Below, piece after piece: positions 1 to 64,000 of a stretch of DNA of 64,000 bases (within the stretch, counting starts at the first letter, position 1; each line of letters opens with the position of its first letter). Source of the DNA: a bacterium (GTDB lineage Bacteria; SAR324; XYD2-FULL-50-16); the NCBI GenBank assembly GCA_032250835.1, contig JAVVEA010000002.1, positions 310,596 to 374,595 on the forward strand. Direction: 5' to 3'. Made by a program: the position numbers and the translations under genes. Under the pieces are notes generated by a model. It did not search any database, was not told the origin of the DNA, and was given only the letters and a program-made list of their open reading frames with translations.

Positions 1-339
1 TTTCTCCTCGGGGTGTACCTCCGAATGATACAATTCAATGATTTTTTCCAGTCGATTGAGCTTTAATAGTGGATGATCCAGGCTCAAATAAAGGATGCTT
101 TTGGGTGGCTGCCCTGATTTGATCAAGTGATCAGCGGTCTGCTGTAAAATTGTGGTTTTGCCCACCCGGCGAGGTCCGGATAGTAGCGTAGCTCGCTGCA
201 AATGGAGATTGGACAGGTTAGCCAAACATGAGTTGAAAGCAATACGCTTAAAATCAGGTACTTTGAAGCTTTTGTCGCTCCACCATGGATTAAAACCATG
301 CAGAATTTGCAGCAGTTCCTGTTTGTCAAATATCCCCAT
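1..339 (-). CDS. AAA_14/DUF4143-type ATP-binding protein, 5' part (runs off the window)
   Basis: Manual translation from ATG at 339: MGIFDKQELLQILHGFNPWW...LLSGPRRVGKTTILQQ...ILYLSLDHP. The NPWW and GPRRVGKT Walker A motifs are typical of this family. Not in the ORF track. Confidence 0.85.
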   Translation of the reverse strand, partial: MGIFDKQELLQILHGFNPWWSDKSFKVPDFKRIAFNSCLANLSNLHLQRATLLSGPRRVGKTTILQQTADHLIKSGQPPKSILYLSLDHPLLKLNRLEKIIELYHSEVHPEEK

Positions 340-624
340 GTCACCTCAATCGAAGTATCTTCTGTGATAAGTCATAGTTGTATCTATCATTTTTACAAAT
401 AAAAATGAAATATAATTACTTTTTTGTAAAGTTTTGGATGGTTTGATCCTAAGGGATGGGACTTAGCCCCTGCTGCAGATAACCTACAAAAAATTTGGCC
501 GGGAATTGGGCTAGGCGCTTCGCGAACTCAATGAGGCCGGAACCATCATGCTGCTGGTCCAACAGATCAGCGACCCCAAGGATGGCAGCCTGCAAAACCT
601 AGCCACCTACCATTTGGGGACTGC

Positions 625-1884
625 TTAACGCACCTTAAAGAAGATCATCAGGGCGATGACCAACAAGAATACGGCGCGTAGGTGGTTGTTCCAGATCACC
701 TTGTTGTTGACCTGCTCGCGGTTGAGGTATTTGTCCTCGTCGGGGATATGTCCCCAGCCTAACTTGATCGCCCAGTCGTGCCAGATGCTGCGCACTTCGG
801 GGTCTTCTTCGCGGTAGGTCAGTAAGACTTGGGCATGGTGGTGGTAAGGTGCCCGGAAGAAGAAACGGTTCTTTTGGGCCCATTGGCGGCCGCGCTTCTT
901 GAGGGCGATTTTAAACCACACCCGCTGGATGATTACGCTCACGGCAGCGAGCACAAAGGAACCGCCCACGATAGGTAAGAATAACTCCGCGCCGACCAGC
1001 ACAAACATGGTGCAGATCGCCGCCCCTAAGCCCAAACTACCTACGTCGCCCATATAGATAGAGGCAGGCGGGCTGTTGAATTTTAAGAAGGCAAAACAGG
1101 CGGCAATCAAGCCAATGGCAAAGACCACCAGTTCCTTCAACTCAGGCGAAATAAAGAGAATTTTCAGCCGCTCAGCCCAGACGGCATCCCCGGCTACATA
1201 GGCCGCCGCCGCCACGAAGACGGTCGAGGTGATGATCGGCACCGAAGCCAGCGAATCCAACCCATCAGTCAGGTTGACCGCATTGGCTCCACCGACGATC
1301 ACCAAGATCACAAAGGGTATGAAGACCCACAAACTCAGCTCCGGCAGCCACGTTTTCATCGGGAAGCCGGGGATGTGTAGGTGCGTGTCCATCCCGCCAT
1401 TTTCGTAGGCCAACACCAGGATCACCAAAGTGGTGGCGAGCAATTCGAGCCCCAAGCGTATGCTGCCGCTGATTCCGTCGGCTTTATCTGCGTAATCCTT
1501 CTTTTCGGCCAGACCGGCCAGAATCCGCCTCTTTTGGCGTACCTTGCCCCAGTCGTCGGCGGCTCCGATGGCCGTGAAGGCGGCGGTGATGAACAACACC
1601 GCCAGGGAATACCGGTTGAGCCAGCCCCAGGCCAAAAAGGACAACATCAGGGCGGGCACCAAGACCAATCCACCCATAATTGGGGTCGCCCCCGCATAGG
1701 GCCCTTGGGATTCTTGATAAGGCGTAAAGTCTGAGGTGATCCCTTGGCGACGGAAAGTGCGGATCAGCCGGGGCATCACCGCGTTGACCAGCAAAAAACA
1801 GGTCAGATAGGTCAGGCCCGCCCGGAAAAAGACGGATTTGAATATTTGGTAGGGGAATATCCAATACAGCAGTTCAGCCAGCAT
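625..1884 (-). CDS. mraY: Phospho-N-acetylmuramoyl-pentapeptide transferase (divergent MraY)
   Basis: TPIMGG, DDWGK, NAVNLTDGLD, YMGDVGSLGLG and APYHHH motifs; multiple TM segments. Confidence 0.9.
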   Translation of the reverse strand: MLAELLYWIFPYQIFKSVFFRAGLTYLTCFLLVNAVMPRLIRTFRRQGITSDFTPYQESQGPYAGATPIMGGLVLVPALMLSFLAWGWLNRYSLAVLFITAAFTAIGAADDWGKVRQKRRILAGLAEKKDYADKADGISGSIRLGLELLATTLVILVLAYENGGMDTHLHIPGFPMKTWLPELSLWVFIPFVILVIVGGANAVNLTDGLDSLASVPIITSTVFVAAAAYVAGDAVWAERLKILFISPELKELVVFAIGLIAACFAFLKFNSPPASIYMGDVGSLGLGAAICTMFVLVGAELFLPIVGGSFVLAAVSVIIQRVWFKIALKKRGRQWAQKNRFFFRAPYHHHAQVLLTYREEDPEVRSIWHDWAIKLGWGHIPDEDKYLNREQVNNKVIWNNHLRAVFLLVIALMIFFKVR

Positions 1885-1885
1885 C

Positions 1886-2515
1886 TCAAATTCCTGCCAA
1901 GAACGGGTTGCTTGCCTTCTCTGCGCCGATGAAGCTGCTGGGGCCGTGGCCTGGATGGACCCGTAGACCTTCGTCTAGGGGCATCAATTTGTCTTTGAGG
2001 CTGCGCATCAATTGCTGGTAGTCTCCGCCCGGTAGGTCCGTGCGGCCAATGGAACCCGCAAAGAGGCTGTCGCCCGTAAAGAGGTCGTTCTCGACCTTCA
2101 AGCAAACCCCGCCGGGTGTGTGCCCCGGTGTTTCGATCACTTCAATCTCAAAGCTGCCCACTTTCACCCGCATGCCTTCGACCAGGTCCTGGTCGCGCCG
2201 GGGCACCTTGCCGTCACCAAAGCCGTAGAAGGATTGAGAAGGGATCAGCATTTTGAGCAGCATATCTTCGTTGGCGTGGGCATAAAAAGGCAGGTCCCAA
2301 AGCTCTTGTAACGCCGCCACCGCTGAAACATGGTCCACGTGGCAGTGGGTGTTGATCAGGATTTTGGGGGTCAAGCCCAACCGCTGGACCTCGGCGGCGA
2401 TGCGCGGGGCCTCGTCACCGGCGTCGATGACCGCCGCCTCATGGGTTTCGGGGCAATAGACGATGAAGCAGCACTCCACCAGGGGGGAAACCTCGATCCG
2501 CACGAATTTATGCAT
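1886..2515 (-). CDS. MBL-fold metallo-hydrolase (glyoxalase II/YcbL-like)
   Basis: THCHVDH, TPGHTPG, FTGDSLF and PGHG motifs; start taken at ATG 2515, overlapping the lysS stop. Confidence 0.88.
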   Translation of the reverse strand: MHKFVRIEVSPLVECCFIVYCPETHEAAVIDAGDEAPRIAAEVQRLGLTPKILINTHCHVDHVSAVAALQELWDLPFYAHANEDMLLKMLIPSQSFYGFGDGKVPRRDQDLVEGMRVKVGSFEIEVIETPGHTPGGVCLKVENDLFTGDSLFAGSIGRTDLPGGDYQQLMRSLKDKLMPLDEGLRVHPGHGPSSFIGAEKASNPFLAGI

Positions 2516-4085
2516 TGAGTCTCTTACACGCATCGGTAACCATCTGGTGGGCCTTGTCGACCCCCATGATGGCAAAGAAGGGGCCGATTTTCGGTCCCTG
2601 CGATTTCCCCAAAAGCGCCCCATATAAAAAGCCAAACCACTCGCGTGGGTTGCGGTCTACCTCTTTGGCCAAGCTGAACAATTTGGTTTGCAATTCTTCG
2701 CCGTCCAAGCCCGCATTGGCCGGATCGGCCAGTAGCTGCTCCAACTGTTTGAGCTGGTCCATAAAGCTCAGGTCCAGTTCCGGTGCTGCTTCCTTCTGGC
2801 CCGCCGCTTGATCTTGGGCGAGCAGACAGATGCGCAAGCAAAGGTCGCGGAAGAAATCTTCTTGTTCGCCTACGGCGGGATCATACTTTAAGGCGTAGTC
2901 GTAGAGCAAGTCCGCCTCATAGATGCTTAACGCATCAGCCAAGTTAAAGAGCAGGGCATAAGAGGTTTCCGACTTCAGTTGCGGCTGATCACTTAGGTCG
3001 TGGCCTTGGATGCGGGCCAGATACCAAGGAGCCGTAAACGCTTCGGCGCTGACATCGGCGCGGATAGCCTGTAGGTATTCGTCCACCAAACGCGGCAAGA
3101 GGGGCAGGCCCATCTTTTTGGCCTTGTTCGGGTTGCCCAGCAAGAAATTGAGCAACGCTCCGAGTGGGGCATAGCGGGTCCATTGGTCCATGCTGATGCC
3201 GTTGCCGATCTTTTTGCTGATCTTCGCGCCTTCTTCGTCTAAGAACAGCTCGTATTTATAGGGCACCGGAGCCTTACCGCCCAGGGCGCGGCAGATCTTT
3301 CCCGAGAGGCTGGCCGACTCCATCAGGTCCTTGCCGTACATCTCGTAATCCACCCCGTAAACAAACCAGCGCAGCGCCCAGTCCACCTTCCATCCGACTT
3401 TGGCCTGGCCGTCTAAGATACTGGTTTTTCCTTGGTGGCCGCAGGATTGGTAAAGCTCGCCGTCTTTATCGCAGACATAATCTAAGGCGTAGCCTTCGCG
3501 GTCGGTGCCCACCACCCGAGTGGTGTATATTTTCCCACAGCTTTCACAGATCGGGAAGAAGGGGCTCCAATCGTCGCGCTTGTCTTCGGCGATGGTTTTG
3601 ATGAAGAGGTCACGGACCTGATCATAATGGTCCATCACCGCTTTGAGGCCTTCGTTAAAGCGGCCTGAGCGGTAGGCTTCGGTGCTGGATTGGTATTCGT
3701 AGTCAAAGCCGTAGTGGTCTAAAAACTCCCGCAGCTTGCCATTCATGTGGCCGCTGAAGCTGTCGGCCGTTTCAAAGGGATCGGGAATCTGTGAGAGCGG
3801 CTTGCCCAAGTGCGGGCGCAGCAAATCATGGTTGGGCACGTTCTCGGGCAGGCTGCGCAGGCCGTCCATGTCGTCGCAAAACACCACCAGCTTAGTCTGG
3901 GCCTTGGGCTCCAGTTGCTTGAGTGCCTCGATCACAAAGAGGGTGCGGACCACCTCGGCAAAGGTGCCGATGTGCGGTAGTCCCGATGGACCAAAGCCGG
4001 TCTCAAAAAAGATCGGTCGGTCCAGGTCACCATGTTGGTCGAGAATTTTTTGGGCCTCTTGCTGGGGCCATGCGACGATGGGCAT
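2508..4085 (-). CDS. lysS: Lysine--tRNA ligase, class I
   Basis: ETGFGPSGLPHIGT (HIGH-like), WKVDWALRW, YEMYGKDL and KISKK (KMSKS-like) motifs. Confidence 0.93.
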   Translation of the reverse strand: MPIVAWPQQEAQKILDQHGDLDRPIFFETGFGPSGLPHIGTFAEVVRTLFVIEALKQLEPKAQTKLVVFCDDMDGLRSLPENVPNHDLLRPHLGKPLSQIPDPFETADSFSGHMNGKLREFLDHYGFDYEYQSSTEAYRSGRFNEGLKAVMDHYDQVRDLFIKTIAEDKRDDWSPFFPICESCGKIYTTRVVGTDREGYALDYVCDKDGELYQSCGHQGKTSILDGQAKVGWKVDWALRWFVYGVDYEMYGKDLMESASLSGKICRALGGKAPVPYKYELFLDEEGAKISKKIGNGISMDQWTRYAPLGALLNFLLGNPNKAKKMGLPLLPRLVDEYLQAIRADVSAEAFTAPWYLARIQGHDLSDQPQLKSETSYALLFNLADALSIYEADLLYDYALKYDPAVGEQEDFFRDLCLRICLLAQDQAAGQKEAAPELDLSFMDQLKQLEQLLADPANAGLDGEELQTKLFSLAKEVDRNPREWFGFLYGALLGKSQGPKIGPFFAIMGVDKAHQMVTDACKRLNA

Positions 4086-4105
4086 AGGTCTGGGTACTCC
4101 GGTGG

Positions 4106-4915
4106 TTATTCTGGGGTTTCTACAAGGCGGATTTCAGCAATTTTCGGACGTTCTAAGGGCTGGGCAATGTCCAGGACCACTTCGGCCTTCTGGCGGCCTC
4201 TGGTGCCGACAGCGGTCAAACCGTAGGTGATATGGTCGTAGGCATAGGTTACGTCGGGCCAATAGGTGAACTCTTGCAACTCACCGATCTGGGCCAACAG
4301 TTGCCGGTCTTGGCGCAACGCCTCGGAGGCCATCAGATAACCCTGGCTTTTCTTGATGCTGATCGGTTGGGCGAAGGTGTAAAGACTCCACAGCGCCGAA
4401 ACCAGGGTCATGGCGGCCAAGGCCTTGTGGGTCACCCGGCGTACCTTAGGCGGCTTGACCACTTCGGCCACCAGGGTCAGGGCGTATTTGTCGCCTAAGC
4501 GGCGGGCATAGTCGTCGAGCAGCATCACCACAATTTCTATAGGCAGCAAGATCAGAAAGAGGTTGCGCTTGATCCGCTGGCTCTGGTCGGCGAGGACCAA
4601 ATTAGGGTCCACCTTGGCGACATAGAGATTTAAAAAGGCTTTGCCGATGCTCTGCCCGGCAATGCTGTCGCGCAGAACAAAGAGCGCTAGGCCAATGAGA
4701 TAGACCGGGATCAATTGAACCACCAAATCCTGGGTGCCCATTAGGTCCCAATCATTGGGCAAGAAGAAGGGATAAATCCCGGCGAGCACCAACATGATCC
4801 AGGTATAATCGACCATAAAGGCCAAGTAGCGCTTGGCGGTGGTGGCGATTTGCCGGGGAAACTGTTCGGACCTTTCAGGTTGCGAGTCGGCTAAGAACTT
4901 TTTGATGAATCCCAT
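4106..4915 (-). CDS. RDD-family membrane protein with a C-terminal soluble domain
   Basis: KRYLAFMVD, GQSIGKAFL, KRNL and RRLGDKYALTLV match the RDD pattern. Confidence 0.75.
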   Translation of the reverse strand: MGFIKKFLADSQPERSEQFPRQIATTAKRYLAFMVDYTWIMLVLAGIYPFFLPNDWDLMGTQDLVVQLIPVYLIGLALFVLRDSIAGQSIGKAFLNLYVAKVDPNLVLADQSQRIKRNLFLILLPIEIVVMLLDDYARRLGDKYALTLVAEVVKPPKVRRVTHKALAAMTLVSALWSLYTFAQPISIKKSQGYLMASEALRQDRQLLAQIGELQEFTYWPDVTYAYDHITYGLTAVGTRGRQKAEVVLDIAQPLERPKIAEIRLVETPE

Positions 4916-6841
4916 CTATGGTCCCAAGATCAGGAGGTATCCCCCTGGATGATTGCGGTCGGCGCGCAGGTCACGCACCAGCCCGAAGCCCTCGGCCCTT
5001 GCTACAATGCCCTCGCGGCCCGCCAAAAAGAGCGCCTCGCGTAGGCTTTTGCCCAGCAATAGGTGTTTGATGCGGCGTAGGTCCTTATCCTTGCCGAGAA
5101 CGGCGGTCTTGTCCAGTCTTTGGGCCTGGGCGCGGCTCAGTGCGGTGGCCTCGGACTCGAAGGGCGCTTGGCCCGAAGGGTCCAAGTCCCTGATACGCTC
5201 GGTGATTTTTCGAAAAACCGGGGCAGCGCTGCGCCCGCCTAGGTAGGTGCCTTTGGGCTCGTCGATCATGACGTATAAGGTGACCCAGGGGCGCTCGGCG
5301 GGAAAGAAGCCGATGAAGGAAGAGATGTGTTTTTGGGCCGAATACTCGCCCTTTTCGCGGTCGAATTTGCGGCTGGTACCGCTCTTGGCGGCAATATTCA
5401 GTCCCCTGATGGCCGCCAACCGCCCGGTTCCTTCGGGTTCGGTGACCGAAACCATATAACGGGTCATTAGTTTGGCTACCTCGGGGTCCAGTAAACGGTG
5501 GCGGTCCTGTTCGGGCAGCTCTAAGGGCTGTCCGCCCGAGGTCTTCATCCAGTCCACAATCCGGGGTTCGACATAAACCCCGTCGTTGGCAATGGCATTG
5601 ATCGCTGCGGCCATCTGGACCGGAGTGACGCTGATGGCGTGGCCGTAAGACATGGTGGCCACTTTGACGGGGGTCCAGTCCTGGGGCTCATAGACCTTAC
5701 CGGCCGACTCGGCGGGAAGGCCTAGGCGGGTGGTCTGGCCGAAGCCGAAACTGCGGATGCTCTGGTAAAAGGTATCTTTGGGCAGCAGCAGGCCGATTTT
5801 AGCGGCGCAGATGTTTGAGGATTTTTGGATGATCTTTTCTAAAGAAAGCCAGCCATATTCGCCCACGTCGTGGATCACCCGGTCTTGGATCTGGTAACTG
5901 CCTTCTTCGCAATAAAAGAAGTCTTCGGCACCGACCACCTTGTTTTGCAAAGCCGTCGAAAGGGTGACTACCTTGAAGGTAGAGCCGGGCTCATAGGCAA
6001 CGCCAATGGCACGGTTAAAATAGGTGCTGCGGTCAAATTTTTCGAATTTGTTGGGGTCAAAGTCAGGCTGGTTGGCCATGGCCAGAATGCGGCCCGTCTT
6101 GGTTTCCATCAAGATAGCCACGCCGCCGATGCCCTCTAGGGCTTTGAGCCCTTTATTCAACTCGTCTTCAACGTAATATTGTAACCGGCTGTCTAAGGTC
6201 AGGCCGATGTCCCCACCGGTCAAGCGGTCTACCGGCGAACCGGTGACTACGCTGGCCCAGGTCTCTTGGCGGTCTGAGCCGTCCATTAGGTGCTGGTTGT
6301 AGCGGTATTCTAGTCCCTCTAACCCCTTGGAGTCGATGCCCACAAAGCCCAGCAATTGGGCGGCGTGGTTTTGTAGTGGGTAAAAGCGTTGGTATTCGGG
6401 CATGCTGTGCACCCCGGCTAAGTCTAACTCAGTGACCATCTCGGCGAGCAGCGGGTGGACCTGCCGCTTGAGCCAAGCGAAGGGGCCCGGCTCGCTGACC
6501 TTGCGGTATAAAGCCTCGGCCCCGGTGCCCAGGAGGGGAGACAGGTTGCGGGCCAACTCGACCGGTTCGGTCACTTCTGGGGGCACCACAAAAAGGCTTT
6601 GCATCGGGATCGAGACGGCCAAAAGGCTGCCCGAAGCATCAGAGATGGTGCCTCGCTGCAATTGGATGTCCTTGGCTTGGCGGTATTGCCTTGCCGCACG
6701 GCGTTCCAGGTCGTCTTTAAGGTAGACTTGCAGGTATAAGGAACGGCCCAAAATAGCCGCAACAGCCAAAAAAAACAGGATTTTTACGAACTTGAGGCGC
6801 TGAGAAAAGCTGCGCTCTGCCAGATCTTTAGTCAGACCCAT
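4916..6841 (-). CDS. ftsI: Class B penicillin-binding protein (FtsI/PBP3)
   Basis: N-terminal TM, RGTISD, GLEGLE, SxxK (STFK), SxN (SSN) and KSG motifs; follows rsmH-ftsL. Confidence 0.9.
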   Translation of the reverse strand: MGLTKDLAERSFSQRLKFVKILFFLAVAAILGRSLYLQVYLKDDLERRAARQYRQAKDIQLQRGTISDASGSLLAVSIPMQSLFVVPPEVTEPVELARNLSPLLGTGAEALYRKVSEPGPFAWLKRQVHPLLAEMVTELDLAGVHSMPEYQRFYPLQNHAAQLLGFVGIDSKGLEGLEYRYNQHLMDGSDRQETWASVVTGSPVDRLTGGDIGLTLDSRLQYYVEDELNKGLKALEGIGGVAILMETKTGRILAMANQPDFDPNKFEKFDRSTYFNRAIGVAYEPGSTFKVVTLSTALQNKVVGAEDFFYCEEGSYQIQDRVIHDVGEYGWLSLEKIIQKSSNICAAKIGLLLPKDTFYQSIRSFGFGQTTRLGLPAESAGKVYEPQDWTPVKVATMSYGHAISVTPVQMAAAINAIANDGVYVEPRIVDWMKTSGGQPLELPEQDRHRLLDPEVAKLMTRYMVSVTEPEGTGRLAAIRGLNIAAKSGTSRKFDREKGEYSAQKHISSFIGFFPAERPWVTLYVMIDEPKGTYLGGRSAAPVFRKITERIRDLDPSGQAPFESEATALSRAQAQRLDKTAVLGKDKDLRRIKHLLLGKSLREALFLAGREGIVARAEGFGLVRDLRADRNHPGGYLLILGP

Positions 6842-7251
6842 TATTCCTCCGCCGCCGCAGAGGTGTCCGCAGGGGTCTCAAGGAGCTCGGCTTCAACCGG
6901 CGCGGCCGCCGGAGGTACCGGAGGAGCGAGGGTAAACTTTTGCCACTCACCAGGACGCTCCAAACCCATCACGGTCGCTCTGGCTTCGACCCGGCTGATC
7001 CGCGTCAAGTAGGTTTCTTCGAGCTTTAGGGGTAAAATTTCAGCCAGTAGCTTTTGCTTTTCTTTCATCAATGTTTTGATCCGCCGTTCGGTGCGGATGA
7101 ATTCCACGCGCTGCTGCACAAAATAAAAAGCCACCCCAAACAAAAGGGCCCAGGCGAGCAGCATACGCAAACTGCCGCGCTTGCGGGTACCCGATGATTT
7201 GCGGACCAGCCGCGAACTGGTCGGGCGGCCAAAACTAGGGTAGTCCTTCAT
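6841..7251 (-). CDS. ftsL: Cell division protein FtsL-like
   Basis: Basic N-terminus, one TM, coiled coil ending RVEARATVMGL; lies between rsmH and ftsI; ATG 7251 overlaps the rsmH stop. Confidence 0.65.
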   Translation of the reverse strand: MKDYPSFGRPTSSRLVRKSSGTRKRGSLRMLLAWALLFGVAFYFVQQRVEFIRTERRIKTLMKEKQKLLAEILPLKLEETYLTRISRVEARATVMGLERPGEWQKFTLAPPVPPAAAPVEAELLETPADTSAAAEE

Positions 7252-8174
7252 TGGCGCTCGAAGATTCGGAGTTTTGCGCTGCGGGCGCGGGGGTTCATGG
7301 CGATTTCTTCCTCGCTGGCGGTTACCGGCTTTTTGGTCACCCGATGACCCAAAGGCAGTCGCCCGCATTGGCAATAGGGAATTTGTGGCGGACAAATGCA
7401 TGGGCTTTCCCATTGGACAAAGGCCTGTTTGACCGGGCGGTCCTCTAGGGAATGGAATGAAATGATGGCAAGTCTACCGCCCAAATTCAAGAGCTCCTTA
7501 GCAGATTCCAAAAATCTATCCAATTGGCCCAATTCGTCGTTCACTGCAATCCGAAGCGCCTGGAACACCTTGGTGGCCGGGTGGATTTTTTTGGGGTGCA
7601 GTTTGCGGGGGATGGCACCGAAGACTAGGTCGGCTAGTTGGGCCGTTTCGGTGAGGGGTTCCTGCGTTCGTCTGGCGCAAATCCGGGCGGCAATCCTCGG
7701 GGCAAAGCTTTCCTCACCGTAGCGGTAGAAGATTTGGGTCAGCTCCTTTTCGTCTGCTTGGGCCAGCAATTCGGCGACGCTTTGGCCCTGACTCGGGTCC
7801 ATACGCATATCCAACGGACCGTTTTGGCCAAAGGAAAAGCCCCGCTCGGCTCGGTCTAGTTGGTGGCTGGAAACTCCTAGATCGGCCAAGATGTAGTCCA
7901 CCTTTAGGCCCTCTTCTTGGTACGCTACGGCCTGCTCGGCAAAGGCCCCTTTGCGGATTTTGGCGCGGGTCCCAAAGGGCTCTAAGGCGATTTTTGCCGC
8001 CGCCAGGGCCTGTTCGTCTCGGTCGCTACCGATCAGCGATAGCTCGGGGAATTGGCGCAGCAAAGCCGCCGAATGGCCGCCGCCACCTAGGGTGAAATCA
8101 AGGCATAGCTTGGCTGTAGCGGGGCAGAAGGAGAGCACCTCATCAAGCAATACGGGACGATGGGAAAAGGACAT
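7248..8174 (-). CDS. rsmH: 16S rRNA m4C1402 methyltransferase
   Basis: HRPVLLDE, DFTLGGGGHS, DLGVSSHQLD, FQALRIAVNDEL, SFHSLEDR and NPRARSAKLR motifs. Confidence 0.96.
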   Translation of the reverse strand: MSFSHRPVLLDEVLSFCPATAKLCLDFTLGGGGHSAALLRQFPELSLIGSDRDEQALAAAKIALEPFGTRAKIRKGAFAEQAVAYQEEGLKVDYILADLGVSSHQLDRAERGFSFGQNGPLDMRMDPSQGQSVAELLAQADEKELTQIFYRYGEESFAPRIAARICARRTQEPLTETAQLADLVFGAIPRKLHPKKIHPATKVFQALRIAVNDELGQLDRFLESAKELLNLGGRLAIISFHSLEDRPVKQAFVQWESPCICPPQIPYCQCGRLPLGHRVTKKPVTASEEEIAMNPRARSAKLRIFERQ

Positions 8175-8307
8175 GATGGCGAACCTTTGGGTTAGGCCCT
8201 GATCTTGCTAGAATGGGGCCTGGATGAAAAGCCCAAAAGGCATTTGCATTGCCCCCAAAAGTCGGGCGTGGTAAATTAACTAATGGGCGCAGCACTTAAG
8301 AGGCCAA

Positions 8308-10059
8308 TTGATGTTCAACGACCTGTTTAAAAGTAACGAAGAGAGAGCCCGAGAAGAGGCTTTCAAACACTTCCAACTGGGCATGACGCACCTTGAAGGC
8401 AAGTTCTTCAACCGCGCCATGATCGAGTTTAAGAAAGCCATGGATTTGGCCCATGAGGAAGTCTACCCTCGTTTGATGCAGGAGCTAGACGCCGCCTCTA
8501 GTGGAGGGCAGCTTGAAGCGGCCCTCTCGATTGGCTTGAACCTACTCAAAGAAAACCAGCAGGACTTTGAACTAGCCAACAAACTGGGCAACTATGCCCG
8601 TGAATTGGGCAACTATAACCAAGCCGAATCGCTGTACAAGATGGCGCTGCGCATCAACCGCAAATTTGAGCGCGCCTTTTACAACCTTGCTGCCTGCGGG
8701 GCGCGGGTCGAAGTGTATGACGACCAGGTCAAGAGTGCCGTTTCGGTCTTTGAGAAGATATCCGACTATGTCCTACCCGACTATATGGGCGAAAACCCTG
8801 ACCCGGCCGGTCATATTGCCGGATATTTGGGCGAAAAACTAGCTGCCGCAAAGGCCCAAAAGATCGAAGATCTGCAAAAGCAAATCGCCCACCACCAAGA
8901 AGTGGGTAATTCCATTGAGGCCGAAAGCGTTCAAATGGACTTAGACCACACCATGGCCCTACCAGTGCGGGTCGGGCCTAAAGAGGTGATCGATGAATTC
9001 AAGCGCTTGATTGACGAAGATGCCGAACATGCCAAGACCCACCGCTACAACCTGGGCCTCTATGCGCTTTCGGTCAACATGCCCCATGAAGCCCAAGAGG
9101 CCTTTGCCGCCTTGCCACCCGCCGAGTTCGACCTGCTTGACCTGTTGCAGGCCATCGCTTTGGATCAATCGGGCAAACTAGATGAGGCGATTGATCGGGT
9201 CACCCGGATTTTGGGGGCCAACGAGTTCAACCGCTATTCTAACGTCAACTTAGGTTTGATGTTCAAAAAGGCGGGCAAGCACTTCCTCTCGACCAAATAT
9301 CTGGTCAAGACGGCCCATCTGCTGGAAAAATCCGGTGGGATCTATTCGATGCGCGAGTTGGTGCGGATCGCTTACGCCAGCTTGGAAGAAGGCAACCTGA
9401 AAAAGGCGCGCAACTATCTAGAAATTGCCGTCACCGAGATGCCCGACGCGAAGATGTGGAATACTTTGGGCCGGATTTATGTGGAACTCAAGAAGTACGA
9501 CGAGGCCACCGAAGCCTACCGCAAGGTGCTTAAACTGGAGCCCGACAACGAAGAAGCCCAGGCGAAACTACGCGAAATCCATGACTATTACGCCGACAAG
9601 GGCCGGTCTTTAGAAACCGAGCGCAAGCTCAAACCGGCGGCGGAATACTACCACAAGGCCTTAGGCGTTCTGCGCGACCCCGACACGCTCAAGTCAGCCG
9701 CGTCGGTCTATAAATCGCTGGGGAACATGGACAAGGCCGATGAGTTGATTTTGGAACTGCACGCCATGGAGCAGCAAGAAAAGGATCTTAAGGCCGAAGA
9801 GAACCGCCAAGAAAAGATTAAAACGGCCAAAGCCGCGATCCAAGGGCGCAAGTACCGCGAGGCCATGGAAAACCTAGAAGCGGCTTTCCGTATGAAAGTA
9901 GATAAAAACGTTTACCTACAGCTTTCTGCGCTTTACAAGGCCCTAAAGAAGTTCACTGAGATGGAAGACCTGACCCACCGGTGGCAGAAGATGCTAGAGC
10001 ACGAAGAGAAGATGAAGCTTTACGAGCGCGAGAAAGAACGCGCCTTAAGCGGGGAGTGA
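8308..10059 (+). CDS. Tetratricopeptide-repeat protein
   Basis: Repeated TPR-like helices, e.g. WNTLGRIYVELKKYDEATEAYRKVLKLEPDN. Confidence 0.8.
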   Translation: MMFNDLFKSNEERAREEAFKHFQLGMTHLEGKFFNRAMIEFKKAMDLAHEEVYPRLMQELDAASSGGQLEAALSIGLNLLKENQQDFELANKLGNYARELGNYNQAESLYKMALRINRKFERAFYNLAACGARVEVYDDQVKSAVSVFEKISDYVLPDYMGENPDPAGHIAGYLGEKLAAAKAQKIEDLQKQIAHHQEVGNSIEAESVQMDLDHTMALPVRVGPKEVIDEFKRLIDEDAEHAKTHRYNLGLYALSVNMPHEAQEAFAALPPAEFDLLDLLQAIALDQSGKLDEAIDRVTRILGANEFNRYSNVNLGLMFKKAGKHFLSTKYLVKTAHLLEKSGGIYSMRELVRIAYASLEEGNLKKARNYLEIAVTEMPDAKMWNTLGRIYVELKKYDEATEAYRKVLKLEPDNEEAQAKLREIHDYYADKGRSLETERKLKPAAEYYHKALGVLRDPDTLKSAASVYKSLGNMDKADELILELHAMEQQEKDLKAEENRQEKIKTAKAAIQGRKYREAMENLEAAFRMKVDKNVYLQLSALYKALKKFTEMEDLTHRWQKMLEHEEKMKLYEREKERALSGE

Positions 10060-10061
10060 GC

Positions 10062-10283
10062 CTAGCGCTCTTCTTCGATTTCGCGGATGAGTTCTTGGAT
10101 GGAAGCGCAGTCCGTTTGGGGCTCGTTTACATAAGACATCAAACGAGCGATCAGACGGCGCTGGACCCGTTCTTCGATGCTCGTCCCTTCCACGGCGCGT
10201 TGGATCAACGCGACACATTCCTTGATTTTATCTTGAGCCCGGTAGAGTTGCTCTACCCGCTCTTTGGTCACCGCTTTTAACAT
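10062..10283 (-). CDS. Small helical hypothetical protein (73 aa)
   Basis: ATG at 10283 preceded by GAGGAGG; MLKAVTKERVEQLYRAQDK... Confidence 0.6.
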   Translation of the reverse strand: MLKAVTKERVEQLYRAQDKIKECVALIQRAVEGTSIEERVQRRLIARLMSYVNEPQTDCASIQELIREIEEER

Positions 10284-10383
10284 CTCCGCCTCCTCATTAG
10301 ATGTTTTCAGTATAGTCCAAGCCCCCAGCATTTGGGAGCTTGTAATTTAACTGAAAACCTGTTTAGGCGAACAAACGTACTTT

Positions 10384-12153
<1,770 letters not shown>

Positions 12154-12348
12154 CTAGGCCAGAACGGGGGACAGACGAGTTGGGTCTTTTGGGGGATATC
12201 TATAAGCCCATAACAAAAGGCAGGAGGCATGTTTTTTAAAATATTCGAATAAAAACCAAAAAAAGTTAGGTGTCTTTTATATCTTATGCTAGCCTGCCCA
12301 GAACTTCATTTTCTCAATCAAACAACAAATATTTTCGGAGAATATACC

Positions 12349-12498
12349 ATGCATCATCTCGACCTATTGGCCTTAGCTGCTTTCTTGATCGCTGCGGTCG
12401 CCTATGGCTCACGTGCTATCGACAAAGGTGGCAAAGTACTTCCCGCGGCTGCGGGCGTGGTTGGCTTGGGTATTATTGGCGCCATCACCATCATGTAA
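12349..12498 (+). CDS. Small two-TM microprotein, paralog 1 (49 aa)
   Basis: GGAGA RBS then MHHLDLLALAAFLIAAVAYGSRAIDKGGKVLPAAAGVVGLGIIGAITIM; clearly homologous to the ORF at 12808. Confidence 0.75.
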   Translation: MHHLDLLALAAFLIAAVAYGSRAIDKGGKVLPAAAGVVGLGIIGAITIM

Positions 12499-12807
12499 AG
12501 TCTTTGTTCCTAGGCTGAGCTGGCGACCGGCCCATGGAGGTCTACCCCTTAGCCAAACCTAGGACCCCGGTGGCCCCTTTCGGGGCCGCTCCCCCTCCCT
12601 GATTCTCGATTTTCCCTAAATCCCTTCCAGCTAGTCCATTAGAACCTTTGTCGAAGTGGCATCCTCCCTTCTAGGGCCACCAAATAGACTTGCGCAGAGG
12701 CTTATTGAATAAGTTTTAAAAAAGTTGCACTGGCACTGCTATTTTTGATAGTATGCAGGTGAATTTCTCCCTATTGAATTCAACCTGTTGCTTTTAAGGA
12801 GGTTCCT

Positions 12808-12960
12808 ATGGGCCATATTGAACTACTCGCACTCGCTGCCGTATTGATCGGACTTACGGCTATTTCTCCCAATATTGTGGATAGGGGTAACAAGATCCTT
12901 CCTGCGGCAGTGGGGGTGGTCTTTTTGAGCATTGCGGGTGCCATTGTGGTGATGCACTAG
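12808..12960 (+). CDS. Small two-TM microprotein, paralog 2 (50 aa)
   Basis: Strong RBS AAGGAGG then MGHIELLALAAVLIGLTAISPNIVDRGNKILPAAVGVVFLSIAGAIVVMH; below the ORF-track length cutoff. Confidence 0.75.
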   Translation: MGHIELLALAAVLIGLTAISPNIVDRGNKILPAAVGVVFLSIAGAIVVMH

Positions 12961-13027
12961 AACCCTGGGCTGACCTGGCCTACCTGCTCGCTAAAGTTAA
13001 GTAGCCAGGCCAGCCAAGGGCCTTTTT

Positions 13028-13056
13028 AAGCCCTTCGAAAGAGGGGCTTTTTTTTT
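13028..13056 (+). terminator. Rho-independent terminator
   Basis: AAGCCCTTC-GAAA-GAGGGGCTT followed by a T-run. Confidence 0.85.
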
Positions 13057-13172
13057 GCCTAGAGGCAGGCAAACAGATCACGGCTAGTTGATTCGCATTT
13101 CGGGGCCAATCTGGCAAGTAAGTCCCGCCAGTGGGACCCGCGTATCGCAACCTTTTCCGCGTTGCGCTTGGT

Positions 13173-13356
13173 GAGACGGAGTTTTGCTGGAGGGGATTTT
13201 ACGGGCCGGATATTGGGTAAGCCCTTGACTCACCTCCCATTCAGACGGTTCCCGGCCCCCTCATCTCAACCACCGTCGGCTCAATTCACTGCGGATTGAT
13301 TGCGGTAAGGGCCGGACCATGGCGGGTGAGGAGGTAATCCCCACCGCCGTTGTCTC
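13173..13356 (+). ncRNA. Candidate structured ncRNA, unassigned (6S-RNA-like size)
   Basis: Nested long-range pairings GAGACGG/TTGTCTC, GGGGATT/AATCCCC, CTCACCTCCCAT/ATGGCGGGTGAG, CCGGCCC/GGGCCGG and TCAATTC/GGATTGA; G-U wobbles favour the + strand; lies between convergent genes. Confidence 0.45.
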
Positions 13357-13401
13357 CTCGTCCGCCCTGGTTGTGGTGGCTTTTTGGGGCGTTCAGAGGG
13401 C

Positions 13402-16230
13402 TTAGCCCCGCTCCAACAGCGGCTTGAGGTACGCCCCGGTGTAGCTCTTTTTGCAGGCGGCGATTTTTTCCGGTGGCCCCTCGACCACCAACTCGCCGCC
13501 CCGGCTGCCGCCTTCGGGCCCTAAGTCTAAAATCCAGTCTGCCCCTTTGATCACGTCCAGGTTGTGCTCGATGATCACCACTGTATTGCCTAGGTCCACC
13601 AAGCGCTGCAAGACCTCCATCAGCTTGCGGATGTCCTCAAAATGCAGGCCCGTGGTGGGCTCGTCTAAGATATAAAGCGTGCTGCCGGTGGCGCGTTTGG
13701 ACAGTTCGGTAGCCAGCTTGATGCGCTGGGCCTCACCGCCCGAGAGGGTGGGGCTTGGCTGGCCCAAGTTGACGTAACTTAAGCCGACGTCCAGTAGGGT
13801 CTGAAGGCCCACGTGGATCTTTGGGTGGTTCACGAAAAATTCGGTCGCATCCTCGACCGACATATCCAAGACCTGGGCGATGTTCTTTCCCTTAAACTTC
13901 ACCTGCAAAGTCTCTTTGTTGTACCGGGTGCCTTTGCAGGTCTCGCAAGGTACGTGCACGTCGGGCAGGAAGTGCATCTCGATGGTCTTGATGCCTTGGC
14001 CTTGGCAGGCTTCGCAGCGTCCGCCCTTGACGTTGAAACTAAAGCGCCCCGGTGTATAGCCGCGCGACTTAGCTTCGGGCACCTGAGAGAAGAGCACGCG
14101 GATCAGGTCGAAGACGCCGGTGTAGGTCGCCGGGTTGGAGCGGCTGGTGCGGCCAATGGGGCTTTGGTCGATGTCGATGATCTTGTCGATCTTCTCGGCC
14201 CCTTGGATCTTCTGTAACTTGCCGGGTTGTACCCGCAGATGGCCCGTCTCTTTGAGCAAACCCTTATAAAGGCATTCGTTGACCAAGCTGGACTTGCCCG
14301 AGCCGGACACGCCGGTCACGCAGATCATCAGCCCCAAGGGGAAGACCGCCTTGACTTTCTTGAGGTTGTTTTCGGCCGCGCCGGTGATGGTGATGGCCTC
14401 GCCCTTTTTGGCTTGGCGGCGTTCTTTGGGTAGCGGGATGCTTAGGGTTCTGTTGAGGTATTGGGCGGTGATGGACTTACCTTCTTTCATCACCTCTGCG
14501 GGCGTGCCTTGGGCCACGATGTTCCCGCCGTTTTTGCCCGCCAAGGGGCCGATGTCGATCAAATGATCGGCCCGGCGGATCACGTCTTCGTCGTGCTCCA
14601 CCACGATCACCGAATTACCCAGGTCGCGCAGGTGGACCAGCGTGTCCAGCAGGCGGTCGTTGTCGCGCTGGTGCAGGCCGATGGTGGGTTCATCCAGTAC
14701 GTAGGTGACCCCCACCAACTTAGCCCCCACCTGGCTAGCCAGCCGGATGCGCTGGGCCTCGCCGCCCGATAGGCTGTTGGTGACCCGGTCGAGGGTTAGG
14801 TAGTCTAAGCCCACGTTGACCAAAAAGCCCAAGCGTTCGACCACCGCCTTTTGGATCGGCTCGGCAATCTGGGTGCGTTCTTTGTCTAGTTTGAGGCTGG
14901 TAAAGTAGGCCAGCGCGTCGGCGATGGTCATCTGGGTCAGGTCCATGATGCTCTGGTCGCTGATGCGTACCGAAAGGATCTCCGGGCGCAGCCGCTTGCC
15001 GCCACAGGTGTGGCAGGGTTGGCTGGTCATGAAGTCATGGATCTTGGTTTTTTGGGCCTCTGAGTCCGTGTTCCAGAAGCGATAGGTTAGGTTAGGGATC
15101 ACCCCTTCCCACTCCAGCCCGTCTTTAGCGCGGGTCGCGCCATGGAGGATCAACTGCTGGGTTTTTTCGGGGATGTCCTTCCAGGGAGTCTTTAGGCCAA
15201 TATCAAACTTGCGGGCCAGATGCCTCGCCCCGGATTTATAAAAGCCGCCCAGGCCAGTGCCGCACTTCTTCCAAGCCGCCAGGGCCCCTTCTTCTAAGCT
15301 GCGGGTCTCGTCGGGCACGATCAACTCGGGGTCCGGCTCCATTAGGGTGCCTAGGCCCAAACAAGAGGGGCAGGAGCCATAGGGGCTGTTAAAAGAAAAG
15401 ACCCTGGGGCTTAATTCCTCTAAGACCGAACCATGGGTGGAGCAGGCGTATTTTTCGCTAAAGGCCACCTCTTCCACTTGGTCATTGTCCTTATTTTCCA
15501 AAAGCGCCACCAACAGGCCGTCGGCTAGCTTCAAGGCCAGTTCCACGGAGTCGGTCAGGCGGGTCCGGGCGGACTCGCGCACCACAATCCGGTCCACCAC
15601 CGCCTCGATGTCATGTTTGAAGGTCTTTTTAAGGGGCTTGAGGGCGTCGATCTCGACCACCTCACCGTCCACCCGCAGGCGGGTGAAGCCTTCGCGGCGG
15701 ACATAGTCGAAGACCTCTTTGTGTTCACCCTTTTTGCCGCGCACCAAAGGGGCCAGCAAATGCAGCCGGGTCCCTTCGGGGTAGCCCAAGAGGGTGTCTA
15801 CAATCATCTGGGCCGACTGGGCACTGATCTCTTCGCCGCAGTGGGGGCAAAAGGGCGTACCGGCGCGGGCGAAGAGGACCCGCAAATAGTCGTAGATTTC
15901 TGTGGTAGTGGCGACGGTAGAACGCGGCGTGGCCTTGCCGGTTCGTTGTTCGATGCTGATCGTTGGGGTCAGTCCTTCAATGGACTCGACCGCCGGTTTT
16001 TGCATCTGGTCTAAAAACTGGCGGGCATAGGCCGAAAGCGACTCGACGTAGCGGCGCTGCCCCTCGGCGTAGATGGTGTCAAAGGCCAGCGAAGATTTGC
16101 CGCTGCCCGAAAGCCCGGTGATCACCACCAGCTGGTGGCGCGGGATGTCTACGTCCACCTTCTTTAGGTTGTGTTCCGACGCGCCGCGTACGCGGATGTA
16201 TTCATGCAGAGACTTGGGCTCGGTTGCCAT
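13402..16230 (-). CDS. uvrA: Excinuclease ABC subunit A
   Basis: Two ABC ATPase cassettes ([27 protein letters not shown] twice) plus zinc fingers. Confidence 0.98.
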
Positions 16231-16263
16231 GGTCGCAAAAGGGGGGAGTGCCCGCCTGTTCGC

Positions 16264-16356
16264 TTACAGCAGTACCTTCGCCGGCAAAATGGTCACGTAC
16301 ATGAAGGTGAAAGCCGCTACAAACAGGGCGTATAAGAATAAGAGCCGGTAATACAT
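16264..16356 (-). CDS. Putative 30-aa single-TM microprotein upstream of uvrA
   Basis: [30 protein letters not shown] with a purine-rich GAAGGGA upstream. Confidence 0.45.
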
Positions 16357-16570
16357 GAATTATCCCTTCGTCCTTTTCTGGTCAAGTCTGGCGTCACAAA
16401 AGCTGCTGGGTCGGGCCTTGGCCGTATGTCCGTCCGCTATAGGGCCCGGTACAAGCCCCCAGGCCTAGTCTAGCCCAAGCAAAAAACCGGCCAAATCCTT
16501 TAGGGGGGCCTTTTCCTTGACTTTTGACCGGCCCGTTGGGAAACTAGCCCAAACCTCTTATGGCACCCCT

Positions 16571-17446
16571 ATGCGCCCTATTTTCGAAGAAATGATCTCT
16601 TTCCCCGGTTTGGGGTACTTGAGCCATTTTCCCAACTTGCTTTTTTTGGCCGAAGTCTTGGCTCTGTTGTGGCTGGCCAAACGGGCCTTTGGCTTCTTTT
16701 GTCCCTATGACCTAGAAGAACAATTGGTCCGCCATGACAACAAGGCGGTGACCTTGAACTTCGTCGGCTACTTGGCCGGTGTGGCTTTGATCGTTGAGGG
16801 CGTCTTGGAATCGCCTAGCCCTAGCTTGGCTTGGGGCTTGATCAGCGTGGCGATTTGGGGCCTAGTGGGGATCATGCTCTTGCTGGTTGCCGGGCGGCTT
16901 AATGACCGCTTTATTTTGCGCGGCATCAATGCCCACCAAGCGATGCTCAAGGAGGGGAACCTTGCCGTGGCGGTGGTCGAAGGGGCTAGTTATCTGGGTT
17001 CGGCGGCGCTGATCCGCGCCATCGTGATGGGCGAAAGCCTCGGCTGGGCGATGGACTTAGGCCTGACCCTCTTTTATTTTGTCTTGGGCCAGTTGGCCTT
17101 CTGGCTTTATGCCCTGCTGTACCAGAAACTAACCAGCTACGACGACCTAGCCGAAATTGCCGCCGGCAATGCGGCGGCGGGCCTGACCTTAGGGGCTAAT
17201 CTGGCGGCCATGGGCTTTTTAATGGCCATGCCGTTAAAACAATCTTATTCCCTGCCTTGGTTTGTCGCTTGGTTTGTGCTGGGCAACGCCACCCTGGCAG
17301 CCTTCCGCTGGGCGATGGACCGTTTGGTGATCTCTAGCGAAAAACTGGACCAAGAAATCTACCGCGACAAAAACTGGGGCGTGGCTATTTTGGAAGGGGC
17401 CTTTTCGGTTAGTGCGGTGTTGATCTTACAAAACCTGTTTGGCTAA
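16571..17446 (+). CDS. DUF350-family membrane protein (tandem domains)
   Basis: Repeated 'helix + DN/GN-A-V/A' units (HDNKAV, EGNLAVAV, AGNAAAG, DKNWGVA). Confidence 0.75.
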   Translation: MRPIFEEMISFPGLGYLSHFPNLLFLAEVLALLWLAKRAFGFFCPYDLEEQLVRHDNKAVTLNFVGYLAGVALIVEGVLESPSPSLAWGLISVAIWGLVGIMLLLVAGRLNDRFILRGINAHQAMLKEGNLAVAVVEGASYLGSAALIRAIVMGESLGWAMDLGLTLFYFVLGQLAFWLYALLYQKLTSYDDLAEIAAGNAAAGLTLGANLAAMGFLMAMPLKQSYSLPWFVAWFVLGNATLAAFRWAMDRLVISSEKLDQEIYRDKNWGVAILEGAFSVSAVLILQNLFG

Positions 17447-17447
17447 A

Positions 17448-17981
17448 ATGAGCAAAACCATCTCCTTAGATGCCTTCCGCAAGAAGAAGGAACAAGAAGA
17501 ATCCAAATACCAATCCGAGCCGATCTGGGGCACCTTGGTTTGGCTCTATTGTCCGGCCTGCGATAAGCTAGAATATACCGAAATACGCGCGCCCAACGGA
17601 CGCAGCCACAAATGCGGCACCCAGGTGCAAGAGCGGGAGGTGGAACTGGACCTTCGTGGTGAGTTGACCTTGACCCAAGCCAACCTCTTGCGGATCGATC
17701 ATCTGCTGGCCGAGGCGAGCAAAAATCGGCTTAAAAAACTATTGGCCCGGTCGATGGAAAACACGCTAAAGATGTTAAAGACCAGCGAATTAACCTACGC
17801 TGAGCGTCTGAGCATGGCCGCAGGAGGGTTTTTAGAACCTTACCCTGAGCCTCTTGAAGACATTGCCGAGCGATTGCCCATTGCCGAAACCAACGCCCTG
17901 GGCTTGTTTATTTCTCCCTTCCGGCTCAATCCGGAAGAGCGTTTTGACCTAAAAGGACCCAGCACCCCAGAGCCCCAATGA
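17448..17981 (+). CDS. Hypothetical protein with a putative Zn-ribbon (CPAC...HKC)
   Basis: Operonic ORF overlapping the next gene (ATGA); CxxC plus HxC. Confidence 0.65.
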   Translation: MSKTISLDAFRKKKEQEESKYQSEPIWGTLVWLYCPACDKLEYTEIRAPNGRSHKCGTQVQEREVELDLRGELTLTQANLLRIDHLLAEASKNRLKKLLARSMENTLKMLKTSELTYAERLSMAAGGFLEPYPEPLEDIAERLPIAETNALGLFISPFRLNPEERFDLKGPSTPEPQ

Positions 17982-18676
17982 TTAAAGCCTCGGAAACGGT
18001 CAACGCCGTATCTCATTTGTTTTGTGAAGCCACCAAAGAGGTGGTTGAGGCCGCCACCGGCGAGGAGGTGACCTACTCGGACACCATGCAGATGATCCCC
18101 TCGATCCATCTGCGCCCCGATATTGGCTGCTTCGTGCTCTTCTCGGGCGACTATTCGGGCTTGATGATCATGAATTTTACCGGTGCCGCAGCGCTGGAAA
18201 TCTACAAAAAGAGCATGCTCAAGATGGGCATGCCCGAAGACGAGCTTTCCACCGAATACACGGCTGATGAGGTAGTCAACGGCATCGGCGAGTTGATCAA
18301 CCAAACCATCGGCACCGTGCGCCGCCGGATCGAAGAACAATACCATTTGGTGGCCCACAACACCCAGCCCAAGGCCATCGCCCTCAACTCAGCCATTGTG
18401 CTCAACATCGACTCGCGCGACCCTTCGAGCCAAGAGCTTTGCCGCCGGTTGGCCTTTAAAGTCGCCGGAAAAAGCTTCCATATCGAGTTGTCTTTAGAGC
18501 GCAGCGAGTTCGTCCGCTTCGACGGCGGCAACGCCCACACCTCCGTGGGCCCCAAATCCAACCGAGACATCAACCTAGACGACTACCGCGAACAAGCCGC
18601 CGCCCCTGAAGCCGCCCCCGCCGCACCGGTGGAATTAGATTTCGACGCCCTACAGCGGCAGATGGAAGGGGGGTAG
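17978..18676 (+). CDS. DUF3334 family (CheX/CheC-like) protein
   Basis: LRPDIGCFVLFSGDYSGLMIMNF and GELINQTIG (ExxN) motifs. Confidence 0.75.
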   Translation: MIKASETVNAVSHLFCEATKEVVEAATGEEVTYSDTMQMIPSIHLRPDIGCFVLFSGDYSGLMIMNFTGAAALEIYKKSMLKMGMPEDELSTEYTADEVVNGIGELINQTIGTVRRRIEEQYHLVAHNTQPKAIALNSAIVLNIDSRDPSSQELCRRLAFKVAGKSFHIELSLERSEFVRFDGGNAHTSVGPKSNRDINLDDYREQAAAPEAAPAAPVELDFDALQRQMEGG

Positions 18677-18834
18677 GGGGCTCTTCTCCTCTCGCTGCTA
18701 CAAGGGGGCCAGTTGGTCCCTTTCTCCACCCTTTAGTGGTTGCTCCTCGCTGGTACAGCTTGGGGCCCGGCCTTGTCTAGCCGGGATTTAGCAAGCAAGC
18801 GCCGCTTGAGGGCGCGAGATTCCCCAATAAAGCG

Positions 18835-19300
18835 AAAGACTCTTTCCTTCTGGCAATGGGGAGCACGAAACTACGGGACGAAAAAGAGAGATGGGATTAC
18901 TTTCTTTGGCAGGCAAAGAAAGTAACAAAGAAACCTGCCCCCAGGCGGCTCGCCGCTAAGAGCCCCTACGCCAAGCTACGCTAAAAGCCAAAACTCGCCC
19001 TCGCTACGCTCGAAGCTCGAACAGTTGGCATTTGGCTGGGCAATACTCGCCGGCTCGCATTGCTACCCACGCAGCCCTCGGCCTGCGGCCTCGAAGCTGC
19101 TTAGCGTGGCTACGGGCTCTAAGCGCCTCACCAACGGGGGTATCAATAGCCAAAAAGCTTCAAGCCCTCGGCCTGACAGCCTCGAGGCTACTTAGCGCAG
19201 CTAGGGGCTCTAAGCCGCTCGCAAAAGGGATCCCAAGAGCCGTACACCGCAAGTTGTGGGTTTTACCGCTGCAAAAACAGGTAACTGTCACCGGATTTTA
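18835..19300 (+). repeat. Modular palindromic repeat element, copy A
   Basis: Inverted match to 22073-22477, with perfect blocks 18887-18940 vs 22370-22423 (54 bp) and 19200-19230 vs 22144-22174 (31 bp); also an inverted match to 28141-28650. Confidence 0.9.
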
Positions 19301-19616
19301 AACTGCCACCTGATTTCTATGCTGAAAGTATTCAACTTATCCATATGCCCCACTTCCCGTAAATTAGTTGAAAGAGGAATCTGCGTGCGTAATAATGGCT
19401 TTGCCGCGAGCCGCTTTTTTCGCTGCAATTAGCTCAGGCTGGGGGCCATCGATTTTCCCCATTTTCGGGCTACCGATCTCTTGAGGACTATGCGAACATG
19501 CCAGACAATACAGGATACACGGCTGAGGCTCTAGAATTTGGGAGCAACTGGAATTTAGCAAAGAAGTGTTTCCTAGAAGAGTCTCCAAAATATAACCCTC
19601 TAAAATATTTTTAAAT

Positions 19617-20645
19617 ATGGAACTGATTGAATATATTATCTCATATGAAGAGAATGACAGAACCGTACTATCTGCAGATCAAACCGATGATTTAAGTGAC
19701 TGGATAAGCGATACGCATAAGGCGGCGGGTACAGACACTCGAGAATGTTCTTTTCAGTCGGATACTGTAGAGTCATTTAGCCTCTTTCAAGCGCTTGTTA
19801 AGAAAGAGAAAACAATGGGCGAGGTAGCAGATCGACTAAGCGAGATGCTACTTTCGGCAATGATCGCTTCAAACCCACCTAAATCCATTCCCAAGTGTAG
19901 GTTTACCGTCTGTTTGGATATAAGTAATTCTGCAATTGTCTTGTCGCTAGCCGATTATAATAAAATTATTGATGAAACGCACACAAAGCGCCGTGGCCCA
20001 GCTTATGATAAGAGGTTTAATCGACTTCGTAGTTGTGTAGTGCCAATCCGGATTGGTCAACCAGAGCTACATGTCAATATTACTGGCACTCAGGATTATT
20101 GGATCAAGGACTTTTTGAGTTTGCGGGTAAAACGAACGGATTTCGCCAACTCGGATACCCTCTATCGCGCTGTATCTCAAGTCTATAGTCAAAACCTAAC
20201 TAAGTTTAAAGCAGATAGGTCCTTACTCCTTGCCGAACTTGTGCGGGCTATTCGAGATCATGGTCAAAAAATAAATCCAAGAGATTTACCTGAAAAAATT
20301 AAGACATACCATCCGGTTGATAGTACTCTTGATATAAATGCTCTTTCTGAAAAAGTTCGCAAGGCAATTGATAAAAAAATCAATAAAGGAGAATTGGATG
20401 CGGAATTTAATTCTGATAAAGATGCTGTTAAGGGGAAGCACGCAACTTCCATTCACCATATTAAAAACGGCATTACTTTAACGGTCAATATTGATGATGC
20501 CGATTTAAAATCGTCTGTCTATAGGCTGAAAAACGGAGATCAGGAAGGCATATTTATACCTGTAAATGGGGCAGAAGGAGATACGATTACTTGGGAGAAA
20601 CCGGTAGAGACTATTGATGCAGCTGACGCAACGGACGGGCAATGA
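19617..20645 (+). CDS. Nucleoid-associated protein (YejK/NdpA/NA37-like), putative
   Basis: AT-rich 342-aa ORF; QDYWIKDFLSL...RTDFANSDTL resembles the YW..FL...D..NT segment of this family; recognised by eye only. Confidence 0.55.
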   Translation: MELIEYIISYEENDRTVLSADQTDDLSDWISDTHKAAGTDTRECSFQSDTVESFSLFQALVKKEKTMGEVADRLSEMLLSAMIASNPPKSIPKCRFTVCLDISNSAIVLSLADYNKIIDETHTKRRGPAYDKRFNRLRSCVVPIRIGQPELHVNITGTQDYWIKDFLSLRVKRTDFANSDTLYRAVSQVYSQNLTKFKADRSLLLAELVRAIRDHGQKINPRDLPEKIKTYHPVDSTLDINALSEKVRKAIDKKINKGELDAEFNSDKDAVKGKHATSIHHIKNGITLTVNIDDADLKSSVYRLKNGDQEGIFIPVNGAEGDTITWEKPVETIDAADATDGQ

Positions 20646-22063
20646 GCCTGACCAATTCACTAATTAATTGCTTTGAAGGACGTATTGATGTTTCGGTAAA
20701 GGAAACGTTCTACGAATATTCCATTTCATTTTCGATTGACCTAACTTCGATAGAAGTAAAAGCGGATCAGCTCGTAGAAGTGCTGAAAGGGGTTAAGGAT
20801 CAATGGGAAATCAGTTTTTTTGATTATTCTGCTCAATTTGCCCGAGACACAAACTATCAAGTTGATTTGACTGTGTATCTGAGTGGGTTAAAGGATGATC
20901 AAGTCGATTCAGCGCCGACTAAACTATTGATCAAAAAGGAGTCTGAAAATGGCGAAATTATTTGTTACGATGCGAATGCATTTGTCGACTCCTTAAAAGC
21001 TGACCCGACAATCGTAATAGCTCAGTTCGGTACTCTGAAAAGGAAGTTGAGTACACTTAGGTTGCGATGTTTTGACGGGTCCAACGCACCTGGAACGTCA
21101 TTCCTAAATGCGACTGATAATGCACGCTTTGTTCAGTCAATAGACTGGGGCGTCCTTTTCCAGGATGCTCATTTTGAACAGTACAAGGATTACCCATTTC
21201 AGCCGGGAGACTTTTTCCTACAGCGGGAGACAGGGAGTAAGTCCCTTAATCGCATAATGAATTGGTGGACATTGGCAATGTCGATTTGCCTTACTGCAAA
21301 TACGTCTTCGATAAGTTATGACAAGCAGACTCGCAGGTTTTTACTGAAGGCCGTCTTCCATGGAGTAAAGCCAGTAAATATTGAATTAAGCTCGACGACC
21401 CAAGTCTCCTATAATTTAGCAAATGCCTGGAAAGATTACTCAGACTGGGTATTTGACGGCCCTGGTATATCGGGACGTCTTGGAGTTTTTCGCAACGTTT
21501 ACACAAATAGTGCACAAGATGGGAAGCTAGGCTATTACGACCTGCTAAAGCCAGTAAAACAAGCGTTTTCAGTATATTTGAAAACTAATGCCAAAGACTA
21601 TGTAGAGATTCATAAAAAAATATTGGATAACATTGATCTAATGTCGAAAAACGCTCAATCAGCGGCAGATTCATTTTCAGCCAATTTTCGGACTGGATTT
21701 CTAGTGTCCCTAGGTTACTGCATAATGGCATTTTTCATTAAGTACCAGTCATCTAATAGGCTGTTTTCGCAGGAGTCATTGATTATCGGGACTGTATTGT
21801 GGTTTGTCGGGATTTTGCACCTCTGTTTAATGTGCTATCTGGCGCGGCAGGATCAGAAGCTTTTACGGAAAAATCAAGAAAAAGCAATGAATTCCTTCTC
21901 TGCCTTACTCCAGACTAAGGAGTTTGAAGAATCTTTTAGCGAGCCATTTCATGAAATCAATCACTCGTTAAAAGATAAGCTTGAGGTTTATGGGTTTCTT
22001 TGGGGTATCACACTCATTCTTTTTCTCGTTTTCTTGATCTGGGGATTCAGTTTGGTGTCGTAG
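20642..22063 (+). CDS. Hypothetical protein with a large soluble N-terminal domain and 3 C-terminal TM helices
   Basis: ATGA overlap with the upstream gene; hydrophobic segments GFLVSLGYCIMAFFI, LIIGTVLWFVGILHLCLMCYL and VYGFLWGITLILFLVFLIWGF. Confidence 0.8.
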   Translation: MSLTNSLINCFEGRIDVSVKETFYEYSISFSIDLTSIEVKADQLVEVLKGVKDQWEISFFDYSAQFARDTNYQVDLTVYLSGLKDDQVDSAPTKLLIKKESENGEIICYDANAFVDSLKADPTIVIAQFGTLKRKLSTLRLRCFDGSNAPGTSFLNATDNARFVQSIDWGVLFQDAHFEQYKDYPFQPGDFFLQRETGSKSLNRIMNWWTLAMSICLTANTSSISYDKQTRRFLLKAVFHGVKPVNIELSSTTQVSYNLANAWKDYSDWVFDGPGISGRLGVFRNVYTNSAQDGKLGYYDLLKPVKQAFSVYLKTNAKDYVEIHKKILDNIDLMSKNAQSAADSFSANFRTGFLVSLGYCIMAFFIKYQSSNRLFSQESLIIGTVLWFVGILHLCLMCYLARQDQKLLRKNQEKAMNSFSALLQTKEFEESFSEPFHEINHSLKDKLEVYGFLWGITLILFLVFLIWGFSLVS

Positions 22064-22072
22064 ATGAGGGCT

Positions 22073-22620
22073 TGAAAATTCGGGGACAGTCACCTATTTC
22101 TGCAGCCATATATTTGGAGACCCGCGGATTACGCTCCTTGGGTTCCCTTTTGCGAGCGGCTTAGAGCCCCTAGCCGAAAGGAGTGTAAAAAAAGCCAAAC
22201 TGTCTGAGCTTCGAGCATGGAGAGTCGGCTTCGCCGACGGTTAACATGAGCAACACTCGCCGGCTCGCGTCGCTACGCCCGCAGCCCTCACTTCGTTCGG
22301 TGCTGCTTGGCGGGGCGAGTTTTTGGCTTTTAGCGAGTGAGGCGTAGGGGGTCTTTGCCGCGAAGGTGAGGGCAGGTTTCTTTGTTACTTTCTTTGCCTG
22401 CCAAAGAAAGTAATCCCATCTCTTTAATTCCTTCCGTAGTTTTGCGCTCCCCAGTACCAGAAAAGAGAGATCACCTTTGCCAATACAACGCTCACCGGTT
22501 CGCGTCGCTACGCACTCAGCCCTCGGCGCTGATATGTTCTAAGGGAATGTTGGCATCGCCAACGGCTTTGGTCTGGCAACCGCTGGTTCGCGTTGCTACG
22601 CACGCAGCCCCTCCGGCCCC
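22073..22620 (-). repeat. Modular palindromic repeat element, copy B, plus two extra short modules
   Basis: Reverse complement of copy A; same orientation as copy C (22197-22335 vs 28426-28562 nearly identical). Confidence 0.9.
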
Positions 22621-22706
22621 CAACCCCAACCCCGCTTTGCGCCTTGGCAGGGGCCACCCCTATTTGGTAAGCTGCTCCCAGAGCAACCCCCCTCCCTTGA
22701 GGTCCT

Positions 22707-24230
22707 ATGGCGGATCAAGCTTACCAGATTGCGGTGATCGGCGGCGGTATCAACGGCGCAGGCATCGCCCGTGAGGCGGCCTATCGAGGTTATCGCACCC
22801 TCCTAGTAGAGCAGGGCGACTTCGCCCAAGCCACCAGCAGCCAGTCTTCCAAACTGATCCATGGCGGCATCCGCTACCTAGAACAAGGCCGCCTGGGTTT
22901 GGTCTTTGAAGCCCTGCACGAGCGCGCCCATCTACTGCGCATTGCCCCCCATCTGGTCCACCCGCTCCGGCTGCATATCCCTGTATACCAAGGCGACGCC
23001 CGCCCCCCCTGGATGATCGGGATCGGCTGTTGGCTCTATGACCTCTTAGCCGGAAGCCGCAACCTAGAGCCCAGCCGACGGGTGCCCCCCAGCGAATGGG
23101 AACAACTGGGCGGGCTTCAGCGAGAAGGCCTCAAAGCGGTCTTCGCCTATTCAGATGCCCAAGTTTTTGATGCCCGCTTAACTCTAGAAACCGCTCTGTC
23201 TGCGGCCCAAGCGGGGGCCGATATTTTTAACTACACCTCCCTTGAGGCCGCCCAAAACCAAGGCGATGGCTGGCTTTTGGAATTAAAAGACCAGCGCAAC
23301 GGGCAAAGCCGCCAAATCCAAGCTCAGGTGGTGGTCAACGCGGCGGGAGCCTGGGCCCCCCAGTTGGACTCCTGGTTCACTCAAAAAAAGAAACGGCCCG
23401 GATTGCGCTTTTCTCGGGGTATCCATCTGGTCTTCGATGGGCCCGCCACCCCGCAGCCCGCATACTTGACGCTGCCCGAAGGGGGCCGGGTGGTTTTTGT
23501 TTTGCCCTGGATGGGTAAGACCCTGGTGGGCACCACCGAATCGGACTTTACCGACCCGCCCACCGCCAAGGTGCCGCCCAGCGAAGAGGAAATCAATTAT
23601 CTGCTAAAGGTTTACGGGCACTACTTCCCCCAGCTAAAGCCCCAGCGAGAGCAAGTCCGCTACATCCATTCGGGCCTGCGCTCCCTGATCGACCGGGGCG
23701 AACGGGACTTAGGCAAGATGTCTCGTGAAGCGCAGTTCGAAGGGGAACAACTGCCCGGCGGGGCCGCCTATTGGTTGGTATTAGGTGGCAAGATCACCAC
23801 CTACCGCAGTCTGGGGCGCAAGCTCCTGGACCAACTGGGCCGCTGGAATCCCTCGGACCGGCGGGCTCATCTGGATACCGCCGTCGAGCCCTTGCCCGGT
23901 GCGGAACCGCTGGATCAAACCCGCCTGTCTAAAGCCCGAGCCGACTTGGCCCAAGCCGGGCTGGGTCCGGCCCAAGAAGCCCGGTGGGTCGCCGCCTATG
24001 GGACCCGCTGGGTGCAGGTGGCTCGTTATTTACGCTACCGCGACACCAACGAAGACCTGACGGGGCAGGGCTTTCTGCGGGCCGAACTGCGTTATTTGGT
24101 GCAGCAAGAGATGGCCTGGACCTTGGACGACATTACCCAGCGGCGTACCCTGATGGCCTACGACCTGAAACCTGAGCAAATCAGAATATTGTCCAGAGCC
24201 TTAACAGAAGAGCGGCGCTGGAAGCCTTAA
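22707..24230 (+). CDS. glpD: FAD-dependent glycerol-3-phosphate dehydrogenase
   Basis: GGGINGAG, TSSQSSKLIHGGIRYLE, GTTE and GGKITTYR motifs. Confidence 0.9.
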   Translation: MADQAYQIAVIGGGINGAGIAREAAYRGYRTLLVEQGDFAQATSSQSSKLIHGGIRYLEQGRLGLVFEALHERAHLLRIAPHLVHPLRLHIPVYQGDARPPWMIGIGCWLYDLLAGSRNLEPSRRVPPSEWEQLGGLQREGLKAVFAYSDAQVFDARLTLETALSAAQAGADIFNYTSLEAAQNQGDGWLLELKDQRNGQSRQIQAQVVVNAAGAWAPQLDSWFTQKKKRPGLRFSRGIHLVFDGPATPQPAYLTLPEGGRVVFVLPWMGKTLVGTTESDFTDPPTAKVPPSEEEINYLLKVYGHYFPQLKPQREQVRYIHSGLRSLIDRGERDLGKMSREAQFEGEQLPGGAAYWLVLGGKITTYRSLGRKLLDQLGRWNPSDRRAHLDTAVEPLPGAEPLDQTRLSKARADLAQAGLGPAQEARWVAAYGTRWVQVARYLRYRDTNEDLTGQGFLRAELRYLVQQEMAWTLDDITQRRTLMAYDLKPEQIRILSRALTEERRWKP

Positions 24231-24257
24231 AAATCTATTCTCACTGGGAGTGATCAG

Positions 24258-25157
24258 ATGAAGGTAGGATTTATCGGCCTAGGGGCCATGGGGGCCCCGA
24301 TGGCCTGGAACGTCTTTAAGGCCGGAATGGACTTGGCGGTATACAACCGCAACGCGGCGCGCTGCCAGCCCTTCGCCGAGCAAGGTGTTTTCGTGGCCCA
24401 AAGCCCTGCCGAACTGGCGGCCAGGGTGGACCGGTTGGTGGTCATGGTGACCGGGCCCGAAGCCTTAGAAGCCGTCCTCTTCGGGCCCCAGGGGGCGGTC
24501 GAAGGGCTGGCCCCCGGCTCGATTCTGGTCAATATGTCCACCGTCTCCCCCACCGCCACCCTTGCGTCCGCCCGCCGCCTAAAAGCGCAACAGGTAGACT
24601 GGGTGGACGCGCCGGTTTCGGGCACCGTGGGCCCCGCCCAGACCGGTCAACTGGTGGTGCTCGCCGGAGCGGAGCCTAGCATCTTGGACCGGGTCCGGCC
24701 CCTTTTGGCGGCCATGGGCAGCGGCTTGGTGGAGTGTGGGCCCGTTGGGGCTGGAACCCAGATGAAGCTGGCGGTTAACCTGCTGCTCGCCGGGGCGATG
24801 GAAACGCTGGCCGAAAGCATGATTTACGCCCAGTCGGCGGGGCTGGCACCGGAGCGGTTGATGGAGGCTTTGGGCCAAGGGGCGCTGAACGCGCCGCTGT
24901 TTCTGCTTAAGGGGCAAGCAATCATCGAGCGCCGCTTCACCAAGGCCTTCCCAGTGGACTTGGTGGCCAAAGACTTGGGGCTGGTTTTAGATGACGCCGA
25001 ACGCACAGGCGTGCAACTCCCCCAAACCCGCCTGAACCTTCAGCGTTACCATAAATGCCAAGGTATGGGGCATGGTGACGAAGACATGGCGGCCTTAGTC
25101 AAGGTCTTAGAAGAGACCGCCCAGATCGAGGTGCGGGGCTCCAAAAACCCGGATTAA
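24258..25157 (+). CDS. NAD(P)-dependent beta-hydroxyacid dehydrogenase (MmsB/GarR family)
   Basis: GFIGLGAMGAPMA, DAPVSG, MKLAVN and KDL motifs. Confidence 0.9.
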   Translation: MKVGFIGLGAMGAPMAWNVFKAGMDLAVYNRNAARCQPFAEQGVFVAQSPAELAARVDRLVVMVTGPEALEAVLFGPQGAVEGLAPGSILVNMSTVSPTATLASARRLKAQQVDWVDAPVSGTVGPAQTGQLVVLAGAEPSILDRVRPLLAAMGSGLVECGPVGAGTQMKLAVNLLLAGAMETLAESMIYAQSAGLAPERLMEALGQGALNAPLFLLKGQAIIERRFTKAFPVDLVAKDLGLVLDDAERTGVQLPQTRLNLQRYHKCQGMGHGDEDMAALVKVLEETAQIEVRGSKNPD

Positions 25158-26071
25158 GCCCGCCGCCCGGCCGCTAAGGCCAAGCGGTCGGCCACCAATT
25201 GGATCTCTTCTCCCTGGAATAGTTTGGCCCGCCAGTCTGCGGGAATGGCTGGGTAGCCGTAAAAGGCCCCGGCCAGCTGCCCGGCCACAGCGGCGACGGT
25301 GTCAGCGTCATAACCCAAGTTGGCCGCTTCTAAGAGGCATTCTTTAAGGCTGTGGGTTTTATAAAAACACCAAAGCGCCGCCTCAAGGGTATGGACCACA
25401 TAGCCGGTGCTTTCGATCTCTTCGATCCCCTTGCCCCGGTAGCTGCCCCGGCCCAAGGCGGCAATCTTCGGGCTTAAGATGGTCTCGAAGCCGTGGCGCA
25501 ATAAAATGTCTTCTTTGCTAGCACCGCCAAAGGCCAAGTAAAGCATGGCCGCAAAAAGCCCGCAGGCCTCGACGCACTCTGGGGCCGAATGGGTGGTGTT
25601 GCTGCTTTTTTTGGCGAAGCGGATGGTGGCATCGCGGTCGTCATGAAAGAAAATGGGCACCGGGGCGAGCCGCATTAAGGAGCCGTTGCCCGCCGTCAGC
25701 GGGTCGATGTCACCGCAATAGGGCTCTTGGGTCACCACAAAGCGGATCAGGGATTTGTTGGTGGCCACGCCGATGTCAAAGCACTTACCGGTGCTGCTCA
25801 TGTACCCTTCGTCGCGCCAGGCTAGGTAGCGTTCCATCTGGTCTAAAGGATCAAAGCCGCCGGACTCGATCAGGCTGTGGGCTAGGCATAGAGCCATGCT
25901 GGTGTCGTCGGTCCACTGGCCGGGCAGCAGGTTAAATACGCCGCCGCCTCGGATATCTTCGATGGGCTCAAATTCCCCGCGCTTTTTAAACTCCGCCGCC
26001 ACGCCCAGGGCATCGCCCACCGCCAAGCCCACCATAGAGCCCCGAAATCGGTCCAATCGCTCTATAGACAT
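25154..26071 (-). CDS. ADP-ribosylglycohydrolase family protein
   Basis: GDALG, WTDDT, GNGSLMR and DADT motifs. Confidence 0.92.
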   Translation of the reverse strand: MSIERLDRFRGSMVGLAVGDALGVAAEFKKRGEFEPIEDIRGGGVFNLLPGQWTDDTSMALCLAHSLIESGGFDPLDQMERYLAWRDEGYMSSTGKCFDIGVATNKSLIRFVVTQEPYCGDIDPLTAGNGSLMRLAPVPIFFHDDRDATIRFAKKSSNTTHSAPECVEACGLFAAMLYLAFGGASKEDILLRHGFETILSPKIAALGRGSYRGKGIEEIESTGYVVHTLEAALWCFYKTHSLKECLLEAANLGYDADTVAAVAGQLAGAFYGYPAIPADWRAKLFQGEEIQLVADRLALAAGRRA

Positions 26072-26076
26072 AACCT

Positions 26077-26358
26077 CTAAGCACCCTGGTTGTGGGGCAG
26101 GTTGCGGTAAAGCAGCTTCATCGCCAATAGCGAAGCCACTAAAATCAAAGAAAAAACATTGGCCAGGATCACCGGCAACTCACCTAAGAGTAGGCCATAG
26201 GCCAGCCAAAGCAGGATGCCCAGCGTGAAGGTGGCAGCCCAACTGAGCGATAAATCCCGCACCTGTTTGCTGCGGTAGGTCTGCCAGACCTGGGGCAAGA
26301 AGGCTAAAGTAGTCAAAAGTCCGGCCAGCAATCCGATGCTTTGTGTCGTTAAATCCAT
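26077..26358 (-). CDS. SemiSWEET (PQ-loop) transporter
   Basis: TTLAFLPQV, DLS, WLAYG and PVILAN motifs; 3 TM helices. Confidence 0.9.
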   Translation of the reverse strand: MDLTTQSIGLLAGLLTTLAFLPQVWQTYRSKQVRDLSLSWAATFTLGILLWLAYGLLLGELPVILANVFSLILVASLLAMKLLYRNLPHNQGA

Positions 26359-26482
26359 TTAGGGACCTTATGGTATAGATTTATTTGCTTTTAGCCCGCT
26401 TAAAGGCTCTCTTTCAAGGCCATTCGCCCCTTTTCTTCGGCTCCATGCTGGGGTATATTTAAGCCCAATCCCCAGGAGCCTG

Positions 26483-26908
26483 ATGAACCTGCCAATTATT
26501 CGCCTCATATACGCCAGTCAAGCGACCACGTTGATGAAGCCCCAAGACGAATGGAGTATTTTAGAGACCGCCCGAACGGCCAACCCTAAGTTGGACATCA
26601 CCGGTCTGCTGACTTTTGATGAGCAGTATTTTTGCCAGTATCTCGAAGGCCCGAGAGACGCCGTCACCAGCCTGTTCTTAAAGATAGCCCTAGACCGCCG
26701 ACACGAAAGGATTCAGCTGCTAGACGTCTCTCCTATTGAGGCTCGCCTCTTCGGGCAATGGAGCATGGCCTTTGCGCCGAGGGAAGAAGCCTTCGCCCCG
26801 GTCTACCAAGCGCATTTTGGTCAAGGACAGTTCAATCCCTTTTTGCTCAGCGACCAAGGGGCGGACTTCTTTTTTAGAGCCCTGAAAGAACAGTTGGCTT
26901 TGGCTTGA
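26483..26908 (+). CDS. Standalone BLUF blue-light sensor domain protein
   Basis: LIYAS, ANPKLDITGLL, QYLEG, RH and WSM: the conserved Tyr/Gln/Trp-Met residues are present. Confidence 0.9.
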   Translation: MNLPIIRLIYASQATTLMKPQDEWSILETARTANPKLDITGLLTFDEQYFCQYLEGPRDAVTSLFLKIALDRRHERIQLLDVSPIEARLFGQWSMAFAPREEAFAPVYQAHFGQGQFNPFLLSDQGADFFFRALKEQLALA

Positions 26909-26913
26909 GGGAT

Positions 26914-27402
26914 TTAGGCTTCGTCGCCTGCCCTAGCCAATTGGCGGAACTGCTGGAGCTCATTGATTTTATAGTTTAGGTACAAAAACTGGAACAGGAA
27001 GGCCCAGAGTTTGTTGGTAACAAAGGGGCCTGCGCCTAATTCTGGATTTCCAAACTCCAACTCGCCTAGTTCACGGAGCCGGTCGGTTAGGCGGAAACTG
27101 AGCACGATCATCCATACCGCCGCCGCCAGAGCGCAGATCCCCGCAAGGCCCTCGGCTGTCGGTGAAGGGTCTGCGGCATAGGCCCCCTCAAAGAGCATGG
27201 GGAAGCCCATAAAGAGAGCTAACAACACCAAGTCCTTGGTGTGTACTATTTCTTTTTCTAGCCCTTCATTAAAGCGGTCTTTACGCTCGGCGAGCCAAAG
27301 GGCCGCGAACAATCCGCCGGTAAACAATTGCAGGGCAAACAGGGCCCAGGTAGAAATTCTGGGGAAATTCACTCCCTTTGTGGCCCCATCGCTAGATAAC
27401 AT
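26914..27402 (-). CDS. Membrane protein (DUF4234-like)
   Basis: FTGGLFAALW and YLNYKIN pattern; about 4 TM helices. Confidence 0.55.
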   Translation of the reverse strand: MLSSDGATKGVNFPRISTWALFALQLFTGGLFAALWLAERKDRFNEGLEKEIVHTKDLVLLALFMGFPMLFEGAYAADPSPTAEGLAGICALAAAVWMIVLSFRLTDRLRELGELEFGNPELGAGPFVTNKLWAFLFQFLYLNYKINELQQFRQLARAGDEA

Positions 27403-27625
27403 AACTCACTCCGATCATTGGTTAGATTCCCGTCATTAGGATTTTAGTCTAACAGAAGCCGCGCCATCCAGGCTAACCTAATCAGGGTGCAAGGCCCCCA
27501 GGCCCGCGCACTAAACCTCCAGAGGGCGGGGCCGCTCTTTGGCTTTTTGGTCGTCCTTGAATTTTCCCCAGCCAAAGCGTATTTTAAGGAAAACCCAGCC
27601 TTAACCCTTTTAGAAGAGAACCCAA

Positions 27626-28039
27626 ATGTTTTACCACGTAGAAATCAAGACCTTGGGCGGTGGTTGGATTGGTGTGACTAACGTTTCTATGGGGGACATT
27701 GCCAAGCGGTATTTTTATCCCTTTGAAATGGGCGAAGCCATCGACTTTTACGGCCACCGCTTAACCAAAGCCGACTGTGCCGAAGTCCGGTTATTGGCCA
27801 GTGGAGAGCGGATCGAGTTAGATGCCCAGGCCCTCTTTGCCCCTGATTTAGACTTAGAGCAGCTAGAGGTCGGGCGCGACAGGGGGCCGGTTTGGGAAGT
27901 GACCGAAGAATTCTTCGGCGAAATCCGGGGCTTTGTAGAGCGCTTCGAGCAACGCCGCACCGAATTGGACGACCACAGCCTACTCAAGACCGAGGCCCCC
28001 GCAATCTGGACCCGGCCCAAAAATAATTCTTTAGCCTAG
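27626..28039 (+). CDS. Hypothetical protein
   Basis: 137-aa ORF with GAAGAG upstream and host-like codon usage. Confidence 0.55.
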   Translation: MFYHVEIKTLGGGWIGVTNVSMGDIAKRYFYPFEMGEAIDFYGHRLTKADCAEVRLLASGERIELDAQALFAPDLDLEQLEVGRDRGPVWEVTEEFFGEIRGFVERFEQRRTELDDHSLLKTEAPAIWTRPKNNSLA

Positions 28040-28140
28040 TGCCCGGTTTGGCTGTTAGGTTTACAGCTAATTCCCACTTTGAAGTTAAACTTCCGACTAT
28101 TTCAAACTCTCTGGCTCAATCCAAAGCTTGACTGCGTAGT

Positions 28141-28650
28141 TCCCCTTTTTTGCGAGCAGCTTAGAGCCCATATAGCCACGCTAAGCAGCTTCGAGGCCGC
28201 AGGCCGAGGGCTACGTGGGTGGCAATACGAGCCGGCGAGTATTGCCCAGCCAAAAAGCCCGCTGTTCGAGCACTGAGCATAAGAAATAGACTTCAACGAC
28301 CTTTTTATATGGGGCAACCCTCGCATCGCTACGGACTCGAAGCTCCTTGGTGGTTAGGGCCTTTATGATACCCCCGTTGGTGAGTCGCTTAGAGCCCGTA
28401 GCCAAACGAAGCGTTAAGAAAGCCAACTGTTCGAGCTTCGAGCGTTAGGGAGTCGGCTTCGCCGACGGCTTACATGAGCAACACTCGCCAGCTCGCGTCG
28501 CTACGCCCGCAGCCCTCACTTCGTTCGGTGCTGCTTGGCGGGGCGAGTTTTGGCTTTTAGCGTAGTTTGGCGTACGGGGTCTTAGCGGCGAGCCACCTGG
28601 GGGCTGGTTTTTTTGCTACTTTTTTTGCCAGCCAAAAAAAGTAGTCCCAT
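28141..28650 (-). repeat. Modular palindromic repeat element, copy C
   Basis: Contains modules of both A (inverted) and B (direct); lies between convergent genes. Confidence 0.88.
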
Positions 28651-28786
28651 CCCTTCAATTCGAACAATAGCTTTGTGCTTCTCATAACTCGAATGGCAAA
28701 GCTACGCCCATCGCTGTTTGGCTAAGATTTGCTTGAAAGTTGCTGTGCTGAATCGGTTGCGCCGAGTTTTCATGTGGGCAACCGCC

Positions 28787-29296
28787 TCAAGTGCTTGCAT
28801 CGCTACGCCCGTCCCCAGGAGAAAACGGAAGCGGTGTAAACGAATCCGCCGACCGGGACACTAGCCGCCGGATCGCCTGGGTGGGCAGCAAACGCGAATC
28901 CTCAAGCGCCGCGCTGCGGTGGCCTAGACCCACCAAATATTCCGGGTTCGAAGCAAAGGCCAAAAATTCTTGGGCCGAAGCTTGCCGGATCAGCATCACT
29001 AGGTCCCAGGTTTCTTCTGCCGGGCCGATCAGGAAGTTCCCTCCCCTTCCCAAAAATTCAATGGCTCCACCGCTGGCATGTAAAAAAGGCAGGGTGAAGT
29101 CGATATACCGCTGGAAGGCCTCGGCTCCGCTGATCGGCTGTTCTGGCGCAATTTGAGGATGGGCCGAATAATCGGCGACCTCTTTAAAGCGCAACAGGTT
29201 CAACATCACCAAGGGGCCTTGTGGCGGGTTTGAAAAAAAGGCGGCCCCCGCCGCTTGGGTGGGTTCAAGATACACAGGCTGATGGTTTTGGGTCAT
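28787..29296 (-). CDS. DUF1330-family protein
   Basis: PLVMLNLLRF, SGAEAFQRY, WDLVMLI and HRSAALEDSRL motifs. Confidence 0.8.
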   Translation of the reverse strand: MTQNHQPVYLEPTQAAGAAFFSNPPQGPLVMLNLLRFKEVADYSAHPQIAPEQPISGAEAFQRYIDFTLPFLHASGGAIEFLGRGGNFLIGPAEETWDLVMLIRQASAQEFLAFASNPEYLVGLGHRSAALEDSRLLPTQAIRRLVSRSADSFTPLPFSPGDGRSDAST

Positions 29297-29706
29297 AACA
29301 AAGCCTGGGAAAGGCCTAACATCCGCTGGATTTGTTCTTCTTTGAGGGGCTTAAAAAAATCGGAGGCGGCGTGCTCGAAGGTGGCTAGCGTTTCCTGGTA
29401 AATTCGCTGGCCTGCCTCGGAGAGCTGGACAAGGCTAACGCGGGCGTCGCGGGGGTTACTTTCCTTTTGGACCAGTCGGTTTTTTTCCATCGGGTTGAGC
29501 AACCGGGTTACCCCTGAAGCACTCATGCCGATGGCTTCAGCTAGGTCCAACCGGCGTAGGGTCTGGTTGGGCGCTTGGCTGAGCTGAAAGAGCACTAAGA
29601 ATTCCGAGAAACTGATGCCGTGAGCGCTCAACGGGCGGTCGATACGCTTCATCAGGTGGGTCATCATTTGGTGTAGCGAAAGGACAAGGTCTTGGCTTGG
29701 GGTCAT
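29293..29706 (-). CDS. MarR-family transcriptional regulator
   Basis: DLAEAIGMSASGVTRLL...DARVSLVQLSEAG winged HTH. Confidence 0.92.
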   Translation of the reverse strand: MTPSQDLVLSLHQMMTHLMKRIDRPLSAHGISFSEFLVLFQLSQAPNQTLRRLDLAEAIGMSASGVTRLLNPMEKNRLVQKESNPRDARVSLVQLSEAGQRIYQETLATFEHAASDFFKPLKEEQIQRMLGLSQALL

Positions 29707-29733
29707 AGTGGATACTGGATTAAAGGTTGAATA

Positions 29734-29753
29734 ATACTTGAGTACGCAAGTAT
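29734..29753. promoter_or_regulatory. Putative MarR operator
   Basis: Inverted repeat ATACTTG-N6-CAAGTAT about 30 bp upstream of the MarR gene start. Confidence 0.6.
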
Positions 29754-29802
29754 ATTTAGTTGGTCAAGCCTTCTTTGAATTTGGGGGTAGTGGTTTGACC
29801 GC

Positions 29803-30846
29803 CTAGCGGGGTTCTTGGCCTGCCCAAGCCGCAGGCAATTGGCCGCTGCGGCGCAGTTGGTCGATAAAGATTTCGGTCATCTCCGAAGCAAAGGCGTGCT
29901 CGTGGCGTAGGTCATGGACATAGGCCTTGATCCGTACCTTGATGATCGAGACGCCCTGATGGATTTCGTTTTTTAAGATCACCGCCACGGGCTTGCCCAG
30001 GTAGACGTATTGGCTGGTTACCGCTGCCTGATGGGCCAAGCTTTTAACCAAGCCGAAGTCCACCCCAAAGGGCAAAAACACTTCGGCCACCACCTGGCAA
30101 TTGGGTTCTCCGGAGTTGCTGTTTAAAACTGACTGGTTGACGATCACGCTGTTGGGGATAGAGACCAGCGAATCGTCGGCGGTGACCACCCGCACGGTCC
30201 GCAGCCCGATATGGACCACCTCTCCGTAATATTTGTCGGCCTCGATCTTATCTCCTACCTGAAAGGGGCGGTCGATCAGGATCAAAATCCCGCCGAAGAC
30301 GTTTTTTAAGACATCCTGAGACGCAAAGCCCAGCGCCAAGCCTGCCGAAGCGCCGAGTGCCAGTAGGGACTCAAAGGGCGGGGCAATCACCCCTTCGATA
30401 ACCACATAGGCCGTAAAGACCCAGGCGAGAATGCGGATGATCGGGATCGCCGATTTGATGGCCAACCGCTGAGCGGCCCATTTTTCCGAAAGAGCTTCTA
30501 AGAGGCGGCTTAAAAAACGGATCGCCAGATAGGCGAAGACCAGTAAGACCAAGGACCAGAAAATCTTACCGAAGGTGATCGAGACATCAAGATTGGGCCG
30601 GGTTTCTTTTATGGACTGCCCCACCTCCGCTGCCGCTGCGGCGGGGAGTTTGGCCGGGTTAGGTAGCGCTTTGGGGGGCTCTGGACTGGCTGGGGCCGCC
30701 GGTACCGGCTGGGCGGCTGGTTCGGCTAGCGCCTCCGGTGCGGTGGCCGCGGGCAGCGGTTCTGGGGCCGCCGTTTCTTGGGCCCCGGCGACAGGACCAG
30801 CCAGCATTGCCACTAGGAAATAGATGAATATTATCCGCCAAGGCAT
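29803..30846 (-). CDS. Small-conductance mechanosensitive channel (MscS family)
   Basis: GFASQDVLKNVFGG, RPFQVGD, GEVVHIGLRT and IPNS motifs; signal peptide plus Pro/Ala linker. Confidence 0.9.
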   Translation of the reverse strand: MPWRIIFIYFLVAMLAGPVAGAQETAAPEPLPAATAPEALAEPAAQPVPAAPASPEPPKALPNPAKLPAAAAAEVGQSIKETRPNLDVSITFGKIFWSLVLLVFAYLAIRFLSRLLEALSEKWAAQRLAIKSAIPIIRILAWVFTAYVVIEGVIAPPFESLLALGASAGLALGFASQDVLKNVFGGILILIDRPFQVGDKIEADKYYGEVVHIGLRTVRVVTADDSLVSIPNSVIVNQSVLNSNSGEPNCQVVAEVFLPFGVDFGLVKSLAHQAAVTSQYVYLGKPVAVILKNEIHQGVSIIKVRIKAYVHDLRHEHAFASEMTEIFIDQLRRSGQLPAAWAGQEPR

Positions 30847-30850
30847 GGGT

Positions 30851-33800
30851 TCACTCCAACAGGTTGCGGTCTTTTAAAATTTGCACCAAGGGGCGCTGGA
30901 ACAGGGCCTGAACTCCGTAAGCTCCCCCTTTATCGACCAAGATGCCCCGCTCCACCAATTGATCAAAACGGTAGCGGCTCTCCTGCTCGTTGATCCGGAA
31001 TACCTGGGCTTGCTCGCTCACACTCAACCGCTCGTGCAGCAGGACGGCTTGAAGGCAAAAGAGCTCGGCTTTGGATAGCTGGCTTAAGGACTTAAGGTTA
31101 AACCTCACCTCCGAAGACAGGACCAGCGTCTGGTCCTCCACCGACTCCACCGCGCGGACCCAATGGAATAAAGCTTGGCCAATGTTTGCCCCGCTAACCT
31201 GGGCTAGGGTTTCAAAAAACTCGGCCTGAGCCATTCCTTGGCGTTCTTCTTCGGAAGATGCCTCACGGTAACTTTTGGATTTGGCCAGCTCGGCACTGGC
31301 GCTGTATTTTAAATGGAACCCACTCAATTGGTGCCGTCTCAAGACCAATTCTTTTAAATCAGCGGGGCTAGGGGTGGAAAGCGATAAAACCTGCTCAAAC
31401 TGATGGGATATCTGCACCACCCGGTCTAGGTAGTTCCAAGCTAATTCGCCGCAAAAGTTGATCCACAGGATTTTGGCCTGGGTCTGGTGTTGCAGCAAGA
31501 TGAATTGGCGCAGCAGTTCAAAACCTCCAGGAACTCTTAAAAAGAGACGATCCAGGCTTTCCACGCCAACCACTCTGGCAGCGGTCCAGGTCAGGATGTC
31601 CGCTTCGATTTCGCTAAGGCTTGGGCAAGGCCTCATTCCCAATGCATCGCACAAGACCTCGACCAAATCCGCCTCGGCAAGGCAGCGGTGCTCTAGTTTG
31701 ATTCTAGCCGTGGCGTAGTCACCAAAGGCGCGGCTTTGGGCTATCTGCCAGAGCGAACTTTTACCGGCTCCTTTGGCACCGACCACCGCCAGGGAACCAT
31801 GCCCTTGGGCTTGGTGCTTCTCGAATACCTCGGAGACTACCGCCATTTCGGCCTGACGGGCCAAAAAGAAGCGGTCATCGGCCAGCGGCTCGTTGCGGAA
31901 GAGGTGGCGGTAAACATGGGGCAGTGCAAAGATCCGGTCACGAGATTCACTGATCAGGGACTTAAGCCGTAATTCCTGGGCACTGCCCACCGTAAGGCCC
32001 GTATATTGTCGGAATTGTTGGTAAAAATCGCTGAGTTTTTGGTAGTGGCTCTGGGTCCATTCGACCAACTGAGGCCAAGCCGCGCTCAGGCTTTTTTGGA
32101 GGCTGCGCTGGATTTGGTGCAGCCGCTCGCGGCCCTTCACCTTGGCGCTCATCAATTGCAGGCTCAATACCTTTTCATGGTCCACCAGTGCCTGGGCGGT
32201 GGCCCCTAATTTAGAGGTTTCTTCTTGCATTAATTGGCGGGTCTGCTTGCGTAGCTTCTGGTCCAACTCTGCGAGATGGTCAAGGCGGTCCAAGGCCCGA
32301 CCCATGGCATCGGTAAATAGGTGGGGACGATCTACAGGAGCGGTGCCTTCGTCGCGGATGCGCAGCAGTACGGAGCCAAAGTTGACGTCCAAGAGTTGGT
32401 CCAATTCATGGACCGAGACGACTTGGGCGGTATATTCACGGCCGTTTTTTTCCCAAAAGCTATCGAGCCGCTCTTTTAGGGAAGAAAAAATTTCGCTGTC
32501 GATGATCTCATAAAAGGCCACCTGCCGGGTTTTTGTCTTGGGGTTTAACGGGTCTGCCTGTCGTTCTTGCAATAGCGACATCTCGGCGGGGAACTGCGCT
32601 AAAGTTGCCGTTAACGCATCCCTATAGGCTTGGAGGTCCAGTTTGGGGTGGTTGGTTTTTAAACATTCCAACAATTGGGGCTGTAGCTGGTAACGCAGTT
32701 CGTTGGTCAGGGCGCGCAATTGCTCGCCTGCTTGGTCGATTGAAGTTTGCGGGTCCTGCTGGTCCCGCCAAGAGATCAGGTGGTCGTGCAGAGCGTCGAT
32801 CTGCTCATTAACGGCCTTTCCCTGGACTTGTAGCAGCTTAAAAATCAAGTCTTGGGTCACCGCTGCGGCGCGCGCACTTAAGAGATAAAGCTCGCCGTCC
32901 TTTTTTTGGTCTTGGTCCCAGGCGGTCCAATAGGCGGCCCAAGCTTGGGTGAGCCCTTCGGCTCGGGCTTTTTGTTGTTTCTGGGCTTGGGCGGCGCGCC
33001 CCGGACGGTAACGAGAGGCCGGATAACCCCAACCACCAGCGTACAGGAATCCCTGGGCGAAGTCTGCCCATTGGCGCTCGAAGGCGAGTTTCAAGCGTGA
33101 TTGGGAGTTTTCTTGTAGCTGAACCAACTGCCCGCACAGCTCCCTGAGCCGCTCGGCCAGGGACTCTTGATCGGTTTTGGCTTGCAAGATGGCCTCGTCG
33201 CTGCGCTCTTGCAACAGGCCATGCAAAGCCCAACAGGCCCGGTTGTGCCCCTCAAAGGCCTCGCCCAATTGGCCGTAAAGCTCCGCCAAATCCGCCGCCC
33301 AGCGGCCCGATTCTTCTAACCAAAAGGCATAAAGGGGGGTGCCCAGATGGGTAGCCAATAATCCGGCCAAGGAAAAACTGCGGTAAAACTGGGGTTCCGC
33401 AAGGGCCTCGCGGGAGCGCCAGGCGCGCCAACGGTTAGCCAAGGAGCGGGTGAACCGGGCCCAAGCAAAGCGCCTGCGCTGGCTCCACATCCAAAGCCCA
33501 ACCCGAAGCGAAGGGGCCGGGCCGGCTACCAGGGGGTCAGTTAACTCTAAATCCAGTTTGCTGGGCCAAAGGGCCAAGCTTTGCTTAAGTTGCGCTTCCC
33601 AGGAATCGGCCCAAAGCTTCGGAGAAACCTGCCCTAGTTCTTGGATCAAGTCCCCGTTCCATTGCGGCAAGGCCTCAAAAAAGGCCAAGTACCCCAAAAT
33701 AGCCTCGGCTAGGTCGTCGATCAAAAAGGGGGGCTCACGCTTGGTAATCGGTGCCGTCGCCTGCTCCAAAAGCCGCTCAAGCAGACTTAACAGACGCCCA

Positions 33801-33901
33801 AATTCCGGCGCTACTTGCGCGCTCACCTGCCGGTCCAAGGCGGACAGCAGTTCCTTTTGGATCTGATCAAGCCAGCTTTGAATGGACAAGACAGGGGCCA
33901 T
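30851..33901 (-). CDS. Large helical protein with a C-terminal P-loop ATPase and winged helix
   Basis: Walker A GAKGAGKS near the C-terminus; immediately upstream of the MscS gene; start uncertain (33901 or 34039). Confidence 0.75.
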   Translation of the reverse strand: MAPVLSIQSWLDQIQKELLSALDRQVSAQVAPEFGRLLSLLERLLEQATAPITKREPPFLIDDLAEAILGYLAFFEALPQWNGDLIQELGQVSPKLWADSWEAQLKQSLALWPSKLDLELTDPLVAGPAPSLRVGLWMWSQRRRFAWARFTRSLANRWRAWRSREALAEPQFYRSFSLAGLLATHLGTPLYAFWLEESGRWAADLAELYGQLGEAFEGHNRACWALHGLLQERSDEAILQAKTDQESLAERLRELCGQLVQLQENSQSRLKLAFERQWADFAQGFLYAGGWGYPASRYRPGRAAQAQKQQKARAEGLTQAWAAYWTAWDQDQKKDGELYLLSARAAAVTQDLIFKLLQVQGKAVNEQIDALHDHLISWRDQQDPQTSIDQAGEQLRALTNELRYQLQPQLLECLKTNHPKLDLQAYRDALTATLAQFPAEMSLLQERQADPLNPKTKTRQVAFYEIIDSEIFSSLKERLDSFWEKNGREYTAQVVSVHELDQLLDVNFGSVLLRIRDEGTAPVDRPHLFTDAMGRALDRLDHLAELDQKLRKQTRQLMQEETSKLGATAQALVDHEKVLSLQLMSAKVKGRERLHQIQRSLQKSLSAAWPQLVEWTQSHYQKLSDFYQQFRQYTGLTVGSAQELRLKSLISESRDRIFALPHVYRHLFRNEPLADDRFFLARQAEMAVVSEVFEKHQAQGHGSLAVVGAKGAGKSSLWQIAQSRAFGDYATARIKLEHRCLAEADLVEVLCDALGMRPCPSLSEIEADILTWTAARVVGVESLDRLFLRVPGGFELLRQFILLQHQTQAKILWINFCGELAWNYLDRVVQISHQFEQVLSLSTPSPADLKELVLRRHQLSGFHLKYSASAELAKSKSYREASSEEERQGMAQAEFFETLAQVSGANIGQALFHWVRAVESVEDQTLVLSSEVRFNLKSLSQLSKAELFCLQAVLLHERLSVSEQAQVFRINEQESRYRFDQLVERGILVDKGGAYGVQALFQRPLVQILKDRNLLE

Positions 33902-34265
33902 AACTCTGAGGGTATAAGGGGACGTTCCTCTATAGAGTAAAGGCCCGCCACCTAAAAGACTAGAAAATTCGTGGGTTGTGTGGCTGGCTCCGGGTTGGGG
34001 TAGTGGGCACTGAAAAAGCGGTCTAGACTCCGGTTGCATTTGAGTCGGGCTTTGGGTTAGCAGCTGATTTTAAATCTTAAATTTCCTTGACCGAGCGGTT
34101 GCTTAGGCCCGAATAATGGACCTAACAGAGCCTAAACCCAGACGGCCTAAGCTTAAGTTGAGTGAATTTGGTGCGAAGCTAACCTCACTTTTTAGCCGGA
34201 CACCGCCCTACTTGGGTCGCTACATACGTTTTTTTGCTCATTAAATCCCACTACCGGAGATCCCT

Positions 34266-34907
34266 GTGATCAACCTGCTCAAAACGATTCTGCGGGCCTC
34301 CCCGCTCTTCCCTGTCATCAAGGGTTATAAGTTACAACAAGAAGTGAAAGCCTGGGAAGCTCAGGGAAAAACCGGCCCCAGCCCGGCGTTGGTCAAGCGC
34401 CAAAACCTAAAGGAGGTGGCCCAGGCCCAGGGGACTAAGATTTTTGTGGAAACCGGAACCTTTATGGGCGATACCCTGGCGGCTTTGGCAGAGGATTTTG
34501 ACCAGCTTTATTCGGTGGAGCTTGCCCCTGCCTTGTATGAGCGGGCTTGTAAGCGTTTTGCTGGCGTCGACAAGATAACCCTGTTTTTTGGCGACAGCGG
34601 CCAAGTTTTGGGGGAACTCTTACCGAAGCTGAAGGAACCGGCCCTCTTTTGGCTGGACGGGCACTACTCCGCCGGGGAGACGGCCAAGGGGGACAAAGAA
34701 ACCCCGATTTTAGAAGAGCTAGGCCATATTTTCGCCACCGAGCCGAAACATGTGATCGTCATCGACGATGCCCGCTGCTTTGCCGACGAAGCCCCCGAAC
34801 CGGACTACCCCACCTTAAGCCGACTCCGGGCCTTCGTCGCCCAGCGGGCCCCGCACCTAGAAATGGAAGTCCGCGACGACGCGATCTTTCTTTCGCCGAA
34901 GGGGTGA
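34266..34907 (+). CDS. Class I SAM-methyltransferase-like protein
   Basis: FVETGTFMGDT, SVEL, GDSG, FWLDGHYS and VIDDAR motifs. Confidence 0.7.
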   Translation: MINLLKTILRASPLFPVIKGYKLQQEVKAWEAQGKTGPSPALVKRQNLKEVAQAQGTKIFVETGTFMGDTLAALAEDFDQLYSVELAPALYERACKRFAGVDKITLFFGDSGQVLGELLPKLKEPALFWLDGHYSAGETAKGDKETPILEELGHIFATEPKHVIVIDDARCFADEAPEPDYPTLSRLRAFVAQRAPHLEMEVRDDAIFLSPKG

Positions 34908-35017
34908 GAGGTTGGGCGGAGGGTTGTCGGTTCGGGCCAGCGGGCTGAATTTGGGGCTGCTTAAAATACAGTAGGTTGTCTATATCCCTGGCTTATAAGG
35001 GGCCGAGGGTACTTCTC

Positions 35018-35054
35018 TTGACGATAGTTCCTAATATGCGTACAATATACGCAT
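35018..35054 (+). promoter_or_regulatory. Sigma70 promoter with overlapping operator for the TA operon
   Basis: TTGACG-N17-TACAAT; the palindrome ATGCGTA-N5-TACGCAT (35036-35054) covers the -10 box. Confidence 0.8.
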
Positions 35055-35069
35055 GACACCGGAGGAAAC

Positions 35070-35330
35070 ATGAGCAAGACCCGCATCAATCTCAGCTTAG
35101 ATGCCGATTTGGCCAGCTTCGCCAAGGACTTCGCCGCTGAGAACCGCACCACCGTATCGGAGGTGTTCACCCAATATCTCTTGGGGCTCAAGCGGCACGC
35201 CATGGGACGCCCCCAGCCAACCTTCCTGGCCGACCCAGCCTTTAACGAGGCCTTGGCGCAAGCCCAGCAACGCCTGCAACAAGGAAAGGCGAGCTGGTCT
35301 AGCTTCGATGAAGTCTTTAAAGAGCCTTGA
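35070..35330 (+). CDS. Ribbon-helix-helix antitoxin (DUF6364-like)
   Basis: KTRINLSLD...AKDFAAENRTTVSEVF; GGAGG RBS; overlaps the toxin start. Confidence 0.8.
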   Translation: MSKTRINLSLDADLASFAKDFAAENRTTVSEVFTQYLLGLKRHAMGRPQPTFLADPAFNEALAQAQQRLQQGKASWSSFDEVFKEP

Positions 35331-35641
35331 TGGAGGCGCTCTTTGAACGGGATTTCGTCAAAGCACTGAAAAAACATGCCTCGATCAAAAAAGCCGTGGA
35401 GCGCAAGGTGTTGCCGATCATCGAGCACCCCTTGGTGTTCGGCGAGCCCCTTCAGGGAAACTGGCGGGGTTATTATTCCTGCCCGGTGCAACGAAATTTC
35501 ATCATCATCTATCTGTACTGCGCCGCCTGTCGCTCCAAACAAGACGATCTAGCGGTGCAATGTAGCGACTGCAGCGAGCGAGCGGATCAGACGTTAAAGT
35601 TTCTTGTGCTGGGGCCCCATGATCAAGCCTATGGTTTGTAA
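35327..35641 (+). CDS. RelE/YafQ-superfamily toxin with an inserted CxxC..CxxC motif
   Basis: FERDFVKALKK, EPLQGNWRGYYS, FIIIY and LGPHDQAY motifs. Confidence 0.8.
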   Translation: MMEALFERDFVKALKKHASIKKAVERKVLPIIEHPLVFGEPLQGNWRGYYSCPVQRNFIIIYLYCAACRSKQDDLAVQCSDCSERADQTLKFLVLGPHDQAYGL

Positions 35642-35814
35642 GCACAATATCTTGGGTTTGATTCGTAGCGAAACCTTGTGAGTGTGCTGTCGCCGGATTA
35701 CCAGGGGGCTGAATTGGGGGCTGGCCAAAATACAGTAGGTTGCCTAGTTTAAAGGAGCGGTGCCGGTAAACTACCAATCCATTGGGGGCCAGTGCTCGAA
35801 CCGGATAAAAAAAG

Positions 35815-36219
35815 ATGGGAACGGAAATGGATGCGAATGAACGGCCCGATAAGGGCGAAGACGAAAAGTTTTGTGCCGATTGCGGCCAATTGATCCACAA
35901 GAAGGCCGAAATCTGCCCCAAATGCGGGGTGCGGCAAATGGCCCCGCCAACAAATCTGGTCCAAACTCGGGGGCGTCAACGGATAGTAGCCGCGCTGTTC
36001 GCCTTTTTCCTCGGCGCGATAGGCATCCACCAATTCTACCTGGGGAGGGTCTTACTGGGTGTTGTCTACTTGCTCCTCTGCTGGACTTTCATCCCCGCCA
36101 TCATCGCCTTCATTGAAGCAATCCTGCTGTTAATTATGAGCGACGAAACCTTCGACTATAAATTCAACCCCCAACTGGTGGCTTTATCTAAGCGGCAACA
36201 GGGCGAGACAGCCACCTGA
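35815..36219 (+). CDS. Zinc-ribbon plus TM2-domain membrane protein
   Basis: FCADCG...ICPKCG, AALFAFFLGAIGIHQFYLG and CWTFIPAIIAFIE motifs. Confidence 0.88.
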   Translation: MGTEMDANERPDKGEDEKFCADCGQLIHKKAEICPKCGVRQMAPPTNLVQTRGRQRIVAALFAFFLGAIGIHQFYLGRVLLGVVYLLLCWTFIPAIIAFIEAILLLIMSDETFDYKFNPQLVALSKRQQGETAT

Positions 36220-36272
36220 CTTAGGGTGGAATGGGTGTTTACCTTCTGATTTCAACACAACCTATGTTTTAC

Positions 36273-36457
36273 AAAATCAGAGGACAGCATACCTATTTTT
36301 TCGCAGCGGGGCGCACGGAGTTTGCAAGTACGTGATTCCTTGCCCAGATGGTAGCAAGTAGCGAATACAGAAGCTTGATTGGTGGAAAATCAGGGGACAG
36401 ATACCTATTTTTCGCAGCGGGGTGCAAGGAGTCTGCAAGTAGGCGATTCCTTCCCAG
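36273..36457 (-). repeat. Tandem ~73-bp imperfect repeat (36273-36347, 36386-36457) carrying the cassette-end motif
   Basis: Both copies read AAAATCAGRGGACAG..ATACCTATTTTT.CGCAGCGGGGyGCA.GGAGTyTGCAAGTA...GATTCCTT.CCCAG. Confidence 0.85.
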
Positions 36458-36701
36458 TATAGAAATGGGCGAAACAAAATATGAGCAATATATTTTGGCA
36501 CGATCAAGTGTTTTCGCTAAAGCCGCTAATCTCACGAAGGAAAGAATTTATTTCGTGTCTGAAAGTCGAAAGGACAAGGACTAAGAGTAGTCGTCCTATC
36601 TCCTGATTTCCCCCCTGCTTTTTTATGTAGGGACATGTCATGACATAAAGACAGGACAGAAGTTACGCCCATGTCGTGGAAATAGATATACTGTCACCTG
36701 A

Positions 36702-37050
36702 TTAACGAAACAGGCCGCTGATCAAGGTCTGATAATTCACCCTCTCGTTGGCGGCCATGATCTTGATTCCGCCCCGGTCCGCTTTGGGGCGGATGATGGC
36801 GCGTTTCGATTTTTCAAGCTGTTGCGGGCCAGTCCTGAGCCTCTTTTTCGACCCCCTCAGGGCCCCTTCGCCGCCCCCAACCCGCTCACCACGCCCCAAC
36901 TCGCCCAACAACTCCGCTTCTTCCGCGCCCAAGCGCTTGTGAGCTTGGGGGACGGTAAGGCTTTGTTTCTGGGGCTTGTGGAGAAATTTGCGGTCGGATT
37001 CTTCAAGTAGCAATCAATGGTTTGGGCGGTTTCTACAAGAGGCAATCAAA
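36702..37050 (-). pseudogene. Degenerate toxin-antitoxin remnant (CopG-like antitoxin plus toxin C-terminus)
   Basis: LGAEEAELLGELGRGE...KSKRAIIR...AANERVNYQTLISG resembles CopG-type antitoxins; the upstream LPLVETAQTI resembles a toxin C-terminus; no clean starts. Confidence 0.55.
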
Positions 37051-37123
37051 AGCTGAGGTGGCCGTACCTGAAAATCCGAGGCAATAGGGCGTTCTAGGCC
37101 GCAGCCCTTAATCTCCTGAACGC

Positions 37124-37320
37124 AACCAGCAAGCGAAGGCATTTCATCCCATTTAATTCTATGTGTTAGGCTGTATAAATTGGTATTCTGTCACCTGAGT
37201 TTATAGGGCGCTTTAGAGCACAGCAGCAAATGACTCGCGCATAACCGGCAAGTGAAGGAATTTCATTCCATTAAATTCTGTGGATTAGGTTGTATAAATT
37301 GGTGTTCTGTCGCCAGATTT
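37124..37320 (+). repeat. Tandem ~78-bp imperfect repeat (37124-37202, 37243-37320) ending in the cassette-end motif
   Basis: Both copies read AACCRGCAAGyGAAGG.ATTTCAT.CCATT.AATTCT.TG...TTAGGyTGTATAAATTGGTRTTCTGTCRCC.GA.TTT. Confidence 0.85.
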
Positions 37321-37524
37321 AGAATCTCATTTCCAGCTACAAAAAATTACAAGCAGTTAGCTAAAAAATGATCGCGGACCTCAGGCAAAGAAACTGAAGC
37401 CCAGGGCCGGATTCCGACTTTTTTACAGGTGGGTTTGGCAAGACCCCAATCTTTAGTCCAATTCTTAAGTAAGACTTAGCATGGGATGACGTACCCGCCT
37501 TGGACGTTGCCCTAAAAGGAAAGA

Positions 37525-40254
37525 TCAGACCCCGCCAATCCGTTGATCAATGGCTTCCAAAAAAAACTTTTGTTCGCGTTGGGCCCGAGCCAGCAGGTCG
37601 GCATCGAGCTGAACTCCCTTGCTAGCCAGCAACTCGCAGACTTCCATCACCTCCGAAAGTGCTAGCCCACCAACTTGGGCGGCAGTTCCCTTAAGCTCGT
37701 GCGCCATCTCAAAGGCCTCGTCGAAGCGCTGCTCGGACCAGTGCTCAAATAGCTGCTCAACTCCGTGGGCATGTAACTCGCGGTAAAGCTCAAGCAGCCG
37801 ATCGAGTCTTTCGGCCTTGCCACTGAAGTATTCCAAGGCCACAGAGAAATCGACTGCCCGGGTACTCTCAGGTTTACTCATTCGTTCACCGACCAGCGGT
37901 TGCTCCTCATTTTTCCGAGAAAGCCAGCGGATCAGACAGGCTTCCAGTAGAGCGACTTCAATCGGCTTGGTAATGATGTCGTCCATCCCCACCGAACGGC
38001 ATTTTTCCTGCTCCTCCAAAAAGGCATGGGCAGTCATCGCCACGATGGGGATACGCCGCGCCGCTTGCGTATCGGCTTCGTATTTTCTGATTGCTTGGGC
38101 CGCCGCGCGTCCGTCCATCTGAGGCATCTGGATATCCATCAACACCAAATCGTAGGCTTTAGACTGAAACTGCTCGGTTGCTGCGACTCCGTTATCGACG
38201 ACATCGACCTTCAAGCCGTAGGATTCTAACAGGTCGACGGCCAACTCCTGATTGATTTTATTGTCCTCGGCCAGCAGTAGACTGGCTCCGACGATGGCCT
38301 GCAATGCCACCGGTTTTCTTTGGGGCGAATCTGGATACAGGCTGGATTTAGAGTCTGTGAAGAGATCAATGATCATTTGGCGTAGGTGGCTGGGACCGAC
38401 CGGTTTGAACAGTTGGGCATCGAAGGAGCCTTTTTCGTAGATTTCGTCGATGCTGGTCGGGTCGGAACCGGAGACCAAAACAATTTTTGGCGTTGGTTGC
38501 AGTTTTGGATCTTGGCGAAGGATCTGGCACAATTGTGAGCCATCTATCCCAGGCATCCTCAGATCCAGCAGCACCAGATCGACCGGACCGCTTTGTTCGT
38601 AATGGTTGTAGATACTCTCCAACGCTTCCTCACCGGACTCAAAGAACTCCGTTGGCCGTTCGAATGGGGGCATGATCTCTTTCAGGTGCTCCAGCATCAT
38701 CGGGTTGTCCTCGACCACGTATACTTTGAGAGCAAGCAGTTCAGGGGGATATTCGACAGGGTAATCGGCTCCAGGAGACTGCCGGCCAAAGGGCATCGAA
38801 ACCGTGAATTTCGTCCCCTGGTCCGGCTGGCTGGAAACACCCATTTTACCACCCATGGCTTCGACCAACCGTTTGGCGATTGACAAACCCAGTCCTGTGC
38901 CACCGTATTTTCGGCTGGTCGAGCTGTCGGCTTGGCTAAAGGGTTGGTACAATTTTTCTATAGTCTGGACTTCCATGCCGACGCCAGTATCGGTCACCTC
39001 AAAGACTAATTCGACCCAATCCCTTTGCGCCTGTATTTGGCTGATCGACAGCGTTACAGATCCCGCTTTGGTATATTTAATTCCGTTCGAAAGCAGGTTG
39101 ATCAAGACCTGTTCGACCCGCAGGATATCCCCCTTCAACTCTACCGATATATCCGGTTCTACGTCGAAGCGAAGTTCGATTTTCTTGCGGCGTGCTAACA
39201 CCCCCACCGCCGAAGCTACGTTGCCCAGTAGGACCGATAGGTCAAAGCAACTATTTTCCAACTCTAATTGCTGGGCCTCAATCTTTGAAAAATCCAAGAC
39301 GTCGTTGACTACCCGCAACAGCAACTGAGCCGATAGGTCGACTTTTTTAAGATAGTTGGCCTGTTTGACGTCTAAGTCAGTTTTAAGGCAAAGCTGATTC
39401 ATCCCGATGATCGCGTTGAGCGGTGTGCGGATTTCATGACTCATATTGGCCAGGAATTCTGATTTGGCTTGAGTTGCCGCTTGGGCCTCCTTTTGAGCCA
39501 GGAACAAGACGCCGATTTTTTGAGAAAAGAGCCTGAAGAAGTAAAATAACAAAACGAAGTAAGCCAAGGCGCGTAGAAAATGCCAAAGCCACCAAAGCGG
39601 GTCCCAAAGGGTTGAGCTTTCAAAGAGGATCCCCGCCATGCCAAAGAGAAGACAGTGATTGGCAAGAATGATCTGATCTTCACGGTGGGTTTGTGCATTC
39701 CGCTTGGTGAAGGTCCACCAGGCGAAGATAAAGCCGACGCCTCCGGTAACGTTGAGCACAATTGCCGCTGGAGTGAATCGTCCCATCTCCAACATGGCAG
39801 GCAGTAAGCTCTCATTGGCCATCGAAAAAATGCCCAGTACTATGGCGATGGCCGAGGCCGCAAAGGCGATCTGGTTGGCTGCCCGGTTGAGGTGGTCACG
39901 ATGGACGGCTACCAAAGCGATCATCATACCGCCAAAAAAGGTTGCTGTACTATGCAGCCAGACGAAGTTGTTTCCAGGGCTGGTGCAGGAATGAAATCCG
40001 TCGAGTAAGCCCATTGATAAGAGCGCAGCTGCCACCCAGAGATAGTAGGTTTCGACTTGGCGGTCGCGCAGTAGCAGCAAAATGAACGTTGAGATGATCA
40101 GTGCCGCCAAACTGCCCACCGACTCGATGAAGCCATGAAAAAGCTCATGATTCCACCTCGAGTCGGGAAAGAAGTGCATCAAACTGAACCCGAGCAGCAG
40201 CGGCAATACCAAAGAGGGCAGCAGCGAGGTGAGCGACGAGATCAGGATTTTCAT
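37525..40254 (-). CDS. Hybrid sensor histidine kinase (multi-TM sensor, HisKA, HATPase, 2 REC, Hpt)
   Basis: [37 protein letters not shown], two receiver domains and AHELKG (Hpt); start taken at ATG 40254. Confidence 0.93.
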
Positions 40255-40601
40255 TAGAATTGTCCGAGCCGAGTTCAGTGTATAGGGAGGTGATCGAGCG
40301 AATCCATTGTCTTTCCCATTGCGTAAAAGGATAGCATTGCCCTTCCCAAAGGGAAAGATATCAGATGCTAGATCTGACATGGTGCCAATCTCTGGACCCT
40401 TTTCGGGCGCAACGTCAATACCGAAGGGAGATCAAATTTCTGGTGACAGATTAGTAACAACTCAACCGGCTTCAACCGGTTTTCAGTGGACTTGAGTGGA
40501 TTCAGGACAGCTTAGTGAATGGTCTGTCGTTACTGATGGGGACTGAAATTAGCCTGTATATCAGAGCTTCGGGGAGAATCGAGGATTTTTGTGGCTTCCT
40601 T

Positions 40602-40639
40602 TTCCCAAGCTGAGAGTCGCGAGTTCGAATCTCGTTTCC
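40602..40639 (+). mobile_element. 3' half of a tRNA-Gly(CCC), att-site-like scar
   Basis: TTCCCAAGCTGAGAGTCGCGAGTTCGAATCTCGTTTCC covers the anticodon loop, T-arm and part of the acceptor strand; no D-arm, 5' half or CCA. Confidence 0.7.
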
Positions 40640-40848
40640 TAACAAACTTTGTTCGTTTTTCATAAACATCAAAGGCAGCAGTGCGAGTTCCACTCCAGTT
40701 CCAGAAAGTTCCAGCGAAGGGTAAAAATCCGCAAAAAAGAGAAGAAAACGGAAAAGGACGGCTCAAGCAGGCGACCCGGAAGCCCATGGCTAAGGGCTTT
40801 TGGAATCTGGCTTGGAACTCGGCGGCCCACTGAACTGCAATTTGTAGA

Positions 40849-40947
40849 TGGCGGAGGCGTGAAAGAATCGAACTTCCCAGGGAACTTTTACAGCCCCCTC
40901 ACGCGGTTTTGAAGACCGGGGGGTGCACCAGCAACCCAACCGCCTCC
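40849..40947 (-). tRNA. selC: tRNA-Sec (anticodon TCA)
   Basis: GGAGGCGG...CTTCAAA anticodon loop, long D-stem with TGGT loop, long variable arm, TTCGATT T-loop and GCCA end. Confidence 0.93.
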
Positions 40948-41391
40948 TGATGGGGTCAGGTTAAAGGATGCGGAGCGGGAAGTCTATGGCTTGCTGGGGT
41001 GTCTTGCCTGGGTGGGTCTTTGAGCGCATTAGGAGCGGGCTTTATCTGTGAGTTTGAGCGTCTTGAAGGGTGGCTGAGCCTGTACTTGAGTTTTTAGCCA
41101 GCTTGTACGTTGCGCAGTTGGCCTTAAAGGGGAGGCAAGGCCCGGCGGCGCTTAGGTTTTGGTGGCGCATGACGCGAGCTTGGATTTTAAATCGGTTGAG
41201 TCTGGGCGGTCTTGGGGTCCCGAGGGCTGCGCACCGATAGCCTGGGGGTTCTAGGGGGTTGCGTCTTGGCAGGCTCAGAATTCTAGCGGGCTGCGGTCTG
41301 GCTGGCCTAGCGGCACGCCCCCCCCCAGCGGCGTTGCTTGACATGGGTCTTGGGGGCGCTTACCCTTACAAGAAACCCTTTGGAGCAGTTT

Positions 41392-41679
41392 ATGGACGTT
41401 GTGATTTTAGGGCTGCGCGATGTGATCAGCGGCGGTTTGACCCTCTTTACCTGGGCCGTGATCATCCGGGCGATTCTTTCCTGGTTTCGCCCCGATCCGT
41501 ACCATCCGGCGGTGCGCATCTTGGTGCGCTTTACCGACCCGGTCCTGCTGCCGATCCAGCGCTTTATGCCCGACCTGGGCGGCCTGGACTTAAGCCCCAT
41601 TGTGGCGATTTTTGGGGCCCAAATCGTCCAGAGCGTTGTGGGCCAGTTGCTGACCCGCATTGCCTACAGCTTTACTTAA
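41392..41679 (+). CDS. yggT: YggT-family membrane protein
   Basis: IIRAILSWF, PYHP, TDPVLLPIQR and GGLDLSPIV motifs. Confidence 0.9.
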   Translation: MDVVILGLRDVISGGLTLFTWAVIIRAILSWFRPDPYHPAVRILVRFTDPVLLPIQRFMPDLGGLDLSPIVAIFGAQIVQSVVGQLLTRIAYSFT

Positions 41680-41681
41680 AG

Positions 41682-43700
41682 TCATTCTTCCTCAGAGGTG
41701 GGCTGCTGCAAGTCCACCAGCTCAAAGCGGACCTCCTCATAAGCGGGGTCCACCTCCAATATCTTCACCTGATAGACCCGCCCCTCTTCTAAGCCCTCAC
41801 TGCGCGTAGGCAGCTTGAGGTCCAGCTTGGGCAAGAGCAACAGCGAACGCCCGCCGCGCAGTTCCTTAAACAACTCGGCCTCGTAAATTTCGTCGGCATT
41901 TTGGGCCAGATAGCGGTACTTGAGGTGCTCCCAAAGCCGCCGTTCCAGTTGTCCCAGACGCTTCACACGGGCCTCGGCGTCCACCGCCCAACGGCTCAAT
42001 TGATCAGGCGTGAAGCTGGGCGCTCGTTCGGCTAGGTTTTCGAGCAATAACCGCTGGGACACTAAATCCAAAAACCGGCGGATCGGCGAAGTGCACTGCA
42101 AATAAGCATCTAGGCCCAAGGCGGCATGACCCTGGGCTTGTAGGCCCACCGCCGCCGGGCGGATGTTGAGGTCTTGCAGCCGGGGCTTTTCGCCGGGCTC
42201 CATAGGCCGGTTGAAGCTGTAGGGTTCCTGGTTGCGGAACAGGTTGGGCTGGCCGCTGGCGGCGGCCCAATCGCCTGCTTGGCCGTTGACCAAAATAGCC
42301 AACTCCTGCACTAGTTTGTGGGCGCGGGTTTCGCGGCTCTCCTCGATCAACACCAAGTGAGCTAAATCCTGGGTTTCGAAGCGCACCTCGGCGCGGTCCA
42401 ACTCCAACGCCCCGTTCTCTAAACGGCGGGCCAGCAAACGCTCCGATACCGCCTCCAAGCGGGGCCAGAGCCCGGTCCCGGCTTCTAGTAGCTCGTTGCA
42501 CTGCCCATAGGTCCAGTTGCCTTCGAGATGCACCACCGACCGGCAATAGTCACTTTCAACCAACTTCGATTGGGCATCAAAGCGAAACCGGAAACTGACC
42601 GCCGCGTGGTCCTCGCCTGCGTTGAGCGACAAAAAACGCTCGGACAAGACCGGCGGTAGCATGGGGAAGGTCCTTAAGGGGCTGTAGAGCGAAGCCGCCC
42701 GGTCCCAGGCCTTACTAAAGAGCAAGTTGTCTGGCGGCAGGTAGCTGGCCACTTCGGCGATGTGGACCCATAAAATCAAGTCCTCACCCTCTAGTTCTAG
42801 GCTGAAGGCGTCGTCATAATCCTGGGTGCTTTCGTTGTCGATGCTGTGGCCGCCCAGGTGGCGGAGGTCGCGGGTTTCCAAGCCAAAAGCATTGGTGAAG
42901 GGGTCCGCTTGGGCCAAGGCTTCGGCGGCAGCCAGTTCTTCGGGCGTAAAGCCCTCGGCCACGCCTTCCCGCTCGATCAACAAGCGGCCCCAGCTGATCG
43001 GGTCGCCGCTTAGGTTCAAGGCCTCGATCACCCGGCGCTCGTCGTAGAGCCCACCGCGAAGGTTCAGCTCAAAAAGTTGGGCAAAGTGTTCGGCCTCGGG
43101 GTTGTGCTCCCAGAAAAATAAAAAGTTACGCAGCCGCCCGATAAATTTATCCCAGGTGGCCTGCTCGGTGGGCTCTAGCAGCGGCAACTCGCCTTGGCGT
43201 AACGTCGCCGCCCACTGGCGCTCGCGCTCCGCCTGGGCTGCCGCTTCGGCCTCACGGGATTCCTTGGCCTTAAGGAGTTCGATTTCCTCTTCACTACGGG
43301 CGAAGAAGTCCGTCTTTTTTTGGTGGAACAGGTAGGTTTCGTCCTTGAGAGCTAAGTACAGAGCCGCCATCATCCAGCCGTTTCCTGGCTCGTCTAACAG
43401 CAGTTCGGCTAACTCTTCGATAGTATAGGGCTGTCCCTTGTCCAGTAATTCGTGGAAGGTCTTTAAGTCCAGCTCGCGGGCCTGTGCCTCGACCCAAGGG
43501 ATCTTCTGGCTGAGGATTTCTAAGCCTTCGGCCTCATTGGCGAAGGATGCGCCGCTGAAGGTGAGCGCCGTTTGGCCTTTGTTGAGGTGGACTTCCTTAC
43601 CCTGATCGGGCAAGACCACCCACTTGTTTTTCTTGAAGTCGGTGATCAAGCCGAAGGCTAAGCGGCCGCCTTTGTAAAAAAGGCAATAATTGGGACCCAT
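41682..43700 (-). CDS. RNB-domain exoribonuclease (RNase II family)
   Basis: SIDNESTQDYDDA and TSPIRRFLDL motifs; C-terminal S1-like domain. Confidence 0.88.
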   Translation of the reverse strand: MGPNYCLFYKGGRLAFGLITDFKKNKWVVLPDQGKEVHLNKGQTALTFSGASFANEAEGLEILSQKIPWVEAQARELDLKTFHELLDKGQPYTIEELAELLLDEPGNGWMMAALYLALKDETYLFHQKKTDFFARSEEEIELLKAKESREAEAAAQAERERQWAATLRQGELPLLEPTEQATWDKFIGRLRNFLFFWEHNPEAEHFAQLFELNLRGGLYDERRVIEALNLSGDPISWGRLLIEREGVAEGFTPEELAAAEALAQADPFTNAFGLETRDLRHLGGHSIDNESTQDYDDAFSLELEGEDLILWVHIAEVASYLPPDNLLFSKAWDRAASLYSPLRTFPMLPPVLSERFLSLNAGEDHAAVSFRFRFDAQSKLVESDYCRSVVHLEGNWTYGQCNELLEAGTGLWPRLEAVSERLLARRLENGALELDRAEVRFETQDLAHLVLIEESRETRAHKLVQELAILVNGQAGDWAAASGQPNLFRNQEPYSFNRPMEPGEKPRLQDLNIRPAAVGLQAQGHAALGLDAYLQCTSPIRRFLDLVSQRLLLENLAERAPSFTPDQLSRWAVDAEARVKRLGQLERRLWEHLKYRYLAQNADEIYEAELFKELRGGRSLLLLPKLDLKLPTRSEGLEEGRVYQVKILEVDPAYEEVRFELVDLQQPTSEEE

Positions 43701-43708
43701 AGGCCCCC

Positions 43709-44683
43709 TTAACCGGCGATCTTTTTCTGGAGGAACTGGAACCAGTTGGGCCGCGCGAACAGCGCCTTGTCGATGCCGTACATGGTGGCTTTGTCGATGG
43801 CCAAGACTTCTTTAAGTACCTGGGTCGACTTGATGTTCCCTTCCACGATGATCGAACGGTCGGTGTACTTGCTGACCCACTCCAAGAGGGTTTCTTCCGA
43901 GTCGAAGAACTTGTTCATCACGTGGATGGTGATCGGGTGGAAGATGTCCACGCCCGATTTTTCCAGCGTTTTGATCATAGTCTTTAAGGCCTTTTCGTTG
44001 AAGCCGTCTTCTAACTTGTCGTGGATCGAGAAGAAGTAACCAACCATCAGGCGGTTGTCCACCCGCGCCTTCATGGCCTCAACAATCTCGCAAGCTAAGC
44101 GCAGCCGGTTTTCCAACTTGCCGCCGTATTCGTCTTCGCGGGTGTTGTAGCGGGGGTGTAGGCACTGGTCTAAAAGCTGCTGCTGGGCTCCGTTGAGCTC
44201 CACAAAGTCAAAGCCCGCTTCCTCGGCCCGCTCGATGGCGTGGCTGTAAAAGAGGCAAAGCTCCTCGACATCGTCTTTGTCGAAGGGGCGGCTCATGTCG
44301 TAGTCCTTGCCGAAGTTGATGGCCGAAGGACCAATGGGCTGCTCGCCGCAGACCTTTTCGTTGGTCTTGGCACCGGCATGGCTCAGCCGGACCCCGGCGA
44401 TAACGCCTTCGGCCTTGATGTGCTTGACGAGGTTCTTCAGGCCTGCCAAATGATCTTCTTCGGCAATGCCCATCTGCATCCCATGGGACTTACCCTGCTG
44501 GGTCACGTAAGCCGAGTTGAGGATCACCACCCCGGCACCTTGGCGGACCAAGCGCATCACATGTTCGTAGATGGCATGGGAGACCTTCCCATCCTTTTGG
44601 GCAAGCCCGTCGTGGTAAGGGGGTACCAGGATGCGGTTCTTGGCTCGAAGGTTGCCGAGCTTGAAGGAATCGAACAAGGACAT
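43709..44683 (-). CDS. Old-yellow-enzyme-fold protein with degenerate active-site motifs
   Basis: KNRILV, LSHAG, AEEAGFDFVEL and NTREDEYGGKLENRLR motifs; the canonical HxxHGY is replaced by NGAQQQ. Confidence 0.8.
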   Translation of the reverse strand: MSLFDSFKLGNLRAKNRILVPPYHDGLAQKDGKVSHAIYEHVMRLVRQGAGVVILNSAYVTQQGKSHGMQMGIAEEDHLAGLKNLVKHIKAEGVIAGVRLSHAGAKTNEKVCGEQPIGPSAINFGKDYDMSRPFDKDDVEELCLFYSHAIERAEEAGFDFVELNGAQQQLLDQCLHPRYNTREDEYGGKLENRLRLACEIVEAMKARVDNRLMVGYFFSIHDKLEDGFNEKALKTMIKTLEKSGVDIFHPITIHVMNKFFDSEETLLEWVSKYTDRSIIVEGNIKSTQVLKEVLAIDKATMYGIDKALFARPNWFQFLQKKIAG

Positions 44684-44771
44684 CTAAGGTTACCTTATGA
44701 GGGTTGGGTGCATTAATGTTTACGAAGCCCAGCCGACCCCCTATAGTAGGGCCGATCAGGAGTTATCGAAC

Positions 44772-44966
44772 ATGGCCGAGCGACAGGAAAATCCCCGCTG
44801 CCATCTATGTCGGCACCATTACGTGACTTGGGACCCGGCGATGCCTTACGGCTGTCGCCAATGGGGCTTTAAGTCCGCCCGTTTGCCGTCGATGGAGGTA
44901 TTTACCGCTTCCGGTAAACACTGCCTATTGTTCGAACCAAAAAATCCAAACTTAAAGGGCCTATGA
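44772..44966 (+). CDS. Small Cys-rich conserved protein
   Basis: CHLCRHHYVTWD...PYGC...GFKS..LPS..V...SG..C..F pattern; overlaps the coaD start. Confidence 0.7.
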   Translation: MAERQENPRCHLCRHHYVTWDPAMPYGCRQWGFKSARLPSMEVFTASGKHCLLFEPKNPNLKGL

Positions 44967-45454
44967 GTCAGCCGATCGCCATTTACCCGACCAGCGCCAG
45001 CCCACCCACTTGGGGCCATGCCGACATTCTGCGCCGTGCCGCCGGGGTTTTTAGCCGCGTCCATTGGGTCGCCGCCATCAACCCGAGCAAGGAGACCTTG
45101 TTCTCAACCCAAAGCCGATTGGACATGATGCAGGATTATGTCGAATATTTCAAGCTTAACAATGTGGTGGTGGACAGCTTTGAGGGCTCCATTGCCCGCT
45201 ACGCAAAGGCTCAAGAGGCAGGAGTGATTTTGCGCGGCCTGCGCGGTTCCCAAGACTTTGCCACCGAATTTGAGCTTTCGGTAGGCTACCGGGGCATTGA
45301 TGATTCTTTGGAAGTCCTGGCCCTCTTCGCCGACCCCGAACGGGTGGGTGTCTCGTCTAGCATGGTGCGTGAATTGGCCCGCCTGGGCGAGGACATCACC
45401 GCCTACGTCTCCCCCGGCGTCGCCAAGATCGTCCTGAACCATCTGCATCGTTGA
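44963..45454 (+). CDS. coaD: Phosphopantetheine adenylyltransferase (divergent)
   Basis: TWGH, NPSK, ILRGLR..DF..E and VSSSMVRELA motifs. Confidence 0.85.
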   Translation: MSQPIAIYPTSASPPTWGHADILRRAAGVFSRVHWVAAINPSKETLFSTQSRLDMMQDYVEYFKLNNVVVDSFEGSIARYAKAQEAGVILRGLRGSQDFATEFELSVGYRGIDDSLEVLALFADPERVGVSSSMVRELARLGEDITAYVSPGVAKIVLNHLHR

Positions 45455-45540
45455 TCGGTTTATAGTTTAGGCAGGCGAGGGTTATAGCCGAATTGGTTTA
45501 CCCAGGATGTCAGCTGGCCTTAAGTTTCCCTTACTGAGAG

Positions 45541-46617
45541 TCATCTCTGGTGGGGGCCTGCCAGCAGCAGGTATAACCCTTGGTTGATATAATAATTGCT
45601 CTTACCCACCCGTTCCTTTTTTAAAAAACCTGCTTCCGAGAGTTGGTCCAGGTATTTGGTCGCCGTTAGGCGGCCTACCTGTAGGTCTTTCATCAAAAAG
45701 GCGATTTTGGTGTAGGGATGGGAGAAGAGGTTGTTGATCAAATCTTGGCTGTAAAACTTAAACTCACTGCGGATACGGCGTTTGTAGTCCTGCATGGCCC
45801 GCTGGATCCCCTGCACCAATTCAATGGTATCTTGGGCGGTTTCCTCGACGGCTCTTAACATATACAATACCCACTCTTCCCAGGCATCGTCGTCTCGCAC
45901 CGCTTGTAGCAAACGGTAATATTCTGCCTTGTGTTGGATGATGTACCGGCTTAAGTACAAAACGGGGATATTCAGTAGCTGCTTCTGCACTAGATACAGC
46001 ACATTGACGATCCGTCCGGTCCGACCATTGCCGTCGTAAAAGGGGTGGATGCTTTCAAACTGGTAGTGGATCAGCGCCATTTTAACCAGGAGATCGGCCT
46101 CAAAAAAATCCTCGTCGTTGATAAACCGTTCTAAGTTGCTCAACAGTGCGACAATTTCATCGTGGCGCTGGGGAGGGGTGTAAACCAATGCGCCAGTTTC
46201 CTGGTTCCTTAGATCGGTTCCCGGTAGCTTTCGGATGCCCGAACGGTGGCCTTCTAAAACCCGGTGGATTTCGATGACTTGGTTCATGGTTAAGAGCCGG
46301 TGTTCCAGTACTTGGCTATAGCCTTTTTTCAGGGCCGTTGCGTAACGAGAAACTTCCTTAGCCGCTGGGTCGCCACCAGCTTTTGGGAACAGGGCCCCCT
46401 TGTAGAGACTGTCGTGGGTGGTGATAATGTTTTCTATGGCCGAGCTGTCCTTGGCTTCTTGCATCGACAAGGTGTTGATCAAAATGGCCTGATTGGGGAT
46501 GGAATTACAGATCCCCTTAAGCTCCGCCAACCAGCGGTGGGCAACGGCGGCTTGTTTTAAGACCCTTTTGGTTTCGATTTCCGCCTTGGGGGGCAGCGGG
46601 GCTAGAAAAAAGCTCAT
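45541..46617 (-). CDS. Fic-family protein (Fic_N + Fic + wHTH)
   Basis: EAKDSSAIENI and HPFYDGNGRTGR motifs; C-terminal HTH. Confidence 0.92.
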   Translation of the reverse strand: MSFFLAPLPPKAEIETKRVLKQAAVAHRWLAELKGICNSIPNQAILINTLSMQEAKDSSAIENIITTHDSLYKGALFPKAGGDPAAKEVSRYATALKKGYSQVLEHRLLTMNQVIEIHRVLEGHRSGIRKLPGTDLRNQETGALVYTPPQRHDEIVALLSNLERFINDEDFFEADLLVKMALIHYQFESIHPFYDGNGRTGRIVNVLYLVQKQLLNIPVLYLSRYIIQHKAEYYRLLQAVRDDDAWEEWVLYMLRAVEETAQDTIELVQGIQRAMQDYKRRIRSEFKFYSQDLINNLFSHPYTKIAFLMKDLQVGRLTATKYLDQLSEAGFLKKERVGKSNYYINQGLYLLLAGPHQR

Positions 46618-46761
46618 GTCTTTAGGTGTTGGCGATGTAAAATGACTAGCAGTGGAAAGTTTTTCTACATGTATAAAAACTTCCTCTTTAATATACCTAT
46701 CACCGATCATGTGTATAGATTTTCGCGAATTTTATGCATGAGAGAGATCAGGCAGACGAAA

Positions 46762-47340
46762 CTACCGCCCCAACCATTCCCGCAAAGCTTCCACTGCCCG
46801 CCTTCGGTGGCTGATTTGGTTCTTTTCGTCGGCGCTTAGTTGGGCGTAGCTTTTTCCGGCCGCTTCTTCAGGAAAGAAAATCGGGTCCCAGCCGAAGCCT
46901 TCGCTCCCTTGGGGTGCGCCGATTTTCCCGGCCACAACTCCTTCAAAACTAAAGACCTCTCCGGTGGCAATGACTGCTAGGCTGAGTTGGCAGAGCGCCT
47001 GGGCGGAACGGTCTTCTCGCTCGGCCACCAAGTCCGCCAATCCGGCGGGGCCCAGGGCGTCTAAGCAATATTTGACCAAAGGGCCGGGGAATCCACCGAA
47101 GGTGTTAAAGGCTAGGGAGGTGTCGTCGGTCAGGACAGCATCAAAGCGGCGGGCGAGGTCCGGCTTCAATTGGCCCAAGGCCTCAAGGGCTTTGTGGCGG
47201 CCAATTTCACGGGCAGAAAGGCTTTGGATTTCGATTAGGTCTAAAGCAGCGTGACCCAACTCCAGGCCGGGCAGGAGCGCCGAAAACTCGGCCGCCTTGC
47301 CCGGATTGGAGGTGATCAGCAGGATACGCCTAGGCTTCAC
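46762..47340 (-). CDS. rdgB: Non-canonical purine NTP pyrophosphatase (RdgB/HAM1)
   Basis: [23 protein letters not shown] and KNQISHR motifs. Confidence 0.9.
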
Positions 47341-48922
47341 CTTTCGGCTTGGGGCCGACGGCAGCCAACTGGGGATCTTCGGCAGCGTACTGCTCGAAGT
47401 TTTTCAGGAACATCTGGGCTAGATGGTCGCGGGCCTTGTCGTAAGCGTGGTGGTCGTCCCAGGTGTTGCGCGGCTTGAGGATCGCCGAGTTGACCCCTTC
47501 GATGTGCTCGGGGATTTCAAAGCCAAAGACCGGGTCCTGGTGCCACTCGCTTTCGCCGATGGTGCCGTTGAGGATCGCGCTGATCATCTTACGGGTGTCG
47601 GGTAGGTTCATGCGCTTGCCCACGCCGTACGCGCCGCCGGTCCAACCGGTGTTGACCAAGTAGGCGTTGACCTTGTGGGTCCGCATCTTTTCTGCCAATA
47701 AGTCCGAGTATACCTTGGGCCGCAGGGTCATGAAGGCTGCGCCGAAGCAGGTCGAGAAAGTCGGCTGCGGTTCTTTAACGCCGCGTTCGGTACCGGCTAC
47801 CTTGGCGGTATAACCGCTGAGGAAATGGTAGCTCGCTTGTTCGGGGGTCAAACGCGCCACCGGCGGCAAGACGCCAAAGGCGTCGCAGGTTAAGAAGATG
47901 ATGTTCTTAGGGTGTCCGGCGACCGAGGGGATCTTGGTGTTTTCGATCAGGTGCAGAGGATAAGAAACCCGAGTGTTTTCGGTCTTCGACTTGTCTGCAT
48001 AATCCACTTTGCGGTCTTCGTCGTAGACCACGTTTTCTAAGATCGACTCAAAACGGATGGCATTGTAAATGTCCGGTTCCTTTTCGGGGTCTAGGTCGAT
48101 CACCTTGGCGTAACAGCCACCCTCTAAGTTGAAGATGCCGTCGGCCGACCAGCCGTGCTCGTCGTCGCCGATCAAGCGGCGCTCGGGGTCGGTAGACAAG
48201 GTGGTCTTGCCGGTGCCCGATAGGCCAAAGAACAGGGCCACATCGCCCTTCTCGCCCACGTTAGCCGAGCAGTGCATGCTCATCACGCCCTTTAAAGGCA
48301 GCAAGTAGTTCATCACGCTGAAGATGCCTTTCTTCATCTCGCCGCCGTAATGCGTGCCGCCGATGATGGCAAACTTCTGGGCCAAGTTGAAGATCACGAA
48401 GACCTCACTGTTCAAGCCCAGTTCTTTGTATTCTTTTTCGGTGTACAGCGCCGCGTTGAGGATCGTGAACTGGGGCTCGAAGCCTTTGAGTTCTTCCTTC
48501 TTGGGGCGGATGAACATGTTGCGGACAAAGGCGGCGTGCCAGGGCTTTTTGGTGACGATGCGGATGGGCATCTGGTACTTCTTGTCGGCGCCGCAGAAGC
48601 CATCAAACATGTAGAGGTCTTTTCCGCTAAGGAATTGGGTGACCCGTTCTTTGAGGGTCTCGAAAACTTCGGGCTTGATCTTTTGGTTGATAGCACCCCA
48701 CCAGATGTTTTCGCTGGTGCTGGGCTCGTCGACGATGAATTTGTCTTTAGGGGAGCGGCCCGTAAACTTGCCGGTGTCTACCATCATCGCCCCGTTGGGG
48801 CCGATAACACCTTCTCCGTGCCGGATTTCGTGCTCCCAGAGTTCTTCAGGAGTCAGGTTGCGGTGGATGGTGCCAAGATTGACAAAACCAAGTTTCTCTA
48901 AGCCATATGTTTCGTTAGCCAT
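47330..48922 (-). CDS. pckA: Phosphoenolpyruvate carboxykinase (ATP)
   Basis: [27 protein letters not shown] and LIGDDEHGW motifs. Confidence 0.97.
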
Positions 48923-49001
48923 TTCTCTTCCCTAGGGTGGGTTCGTAGTGGTCGAGCTCCGAGTGGGGCGGATTCGATAAAATTCTAGAACAGATGGGCT
49001 T

Positions 49002-49748
49002 TCAAGGCAAGGGGGAATCAGCCGCTGCTGATTTGGGTAGATCGACCAGCAGTACCCCTTCGCCTGACGGTTCCAGTGCCGCCATCAGCGCTTGGCCCCA
49101 GTAGGCAGCGGATCGGCCGCAAAAGGGGGTGCCTCGGTCGGCCCCAAAGGCGTTGGCGATCAGCGTGATTCCGTCGAAGCGCCGCAAACGCCAACGCCAA
49201 TAAGTGCATACATCTTGTCCTTCCTCAACCCAATGCATACTTAAACAGAGGATTTGGGTTTCTTGCTCTTGGTGAAACCTCAGTAAATCATCAAAATTGA
49301 AGTCCATGCAAATACCCAAGCCGATCCGGCCCAAGGTTGTGGGGCACGAGACGAAGGGGCTGGGGCCCGGCGTGGCCCAGGGGCGATCCGCCTCAAAGAG
49401 ATGGCGTTTTTGGTAAGTCGCCAGGAGCTGCCCCTTGGGGCCGATTAGGTTTTGGCTGTTGAAGAGTCGCCTGCCCTCTGATTGGGGGAAGCCGTACACC
49501 AAAAAGAGTTGCAGGCGGCGGCACAACTGGGCAAAAAATTCAAAGCTCGGGCCTTCGGCATCTTCGGCTAAGGGGCGGATTTCTAGGGGCGAGAAAAAAA
49601 CATAGCCAGTGGTGCACATCTCGGGCATCACCACCAATTGGGCCCCTTCCTCGGCGGCCTGTTCCAACAAGCTACCCAAGCGGGCTAGATTGGCTTGTTT
49701 TTCACCCTTAAGTGATTGGTATTGGATGATAGCAGCTTTTGTTTGCAT
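49002..49748 (-). CDS. Carbon-nitrogen hydrolase (nitrilase superfamily amidase)
   Basis: E-K-C triad in PEMC, YQKRHLF and GICMDFN. Confidence 0.88.
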   Translation of the reverse strand: MQTKAAIIQYQSLKGEKQANLARLGSLLEQAAEEGAQLVVMPEMCTTGYVFFSPLEIRPLAEDAEGPSFEFFAQLCRRLQLFLVYGFPQSEGRRLFNSQNLIGPKGQLLATYQKRHLFEADRPWATPGPSPFVSCPTTLGRIGLGICMDFNFDDLLRFHQEQETQILCLSMHWVEEGQDVCTYWRWRLRRFDGITLIANAFGADRGTPFCGRSAAYWGQALMAALEPSGEGVLLVDLPKSAAADSPLP

Positions 49749-49957
49749 TGTTCTTGCAAAGATCAATAAGGCACAGCATTGGGTGCTGCGTCTCAGCGCA
49801 GCGTCCCCTAGGTGGCTACATTAAGTTGCTTGGGGCTCAAAGGGGCCTTCCCAACCGATTTGGGTTATTGTTCCCCTTTTGGCTTGGCTAGAGCAAGCTG
49901 CAAAATTGTCGAACTGGCTCCCCCGTTGAGGGGGGCAAAACCACCGAACTGGTCGAT

Positions 49958-50884
49958 ATGAACAACGGACTAAAACTTCTTTTGGTGGGCCTCTTTTTGG
50001 TCGTGGTGCCTAAGGTAAACGCTCAGGTGGCTACGCCTCCAATCGACCCCGCTGAACCGACGCTAATCTCCGCGGCATCGAGTTGGCGTTTTGGTGGTTC
50101 TATGGCGCTGGGGACGGACTACGGGTATCAGGAAACCCAAGCCACAAAAACGGACGCCAAAGTTACCGGTCCTAGCGCGTTGCTGGTTTTTTCGGGTAAA
50201 GAGGTGATCTGGGAGTTTTACAATAAAAGCAGCGACACCGCCTATGAATGGGATTCCACCAGCGACCAACTTTACCAGTATACCCGCAGCAACCAACAGC
50301 TCAACCTTTCGGTGCGTGGCGAGGGTCGGGTTTCGGTTGGTTTAGGGGCAATTGCACGCAGCGACGATAGCCGGGGGATTCAGCGCAAACAGTCGGGATT
50401 TGCCGGTAGCTTTGGGGTGCGCATAGGCGATGGCTTCTTTTTAGGTGCCGGCATGAACCGCGTTACCGAGAAGGTGGCGGACTTTGAGGACAAACAATGG
50501 AACGAATATATGGGCGGTGCCGGGTTTGCCTATGGGTCGCCGGAAAAAAACATGTTCCGCCTGGAAGTCTCAGGCACCAGCGAGCCGGAAGTCTCGGGCG
50601 GGACGTCGTTAGAACAAGTCCACCACAAGCGCACCCGGGCGATTGAAGAGATGGAAGTGCTTTGGCATAATTATCTGGTCACCGTCCGCGCGGTACAGTC
50701 TAAGTCGTTCGCGGCTTTAGACGGTGAATCGGACCGGCAGGAGAACCAGATGCGCTACGGGCTGGGCCTGCGGAGTTTGGGGTTTTCTTGGATCTTGTAC
50801 CGGACCTTGGCTGATGAACGAGTGGGCGACAATTGGTACAAAGAACGTTATTATAAGATGACCCTTGGATTTGGATTCTTATAG
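49958..50884 (+). CDS. Secreted, putative outer-membrane beta-barrel protein, paralog 1
   Basis: Signal peptide, alternating beta-strand pattern, ends MTLGFGFL. Confidence 0.65.
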   Translation: MNNGLKLLLVGLFLVVVPKVNAQVATPPIDPAEPTLISAASSWRFGGSMALGTDYGYQETQATKTDAKVTGPSALLVFSGKEVIWEFYNKSSDTAYEWDSTSDQLYQYTRSNQQLNLSVRGEGRVSVGLGAIARSDDSRGIQRKQSGFAGSFGVRIGDGFFLGAGMNRVTEKVADFEDKQWNEYMGGAGFAYGSPEKNMFRLEVSGTSEPEVSGGTSLEQVHHKRTRAIEEMEVLWHNYLVTVRAVQSKSFAALDGESDRQENQMRYGLGLRSLGFSWILYRTLADERVGDNWYKERYYKMTLGFGFL

Positions 50885-50891
50885 AGGACTT

Positions 50892-51869
50892 ATGATGAAA
50901 GGCCTAACTATATGCGCGGCGCTGTTGGCGCTCTTTTGGACTGGCGCAGCCCCAGCCCAGGTGATCACACCCTCGCTAGATCCTAGTGTGGCTTCGATGG
51001 GGCCAGCGGCGACTGGCTGGAAAACCGAAGATGTGGTGGCGCTTGCCTACACGGACCGAACGGGCAAACGTGAGCAATCAGGGGTCCAACAATATGAATT
51101 TACTGGATCGCAGTCTGATGTGATGTTGGCCTTGACTATGGAAGGGGCTGCCTTTGAGCTGGCTTCAAGCAACCAAAGCACCGGCACGAAGCCCGAAGGC
51201 GTCTACGACCAACCGGTACCGATCAGCAACAAGACCGCCCAGGCTAATTTGGCCATCCAGGGCAACGATTTCTTCAGTATGGGTCTCGGCTACCGTACTG
51301 AAGAAAAAGAACGCTGGCTTAGCCAAAGCTATCCGCATGATCGAACTAAGCTCACCTACGCCGGAGGGGCGTTAAGCGTTCGTTTGGGCGAGAGTTTTTA
51401 TGTAGGCGGCGGGGCTAGCCGGGTGCGGGAGGCCAGCGACCTGTATGTGGACAATAATTGGGTCGAAAGCCAGATTGGCTTGGCCATGTTATTTGGCCAG
51501 CCAGGGGACACAAGGTTCCGTTTTGAGGCTTCCTTAACCCAAACCCCCAAGGCGTTGCAAAATGCCGCTGCTGACCGCGCCCCTGCTGCGCATCCCGGCT
51601 CGGACCTACAACGCGGGGCCTTGGAATTGGAATTTAGTGGGTTACTCTTTTCCTTCCAAGGAGACCAATTGATCGAACGAGTCGTCACCGTGGATGCCGC
51701 CACCGGGCAAACTAGTTCGCAGACCGAGTCGGTTTCGAGCCGAGCCGGTGTGCTCTGGGTGCCTGAAATGGGTATGTCGCTGGGTTTTTACTTCGGCAAC
51801 CAGCAGGTCAAACAGCTGTATACTGATAGCTTTTCCGACTTCCAGGTCAAGCTAGGATACCTTTTTTAA
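50892..51869 (+). CDS. Secreted, putative outer-membrane beta-barrel protein, paralog 2
   Basis: Signal peptide, beta-strand pattern, ends VKLGYLF (Bam-type C-terminal Phe). Confidence 0.65.
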   Translation: MMKGLTICAALLALFWTGAAPAQVITPSLDPSVASMGPAATGWKTEDVVALAYTDRTGKREQSGVQQYEFTGSQSDVMLALTMEGAAFELASSNQSTGTKPEGVYDQPVPISNKTAQANLAIQGNDFFSMGLGYRTEEKERWLSQSYPHDRTKLTYAGGALSVRLGESFYVGGGASRVREASDLYVDNNWVESQIGLAMLFGQPGDTRFRFEASLTQTPKALQNAAADRAPAAHPGSDLQRGALELEFSGLLFSFQGDQLIERVVTVDAATGQTSSQTESVSSRAGVLWVPEMGMSLGFYFGNQQVKQLYTDSFSDFQVKLGYLF

Positions 51870-51877
51870 GGCCCTAT

Positions 51878-52918
51878 TTATCTTAGCGCCGCCAATTCTT
51901 GGCGGCGGCCTTCCCCGACCTTTTGAAGCAGTTCGCGGCAGCCTTTAAGCACCAGTTCGGCAGGGGCTTGCAGGCATTCCAGTTGGCACTTTGGGTAGTG
52001 GCAGCTGCGCTTGCAGCCCGGGTCCCACTCCACATAACGGTGCCGGGGCGACCCCGGCGGCATCCAGTTTTCCGCCAGTGGCCGCCCGAACACTGCCAAA
52101 CTGGGGCACCCGGTGGCGATGGCAAAATGCATGGGGCCGTTGTCATTGCCCAGGTGGAAGTCCGCCAACCGCAATAAACCCACCGTCTCACTCAAGCTAG
52201 GAACCGGGTAGTCGCCTAGGTCGGCTTGGCTCAACTGGCTACGGACCGCCTCTACAAAGTGGGCTTCGCCGGGGCCCCAGAGGAATAACAATTGGGCTTT
52301 TTGGTCTTGCACTAACGCATTGGCCACCTGTGCGAACCGCTCGGCGGGCCAGACCTTGTAAGGCTGCCGTGAGACGGGGCTGAGGGTGATTAAGGGGCGG
52401 TGGGGGTCCCAGTCTAGGGAGTCTAAGATTCTGCGGGCTCCGGCTTGATCCTCGGGGGAGATCGGCAAGGCTAATTGGGGATTGGCTGCTTGAATGCCTA
52501 AGGGCTCTAACAGCGCCAAGCGCTCGGCCGCTGAATAGGGGCTAGTAGGCTGCGGTTGGACCGGGTGGGTGTAAAACCACCGCCGACCTTGGCGGTTGTA
52601 CCCAATCCGCATCTTCGCCCCGCTCAGCCAGCTGAGGGCTGCACTGATCGGCTTGTTGTAAAAGTCCACCGCTAGCTCAAAGCGCTGCTCGCGTAGTTGG
52701 GTGATCAGGTGTAACACTGCCGAAGCCCGCGCTTTTTTGGGGAATAACCAAGTCTTATATATATTCGGGTTGGCGGCTACCAGTTGGTCTGCTGGGGCCA
52801 TGGTCAGTAGGTGTAACCGCGCTTCTGGGTATTGGGCGGTCAGGGCGGCAAAGGTAGGAGTGCACATCAAGACGTCGCCTAGCTGTTTGAGCTGGATCAG
52901 CAGGATGTCTTTAGGCAT
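51878..52918 (-). CDS. GT9-family LPS heptosyltransferase
   Basis: LGDVLMCTP, KVWP, GNDNGPMHFA and AVFG motifs. Confidence 0.88.
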   Translation of the reverse strand: MPKDILLIQLKQLGDVLMCTPTFAALTAQYPEARLHLLTMAPADQLVAANPNIYKTWLFPKKARASAVLHLITQLREQRFELAVDFYNKPISAALSWLSGAKMRIGYNRQGRRWFYTHPVQPQPTSPYSAAERLALLEPLGIQAANPQLALPISPEDQAGARRILDSLDWDPHRPLITLSPVSRQPYKVWPAERFAQVANALVQDQKAQLLFLWGPGEAHFVEAVRSQLSQADLGDYPVPSLSETVGLLRLADFHLGNDNGPMHFAIATGCPSLAVFGRPLAENWMPPGSPRHRYVEWDPGCKRSCHYPKCQLECLQAPAELVLKGCRELLQKVGEGRRQELAALR

Positions 52919-53591
52919 CAGTGCCCTCGGGCTTGATTAGGCCGAATAGCTCCAGCGCAAAGCGGCCCGAATCTTGGGCCGAATAATAATCCAAGGCCCC
53001 ACCGACCAGACCGCCAGCCAAGGGGATGGCTTTGCCCAAGCGGGTCAGTCCCTTTTGCCCCGCCATTTGGCTTAACTTCGAAACGATCCGCTGGTTGATC
53101 ATCAACAGGGTTTTTTTGGGTAGGCGGTTGAAGTTGCCTTGGGCCAACTTGACCTGCAACTCGTTGAAGTCCGACTCCACCAACTCCTTGCCTCGGTTAC
53201 CTAAGAGGGCAAGACCGATGGCGGTGCGCACCGGAGGTTCGTTGACGTCGAATCCGGCCAAATCCGCAATGGCGGCGATGCAGCGGATTTGCAGCACCCA
53301 ACTAGCGGCCATTGAAGCGGGGATCGCCAAGGGAAGAGAGACGAATCCACCTAAGCTAGTGAAAAAACCACTGGCAAAGTTTTTGCGCAGTTCATTCTTG
53401 AGAAGTGCTTCGGCGGCTTGTAGTCGGTCCAAGGGTAGGCCTGCTTGCTTATAGCCGGCGGCCAAAGCTGAAGCCCCTTTGAGCGGCCCAACTCCTTGAA
53501 TCCCGTAATCCAATAGATGATTCAGCGTCTTAACGCCCGTTTCCAAGAATCGCTTGGCTTGTTCTAGTTCCTTAGGATCGATCGAAATCAT
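52911..53591 (-). CDS. EcsC-family protein
   Basis: SGFFTSLGGFVSLPLAIPA, QIRCIAAIA and GKAIPLAGGLVGG motifs. Confidence 0.8.
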   Translation of the reverse strand: MISIDPKELEQAKRFLETGVKTLNHLLDYGIQGVGPLKGASALAAGYKQAGLPLDRLQAAEALLKNELRKNFASGFFTSLGGFVSLPLAIPASMAASWVLQIRCIAAIADLAGFDVNEPPVRTAIGLALLGNRGKELVESDFNELQVKLAQGNFNRLPKKTLLMINQRIVSKLSQMAGQKGLTRLGKAIPLAGGLVGGALDYYSAQDSGRFALELFGLIKPEGTDA

Positions 53592-53997
53592 TTTTTTCTT
53601 TTTTGGTACTTCAAATTGGTTCCCCGCTATGGTACTCCCCAACGAAGTCTCCTGTCTTCCCCCAAGTTGAATTTTGGACTTGAAAAAATCAAACGCTGTT
53701 TGGTTTGTAGTTTTCAGGTCTAGATTTGACGGAACTTTTTGGGGGGACTCGGGGCGGATATTCGCGGGATGATAAAAAAGCGGATAAAAGCTAATTCAGC
53801 TAATTAAGCCCCAGCACCGTGAATATTCTAAAATATGAATTAAATAATGTTCTAAAAGTCGATTGCAATTTGGATTACGTTATGCTGTGATCCTTGCACT
53901 TTCGTTTGCCATAAAACGAACAGGACTTCAACCAGAGCCTTTGATCCCGCCTGCTGTCAGGCGGACCGAAAACCAATCGATCATCACCGGTTTACGA

Positions 53998-54624
53998 ATG
54001 AAGAGACAAGGTCAAAACGTAGTGCGGAGGGTCTTAACGATCCTTGCTGCCACCATGCTGGTCTTTCCCTCGCTTATCTTAGCTGAAGGAGAGTTTACCC
54101 AGCCCATAAAATTCAGTCATGTGACCCACGCAGGTGCGAACGAGATTCCTTGCGAATTTTGTCACATCTACGCCAGCCGCTCCATCGTTTCGGGCATCCC
54201 TCCTGTGCGGACCTGCTTCGGCTGCCATCAGGTAGTTCGGGGCACCGACGAAGCACAGCAGAAAGAGATCGAAAAGGTTCTGGGCTACTGGGAACGCAAA
54301 GAACCTATCCCCTGGAAAAAGGTCCACGATGTACCCGATTTCGTGAGCTTTTCGCACAAGCGCCATATCCAGATTGGTTTTGACTGCAACCAATGCCACG
54401 GAGATATGGCCAAGGTTGCCGAAGTGAGCTTCGATACCATGAAGCAACCCTTAAGCATGGGCTGGTGTGTTGAGTGCCACATGACCAAGCACCCCACCGC
54501 CAATGGCAAGATCGCAGGGCCGGTACGTAAAACCCGCGGTGCCCAACCGATCAGTAATGCCGCAAAAGTCCAACCCGATGGCGACATCTCGGGTAGCAAA
54601 GATTGTTTCATCTGCCACAAGTAA
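53998..54624 (+). CDS. actA: Alternative complex III pentaheme cytochrome c subunit
   Basis: Five CxxCH motifs, QPIKFSH, FSHKRH and LSMGWC; start uncertain. Confidence 0.88.
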   Translation: MKRQGQNVVRRVLTILAATMLVFPSLILAEGEFTQPIKFSHVTHAGANEIPCEFCHIYASRSIVSGIPPVRTCFGCHQVVRGTDEAQQKEIEKVLGYWERKEPIPWKKVHDVPDFVSFSHKRHIQIGFDCNQCHGDMAKVAEVSFDTMKQPLSMGWCVECHMTKHPTANGKIAGPVRKTRGAQPISNAAKVQPDGDISGSKDCFICHK

Positions 54625-54636
54625 TCAGGAGCGAGA

Positions 54637-57600
54637 ATGACTAAAGTCAACCGCAGAGACTTCTTTAAAGTGGCCGCCGTTAGCGGCGCCGCGGCTGCTG
54701 TTGCCGGGTGCGGGAGCGACCCGGTCGAAGAAATCATCCCCATGTTGGTCCCGCCGACCGAATACAAACCCGGCGTAACCATTTCTTTTGCCTCAACCTG
54801 CAACGAGTGCTCTGCTAACTGCGGTATGGTGATCCGTACCCGAGAAGCACGTGCCATCAAAGCCGAAGGCAACCCGCACCACCCCATGAGCCAGGGTAGC
54901 CTGTGCAACCAGGGCCAAGCGAGTATGCAGGCCATGTACAGCCCCTCCCGCTCTAAGGGCCCTAACAAAAAGGGTGCTGCGATTAAGTGGGACGAAGGCT
55001 TGAGTGAATTGGCCGCCAAGATGAAAGAGGCCAACCGGGTCTTATATATTGGCCGCCCCCAGTCGGGCAGCTTGAAGAAATTGTTGGCTGAGACCTTGGC
55101 TGCCTCGGGCGGCGGCGACGCCTTACAATTCGATATGATGCCCGTCTCTACGTTAAAGAAGGGCAACGAGATCGCCTTCGGCACTGCCGAAATCCCCGAA
55201 TACGCGATTGGGGAAGCCAAGACCTTGGTCACCTTTGGTGCCGATATTTTGGACTCTTGGCTGAACAACCAACTGAACATGCGCGAATTTACCCGGATGC
55301 ATGCTTACAAGCATGGCGAAAAGGGCAAGTTCATCCACGTTTCGCCTCACATGAGCTTGACCGGTGCCAACGCAGACCAGTGGGTCGGTGTCAAGCCCGG
55401 CGACGAAGCCTTAATCGCGTTGGCGGTGGCTGGTGAGCTGCTGCCTAGCTCGGCAATGTCAGGTAATGGCGCATTGAAATCTTATCTTGATGGCTTCACC
55501 ACCGATTCGGTCGCCAGCAAGACCGGCGTCTCGGCGCAAGTGATCAAGGGACTAGCCAAAGACTTCAACCAAGGCGGCATGTCGCTGGCTATGGCGGGCG
55601 GCAACACGGCCATGTCGGGCGAAGGAACCAAACTGCAAGTGGCGGTGAACCTGCTCAACGCAGTGGCCGGTAACCTGGGCAAGACCGTTAAGTTCGGCGC
55701 TGATTACAAAATCGGCGGTGATTCGGCCCAGTCTTTTGCCGATGCTGCTCAAAAGATGAAGTCTGGGGCCTATCAAGTGGTTTTGATCGAAGGGGCCAAC
55801 CCGGTTTACGCTCTGCCTAAAGACTCGGGCTTCGCCGAAGCACTGGCGCAGGTTCCTTTGGTCGTTAGCCTCTCGACCGAAGAAGACGAAACTTCGGCCT
55901 TGGCCCATATGCATCTGCCCACTAGCCACTCAGTAGAGGCCTGGGGCGACAGTATGCCCCGCAAAGGCGTTTACGGCTTGCAACAACCAGCTATGGCCAA
56001 GTTGCCGGGCTACGACACCATGTCTCTAGGCGACTTGATGGTCGCCTTGGCGGGCAAGCTGGGCGCTGCTGCACCAGCAGACTACAAGACTTATTTGATG
56101 GCTCAGTGGAAGGGCTACCAAAAGGATCTGGGGCTAGGCGGTGCCTTTGAAGATTTCTGGAAGAAGTCTTTGCAGCAAGGTGGCCAGTTTACCGGCTACA
56201 GTTCTAAGGGAGCCAACCTTCAGTCTGGCGCATACGCTTCGGCTATGGCCCCTAAGGGCGGCCAAACTGGTTTGGCCATCGTTGCGGCCAACTCGCCGAA
56301 CCACCGTGCCGAAGGGACCAACGGCAACCGCACTTGGTTGCTCGAAATCCCCCACCCGATCACGCAGTTGGTCTGGGACTCTTGGGTTGAGATCAGCCCC
56401 GATACGGCGGTTCGCTTGGGCGTGAATCACTTCGACGAAGTGGAAATCACTACCGCTAAGGGCAGCCTCAAGGCGGGTGTTTGGGTCAACTACGGCATCG
56501 CTGATAACGTGCTGTCGATGCCTACCGGTTTGGGCCGCGAAGTTCCCTTCCCGACCTACGTGAGCACCCGCAACAAGTCGATCTTCCTGCCGCACGTGGA
56601 GATGAGCTCGGACATTAAGATCAAACCCTTGAAGGTGGGCACAAATGTCATGGACCTGATGGGTTTTGACACCGATGCCCTCTCGGGCGACCTACAGTTC
56701 GTCACCGCCGTTAGTGCGCTTAAAGCTACTGGTGAAACCGCCTATATGGTGACTCCCGAAGGCCAAGCGCACCACCATGACGCCGCAGCGTTGTCTAAGG
56801 AATACACCAAGGCTTATATGGGTGACCGCAGCCAGAAAGGCCGCGGCTTTGCTCAGTCCACCTCGGTTGAAGCCATGAACGGCCACGGCGGACATGAAGG
56901 AGATGGCGGGCACCACCTGCGCCACCGCCACTACACCACCGACCTACCCAGCAACACCGATATGTACCCCGAGCGGGCCGCTGACGTAGCTTATCACGTA
57001 GATTGGAGCGGACGCGACAAGCCCGTGTACTACGAAACCAATAAGTGGGAAATGGCCGTTGATCTGGACCGTTGTACCGGTTGTGCCGCCTGTGTGGTTG
57101 CTTGTTACGCCGAAAACAACGTGGCCGTCGTCGGCAAGGAACGCATGTCAACGGGACGCGAGATGTCTTGGCTGCGCGTAGCTCGTTGGCAAGACCACAA
57201 CGAAGAAACCGGCGATCTAGAGACCTACTTCTCGCCCAACATGTGTGGCCAATGCGCCAACGCTGGTTGCGAAACGGTTTGTCCCGTATACGCAACCTAC
57301 CATAATGACGAGGGGATCAACGCAATGGTGTACAACCGTTGTGTGGGCACTCGCTACTGCGCGAACAACTGTATTTATAAGCAACGTCGGTTCAACTGGC
57401 GGACTTATGAGTTCCCCGCGCCGCTACACATGCAGCTCAACCCCGCCATGACCGTGCGGGAGAAAGGCGTCATGGAAAAGTGTAACTTCTGTTATTCTCG
57501 GATTCGCGAAGGTAAGGATCTTGCCAAGGACATGGGCCGCGAGGTCTTCGACGGTGAGATCAAAACCGCTTGCCAGCAGACCTGCCCGGCGGATGCGATC

Positions 57601-57747
57601 AGCTTCGGGAATATTAAAGACCCCAAGGCTAAGGTTACCCAAATTGTAAATACCACCAAGCGTGGCTACCACCAGCTTGAAGAGGTAAACTTCAAACCTG
57701 CGGTGACCTACTTGAAAAAGATCAATCACGATAACAAGAAAGCATAG
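54637..57747 (+). CDS. actB: Alternative complex III ActB (molybdopterin-oxidoreductase-like domain fused to an Fe-S domain)
   Basis: Tat signal RRDFFK; C-terminal NrfC-like Cys motifs (CTGCAAC, CGQC..C..VCP, CVGTRYCANNC, MEKCNFC). Confidence 0.9.
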   Translation: MTKVNRRDFFKVAAVSGAAAAVAGCGSDPVEEIIPMLVPPTEYKPGVTISFASTCNECSANCGMVIRTREARAIKAEGNPHHPMSQGSLCNQGQASMQAMYSPSRSKGPNKKGAAIKWDEGLSELAAKMKEANRVLYIGRPQSGSLKKLLAETLAASGGGDALQFDMMPVSTLKKGNEIAFGTAEIPEYAIGEAKTLVTFGADILDSWLNNQLNMREFTRMHAYKHGEKGKFIHVSPHMSLTGANADQWVGVKPGDEALIALAVAGELLPSSAMSGNGALKSYLDGFTTDSVASKTGVSAQVIKGLAKDFNQGGMSLAMAGGNTAMSGEGTKLQVAVNLLNAVAGNLGKTVKFGADYKIGGDSAQSFADAAQKMKSGAYQVVLIEGANPVYALPKDSGFAEALAQVPLVVSLSTEEDETSALAHMHLPTSHSVEAWGDSMPRKGVYGLQQPAMAKLPGYDTMSLGDLMVALAGKLGAAAPADYKTYLMAQWKGYQKDLGLGGAFEDFWKKSLQQGGQFTGYSSKGANLQSGAYASAMAPKGGQTGLAIVAANSPNHRAEGTNGNRTWLLEIPHPITQLVWDSWVEISPDTAVRLGVNHFDEVEITTAKGSLKAGVWVNYGIADNVLSMPTGLGREVPFPTYVSTRNKSIFLPHVEMSSDIKIKPLKVGTNVMDLMGFDTDALSGDLQFVTAVSALKATGETAYMVTPEGQAHHHDAAALSKEYTKAYMGDRSQKGRGFAQSTSVEAMNGHGGHEGDGGHHLRHRHYTTDLPSNTDMYPERAADVAYHVDWSGRDKPVYYETNKWEMAVDLDRCTGCAACVVACYAENNVAVVGKERMSTGREMSWLRVARWQDHNEETGDLETYFSPNMCGQCANAGCETVCPVYATYHNDEGINAMVYNRCVGTRYCANNCIYKQRRFNWRTYEFPAPLHMQLNPAMTVREKGVMEKCNFCYSRIREGKDLAKDMGREVFDGEIKTACQQTCPADAISFGNIKDPKAKVTQIVNTTKRGYHQLEEVNFKPAVTYLKKINHDNKKA

Positions 57748-57755
57748 GAGAGGCC

Positions 57756-59078
57756 GTGAGTAACGTCACCTACGCCAGCATCAATGACGATATCCTTCAT
57801 TCGATGAAGCCACCGGGCAAGTCCTGGTTTGCGAGCATGGCCATCATCCTGGTTATGTTGGGAATGGGGATCTTCGCCTTTGGCTACCAGATCCGCCACG
57901 GTATGGAAGGCAGCGGTATCAACAACCCAATCGGTTGGGGTGTATACATCACCAACTTCGTATTTTGGGTTGGTATCGGCCACGCAGGCACCCTGATTTC
58001 AGCGGTGCTCTACTTGGTTCGTGCCCCCTTCCGGACCTCAATCTACCGCGCCAGTGAGGCCATGACCGTGTTTGCGGTCATGACGGCAGCTCTGTTCCCG
58101 CTGATCCACATCGGTCGGGTTTGGAACTTCTACTGGTTGATTCCTTATCCTAACCAGCGGCTCTTGTGGGTTAACTTCAAGTCGCCCCTGCTGTGGGACG
58201 TGTTCGCGGTGAACACCTACATGTCCGTTTCGATCCTCTTCTTCTTAGTCGGCTTGGTGCCTGACTTTGCCGTGGTTCGAGACGAATCAAAGGGCTTAAA
58301 GAAGTTATTCTACGGAATCGCTTCCTTGGGCTTTAAGGGAACCAACCATGAGTGGAAACACTACATGCGGGCTTACCTGCTCTTTGCAGCTATCGCCACC
58401 CCCTTGGTGTTCTCGGTACACTCGATTGTATCCTGGGACTTCGCCATGAGTTCGATCCCCGGTTGGCACACCACCATCTTCCCGCCTTACTTTGTGGCGG
58501 GCGCAATCTTCTCGGGTTGTGCCATGGTGTTGACACTGTTGTTGCCTCTGCGGGCGATCTTCCCGGGCTTTAAAGACATCATCAAGATCAAGGATATGGA
58601 GGCTATGGCCAAGATGATCCTCTTTACGGGTTTCATCGTCACCTATGCCTACAGCATCGAATTCTTCATCGCCTGGTACTCGGGGGCCCGCTACGAGCGA
58701 GCGCTCTTCTGGTTCCGCCCCTTCGGCGAGTTGAAGTTTTTCTTCTTCCTGATGATCTTTTGTAACTGTATTTCGCCGCTGCCGCTTTGGTCGAAGAAAC
58801 TTCGCACCAACGTCCCGGCGCTGTTCATCGTCTCGATTTTTATCAACATCGGGATGTGGATGGAACGTTTCAACATTGTGGTGACCTCCTTGGCTCACGA
58901 CTTCGATCCCTACGCTTGGGGCACCTATACCTTCGAGTGGGTTGAGATGTGGATCACCATCGGCAGCTTCGGCTGGTTCTTTATGTGGTTCTTTATCTTC
59001 GTCAAGATCATGCCTTCCTTGGCTGCGGCGGAACTCAAAGAAGCCCTGAACCCACCCATGAGGAGTGCACATGAGTAA
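57756..59078 (+). CDS. actC: Alternative complex III quinol-binding NrfD-like subunit
   Basis: NFVFWVGIGHAGTLISA, SPLLWD, SVHSIVSWDF and WMERF motifs. Confidence 0.92.
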   Translation: MSNVTYASINDDILHSMKPPGKSWFASMAIILVMLGMGIFAFGYQIRHGMEGSGINNPIGWGVYITNFVFWVGIGHAGTLISAVLYLVRAPFRTSIYRASEAMTVFAVMTAALFPLIHIGRVWNFYWLIPYPNQRLLWVNFKSPLLWDVFAVNTYMSVSILFFLVGLVPDFAVVRDESKGLKKLFYGIASLGFKGTNHEWKHYMRAYLLFAAIATPLVFSVHSIVSWDFAMSSIPGWHTTIFPPYFVAGAIFSGCAMVLTLLLPLRAIFPGFKDIIKIKDMEAMAKMILFTGFIVTYAYSIEFFIAWYSGARYERALFWFRPFGELKFFFFLMIFCNCISPLPLWSKKLRTNVPALFIVSIFINIGMWMERFNIVVTSLAHDFDPYAWGTYTFEWVEMWITIGSFGWFFMWFFIFVKIMPSLAAAELKEALNPPMRSAHE

Positions 59079-59601
59079 GCAATTTTCCGGAGTCTGGGCG
59101 ACCTACGAGTACCTAGACGACTTTTGCGGGGCGATCCGGGAGCTGCGTGAATCGGGCTTCCAGCGGCTCACTACCTTGAGCCCTTGCCCGCGCCACGAGA
59201 TCGACCATGCCCTGGGCGACCCCCAGAGCCGGGTGCCTTTTTTCACCCTGGCCGGTATGTTTGTGGGCTTCTCTTTGGCCCTGACGCTCATGATCTTCAT
59301 GAGCCTCGACTGGATCTTGCCGGTTTCGGGTAAGCCGGTGGTGTCTTATCCGATCATGGGTCCGGTACTCTTCGAGTTGAGCGTTTTGGTCGCGGTTTGG
59401 TTCACGCTGATCTCTATGGTCGGCTTGATCCTACGCGATCTTTCCAAGCACCCCTTCCCCAAGGGAAAGGTCTGGAAGGCATATACCCGCTTCACCCGGG
59501 ACCGTTTCGGCGTGATCGTGCCTTGCACTCAGCACGACTTGGAAAAGGTCGAGAGCATTTTGAACAAATTCCAAGCCGAGGAGGTCAACCGTGAAGCATA
59601 A
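59071..59601 (+). CDS. actD: Alternative complex III subunit D (DUF3341)
   Basis: SPCP.HEI, GKP, FELSVL and DRF motifs; two TM helices; operon position. Confidence 0.85.
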   Translation: MSKQFSGVWATYEYLDDFCGAIRELRESGFQRLTTLSPCPRHEIDHALGDPQSRVPFFTLAGMFVGFSLALTLMIFMSLDWILPVSGKPVVSYPIMGPVLFELSVLVAVWFTLISMVGLILRDLSKHPFPKGKVWKAYTRFTRDRFGVIVPCTQHDLEKVESILNKFQAEEVNREA

Positions 59602-60148
59602 AGCTCTGCTCTTGGCAGCGGCCCTGATGTTAGCTGGGGCTCCTGTCGCTTGGGCTAAATCCTCCATTTGGATTGCCATCACCGACATGTACGATCAAAA
59701 AAGCATCAAGCCCCAAGAACAGGGTAGCATGACCAGCTTTCCGCTCGGCTCGGTAGACACCCGCGGCAATTTGATGGAGTCACCTGACGGCAACACCGAT
59801 TGGCTGTTGCGCGAGTTGGACCCGGCCACTTCGACGCCTAACCCGATTCCGGCTACGCCGGAGTCCTTGGCTAATGGTGAGCTGAAGTACAACACCTATT
59901 GCGCGGTCTGCCACACTGACTCGACCGAAACTAGCGAGATGGGTACGGCAAAGTCCAAGGTCAACGAAAAGGGCATGCTGGCTCCGGCTTTGCTGCTGAT
60001 GACTCCGGGCTTTCCTGACGGCTATCTTTACTTTAAGGCCAAGTATGCCAGCGGCGCGATCATGCCGCCCCTGGGATATGCAACCACCGATAAAGACCGC
60101 TGGGATATTGTCAATTACATCCGCAATAAACTGGAGAAGCAGCAATGA
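59591..60148 (+). CDS. actE: Alternative complex III monoheme cytochrome c subunit
   Basis: DMYDQ, CAVCH, IMPP and DRWDIVNYIR motifs. Confidence 0.85.
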   Translation: MKHKALLLAAALMLAGAPVAWAKSSIWIAITDMYDQKSIKPQEQGSMTSFPLGSVDTRGNLMESPDGNTDWLLRELDPATSTPNPIPATPESLANGELKYNTYCAVCHTDSTETSEMGTAKSKVNEKGMLAPALLLMTPGFPDGYLYFKAKYASGAIMPPLGYATTDKDRWDIVNYIRNKLEKQQ

Positions 60149-61449
60149 CGAGACATGAAGAGATGAAGGCCGTTCTCGAGAATTCGGTCTTCAAGCTAAG
60201 CGGAGGTCTGCGCGGCATGCTGGTCCTGTTTGTAGCCATCGGACTCGTTGGCTTCATCGTCGGGGCCGCCGGCAGTCACCCCCACGAAGCCTGGCAGGCG
60301 TTGTTGATCAACACCATGTTTTTCGGTGGGATCGGCTTTGGTGCTTTAGGCTTTTCGGTAATCTGGCAGATAACCGACGCTAACTGGGGGCGCCCCTATA
60401 AGCGTTTTGCTGAGGTTTTGGCATCCTTCGCGCCGGTTATGTTCCTCTTGATGCTGGTGCTCTTTTTTGGTGCATCGCACTTCTTTCAATGGGTGGACCA
60501 TGACAAAGTGATCCATTCGAAGGCAGCGTGGCTTAACTTCCCCTTCTTCGTTTGGCGCAACGTCCTGCTCTTCTTGTTGGTGATGGGCCTAGGTTGGTAC
60601 TATATTAAAAACTCCTTGCGCCCGGACATCGGTCTGGCCAAGCAGCTGACCAACTTCTCCAATGGCTTCGCCGACAAATTGGTGAGCAACTACGGCTCTC
60701 AAGAAGAAGAAGAGAAGGCAGCCCACAAGCGTGCGATTTGGGTTGGGCCTCTGGTTGGTATGGGCTGGGGCTTGCTTTCATCGCTGCTGGCCTTTGATTG
60801 GATGATGTCCATCGACCAAGAGTGGTTCTCTACCATGTTCGGTGTACAATACCTAGTCGCTAGCTTGATCAGCGGCATGGCCGCATTGAACCTGATCAGC
60901 GGCGTGGTCTGGAAGAAGTTTAAGCTCGACGGCTACATCAACACCAGCCGCCACCATGACACCGGTAAGTTTATCTTCGCTTTGTGTCTGCTCTGGACCT
61001 ACATGTGTTTCTCTCAGGTGATCGTGATCTGGTACGGCAACATCCCCGAGGAGACGCCTTACTTGATTTTGCGGATGCAGAGCCACGAGTGGAGCTGGAT
61101 GTTCTGGGTGATCATGGTGATCATGTTCCTGATTCCTTTCTTCGGCTTGATGAGCCGTACCGCCTGCAACACGCCTTGGTTCAGCCGGATCATCGCGATT
61201 GACGTGCTGGTTGGCTTGTGGTTGGAGAAGTACTTCATGATCGTTCCCTCGATCCAAGAAAACATGGCCGACAACGCGGCTCATGGGGCCGCCGTCCACG
61301 GCTTGCCGGGCTTCCAGTACAACGTCTTCGATTTCTCGGTGACCTTGGGCGTGCTGGGCTTGTTCTTGTTGACCTTCTTCTGGGTCTTGCAACGGGTGCC
61401 GGTGGTGCCCATCAGCGACCCTCGCTTCTTCAAAGACGGCGGCCACTAG
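60145..61449 (+). CDS. actF: Alternative complex III NrfD-like subunit F
   Basis: DWMMS...WFSTMFG, HDTGK and SQVIVIWYGNIPEE motifs. Confidence 0.9.
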   Translation: MTRHEEMKAVLENSVFKLSGGLRGMLVLFVAIGLVGFIVGAAGSHPHEAWQALLINTMFFGGIGFGALGFSVIWQITDANWGRPYKRFAEVLASFAPVMFLLMLVLFFGASHFFQWVDHDKVIHSKAAWLNFPFFVWRNVLLFLLVMGLGWYYIKNSLRPDIGLAKQLTNFSNGFADKLVSNYGSQEEEEKAAHKRAIWVGPLVGMGWGLLSSLLAFDWMMSIDQEWFSTMFGVQYLVASLISGMAALNLISGVVWKKFKLDGYINTSRHHDTGKFIFALCLLWTYMCFSQVIVIWYGNIPEETPYLILRMQSHEWSWMFWVIMVIMFLIPFFGLMSRTACNTPWFSRIIAIDVLVGLWLEKYFMIVPSIQENMADNAAHGAAVHGLPGFQYNVFDFSVTLGVLGLFLLTFFWVLQRVPVVPISDPRFFKDGGH

Positions 61450-61473
61450 GCCGACGCCTTTTGTTGGATATCG

Positions 61474-61502
61474 AAAAAGCCCGACCTAGGTCGGGCTTTT
61501 TT
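61474..61502 (+). terminator. Rho-independent terminator of the act operon (possibly bidirectional)
   Basis: AAAAAGCCCGAC-CTAG-GTCGGGCTTTTTT. Confidence 0.88.
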
Positions 61503-61560
61503 GTTCCCTCTGTTCAAAGATTCCCCCTCTGGGTATCCTGCTAAGAAAACAGCAGGCCAA

Positions 61561-62586
61561 ATGACCCGAGATCTCCACCAGCAGAAAAATCCGCGACTAG
61601 CCATCGAAGAGACTTTGGCGTCTCAGGCCTTGGTGATCGACGTGCGTTCGCCCAAGGAATTTGAATCCGGCCATGTGCCCGGTGCGGTCAACATCCCCCT
61701 CTTAGACGACCAGGAACGCCACCTGATCGGTATCTTATACAAACAATCGGGTCCCCAAGCGGCGGTAGACCAGGGGTATCAATATTTTGAGCCCAAACAG
61801 GTTCAGCTATTGGGTCAGTTGCAAGCGCTGCCTAAAGACCGCCCCTGGGCGGTGCTTTGCGCCCGAGGTGGGATGCGCAGCCAGGTGATGGCGGGCTTTA
61901 TCCGCCACAGCGGCTTTGAAGCACGGCAGGTTACCGGCGGCTATAAGGCCTACCGTAGCTATTGCTTGGAGCGCTTCGCTCAGTTTGATTTTAGCCAGTT
62001 AGTGGTGCTACATGGGCAGACCGGTGTGGGCAAAACACTGGTGATCCACCACTTGGACAATGCCTTGGATTTAGAGGGCTACGCCAACCACCGGGGTAGT
62101 ATGTTCGGCGGGGTGGGGCTGGTTCCGCACAGTCAAAAGCAATTTGAGGGGCTTTTGGAAGCCCAACTGCGCGCCGCCGATTGGGGGCGGCCGGTTTTTG
62201 TCGAAGGAGAAAGCCGCAAGATCGGGCCGGTGTCGGTACCCTCCGAGTTATTTGCGGCCATGCAGGGGGCGCGCTGTTTGTTGCTTAAGGCACCCTTAGC
62301 CTTGCGGGCCCAGCGGATCATTGCCGAGTATATCGAACAGCAGGCCCCGCACCGCGCCCGCATCCGGGAGTTGATCAGCCGCCTGTACCCGGATTTGGGG
62401 CATGCGCGGGTCGCTGAATTGTTGCAGTGGTTCGACGCCGAAGACTTTCAACCCTGCTTTGAGGCCATTTTGGCAGAGTACTACGACCCCAAATACAACC
62501 ACAGCCTCAAACACTATTCTTTTGAAGCGGAGCTGGACGTGCTGGAGATCGAGTCGGCCTCAAAGCTATTAAATCAGTGGGGTTGA
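61561..62586 (+). CDS. mnmH: tRNA 2-selenouridine synthase
   Basis: Rhodanese domain (DVRSPKEF, CARGGMRS) plus P-loop GQTGVGKT, DLEGYANHRGS, EGES and YYDPKY motifs. Confidence 0.93.
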   Translation: MTRDLHQQKNPRLAIEETLASQALVIDVRSPKEFESGHVPGAVNIPLLDDQERHLIGILYKQSGPQAAVDQGYQYFEPKQVQLLGQLQALPKDRPWAVLCARGGMRSQVMAGFIRHSGFEARQVTGGYKAYRSYCLERFAQFDFSQLVVLHGQTGVGKTLVIHHLDNALDLEGYANHRGSMFGGVGLVPHSQKQFEGLLEAQLRAADWGRPVFVEGESRKIGPVSVPSELFAAMQGARCLLLKAPLALRAQRIIAEYIEQQAPHRARIRELISRLYPDLGHARVAELLQWFDAEDFQPCFEAILAEYYDPKYNHSLKHYSFEAELDVLEIESASKLLNQWG

Positions 62587-62587
62587 G

Positions 62588-63622
62588 TTGATTAAAGCGC
62601 TTGTTTTTTGGGGGCTTTCTTGGATTGGTCGGGCCTTTTATTGCGGTTGGAAGGCCCTTTATGTTACGGGAATAAAGAAGCCCTACCGCAGCCGTGTCCC
62701 GGTGGTCAGTATCGGCAACTTGACCGTCGGCGGGACCGGTAAGACGCCTGTGGCCGATTGGTTGGTGGGGCAGTTGGAATCTTGGGGGCACCGTCCCGCC
62801 TTACTGAGCCGTGGCTATGGCCGCGGGGCAGGGCCGCGCACCCTATTGTTGGATGCTACTAAACCCGAAGGCGGACCGGAGCTCTACGGCGATGAGCCCT
62901 GGCTCCTGCACCAACACCACCCAGACCTACTTTTAGCCATTGATTCGAAACGGGACCGGGCGGCTCAGCTGGTAGAAAATCAGGTGGATTTATTGCTTCT
63001 GGACGATGGCTTCCAGCATTGGCGTATCCACCGGGACCTGGATTTGGTCCTGATCGACGCCTTGGCCGGGTTAGGCAACGGGGCCCGCATTCCGGCAGGC
63101 CCGCTGCGTGAACCTTTGAGCGCGCTTAAAAGGGCCCATGCCTTGCTTGTCACCAAGAGCAATTGGGCCGATCCAGCACCGCTGATTGCCCGAGTCCGGC
63201 CTTATCTGGCCGAGGGGACGCCGGTCTTTGAGTTGAGCTACCGGCCTAGTGCTTGGGTGGCCTTGGACGGGGCGGCGCGTTTGGCGGTCTCGGAACTCAT
63301 CGGGCGCAAGGTCTGGGCCTTCTGTGGGATCGGCAACCCGCAAGGGTTTGTTAAGGCTTTAGAGGGGCTATCGGTAGCAATAATGGGGCTTACCGTTTTA
63401 AGAGACCATCAGGCCTATGATGCCGAACTAATGGCCGCTATTGAGGAACAGGCCGTTGATGCCGGGGCCGAGTTATTGGTCTGCACCGAAAAAGATGCCG
63501 TCAAATTAGCCGGGCTAGCCAGTCCGAACTTGGGCTATTTGGCGATGGAATTGGGCGTACCTGACCGGTTGACGGAATTCATTCGAACCGGGCTTGACAC
63601 CGCAACCTCACGAAGAACATGA
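62588..63622 (+). CDS. lpxK: Tetraacyldisaccharide 4'-kinase
   Basis: GNLTVGGTGKTP, SRGYG, GDEP, DDGFQH, GPLRE and TEKDAVK motifs. Confidence 0.95.
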   Translation: MIKALVFWGLSWIGRAFYCGWKALYVTGIKKPYRSRVPVVSIGNLTVGGTGKTPVADWLVGQLESWGHRPALLSRGYGRGAGPRTLLLDATKPEGGPELYGDEPWLLHQHHPDLLLAIDSKRDRAAQLVENQVDLLLLDDGFQHWRIHRDLDLVLIDALAGLGNGARIPAGPLREPLSALKRAHALLVTKSNWADPAPLIARVRPYLAEGTPVFELSYRPSAWVALDGAARLAVSELIGRKVWAFCGIGNPQGFVKALEGLSVAIMGLTVLRDHQAYDAELMAAIEEQAVDAGAELLVCTEKDAVKLAGLASPNLGYLAMELGVPDRLTEFIRTGLDTATSRRT

Positions 63623-64000
63623 ACCGCGAAGAACGCATCAGAGCTGCCCACCAGGGGATTTTAGAAACCTACGAAATCCATGGCGGCATCAACCACATCG
63701 ACGAAACCAATCTCCCCTCAGTCGGAGAAGTGGTGGACATCATCAAAAAGACGATGTTTTTGCTCTTTCCGGGTTTTTACAACCTAGAAAAGATCCACAA
63801 GGGAAACCTGGAGAGCTGGAGCGGTTACCTACTAGACAGCCTCTTCGAGCGCCTCTACCGCCAGATCACCAAAAGTATCTGCTTCGTGGACCGCGACTCG
63901 CCGCACAGCAAACATGTTTCGGAGGCCGAGCGGGTCACCTTAGAAATTTTAGAAAGCATCCCCAAGATCCGCAGCCTGCTCAAAAAAGATGTCAGTGCCG
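63619..64000 (+). CDS. cysE: Serine O-acetyltransferase, 5' part (runs off the window)
   Basis: MNREERI...GGINHIDETNLPS...LLFPGF...IPKIRSLLKKDVSA, the N-terminal domain of long-type CysE. Confidence 0.75.
   Translation, partial: MNREERIRAAHQGILETYEIHGGINHIDETNLPSVGEVVDIIKKTMFLLFPGFYNLEKIHKGNLESWSGYLLDSLFERLYRQITKSICFVDRDSPHSKHVSEAERVTLEILESIPKIRSLLKKDVSA

Follow-up and report, generated by a model that had tools for sequence, protein, structure and literature searches.

The window considered here, a stretch of 64,000 nucleotides of the source genome, holds ten copies of a motif of about 30 bases, each of which was read where the original prediction had placed it. Forward CTGTC cores lie at 19285, 35687, 36691, 37188 and 37307, with a degenerate CTGCC at 19303, and reverse copies lie at 22075-22106, 36273-36307, 36386-36418 and 40434-40449. 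The leftmost full copy (19259..19301, +; nhmmer match C22:329854, 24.1 bits, E=8.8e-5, with junction alignment) is followed by a degenerate second half-site, CTGCCACCTGATTT (19300..19320, +; nhmmer 12.0 bits), and, beyond a two-gene low-GC accessory segment called as ORFs at 19617..22063 (+; 342 and 473 aa), by a reverse copy with a GGGGACAG core (22074..22111, -; nhmmer round 1 E=3.9e-4, round 4 13.5 bits, with junction alignment). Outside this pair lies a second dispersed family, the LR repeat. An inverted LR repeat (18848..19258, -; repeat search hits I2, I4, I6 and I14, alignment, blastn and junction alignment) has the copy at 19259..19301 as its inner end, and the copy at 22074..22111 directly abuts the LR copy of opposite orientation at 22107..22470 (+; repeat search, alignment, blastn and junction alignment). 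The two ends of the LR repeat are unlike, with the motif hairpin at one and a different hairpin with a 12-bp stem at the other, and a third, longer copy (28040..28700, +; alignment and blastn) has no recognisable motif end. Further along, a TM2-domain gene (35815..36219, +; Pfam TM2 E=3.1e-14) has a weak copy upstream (35681..35699, +; three mismatches to the 19-nt pattern given below, 12.3 bits) and a copy downstream (36271..36312, -; 29.2 bits, E=2e-6), the latter duplicated locally at 36386..36423 (-; 22.2 bits) as part of a 48-nt direct repeat (D9). Three forward copies follow at 36669..36707 (28.1 bits), 37165..37203 (25.0 bits) and 37286..37323 (21.3 bits); the second of these falls within the first of the two units of a tandem duplication of 118 nt (37084-37201 / 37203-37320), and the third, which was aligned to the tRNA-Gly(CCC) region of contig C14, continues at its 3' end into a tRNA-Gly 3'-end remnant with downstream sequence (37322..37430, +; blastn 84% identity to C14:42102-42194, ARAGORN and alignment). 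A hybrid histidine kinase gene (37525..40380, -; Pfam HisKA, HATPase_c, Response_reg and Hpt) also stands between motif copies, the upstream one being weak and partial (40434..40473, -; detected in the first nhmmer round alone, E=0.015).

The claim that the motif keeps to accessory DNA is borne out by composition, by distribution and by neighbouring genes. The GC content of 19310-22070 is 41.1%, against 54.7% for the window. The 473-aa cassette protein is present in 1 of 40 relatives, Pfam and PADLOC searches returned no match for it or for the 342-aa protein, and the TM2 protein occurs in none of the 18 family relatives. Elsewhere in the genome, genes neighbouring the motif include ParE, HigB, PIN, HicB, TumE, TIR, Fic, CARF and ZacB-like genes, and the copies are concentrated in accessory DNA with toxin-antitoxin, defence and low-GC genes, where they occupy the gaps between called ORFs, any overlap being with short unsupported ones.

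The motif is real and constitutes an inverted-repeat family. Profile iteration gave the consensus GAAAAATAGGTATACTGTCACCTGATTT, and its 19-nt pattern GGTATRCTGTCNCCTGATT, allowing up to three mismatches, has five matches in the window against a shuffle mean of 0.02, with none of 100 shuffles reaching five. The genome-wide scan called for by the original prediction found the motif over-represented, with 32 matches to the pattern at up to two mismatches in the source genome (G000) and 0 for the reversed control. nhmmer (round 4) detected 41 copies in the same genome at E<0.01, a number that rises to 66 at E<10, and 53 copies score at least 12 bits. Relatives share the pattern to differing degrees, as G015 has 88 matches, G017 31, G016 23 and G004 18, with reversed controls of 0-1 throughout. 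Copies occur as singlets and as (-)(+) doublets, such that pairs no more than 150 nt apart are (-+) in five cases and (+-) in none. Doublet folding, which also took in two shorter pieces, placed five of six doublets far below their shuffles in predicted energy (z -3.05 to -11.7), the remaining one having no excess stability (z -0.75). The hairpins of G015 doublets reach -20.6 and -21.7 kcal/mol (z -9.9 and -11.7), and those on contig C5 of the source genome -20.4 (z -6.1) and -15.8 kcal/mol (z -3.75), with none of 200 shuffles as stable; one C5 doublet reads GGCAG/CTGCC in both arms. Ten single copies folded as single-stranded DNA gave 0 to -5 kcal/mol (z -1.6 to +1.4), no better than shuffles, although a 7-8-bp AT-rich stem with a one-base bulge (AAAT.AGG / CCTATTT) can be drawn in a single unit. 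The 5' GT[AG]G foot of canonical REPs is absent from both ends of the consensus and from the copies read.

The genome, which is 97% complete, has a single match to Y1_Tnp, a gene at C43:2516-3175, outside the window (Pfam E=6.5e-11), in keeping with the expectation that any enzyme would act in trans from elsewhere. Its translation of about 220 aa contains NHIH (residues 59-62), which is an HUH motif of the form N/D-H-hydrophobic-H, as well as FQQRF and YVERNP (119-124), the last agreeing with the class 2 signature, a catalytic Y in Y...NP, as given in PMC6006769. N59, H60, H62, Y119, E121, N123 and P124 are invariant across an alignment of 12 sequences. The protein had no Pfam match beyond Y1_Tnp at E<=1e-5 and no sequence match among solved structures, and it scored 63 bits against the NCBIfam equivalog for REP-associated tyrosine transposases (NF047646), below the cut-off of 80. 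A Y1_Tnp or RAYT gene flanked by the motif had been proposed as something to look for, and this gene is one, with inverted copies at L015:2439-2463(-) and 3166-3195(+). A perfect inverted repeat of 16 nt flanks the ORF, its arms lying 61 nt before and 8 nt after it. These inverted repeats carry the GGGGWSAS core, which here reads GGTGACAG and agrees at seven of eight positions; the GGGGACAG form is present in the window copies at 22075 and 36386 and in the flanks of Y1 homologues. The suggestion that a GGGGACAG/CTGTCCCC core resembles inverted ends near RAYT-like HUH (Y1) genes thereby proved apt, as the motif flanks the only such gene of the genome and the same GACAG core surrounds its homologues. 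No other recombinase of the genome is flanked by the motif, the six Phage_integrase, one rve and two DDE_Tnp_1 matches all lying elsewhere.

A second genus retains the arrangement of gene plus flanks, and in other phyla the flanks are again inverted and share the core. Orthologues in G015 (63% identity) and G017 (55%), of one other genus, show the same (-) gene (+) order of flanks, and a flanking inverted repeat of at least 15 nt with a GACAG/CTGTC core accompanies 13 of the 18 homologue loci inspected. The flanks of homologues in Planctomycetes, Phycisphaerae and Nitrospiraceae read AAAT(T)AGGGACAG(T/C)CACCTATTT. The correspondence between gene and motif is not complete, however, as the motif is present in G016 (23 copies) and in G014 (7 copies; 68% complete), where the best Y1 homologue is only 35-37% identical, and the exact pattern of the source genome has no match in G008 or G026 despite their good orthologues (59% and 45%).

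Taken together, these observations make it likely that the motif is the terminal inverted repeat (TIR), or REP-like, family of the single-copy RAYT-like Y1/HUH transposase at C43:2516-3175, of the kind called TIRYT or “TIRtron,” equivalent to TnpA-Y1 subclass 2.1 and to group 1 of Bertels. According to PMC3733652, TIRYT genes are flanked by TIRs with a common GGGGWSAS core, and TIR families are moderately abundant and form dimers or clusters. Subclass 2.1 is described in PMC6006769 by the motifs NHVH/NH[YF]H, FQ and Y[IV]..NP, its members having a median length of 238 aa, and the one Y1_Tnp match in the source genome fits the low or single copy number of this group. Counting against the assignment, the same study reports that no REP-like sequences were found for subclass 2.1 (Quentin et al., 2018). 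Mechanistically, the Y1 enzyme may nick and rejoin single-stranded DNA at motif hairpins, and doublets could be spread by it in trans, as proposed for REPINs, with singlets possibly representing decayed or truncated doublets. Copies would then build up in dispensable, hairpin-rich intergenic DNA, such as toxin-antitoxin and defence islands, the LR repeat and the tRNA remnant, and the attC-like sites of relatives. Genes would end up “bracketed” because adjacent intergenic spacers each hold an insert, and not because the genes were carried in.

An alternate scenario would have the Y1 enzyme excise and insert the genes enclosed by a (+)...(-) pair, which would itself be the mobile unit, in the manner of IS200/IS605-type passenger genes. 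The original prediction of an integron-like or HUH-driven system inserting cassettes in trans leaned this way, and the part of it that stands is the HUH (Y1) enzyme outside the window. For neighbouring copies 151-7000 nt apart, (+)...(-) is the commonest arrangement (9 of 22), the enclosed genes are accessory with one segment at 41% GC, and doublets separate successive modules in contigs C14 and C5 and in G015. Further, inverted composites of LR and motif, about 450 bp each, flank the two-gene segment with their motif ends facing inward, and gene fragments adjoin motif copies at C39:75317 and C43:50848. However, the forward/reverse bracketing is a trend and not a significant bias (p=0.075; at stricter cut-offs p=0.23 and 0.31, the latter for 5 of 15 at >=20 bits), and such a bias would also be expected from (-)(+) doublets in successive spacers. 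Each of 12 bracketed segments is present in full only once in the genome, and the sole homologue of the two-gene segment among relatives, in G007, is without the motif. Four homologues of G015-type cassettes found elsewhere (L082-L085) have no motif matches, and their homology begins at an attC-type core site and not at the motif (at the one junction that could be read). The flanks of the Y1 gene itself, (-)...(+), are of opposite polarity. Movement of genes between motif copies is not supported, and this scenario is considered improbable.

It is far less probable that the motif is itself an integron-type attC recombination site and the bracketed segments integron cassettes. The notion draws on G015, where 58-nt palindromic doublets separate small genes that mostly share one orientation and belong to families typical of cassettes (GNAT, glyoxalase, GrpB, GFA and PIN/MazE), and on the integron integrases of G015, G004 and G016, which score 448-463 bits against a cut-off of 265. 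However, the source genome has no integron integrase, its best TIGR02249 score being 67 bits against that same cut-off of 265, the copies read have no RYYYAAC/GTTRRRY (R''/R') core sites, and the sites beside the G004 integrase gene are ordinary attC-like sites with no motif. G015 has attC-like repeats of 118 nt that are distinct from the doublets and interrupted by them; attC-like sites delimit the cassettes there, and the motif doublets were inserted into those sites secondarily. The flanking of Y1 genes by the motif across phyla also argues against this reading, as it does against a promoter or operator for a transcription factor of an accessory-gene regulon, for which linkage to such a gene would not be expected. 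This regulatory reading, to which very little weight is given, could appeal to the TATACT hexamer within the motif, to half-sites in direct and inverted arrangements, and to some copies that precede a gene in the same orientation (19285 to 19617, 35687 to 35815 and 40449 to 40380), but the following start codon lies anywhere from 54 to 332 nt away, copies directed into gene 3' ends (22075, 36273, 37188 and 37307) are about equally numerous, and in a sigma-70 scan of 35500-37600 none of the five copies in that interval coincided with a promoter-like or terminator-like site. Intergenic inverted-repeat doublets and singlets do look MITE-like, but that the copies are ends of MITEs moved by a DDE transposase is hardly credible, as the source genome has only one rve fragment and two DDE_Tnp_1 matches, none near a motif copy, and of these DDE_Tnp_1/rve matches one has a stop codon and another lies on a 678-base contig.

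As the TIR family of a RAYT-like transposase, the motif most resembles the TIRtron/TIRYT systems of Di Nocera et al. (2013; PMC3733652), in which a Y1 gene lies between terminal inverted repeats with a GGGGWSAS core (here GGGGACAG or GGTGACAG) and the TIRs are also dispersed as a moderately abundant family that includes dimers and clusters. The low gene copy number, the NH.H, FQ and Y..NP signatures and the length of about 220 aa here are likewise similar to TIRYT and subclass 2.1 (PMC3733652 and PMC6006769), and a C-terminal HTH-like domain is published for proteins of this kind. The present family differs in that a near-unchanged 19-mer TIR is common to several genera of one family, and in that the core with its AAATAGG arm recurs around homologues in other phyla, a breadth not stated in the portions of PMC3733652 and PMC6006769 available. 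As in the REP/REPIN-RAYT systems of Escherichia and Pseudomonas, copies of the repeat stand on either side of a single-copy Y1 gene, the family is extragenic and over-represented, inverted doublets form hairpins in which both arms are changed alike, and spread in trans is presumed. In contrast to those systems, the GT[AG]G foot is missing, a single unit makes a weak hairpin, the RAYT equivalog score is below cut-off, and only tens of copies exist, concentrated in accessory islands. HUH/Y1 chemistry on single-stranded hairpins, predicted here, is shared with IS200/IS605 and its non-autonomous derivatives (PATEs), and the LR repeat, whose hairpins differ between its ends, only one being that of the motif, looks like an element with unlike left and right ends. 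However, the Y1 gene differs from IS200/IS605 in having Y..NP and not Y...Q, in being single-copy, in its inverted and not same-strand flanks, and in that no tnpB was noted beside it. Integron cassette arrays also have palindromic sites between small accessory genes and use a single-strand hairpin as substrate, as would be the case here, although the enzyme class is different, no R box core sites are seen in the copies read, and in relatives the doublets lie inside attC-like sites and do not replace them. IS1111-attC insertion sequences and group IIC-attC introns are secondary mobile DNA that lodges in the attC hairpins of cassette arrays. The G015 doublets would involve other enzymes and carry no gene, but they lodge in attC-like sites much as these elements do.

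The recurrent motif of about 30 bp is genuine and stands well above chance level. Every copy that the original prediction placed in the window, with forward cores at 19285, 19303, 35687, 36691, 37188 and 37307 and reverse copies at 22075-22106, 36273-36307, 36386-36418 and 40434-40449, was read at its site and is present as described, those at 35687 and 40434 being weak. A profile seeded with the nine alignable window copies and iterated over the whole source genome (3.66 Mb in 43 contigs) settled on GAAAAATAGGTATACTGTCACCTGATTT and returns 41 motif copies at E<0.01. The 19-nt pattern GGTATRCTGTCNCCTGATT matches the window five times at up to three mismatches, where 0.02 matches are expected, and the genome 32 times at up to two mismatches, against none for the reversed control. 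The sole Rfam match in the window is a tRNA-Sec gene (40849-40947, reverse strand), about 400 nt from the weak copy at 40434, and no Rfam family overlaps the motif or LR, a second dispersed repeat family. The weak copy at 35687 is followed by one unit of a 46-nt direct repeat (34924-34982 and 35687-35746, 87% identity), and the second unit follows a copy near 34924 that is more degenerate still; motif and flank are duplicated together here.

Comparison of sequences indicates that the motif copies very probably make up the repeat family of a trans-acting RAYT-like transposase of the TIRYT type. Among the ORFs scanned around 18 motif-bearing loci, one (2516-3175 of locus L015, on contig C43 of the source genome) matches Pfam Y1_Tnp at E=6.5e-11, and it is the single such match in the whole genome. 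Its 219-aa product carries the motifs NHIH, FQQRF and YVERNP, and an alignment with 11 homologues shows no variation in the HUH histidines or in Y..E.NP. Motif copies flank the ORF at 2439-2463 (-) and 3166-3195 (+), with a perfect 16-nt inverted repeat lying 61 nt upstream and 8 nt downstream of the gene, and the suggestion that an HUH (Y1) enzyme is involved is thus supported by a motif-flanked gene outside the window. The NCBIfam model for REP-associated tyrosine transposases gives the protein 63 bits, under the cut-off of 80, and a sequence comparison with solved structures returned no match. The other recombinase genes of the genome (six Phage_integrase, one rve fragment and two DDE_Tnp_1) adjoin no motif copy. 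The idea that the copies are Tn7-like end sites was abandoned on finding the Y1 gene, and no Tn7-type gene was seen next to a motif copy. Some 40 to 60 unexplained intergenic repeats of the source genome can now be assigned to one enzyme gene.

Homologues of the Y1 protein are patchily distributed (16 of 41 genomes, comprising 40 relatives and the source), the best being those of G015 (63% identity), G008 (59%), G017 (55%, partial) and G012 (54%). Several genera of the source's own family carry the motif in abundance, with 88 matches in G015, 31 in G017, 23 in G016, 18 in G004, 8 in G012 and 7 in G014, and 0-1 for controls, and the order (-) motif, gene, (+) motif is retained at the Y1 orthologues of G015 and G017. 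The GFA genes that stand beside the Y1 gene in the source genome and in G015 are only 30-35% identical, and are therefore not the same cassette relocated. The pairing of gene and repeat is imperfect, as G016 and G014 have the motif, yet Y1 homologues of just 35-37% identity, and G008 and G026 have Y1 orthologues without a match to this exact pattern. Across 18 homologue loci, which include records labelled Planctomycetes, Phycisphaerae, Nitrospiraceae, Acidobacteriota and Hydrogenedentota, a flanking inverted repeat of at least 15 nt with a GACAG/CTGTC core is found at 13, often reading AAAT(T)AGGGACAG(T/C)CACCTATTT, and is absent at three. The near-identity of the repeat across genera and its recognisable core across phyla, in a published but little-studied class of TIR-associated RAYT-like transposases, argue for long-term co-inheritance of enzyme and repeat.

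Single copies and pairs differ in form. Folds of ten single copies were no better than those of shuffled sequence, and the single motif is therefore not called a palindrome. Pairs up to 150 nt apart are arranged as (-)(+) in five cases and as (+)(-) in none, and such doublets form strong hairpins, with -20.6 and -21.7 kcal/mol in G015 (z -9.9 and -11.7) and -20.4 and -15.8 kcal/mol on contig C5 of the source genome (z -6.1 and -3.75); on contig C14, one doublet reaches z -3.05 and a more decayed one z -0.75. In one C5 doublet, GGCAG and CTGCC replace the consensus GACAG and CTGTC in the two arms. The repeat population of the source genome is small and partly decayed. In locus L003 (C5:40502-45951), two doublets in direct repeat enclose a segment with two paralogous gene pairs that are 97% identical over 1023 nt, the products of which resemble parts of open frames of about 2000 aa at contig ends in the source genome and relatives.

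The genes adjoining motif copies, in the window and elsewhere in the source genome, are accessory. The low-GC two-gene segment (19617..22063; 342 and 473 aa) has 41.1% GC against 54.7%, and its 473-aa protein is present in one of 40 relatives; the TM2 gene (35815..36219) occurs in none of 18 relatives of the family, and the hybrid kinase gene (37525..40380) is also among the accessory genes beside window copies. Neighbours outside the window include ParE, HigB, PIN, HicB, TumE, CopG, Fic, a TIR/ThsB-like protein, CARF and a UvrD/NERD helicase, as well as a ZacB/ZacA-like pair found in none of 18 relatives. The original prediction took this setting for an integron-like or cassette-capture system, with (+)...(-) copies bracketing captured genes, a claim that every test run leaves unsupported. 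Among 22 neighbouring pairs 151-7000 nt apart, nine are (+-), three (-+), four (++) and six (--), a weak bias (p=0.075), and the (+-) share is 6/17 at 17 bits (p=0.23) and 5/15 at 20 bits (p=0.31). Where (-)(+) doublets occupy successive spacers, moreover, a (+)...(-) arrangement across each gene arises automatically. For none of the 12 bracketed segments does the source genome contain a further copy of full length. Among the relatives, only G007 has a homologue of the two-gene segment (both genes at 26-28% aa identity); this homologue has no motif, and adjoins a tRNA-Sec-like sequence recognised only by eye. Between motif and next start codon lie 54 to 332 nt, depending on the copy, and a promoter and terminator scan of 35500-37600 placed nothing on the five motif copies there. 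At C39:75317 and C43:50848 of the source genome, two different parts of one gene-like sequence lie directly inside two motif copies; an intact paralogue is found at C2:27323-27651, and about 125 nt are missing between the parts, a pattern that an insertion with later rearrangement at the repeat may have left.

The two motif copies that border the two-gene segment, 19259-19301 and 22074-22111, each form the inner terminus of a stretch of about 450 bp of the more abundant LR family, the two stretches being inverted relative to each other. LR occupies 18848-19258, 22107-22470 and 28040-28700, and also 22482-22612. More than 20 LR loci are found by blastn in the source genome, several at contig ends, and LR consists of modules of about 93 nt that are rich in hairpins. 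A (-) motif, a linker of about 75 nt and LR modules are common to nine loci; a motif-like end precedes 10-11 of 14 linker matches, and the opposite LR end is a hairpin with a 12-bp stem (14 matches). LR may represent a longer non-autonomous element whose two ends differ. An LR-module-related tandem array of 93-nt period (TRF) at C33:57150-58400 is broken by N runs in unresolved assembly. Compared with G003, its closest relative, the source genome shows an inversion of about 95 kb, with one breakpoint at the LR, motif and two-gene spot (18676-22707) and the second between tightly adjacent genes (C22:234660/234666), and it is because of this inversion that synteny with G003 ends exactly past the DUF3334 gene. 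In three metagenome relatives (58-72% aa identity) the upstream operon is kept, the downstream part differs, and neither motif nor LR is found; these relatives, like G003, are too distant to reveal a precise empty site. A look-up of public sequencing runs for 18600-22800 listed none. Elsewhere in the window, 37322-37430 holds a tRNA-Gly(CCC) 3'-end remnant and about 85 nt of downstream sequence, 84% identical to C14:42102-42194. It begins within the 3' end of the motif copy at 37286-37323, and is either a tRNA copy cut by the repeat or an old attachment-site duplicate.

Integron-like cassette arrays with motif doublets do occur in G015, where the doublets are perfect 58-nt palindromes, seven in 17 kb at locus L076 (C84:163000-180000) and four in 7 kb at L075, separating small, mostly co-oriented genes (GNAT, glyoxalase, GFA, GrpB, PIN/MazE, HEPN-nucleotidyltransferase, methyltransferase and acyltransferase). 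True integron integrases are encoded in G015, G004 and G016 (448-463 bits, cut-off 265), integrase genes in the genus of G015 lying at contig starts (L078-L080); the source genome has none, its best match scoring 67 bits against the same cut-off. Single L076 cassettes recur at 71-95% nucleotide identity, scattered across other contigs of that genus, and four such loci (L082-L085) have no motif match. At one cassette junction, homology starts at GTTAAGC, an attC-type core site, and the doublets interrupt 118-nt imperfect palindromes (ends ..TAAC ... GTTA..) located after cassette ORFs. These palindromes appear to be attC-like, and at least 4-5 of the 11 doublets read lie inside them. Because of the core-site junction, the motif-free loci and the interrupted palindromes, the cassettes of that genus look as if carried by integrons, and the doublets resemble inserts that came later into attC-like hairpins. 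Six of the attC-like pieces from G015 gave nothing relevant by blastn against the source genome. The position of doublets within attC-like sites of a relative, and next to a hairpin-rich repeat and a tRNA remnant here, hints at hairpin seeking, and borders of defence and toxin-antitoxin islands that are prone to rearrangement may be marked, or partly created, by such elements.

A bolder proposal, which we regard as distinctly improbable, adds to cassette dynamics a second, HUH-based layer made up of the Y1 enzyme and its repeats. Doublets would lodge preferentially in hairpins at module borders, these being attC-like sites in relatives and LR and a tRNA T-arm remnant here, and the accessory genes between facing copies would then be excised, inverted or moved elsewhere, either by the enzyme or through recombination of one copy with another. 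If true, this layer would work even in a genome that lost its integron integrase, such as the source genome. A shallow full-text search found no link of TIRYTs or TIRtrons to attC sites in print; among the 12 top matches listed, TIRYT and TIRtron occur only in PMC3733652.

Taken together, the data favor a TIRYT-type enzyme and its repeats, and both match the published description of this class. RAYT-like genes with terminal inverted repeats have been termed TIRtrons and their enzymes TIRYTs, with GGGGWSAS common to many TIRs and moderately abundant TIR families, as dimers or clusters, described in some genomes (Di Nocera et al., 2013; PMC3733652). Most TIRYTs are placed in TnpA-Y1 subclass 2.1, equivalent to Bertels group 1, with a median length of 238 aa and the motifs NHVH/NH[YF]H, FQ or W[EQ], and Y[IV]..NP, a subclass for which that account reports finding no canonical REP (Quentin et al., 2018; PMC6006769), and the flanking 16-mers of group 1 are described as just modestly abundant (Bertels et al., 2017; PMC5581495). 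Single units here differ from the canonical REP in that the GT[AG]G foot is absent. The doublet arrangement follows the REPIN pattern. With respect to the TIRtron core GGGGWSAS, the commoner GGTGACAG fits seven of eight positions, and GGGGACAG, in the window copies at 22075 and 36386, fits exactly.
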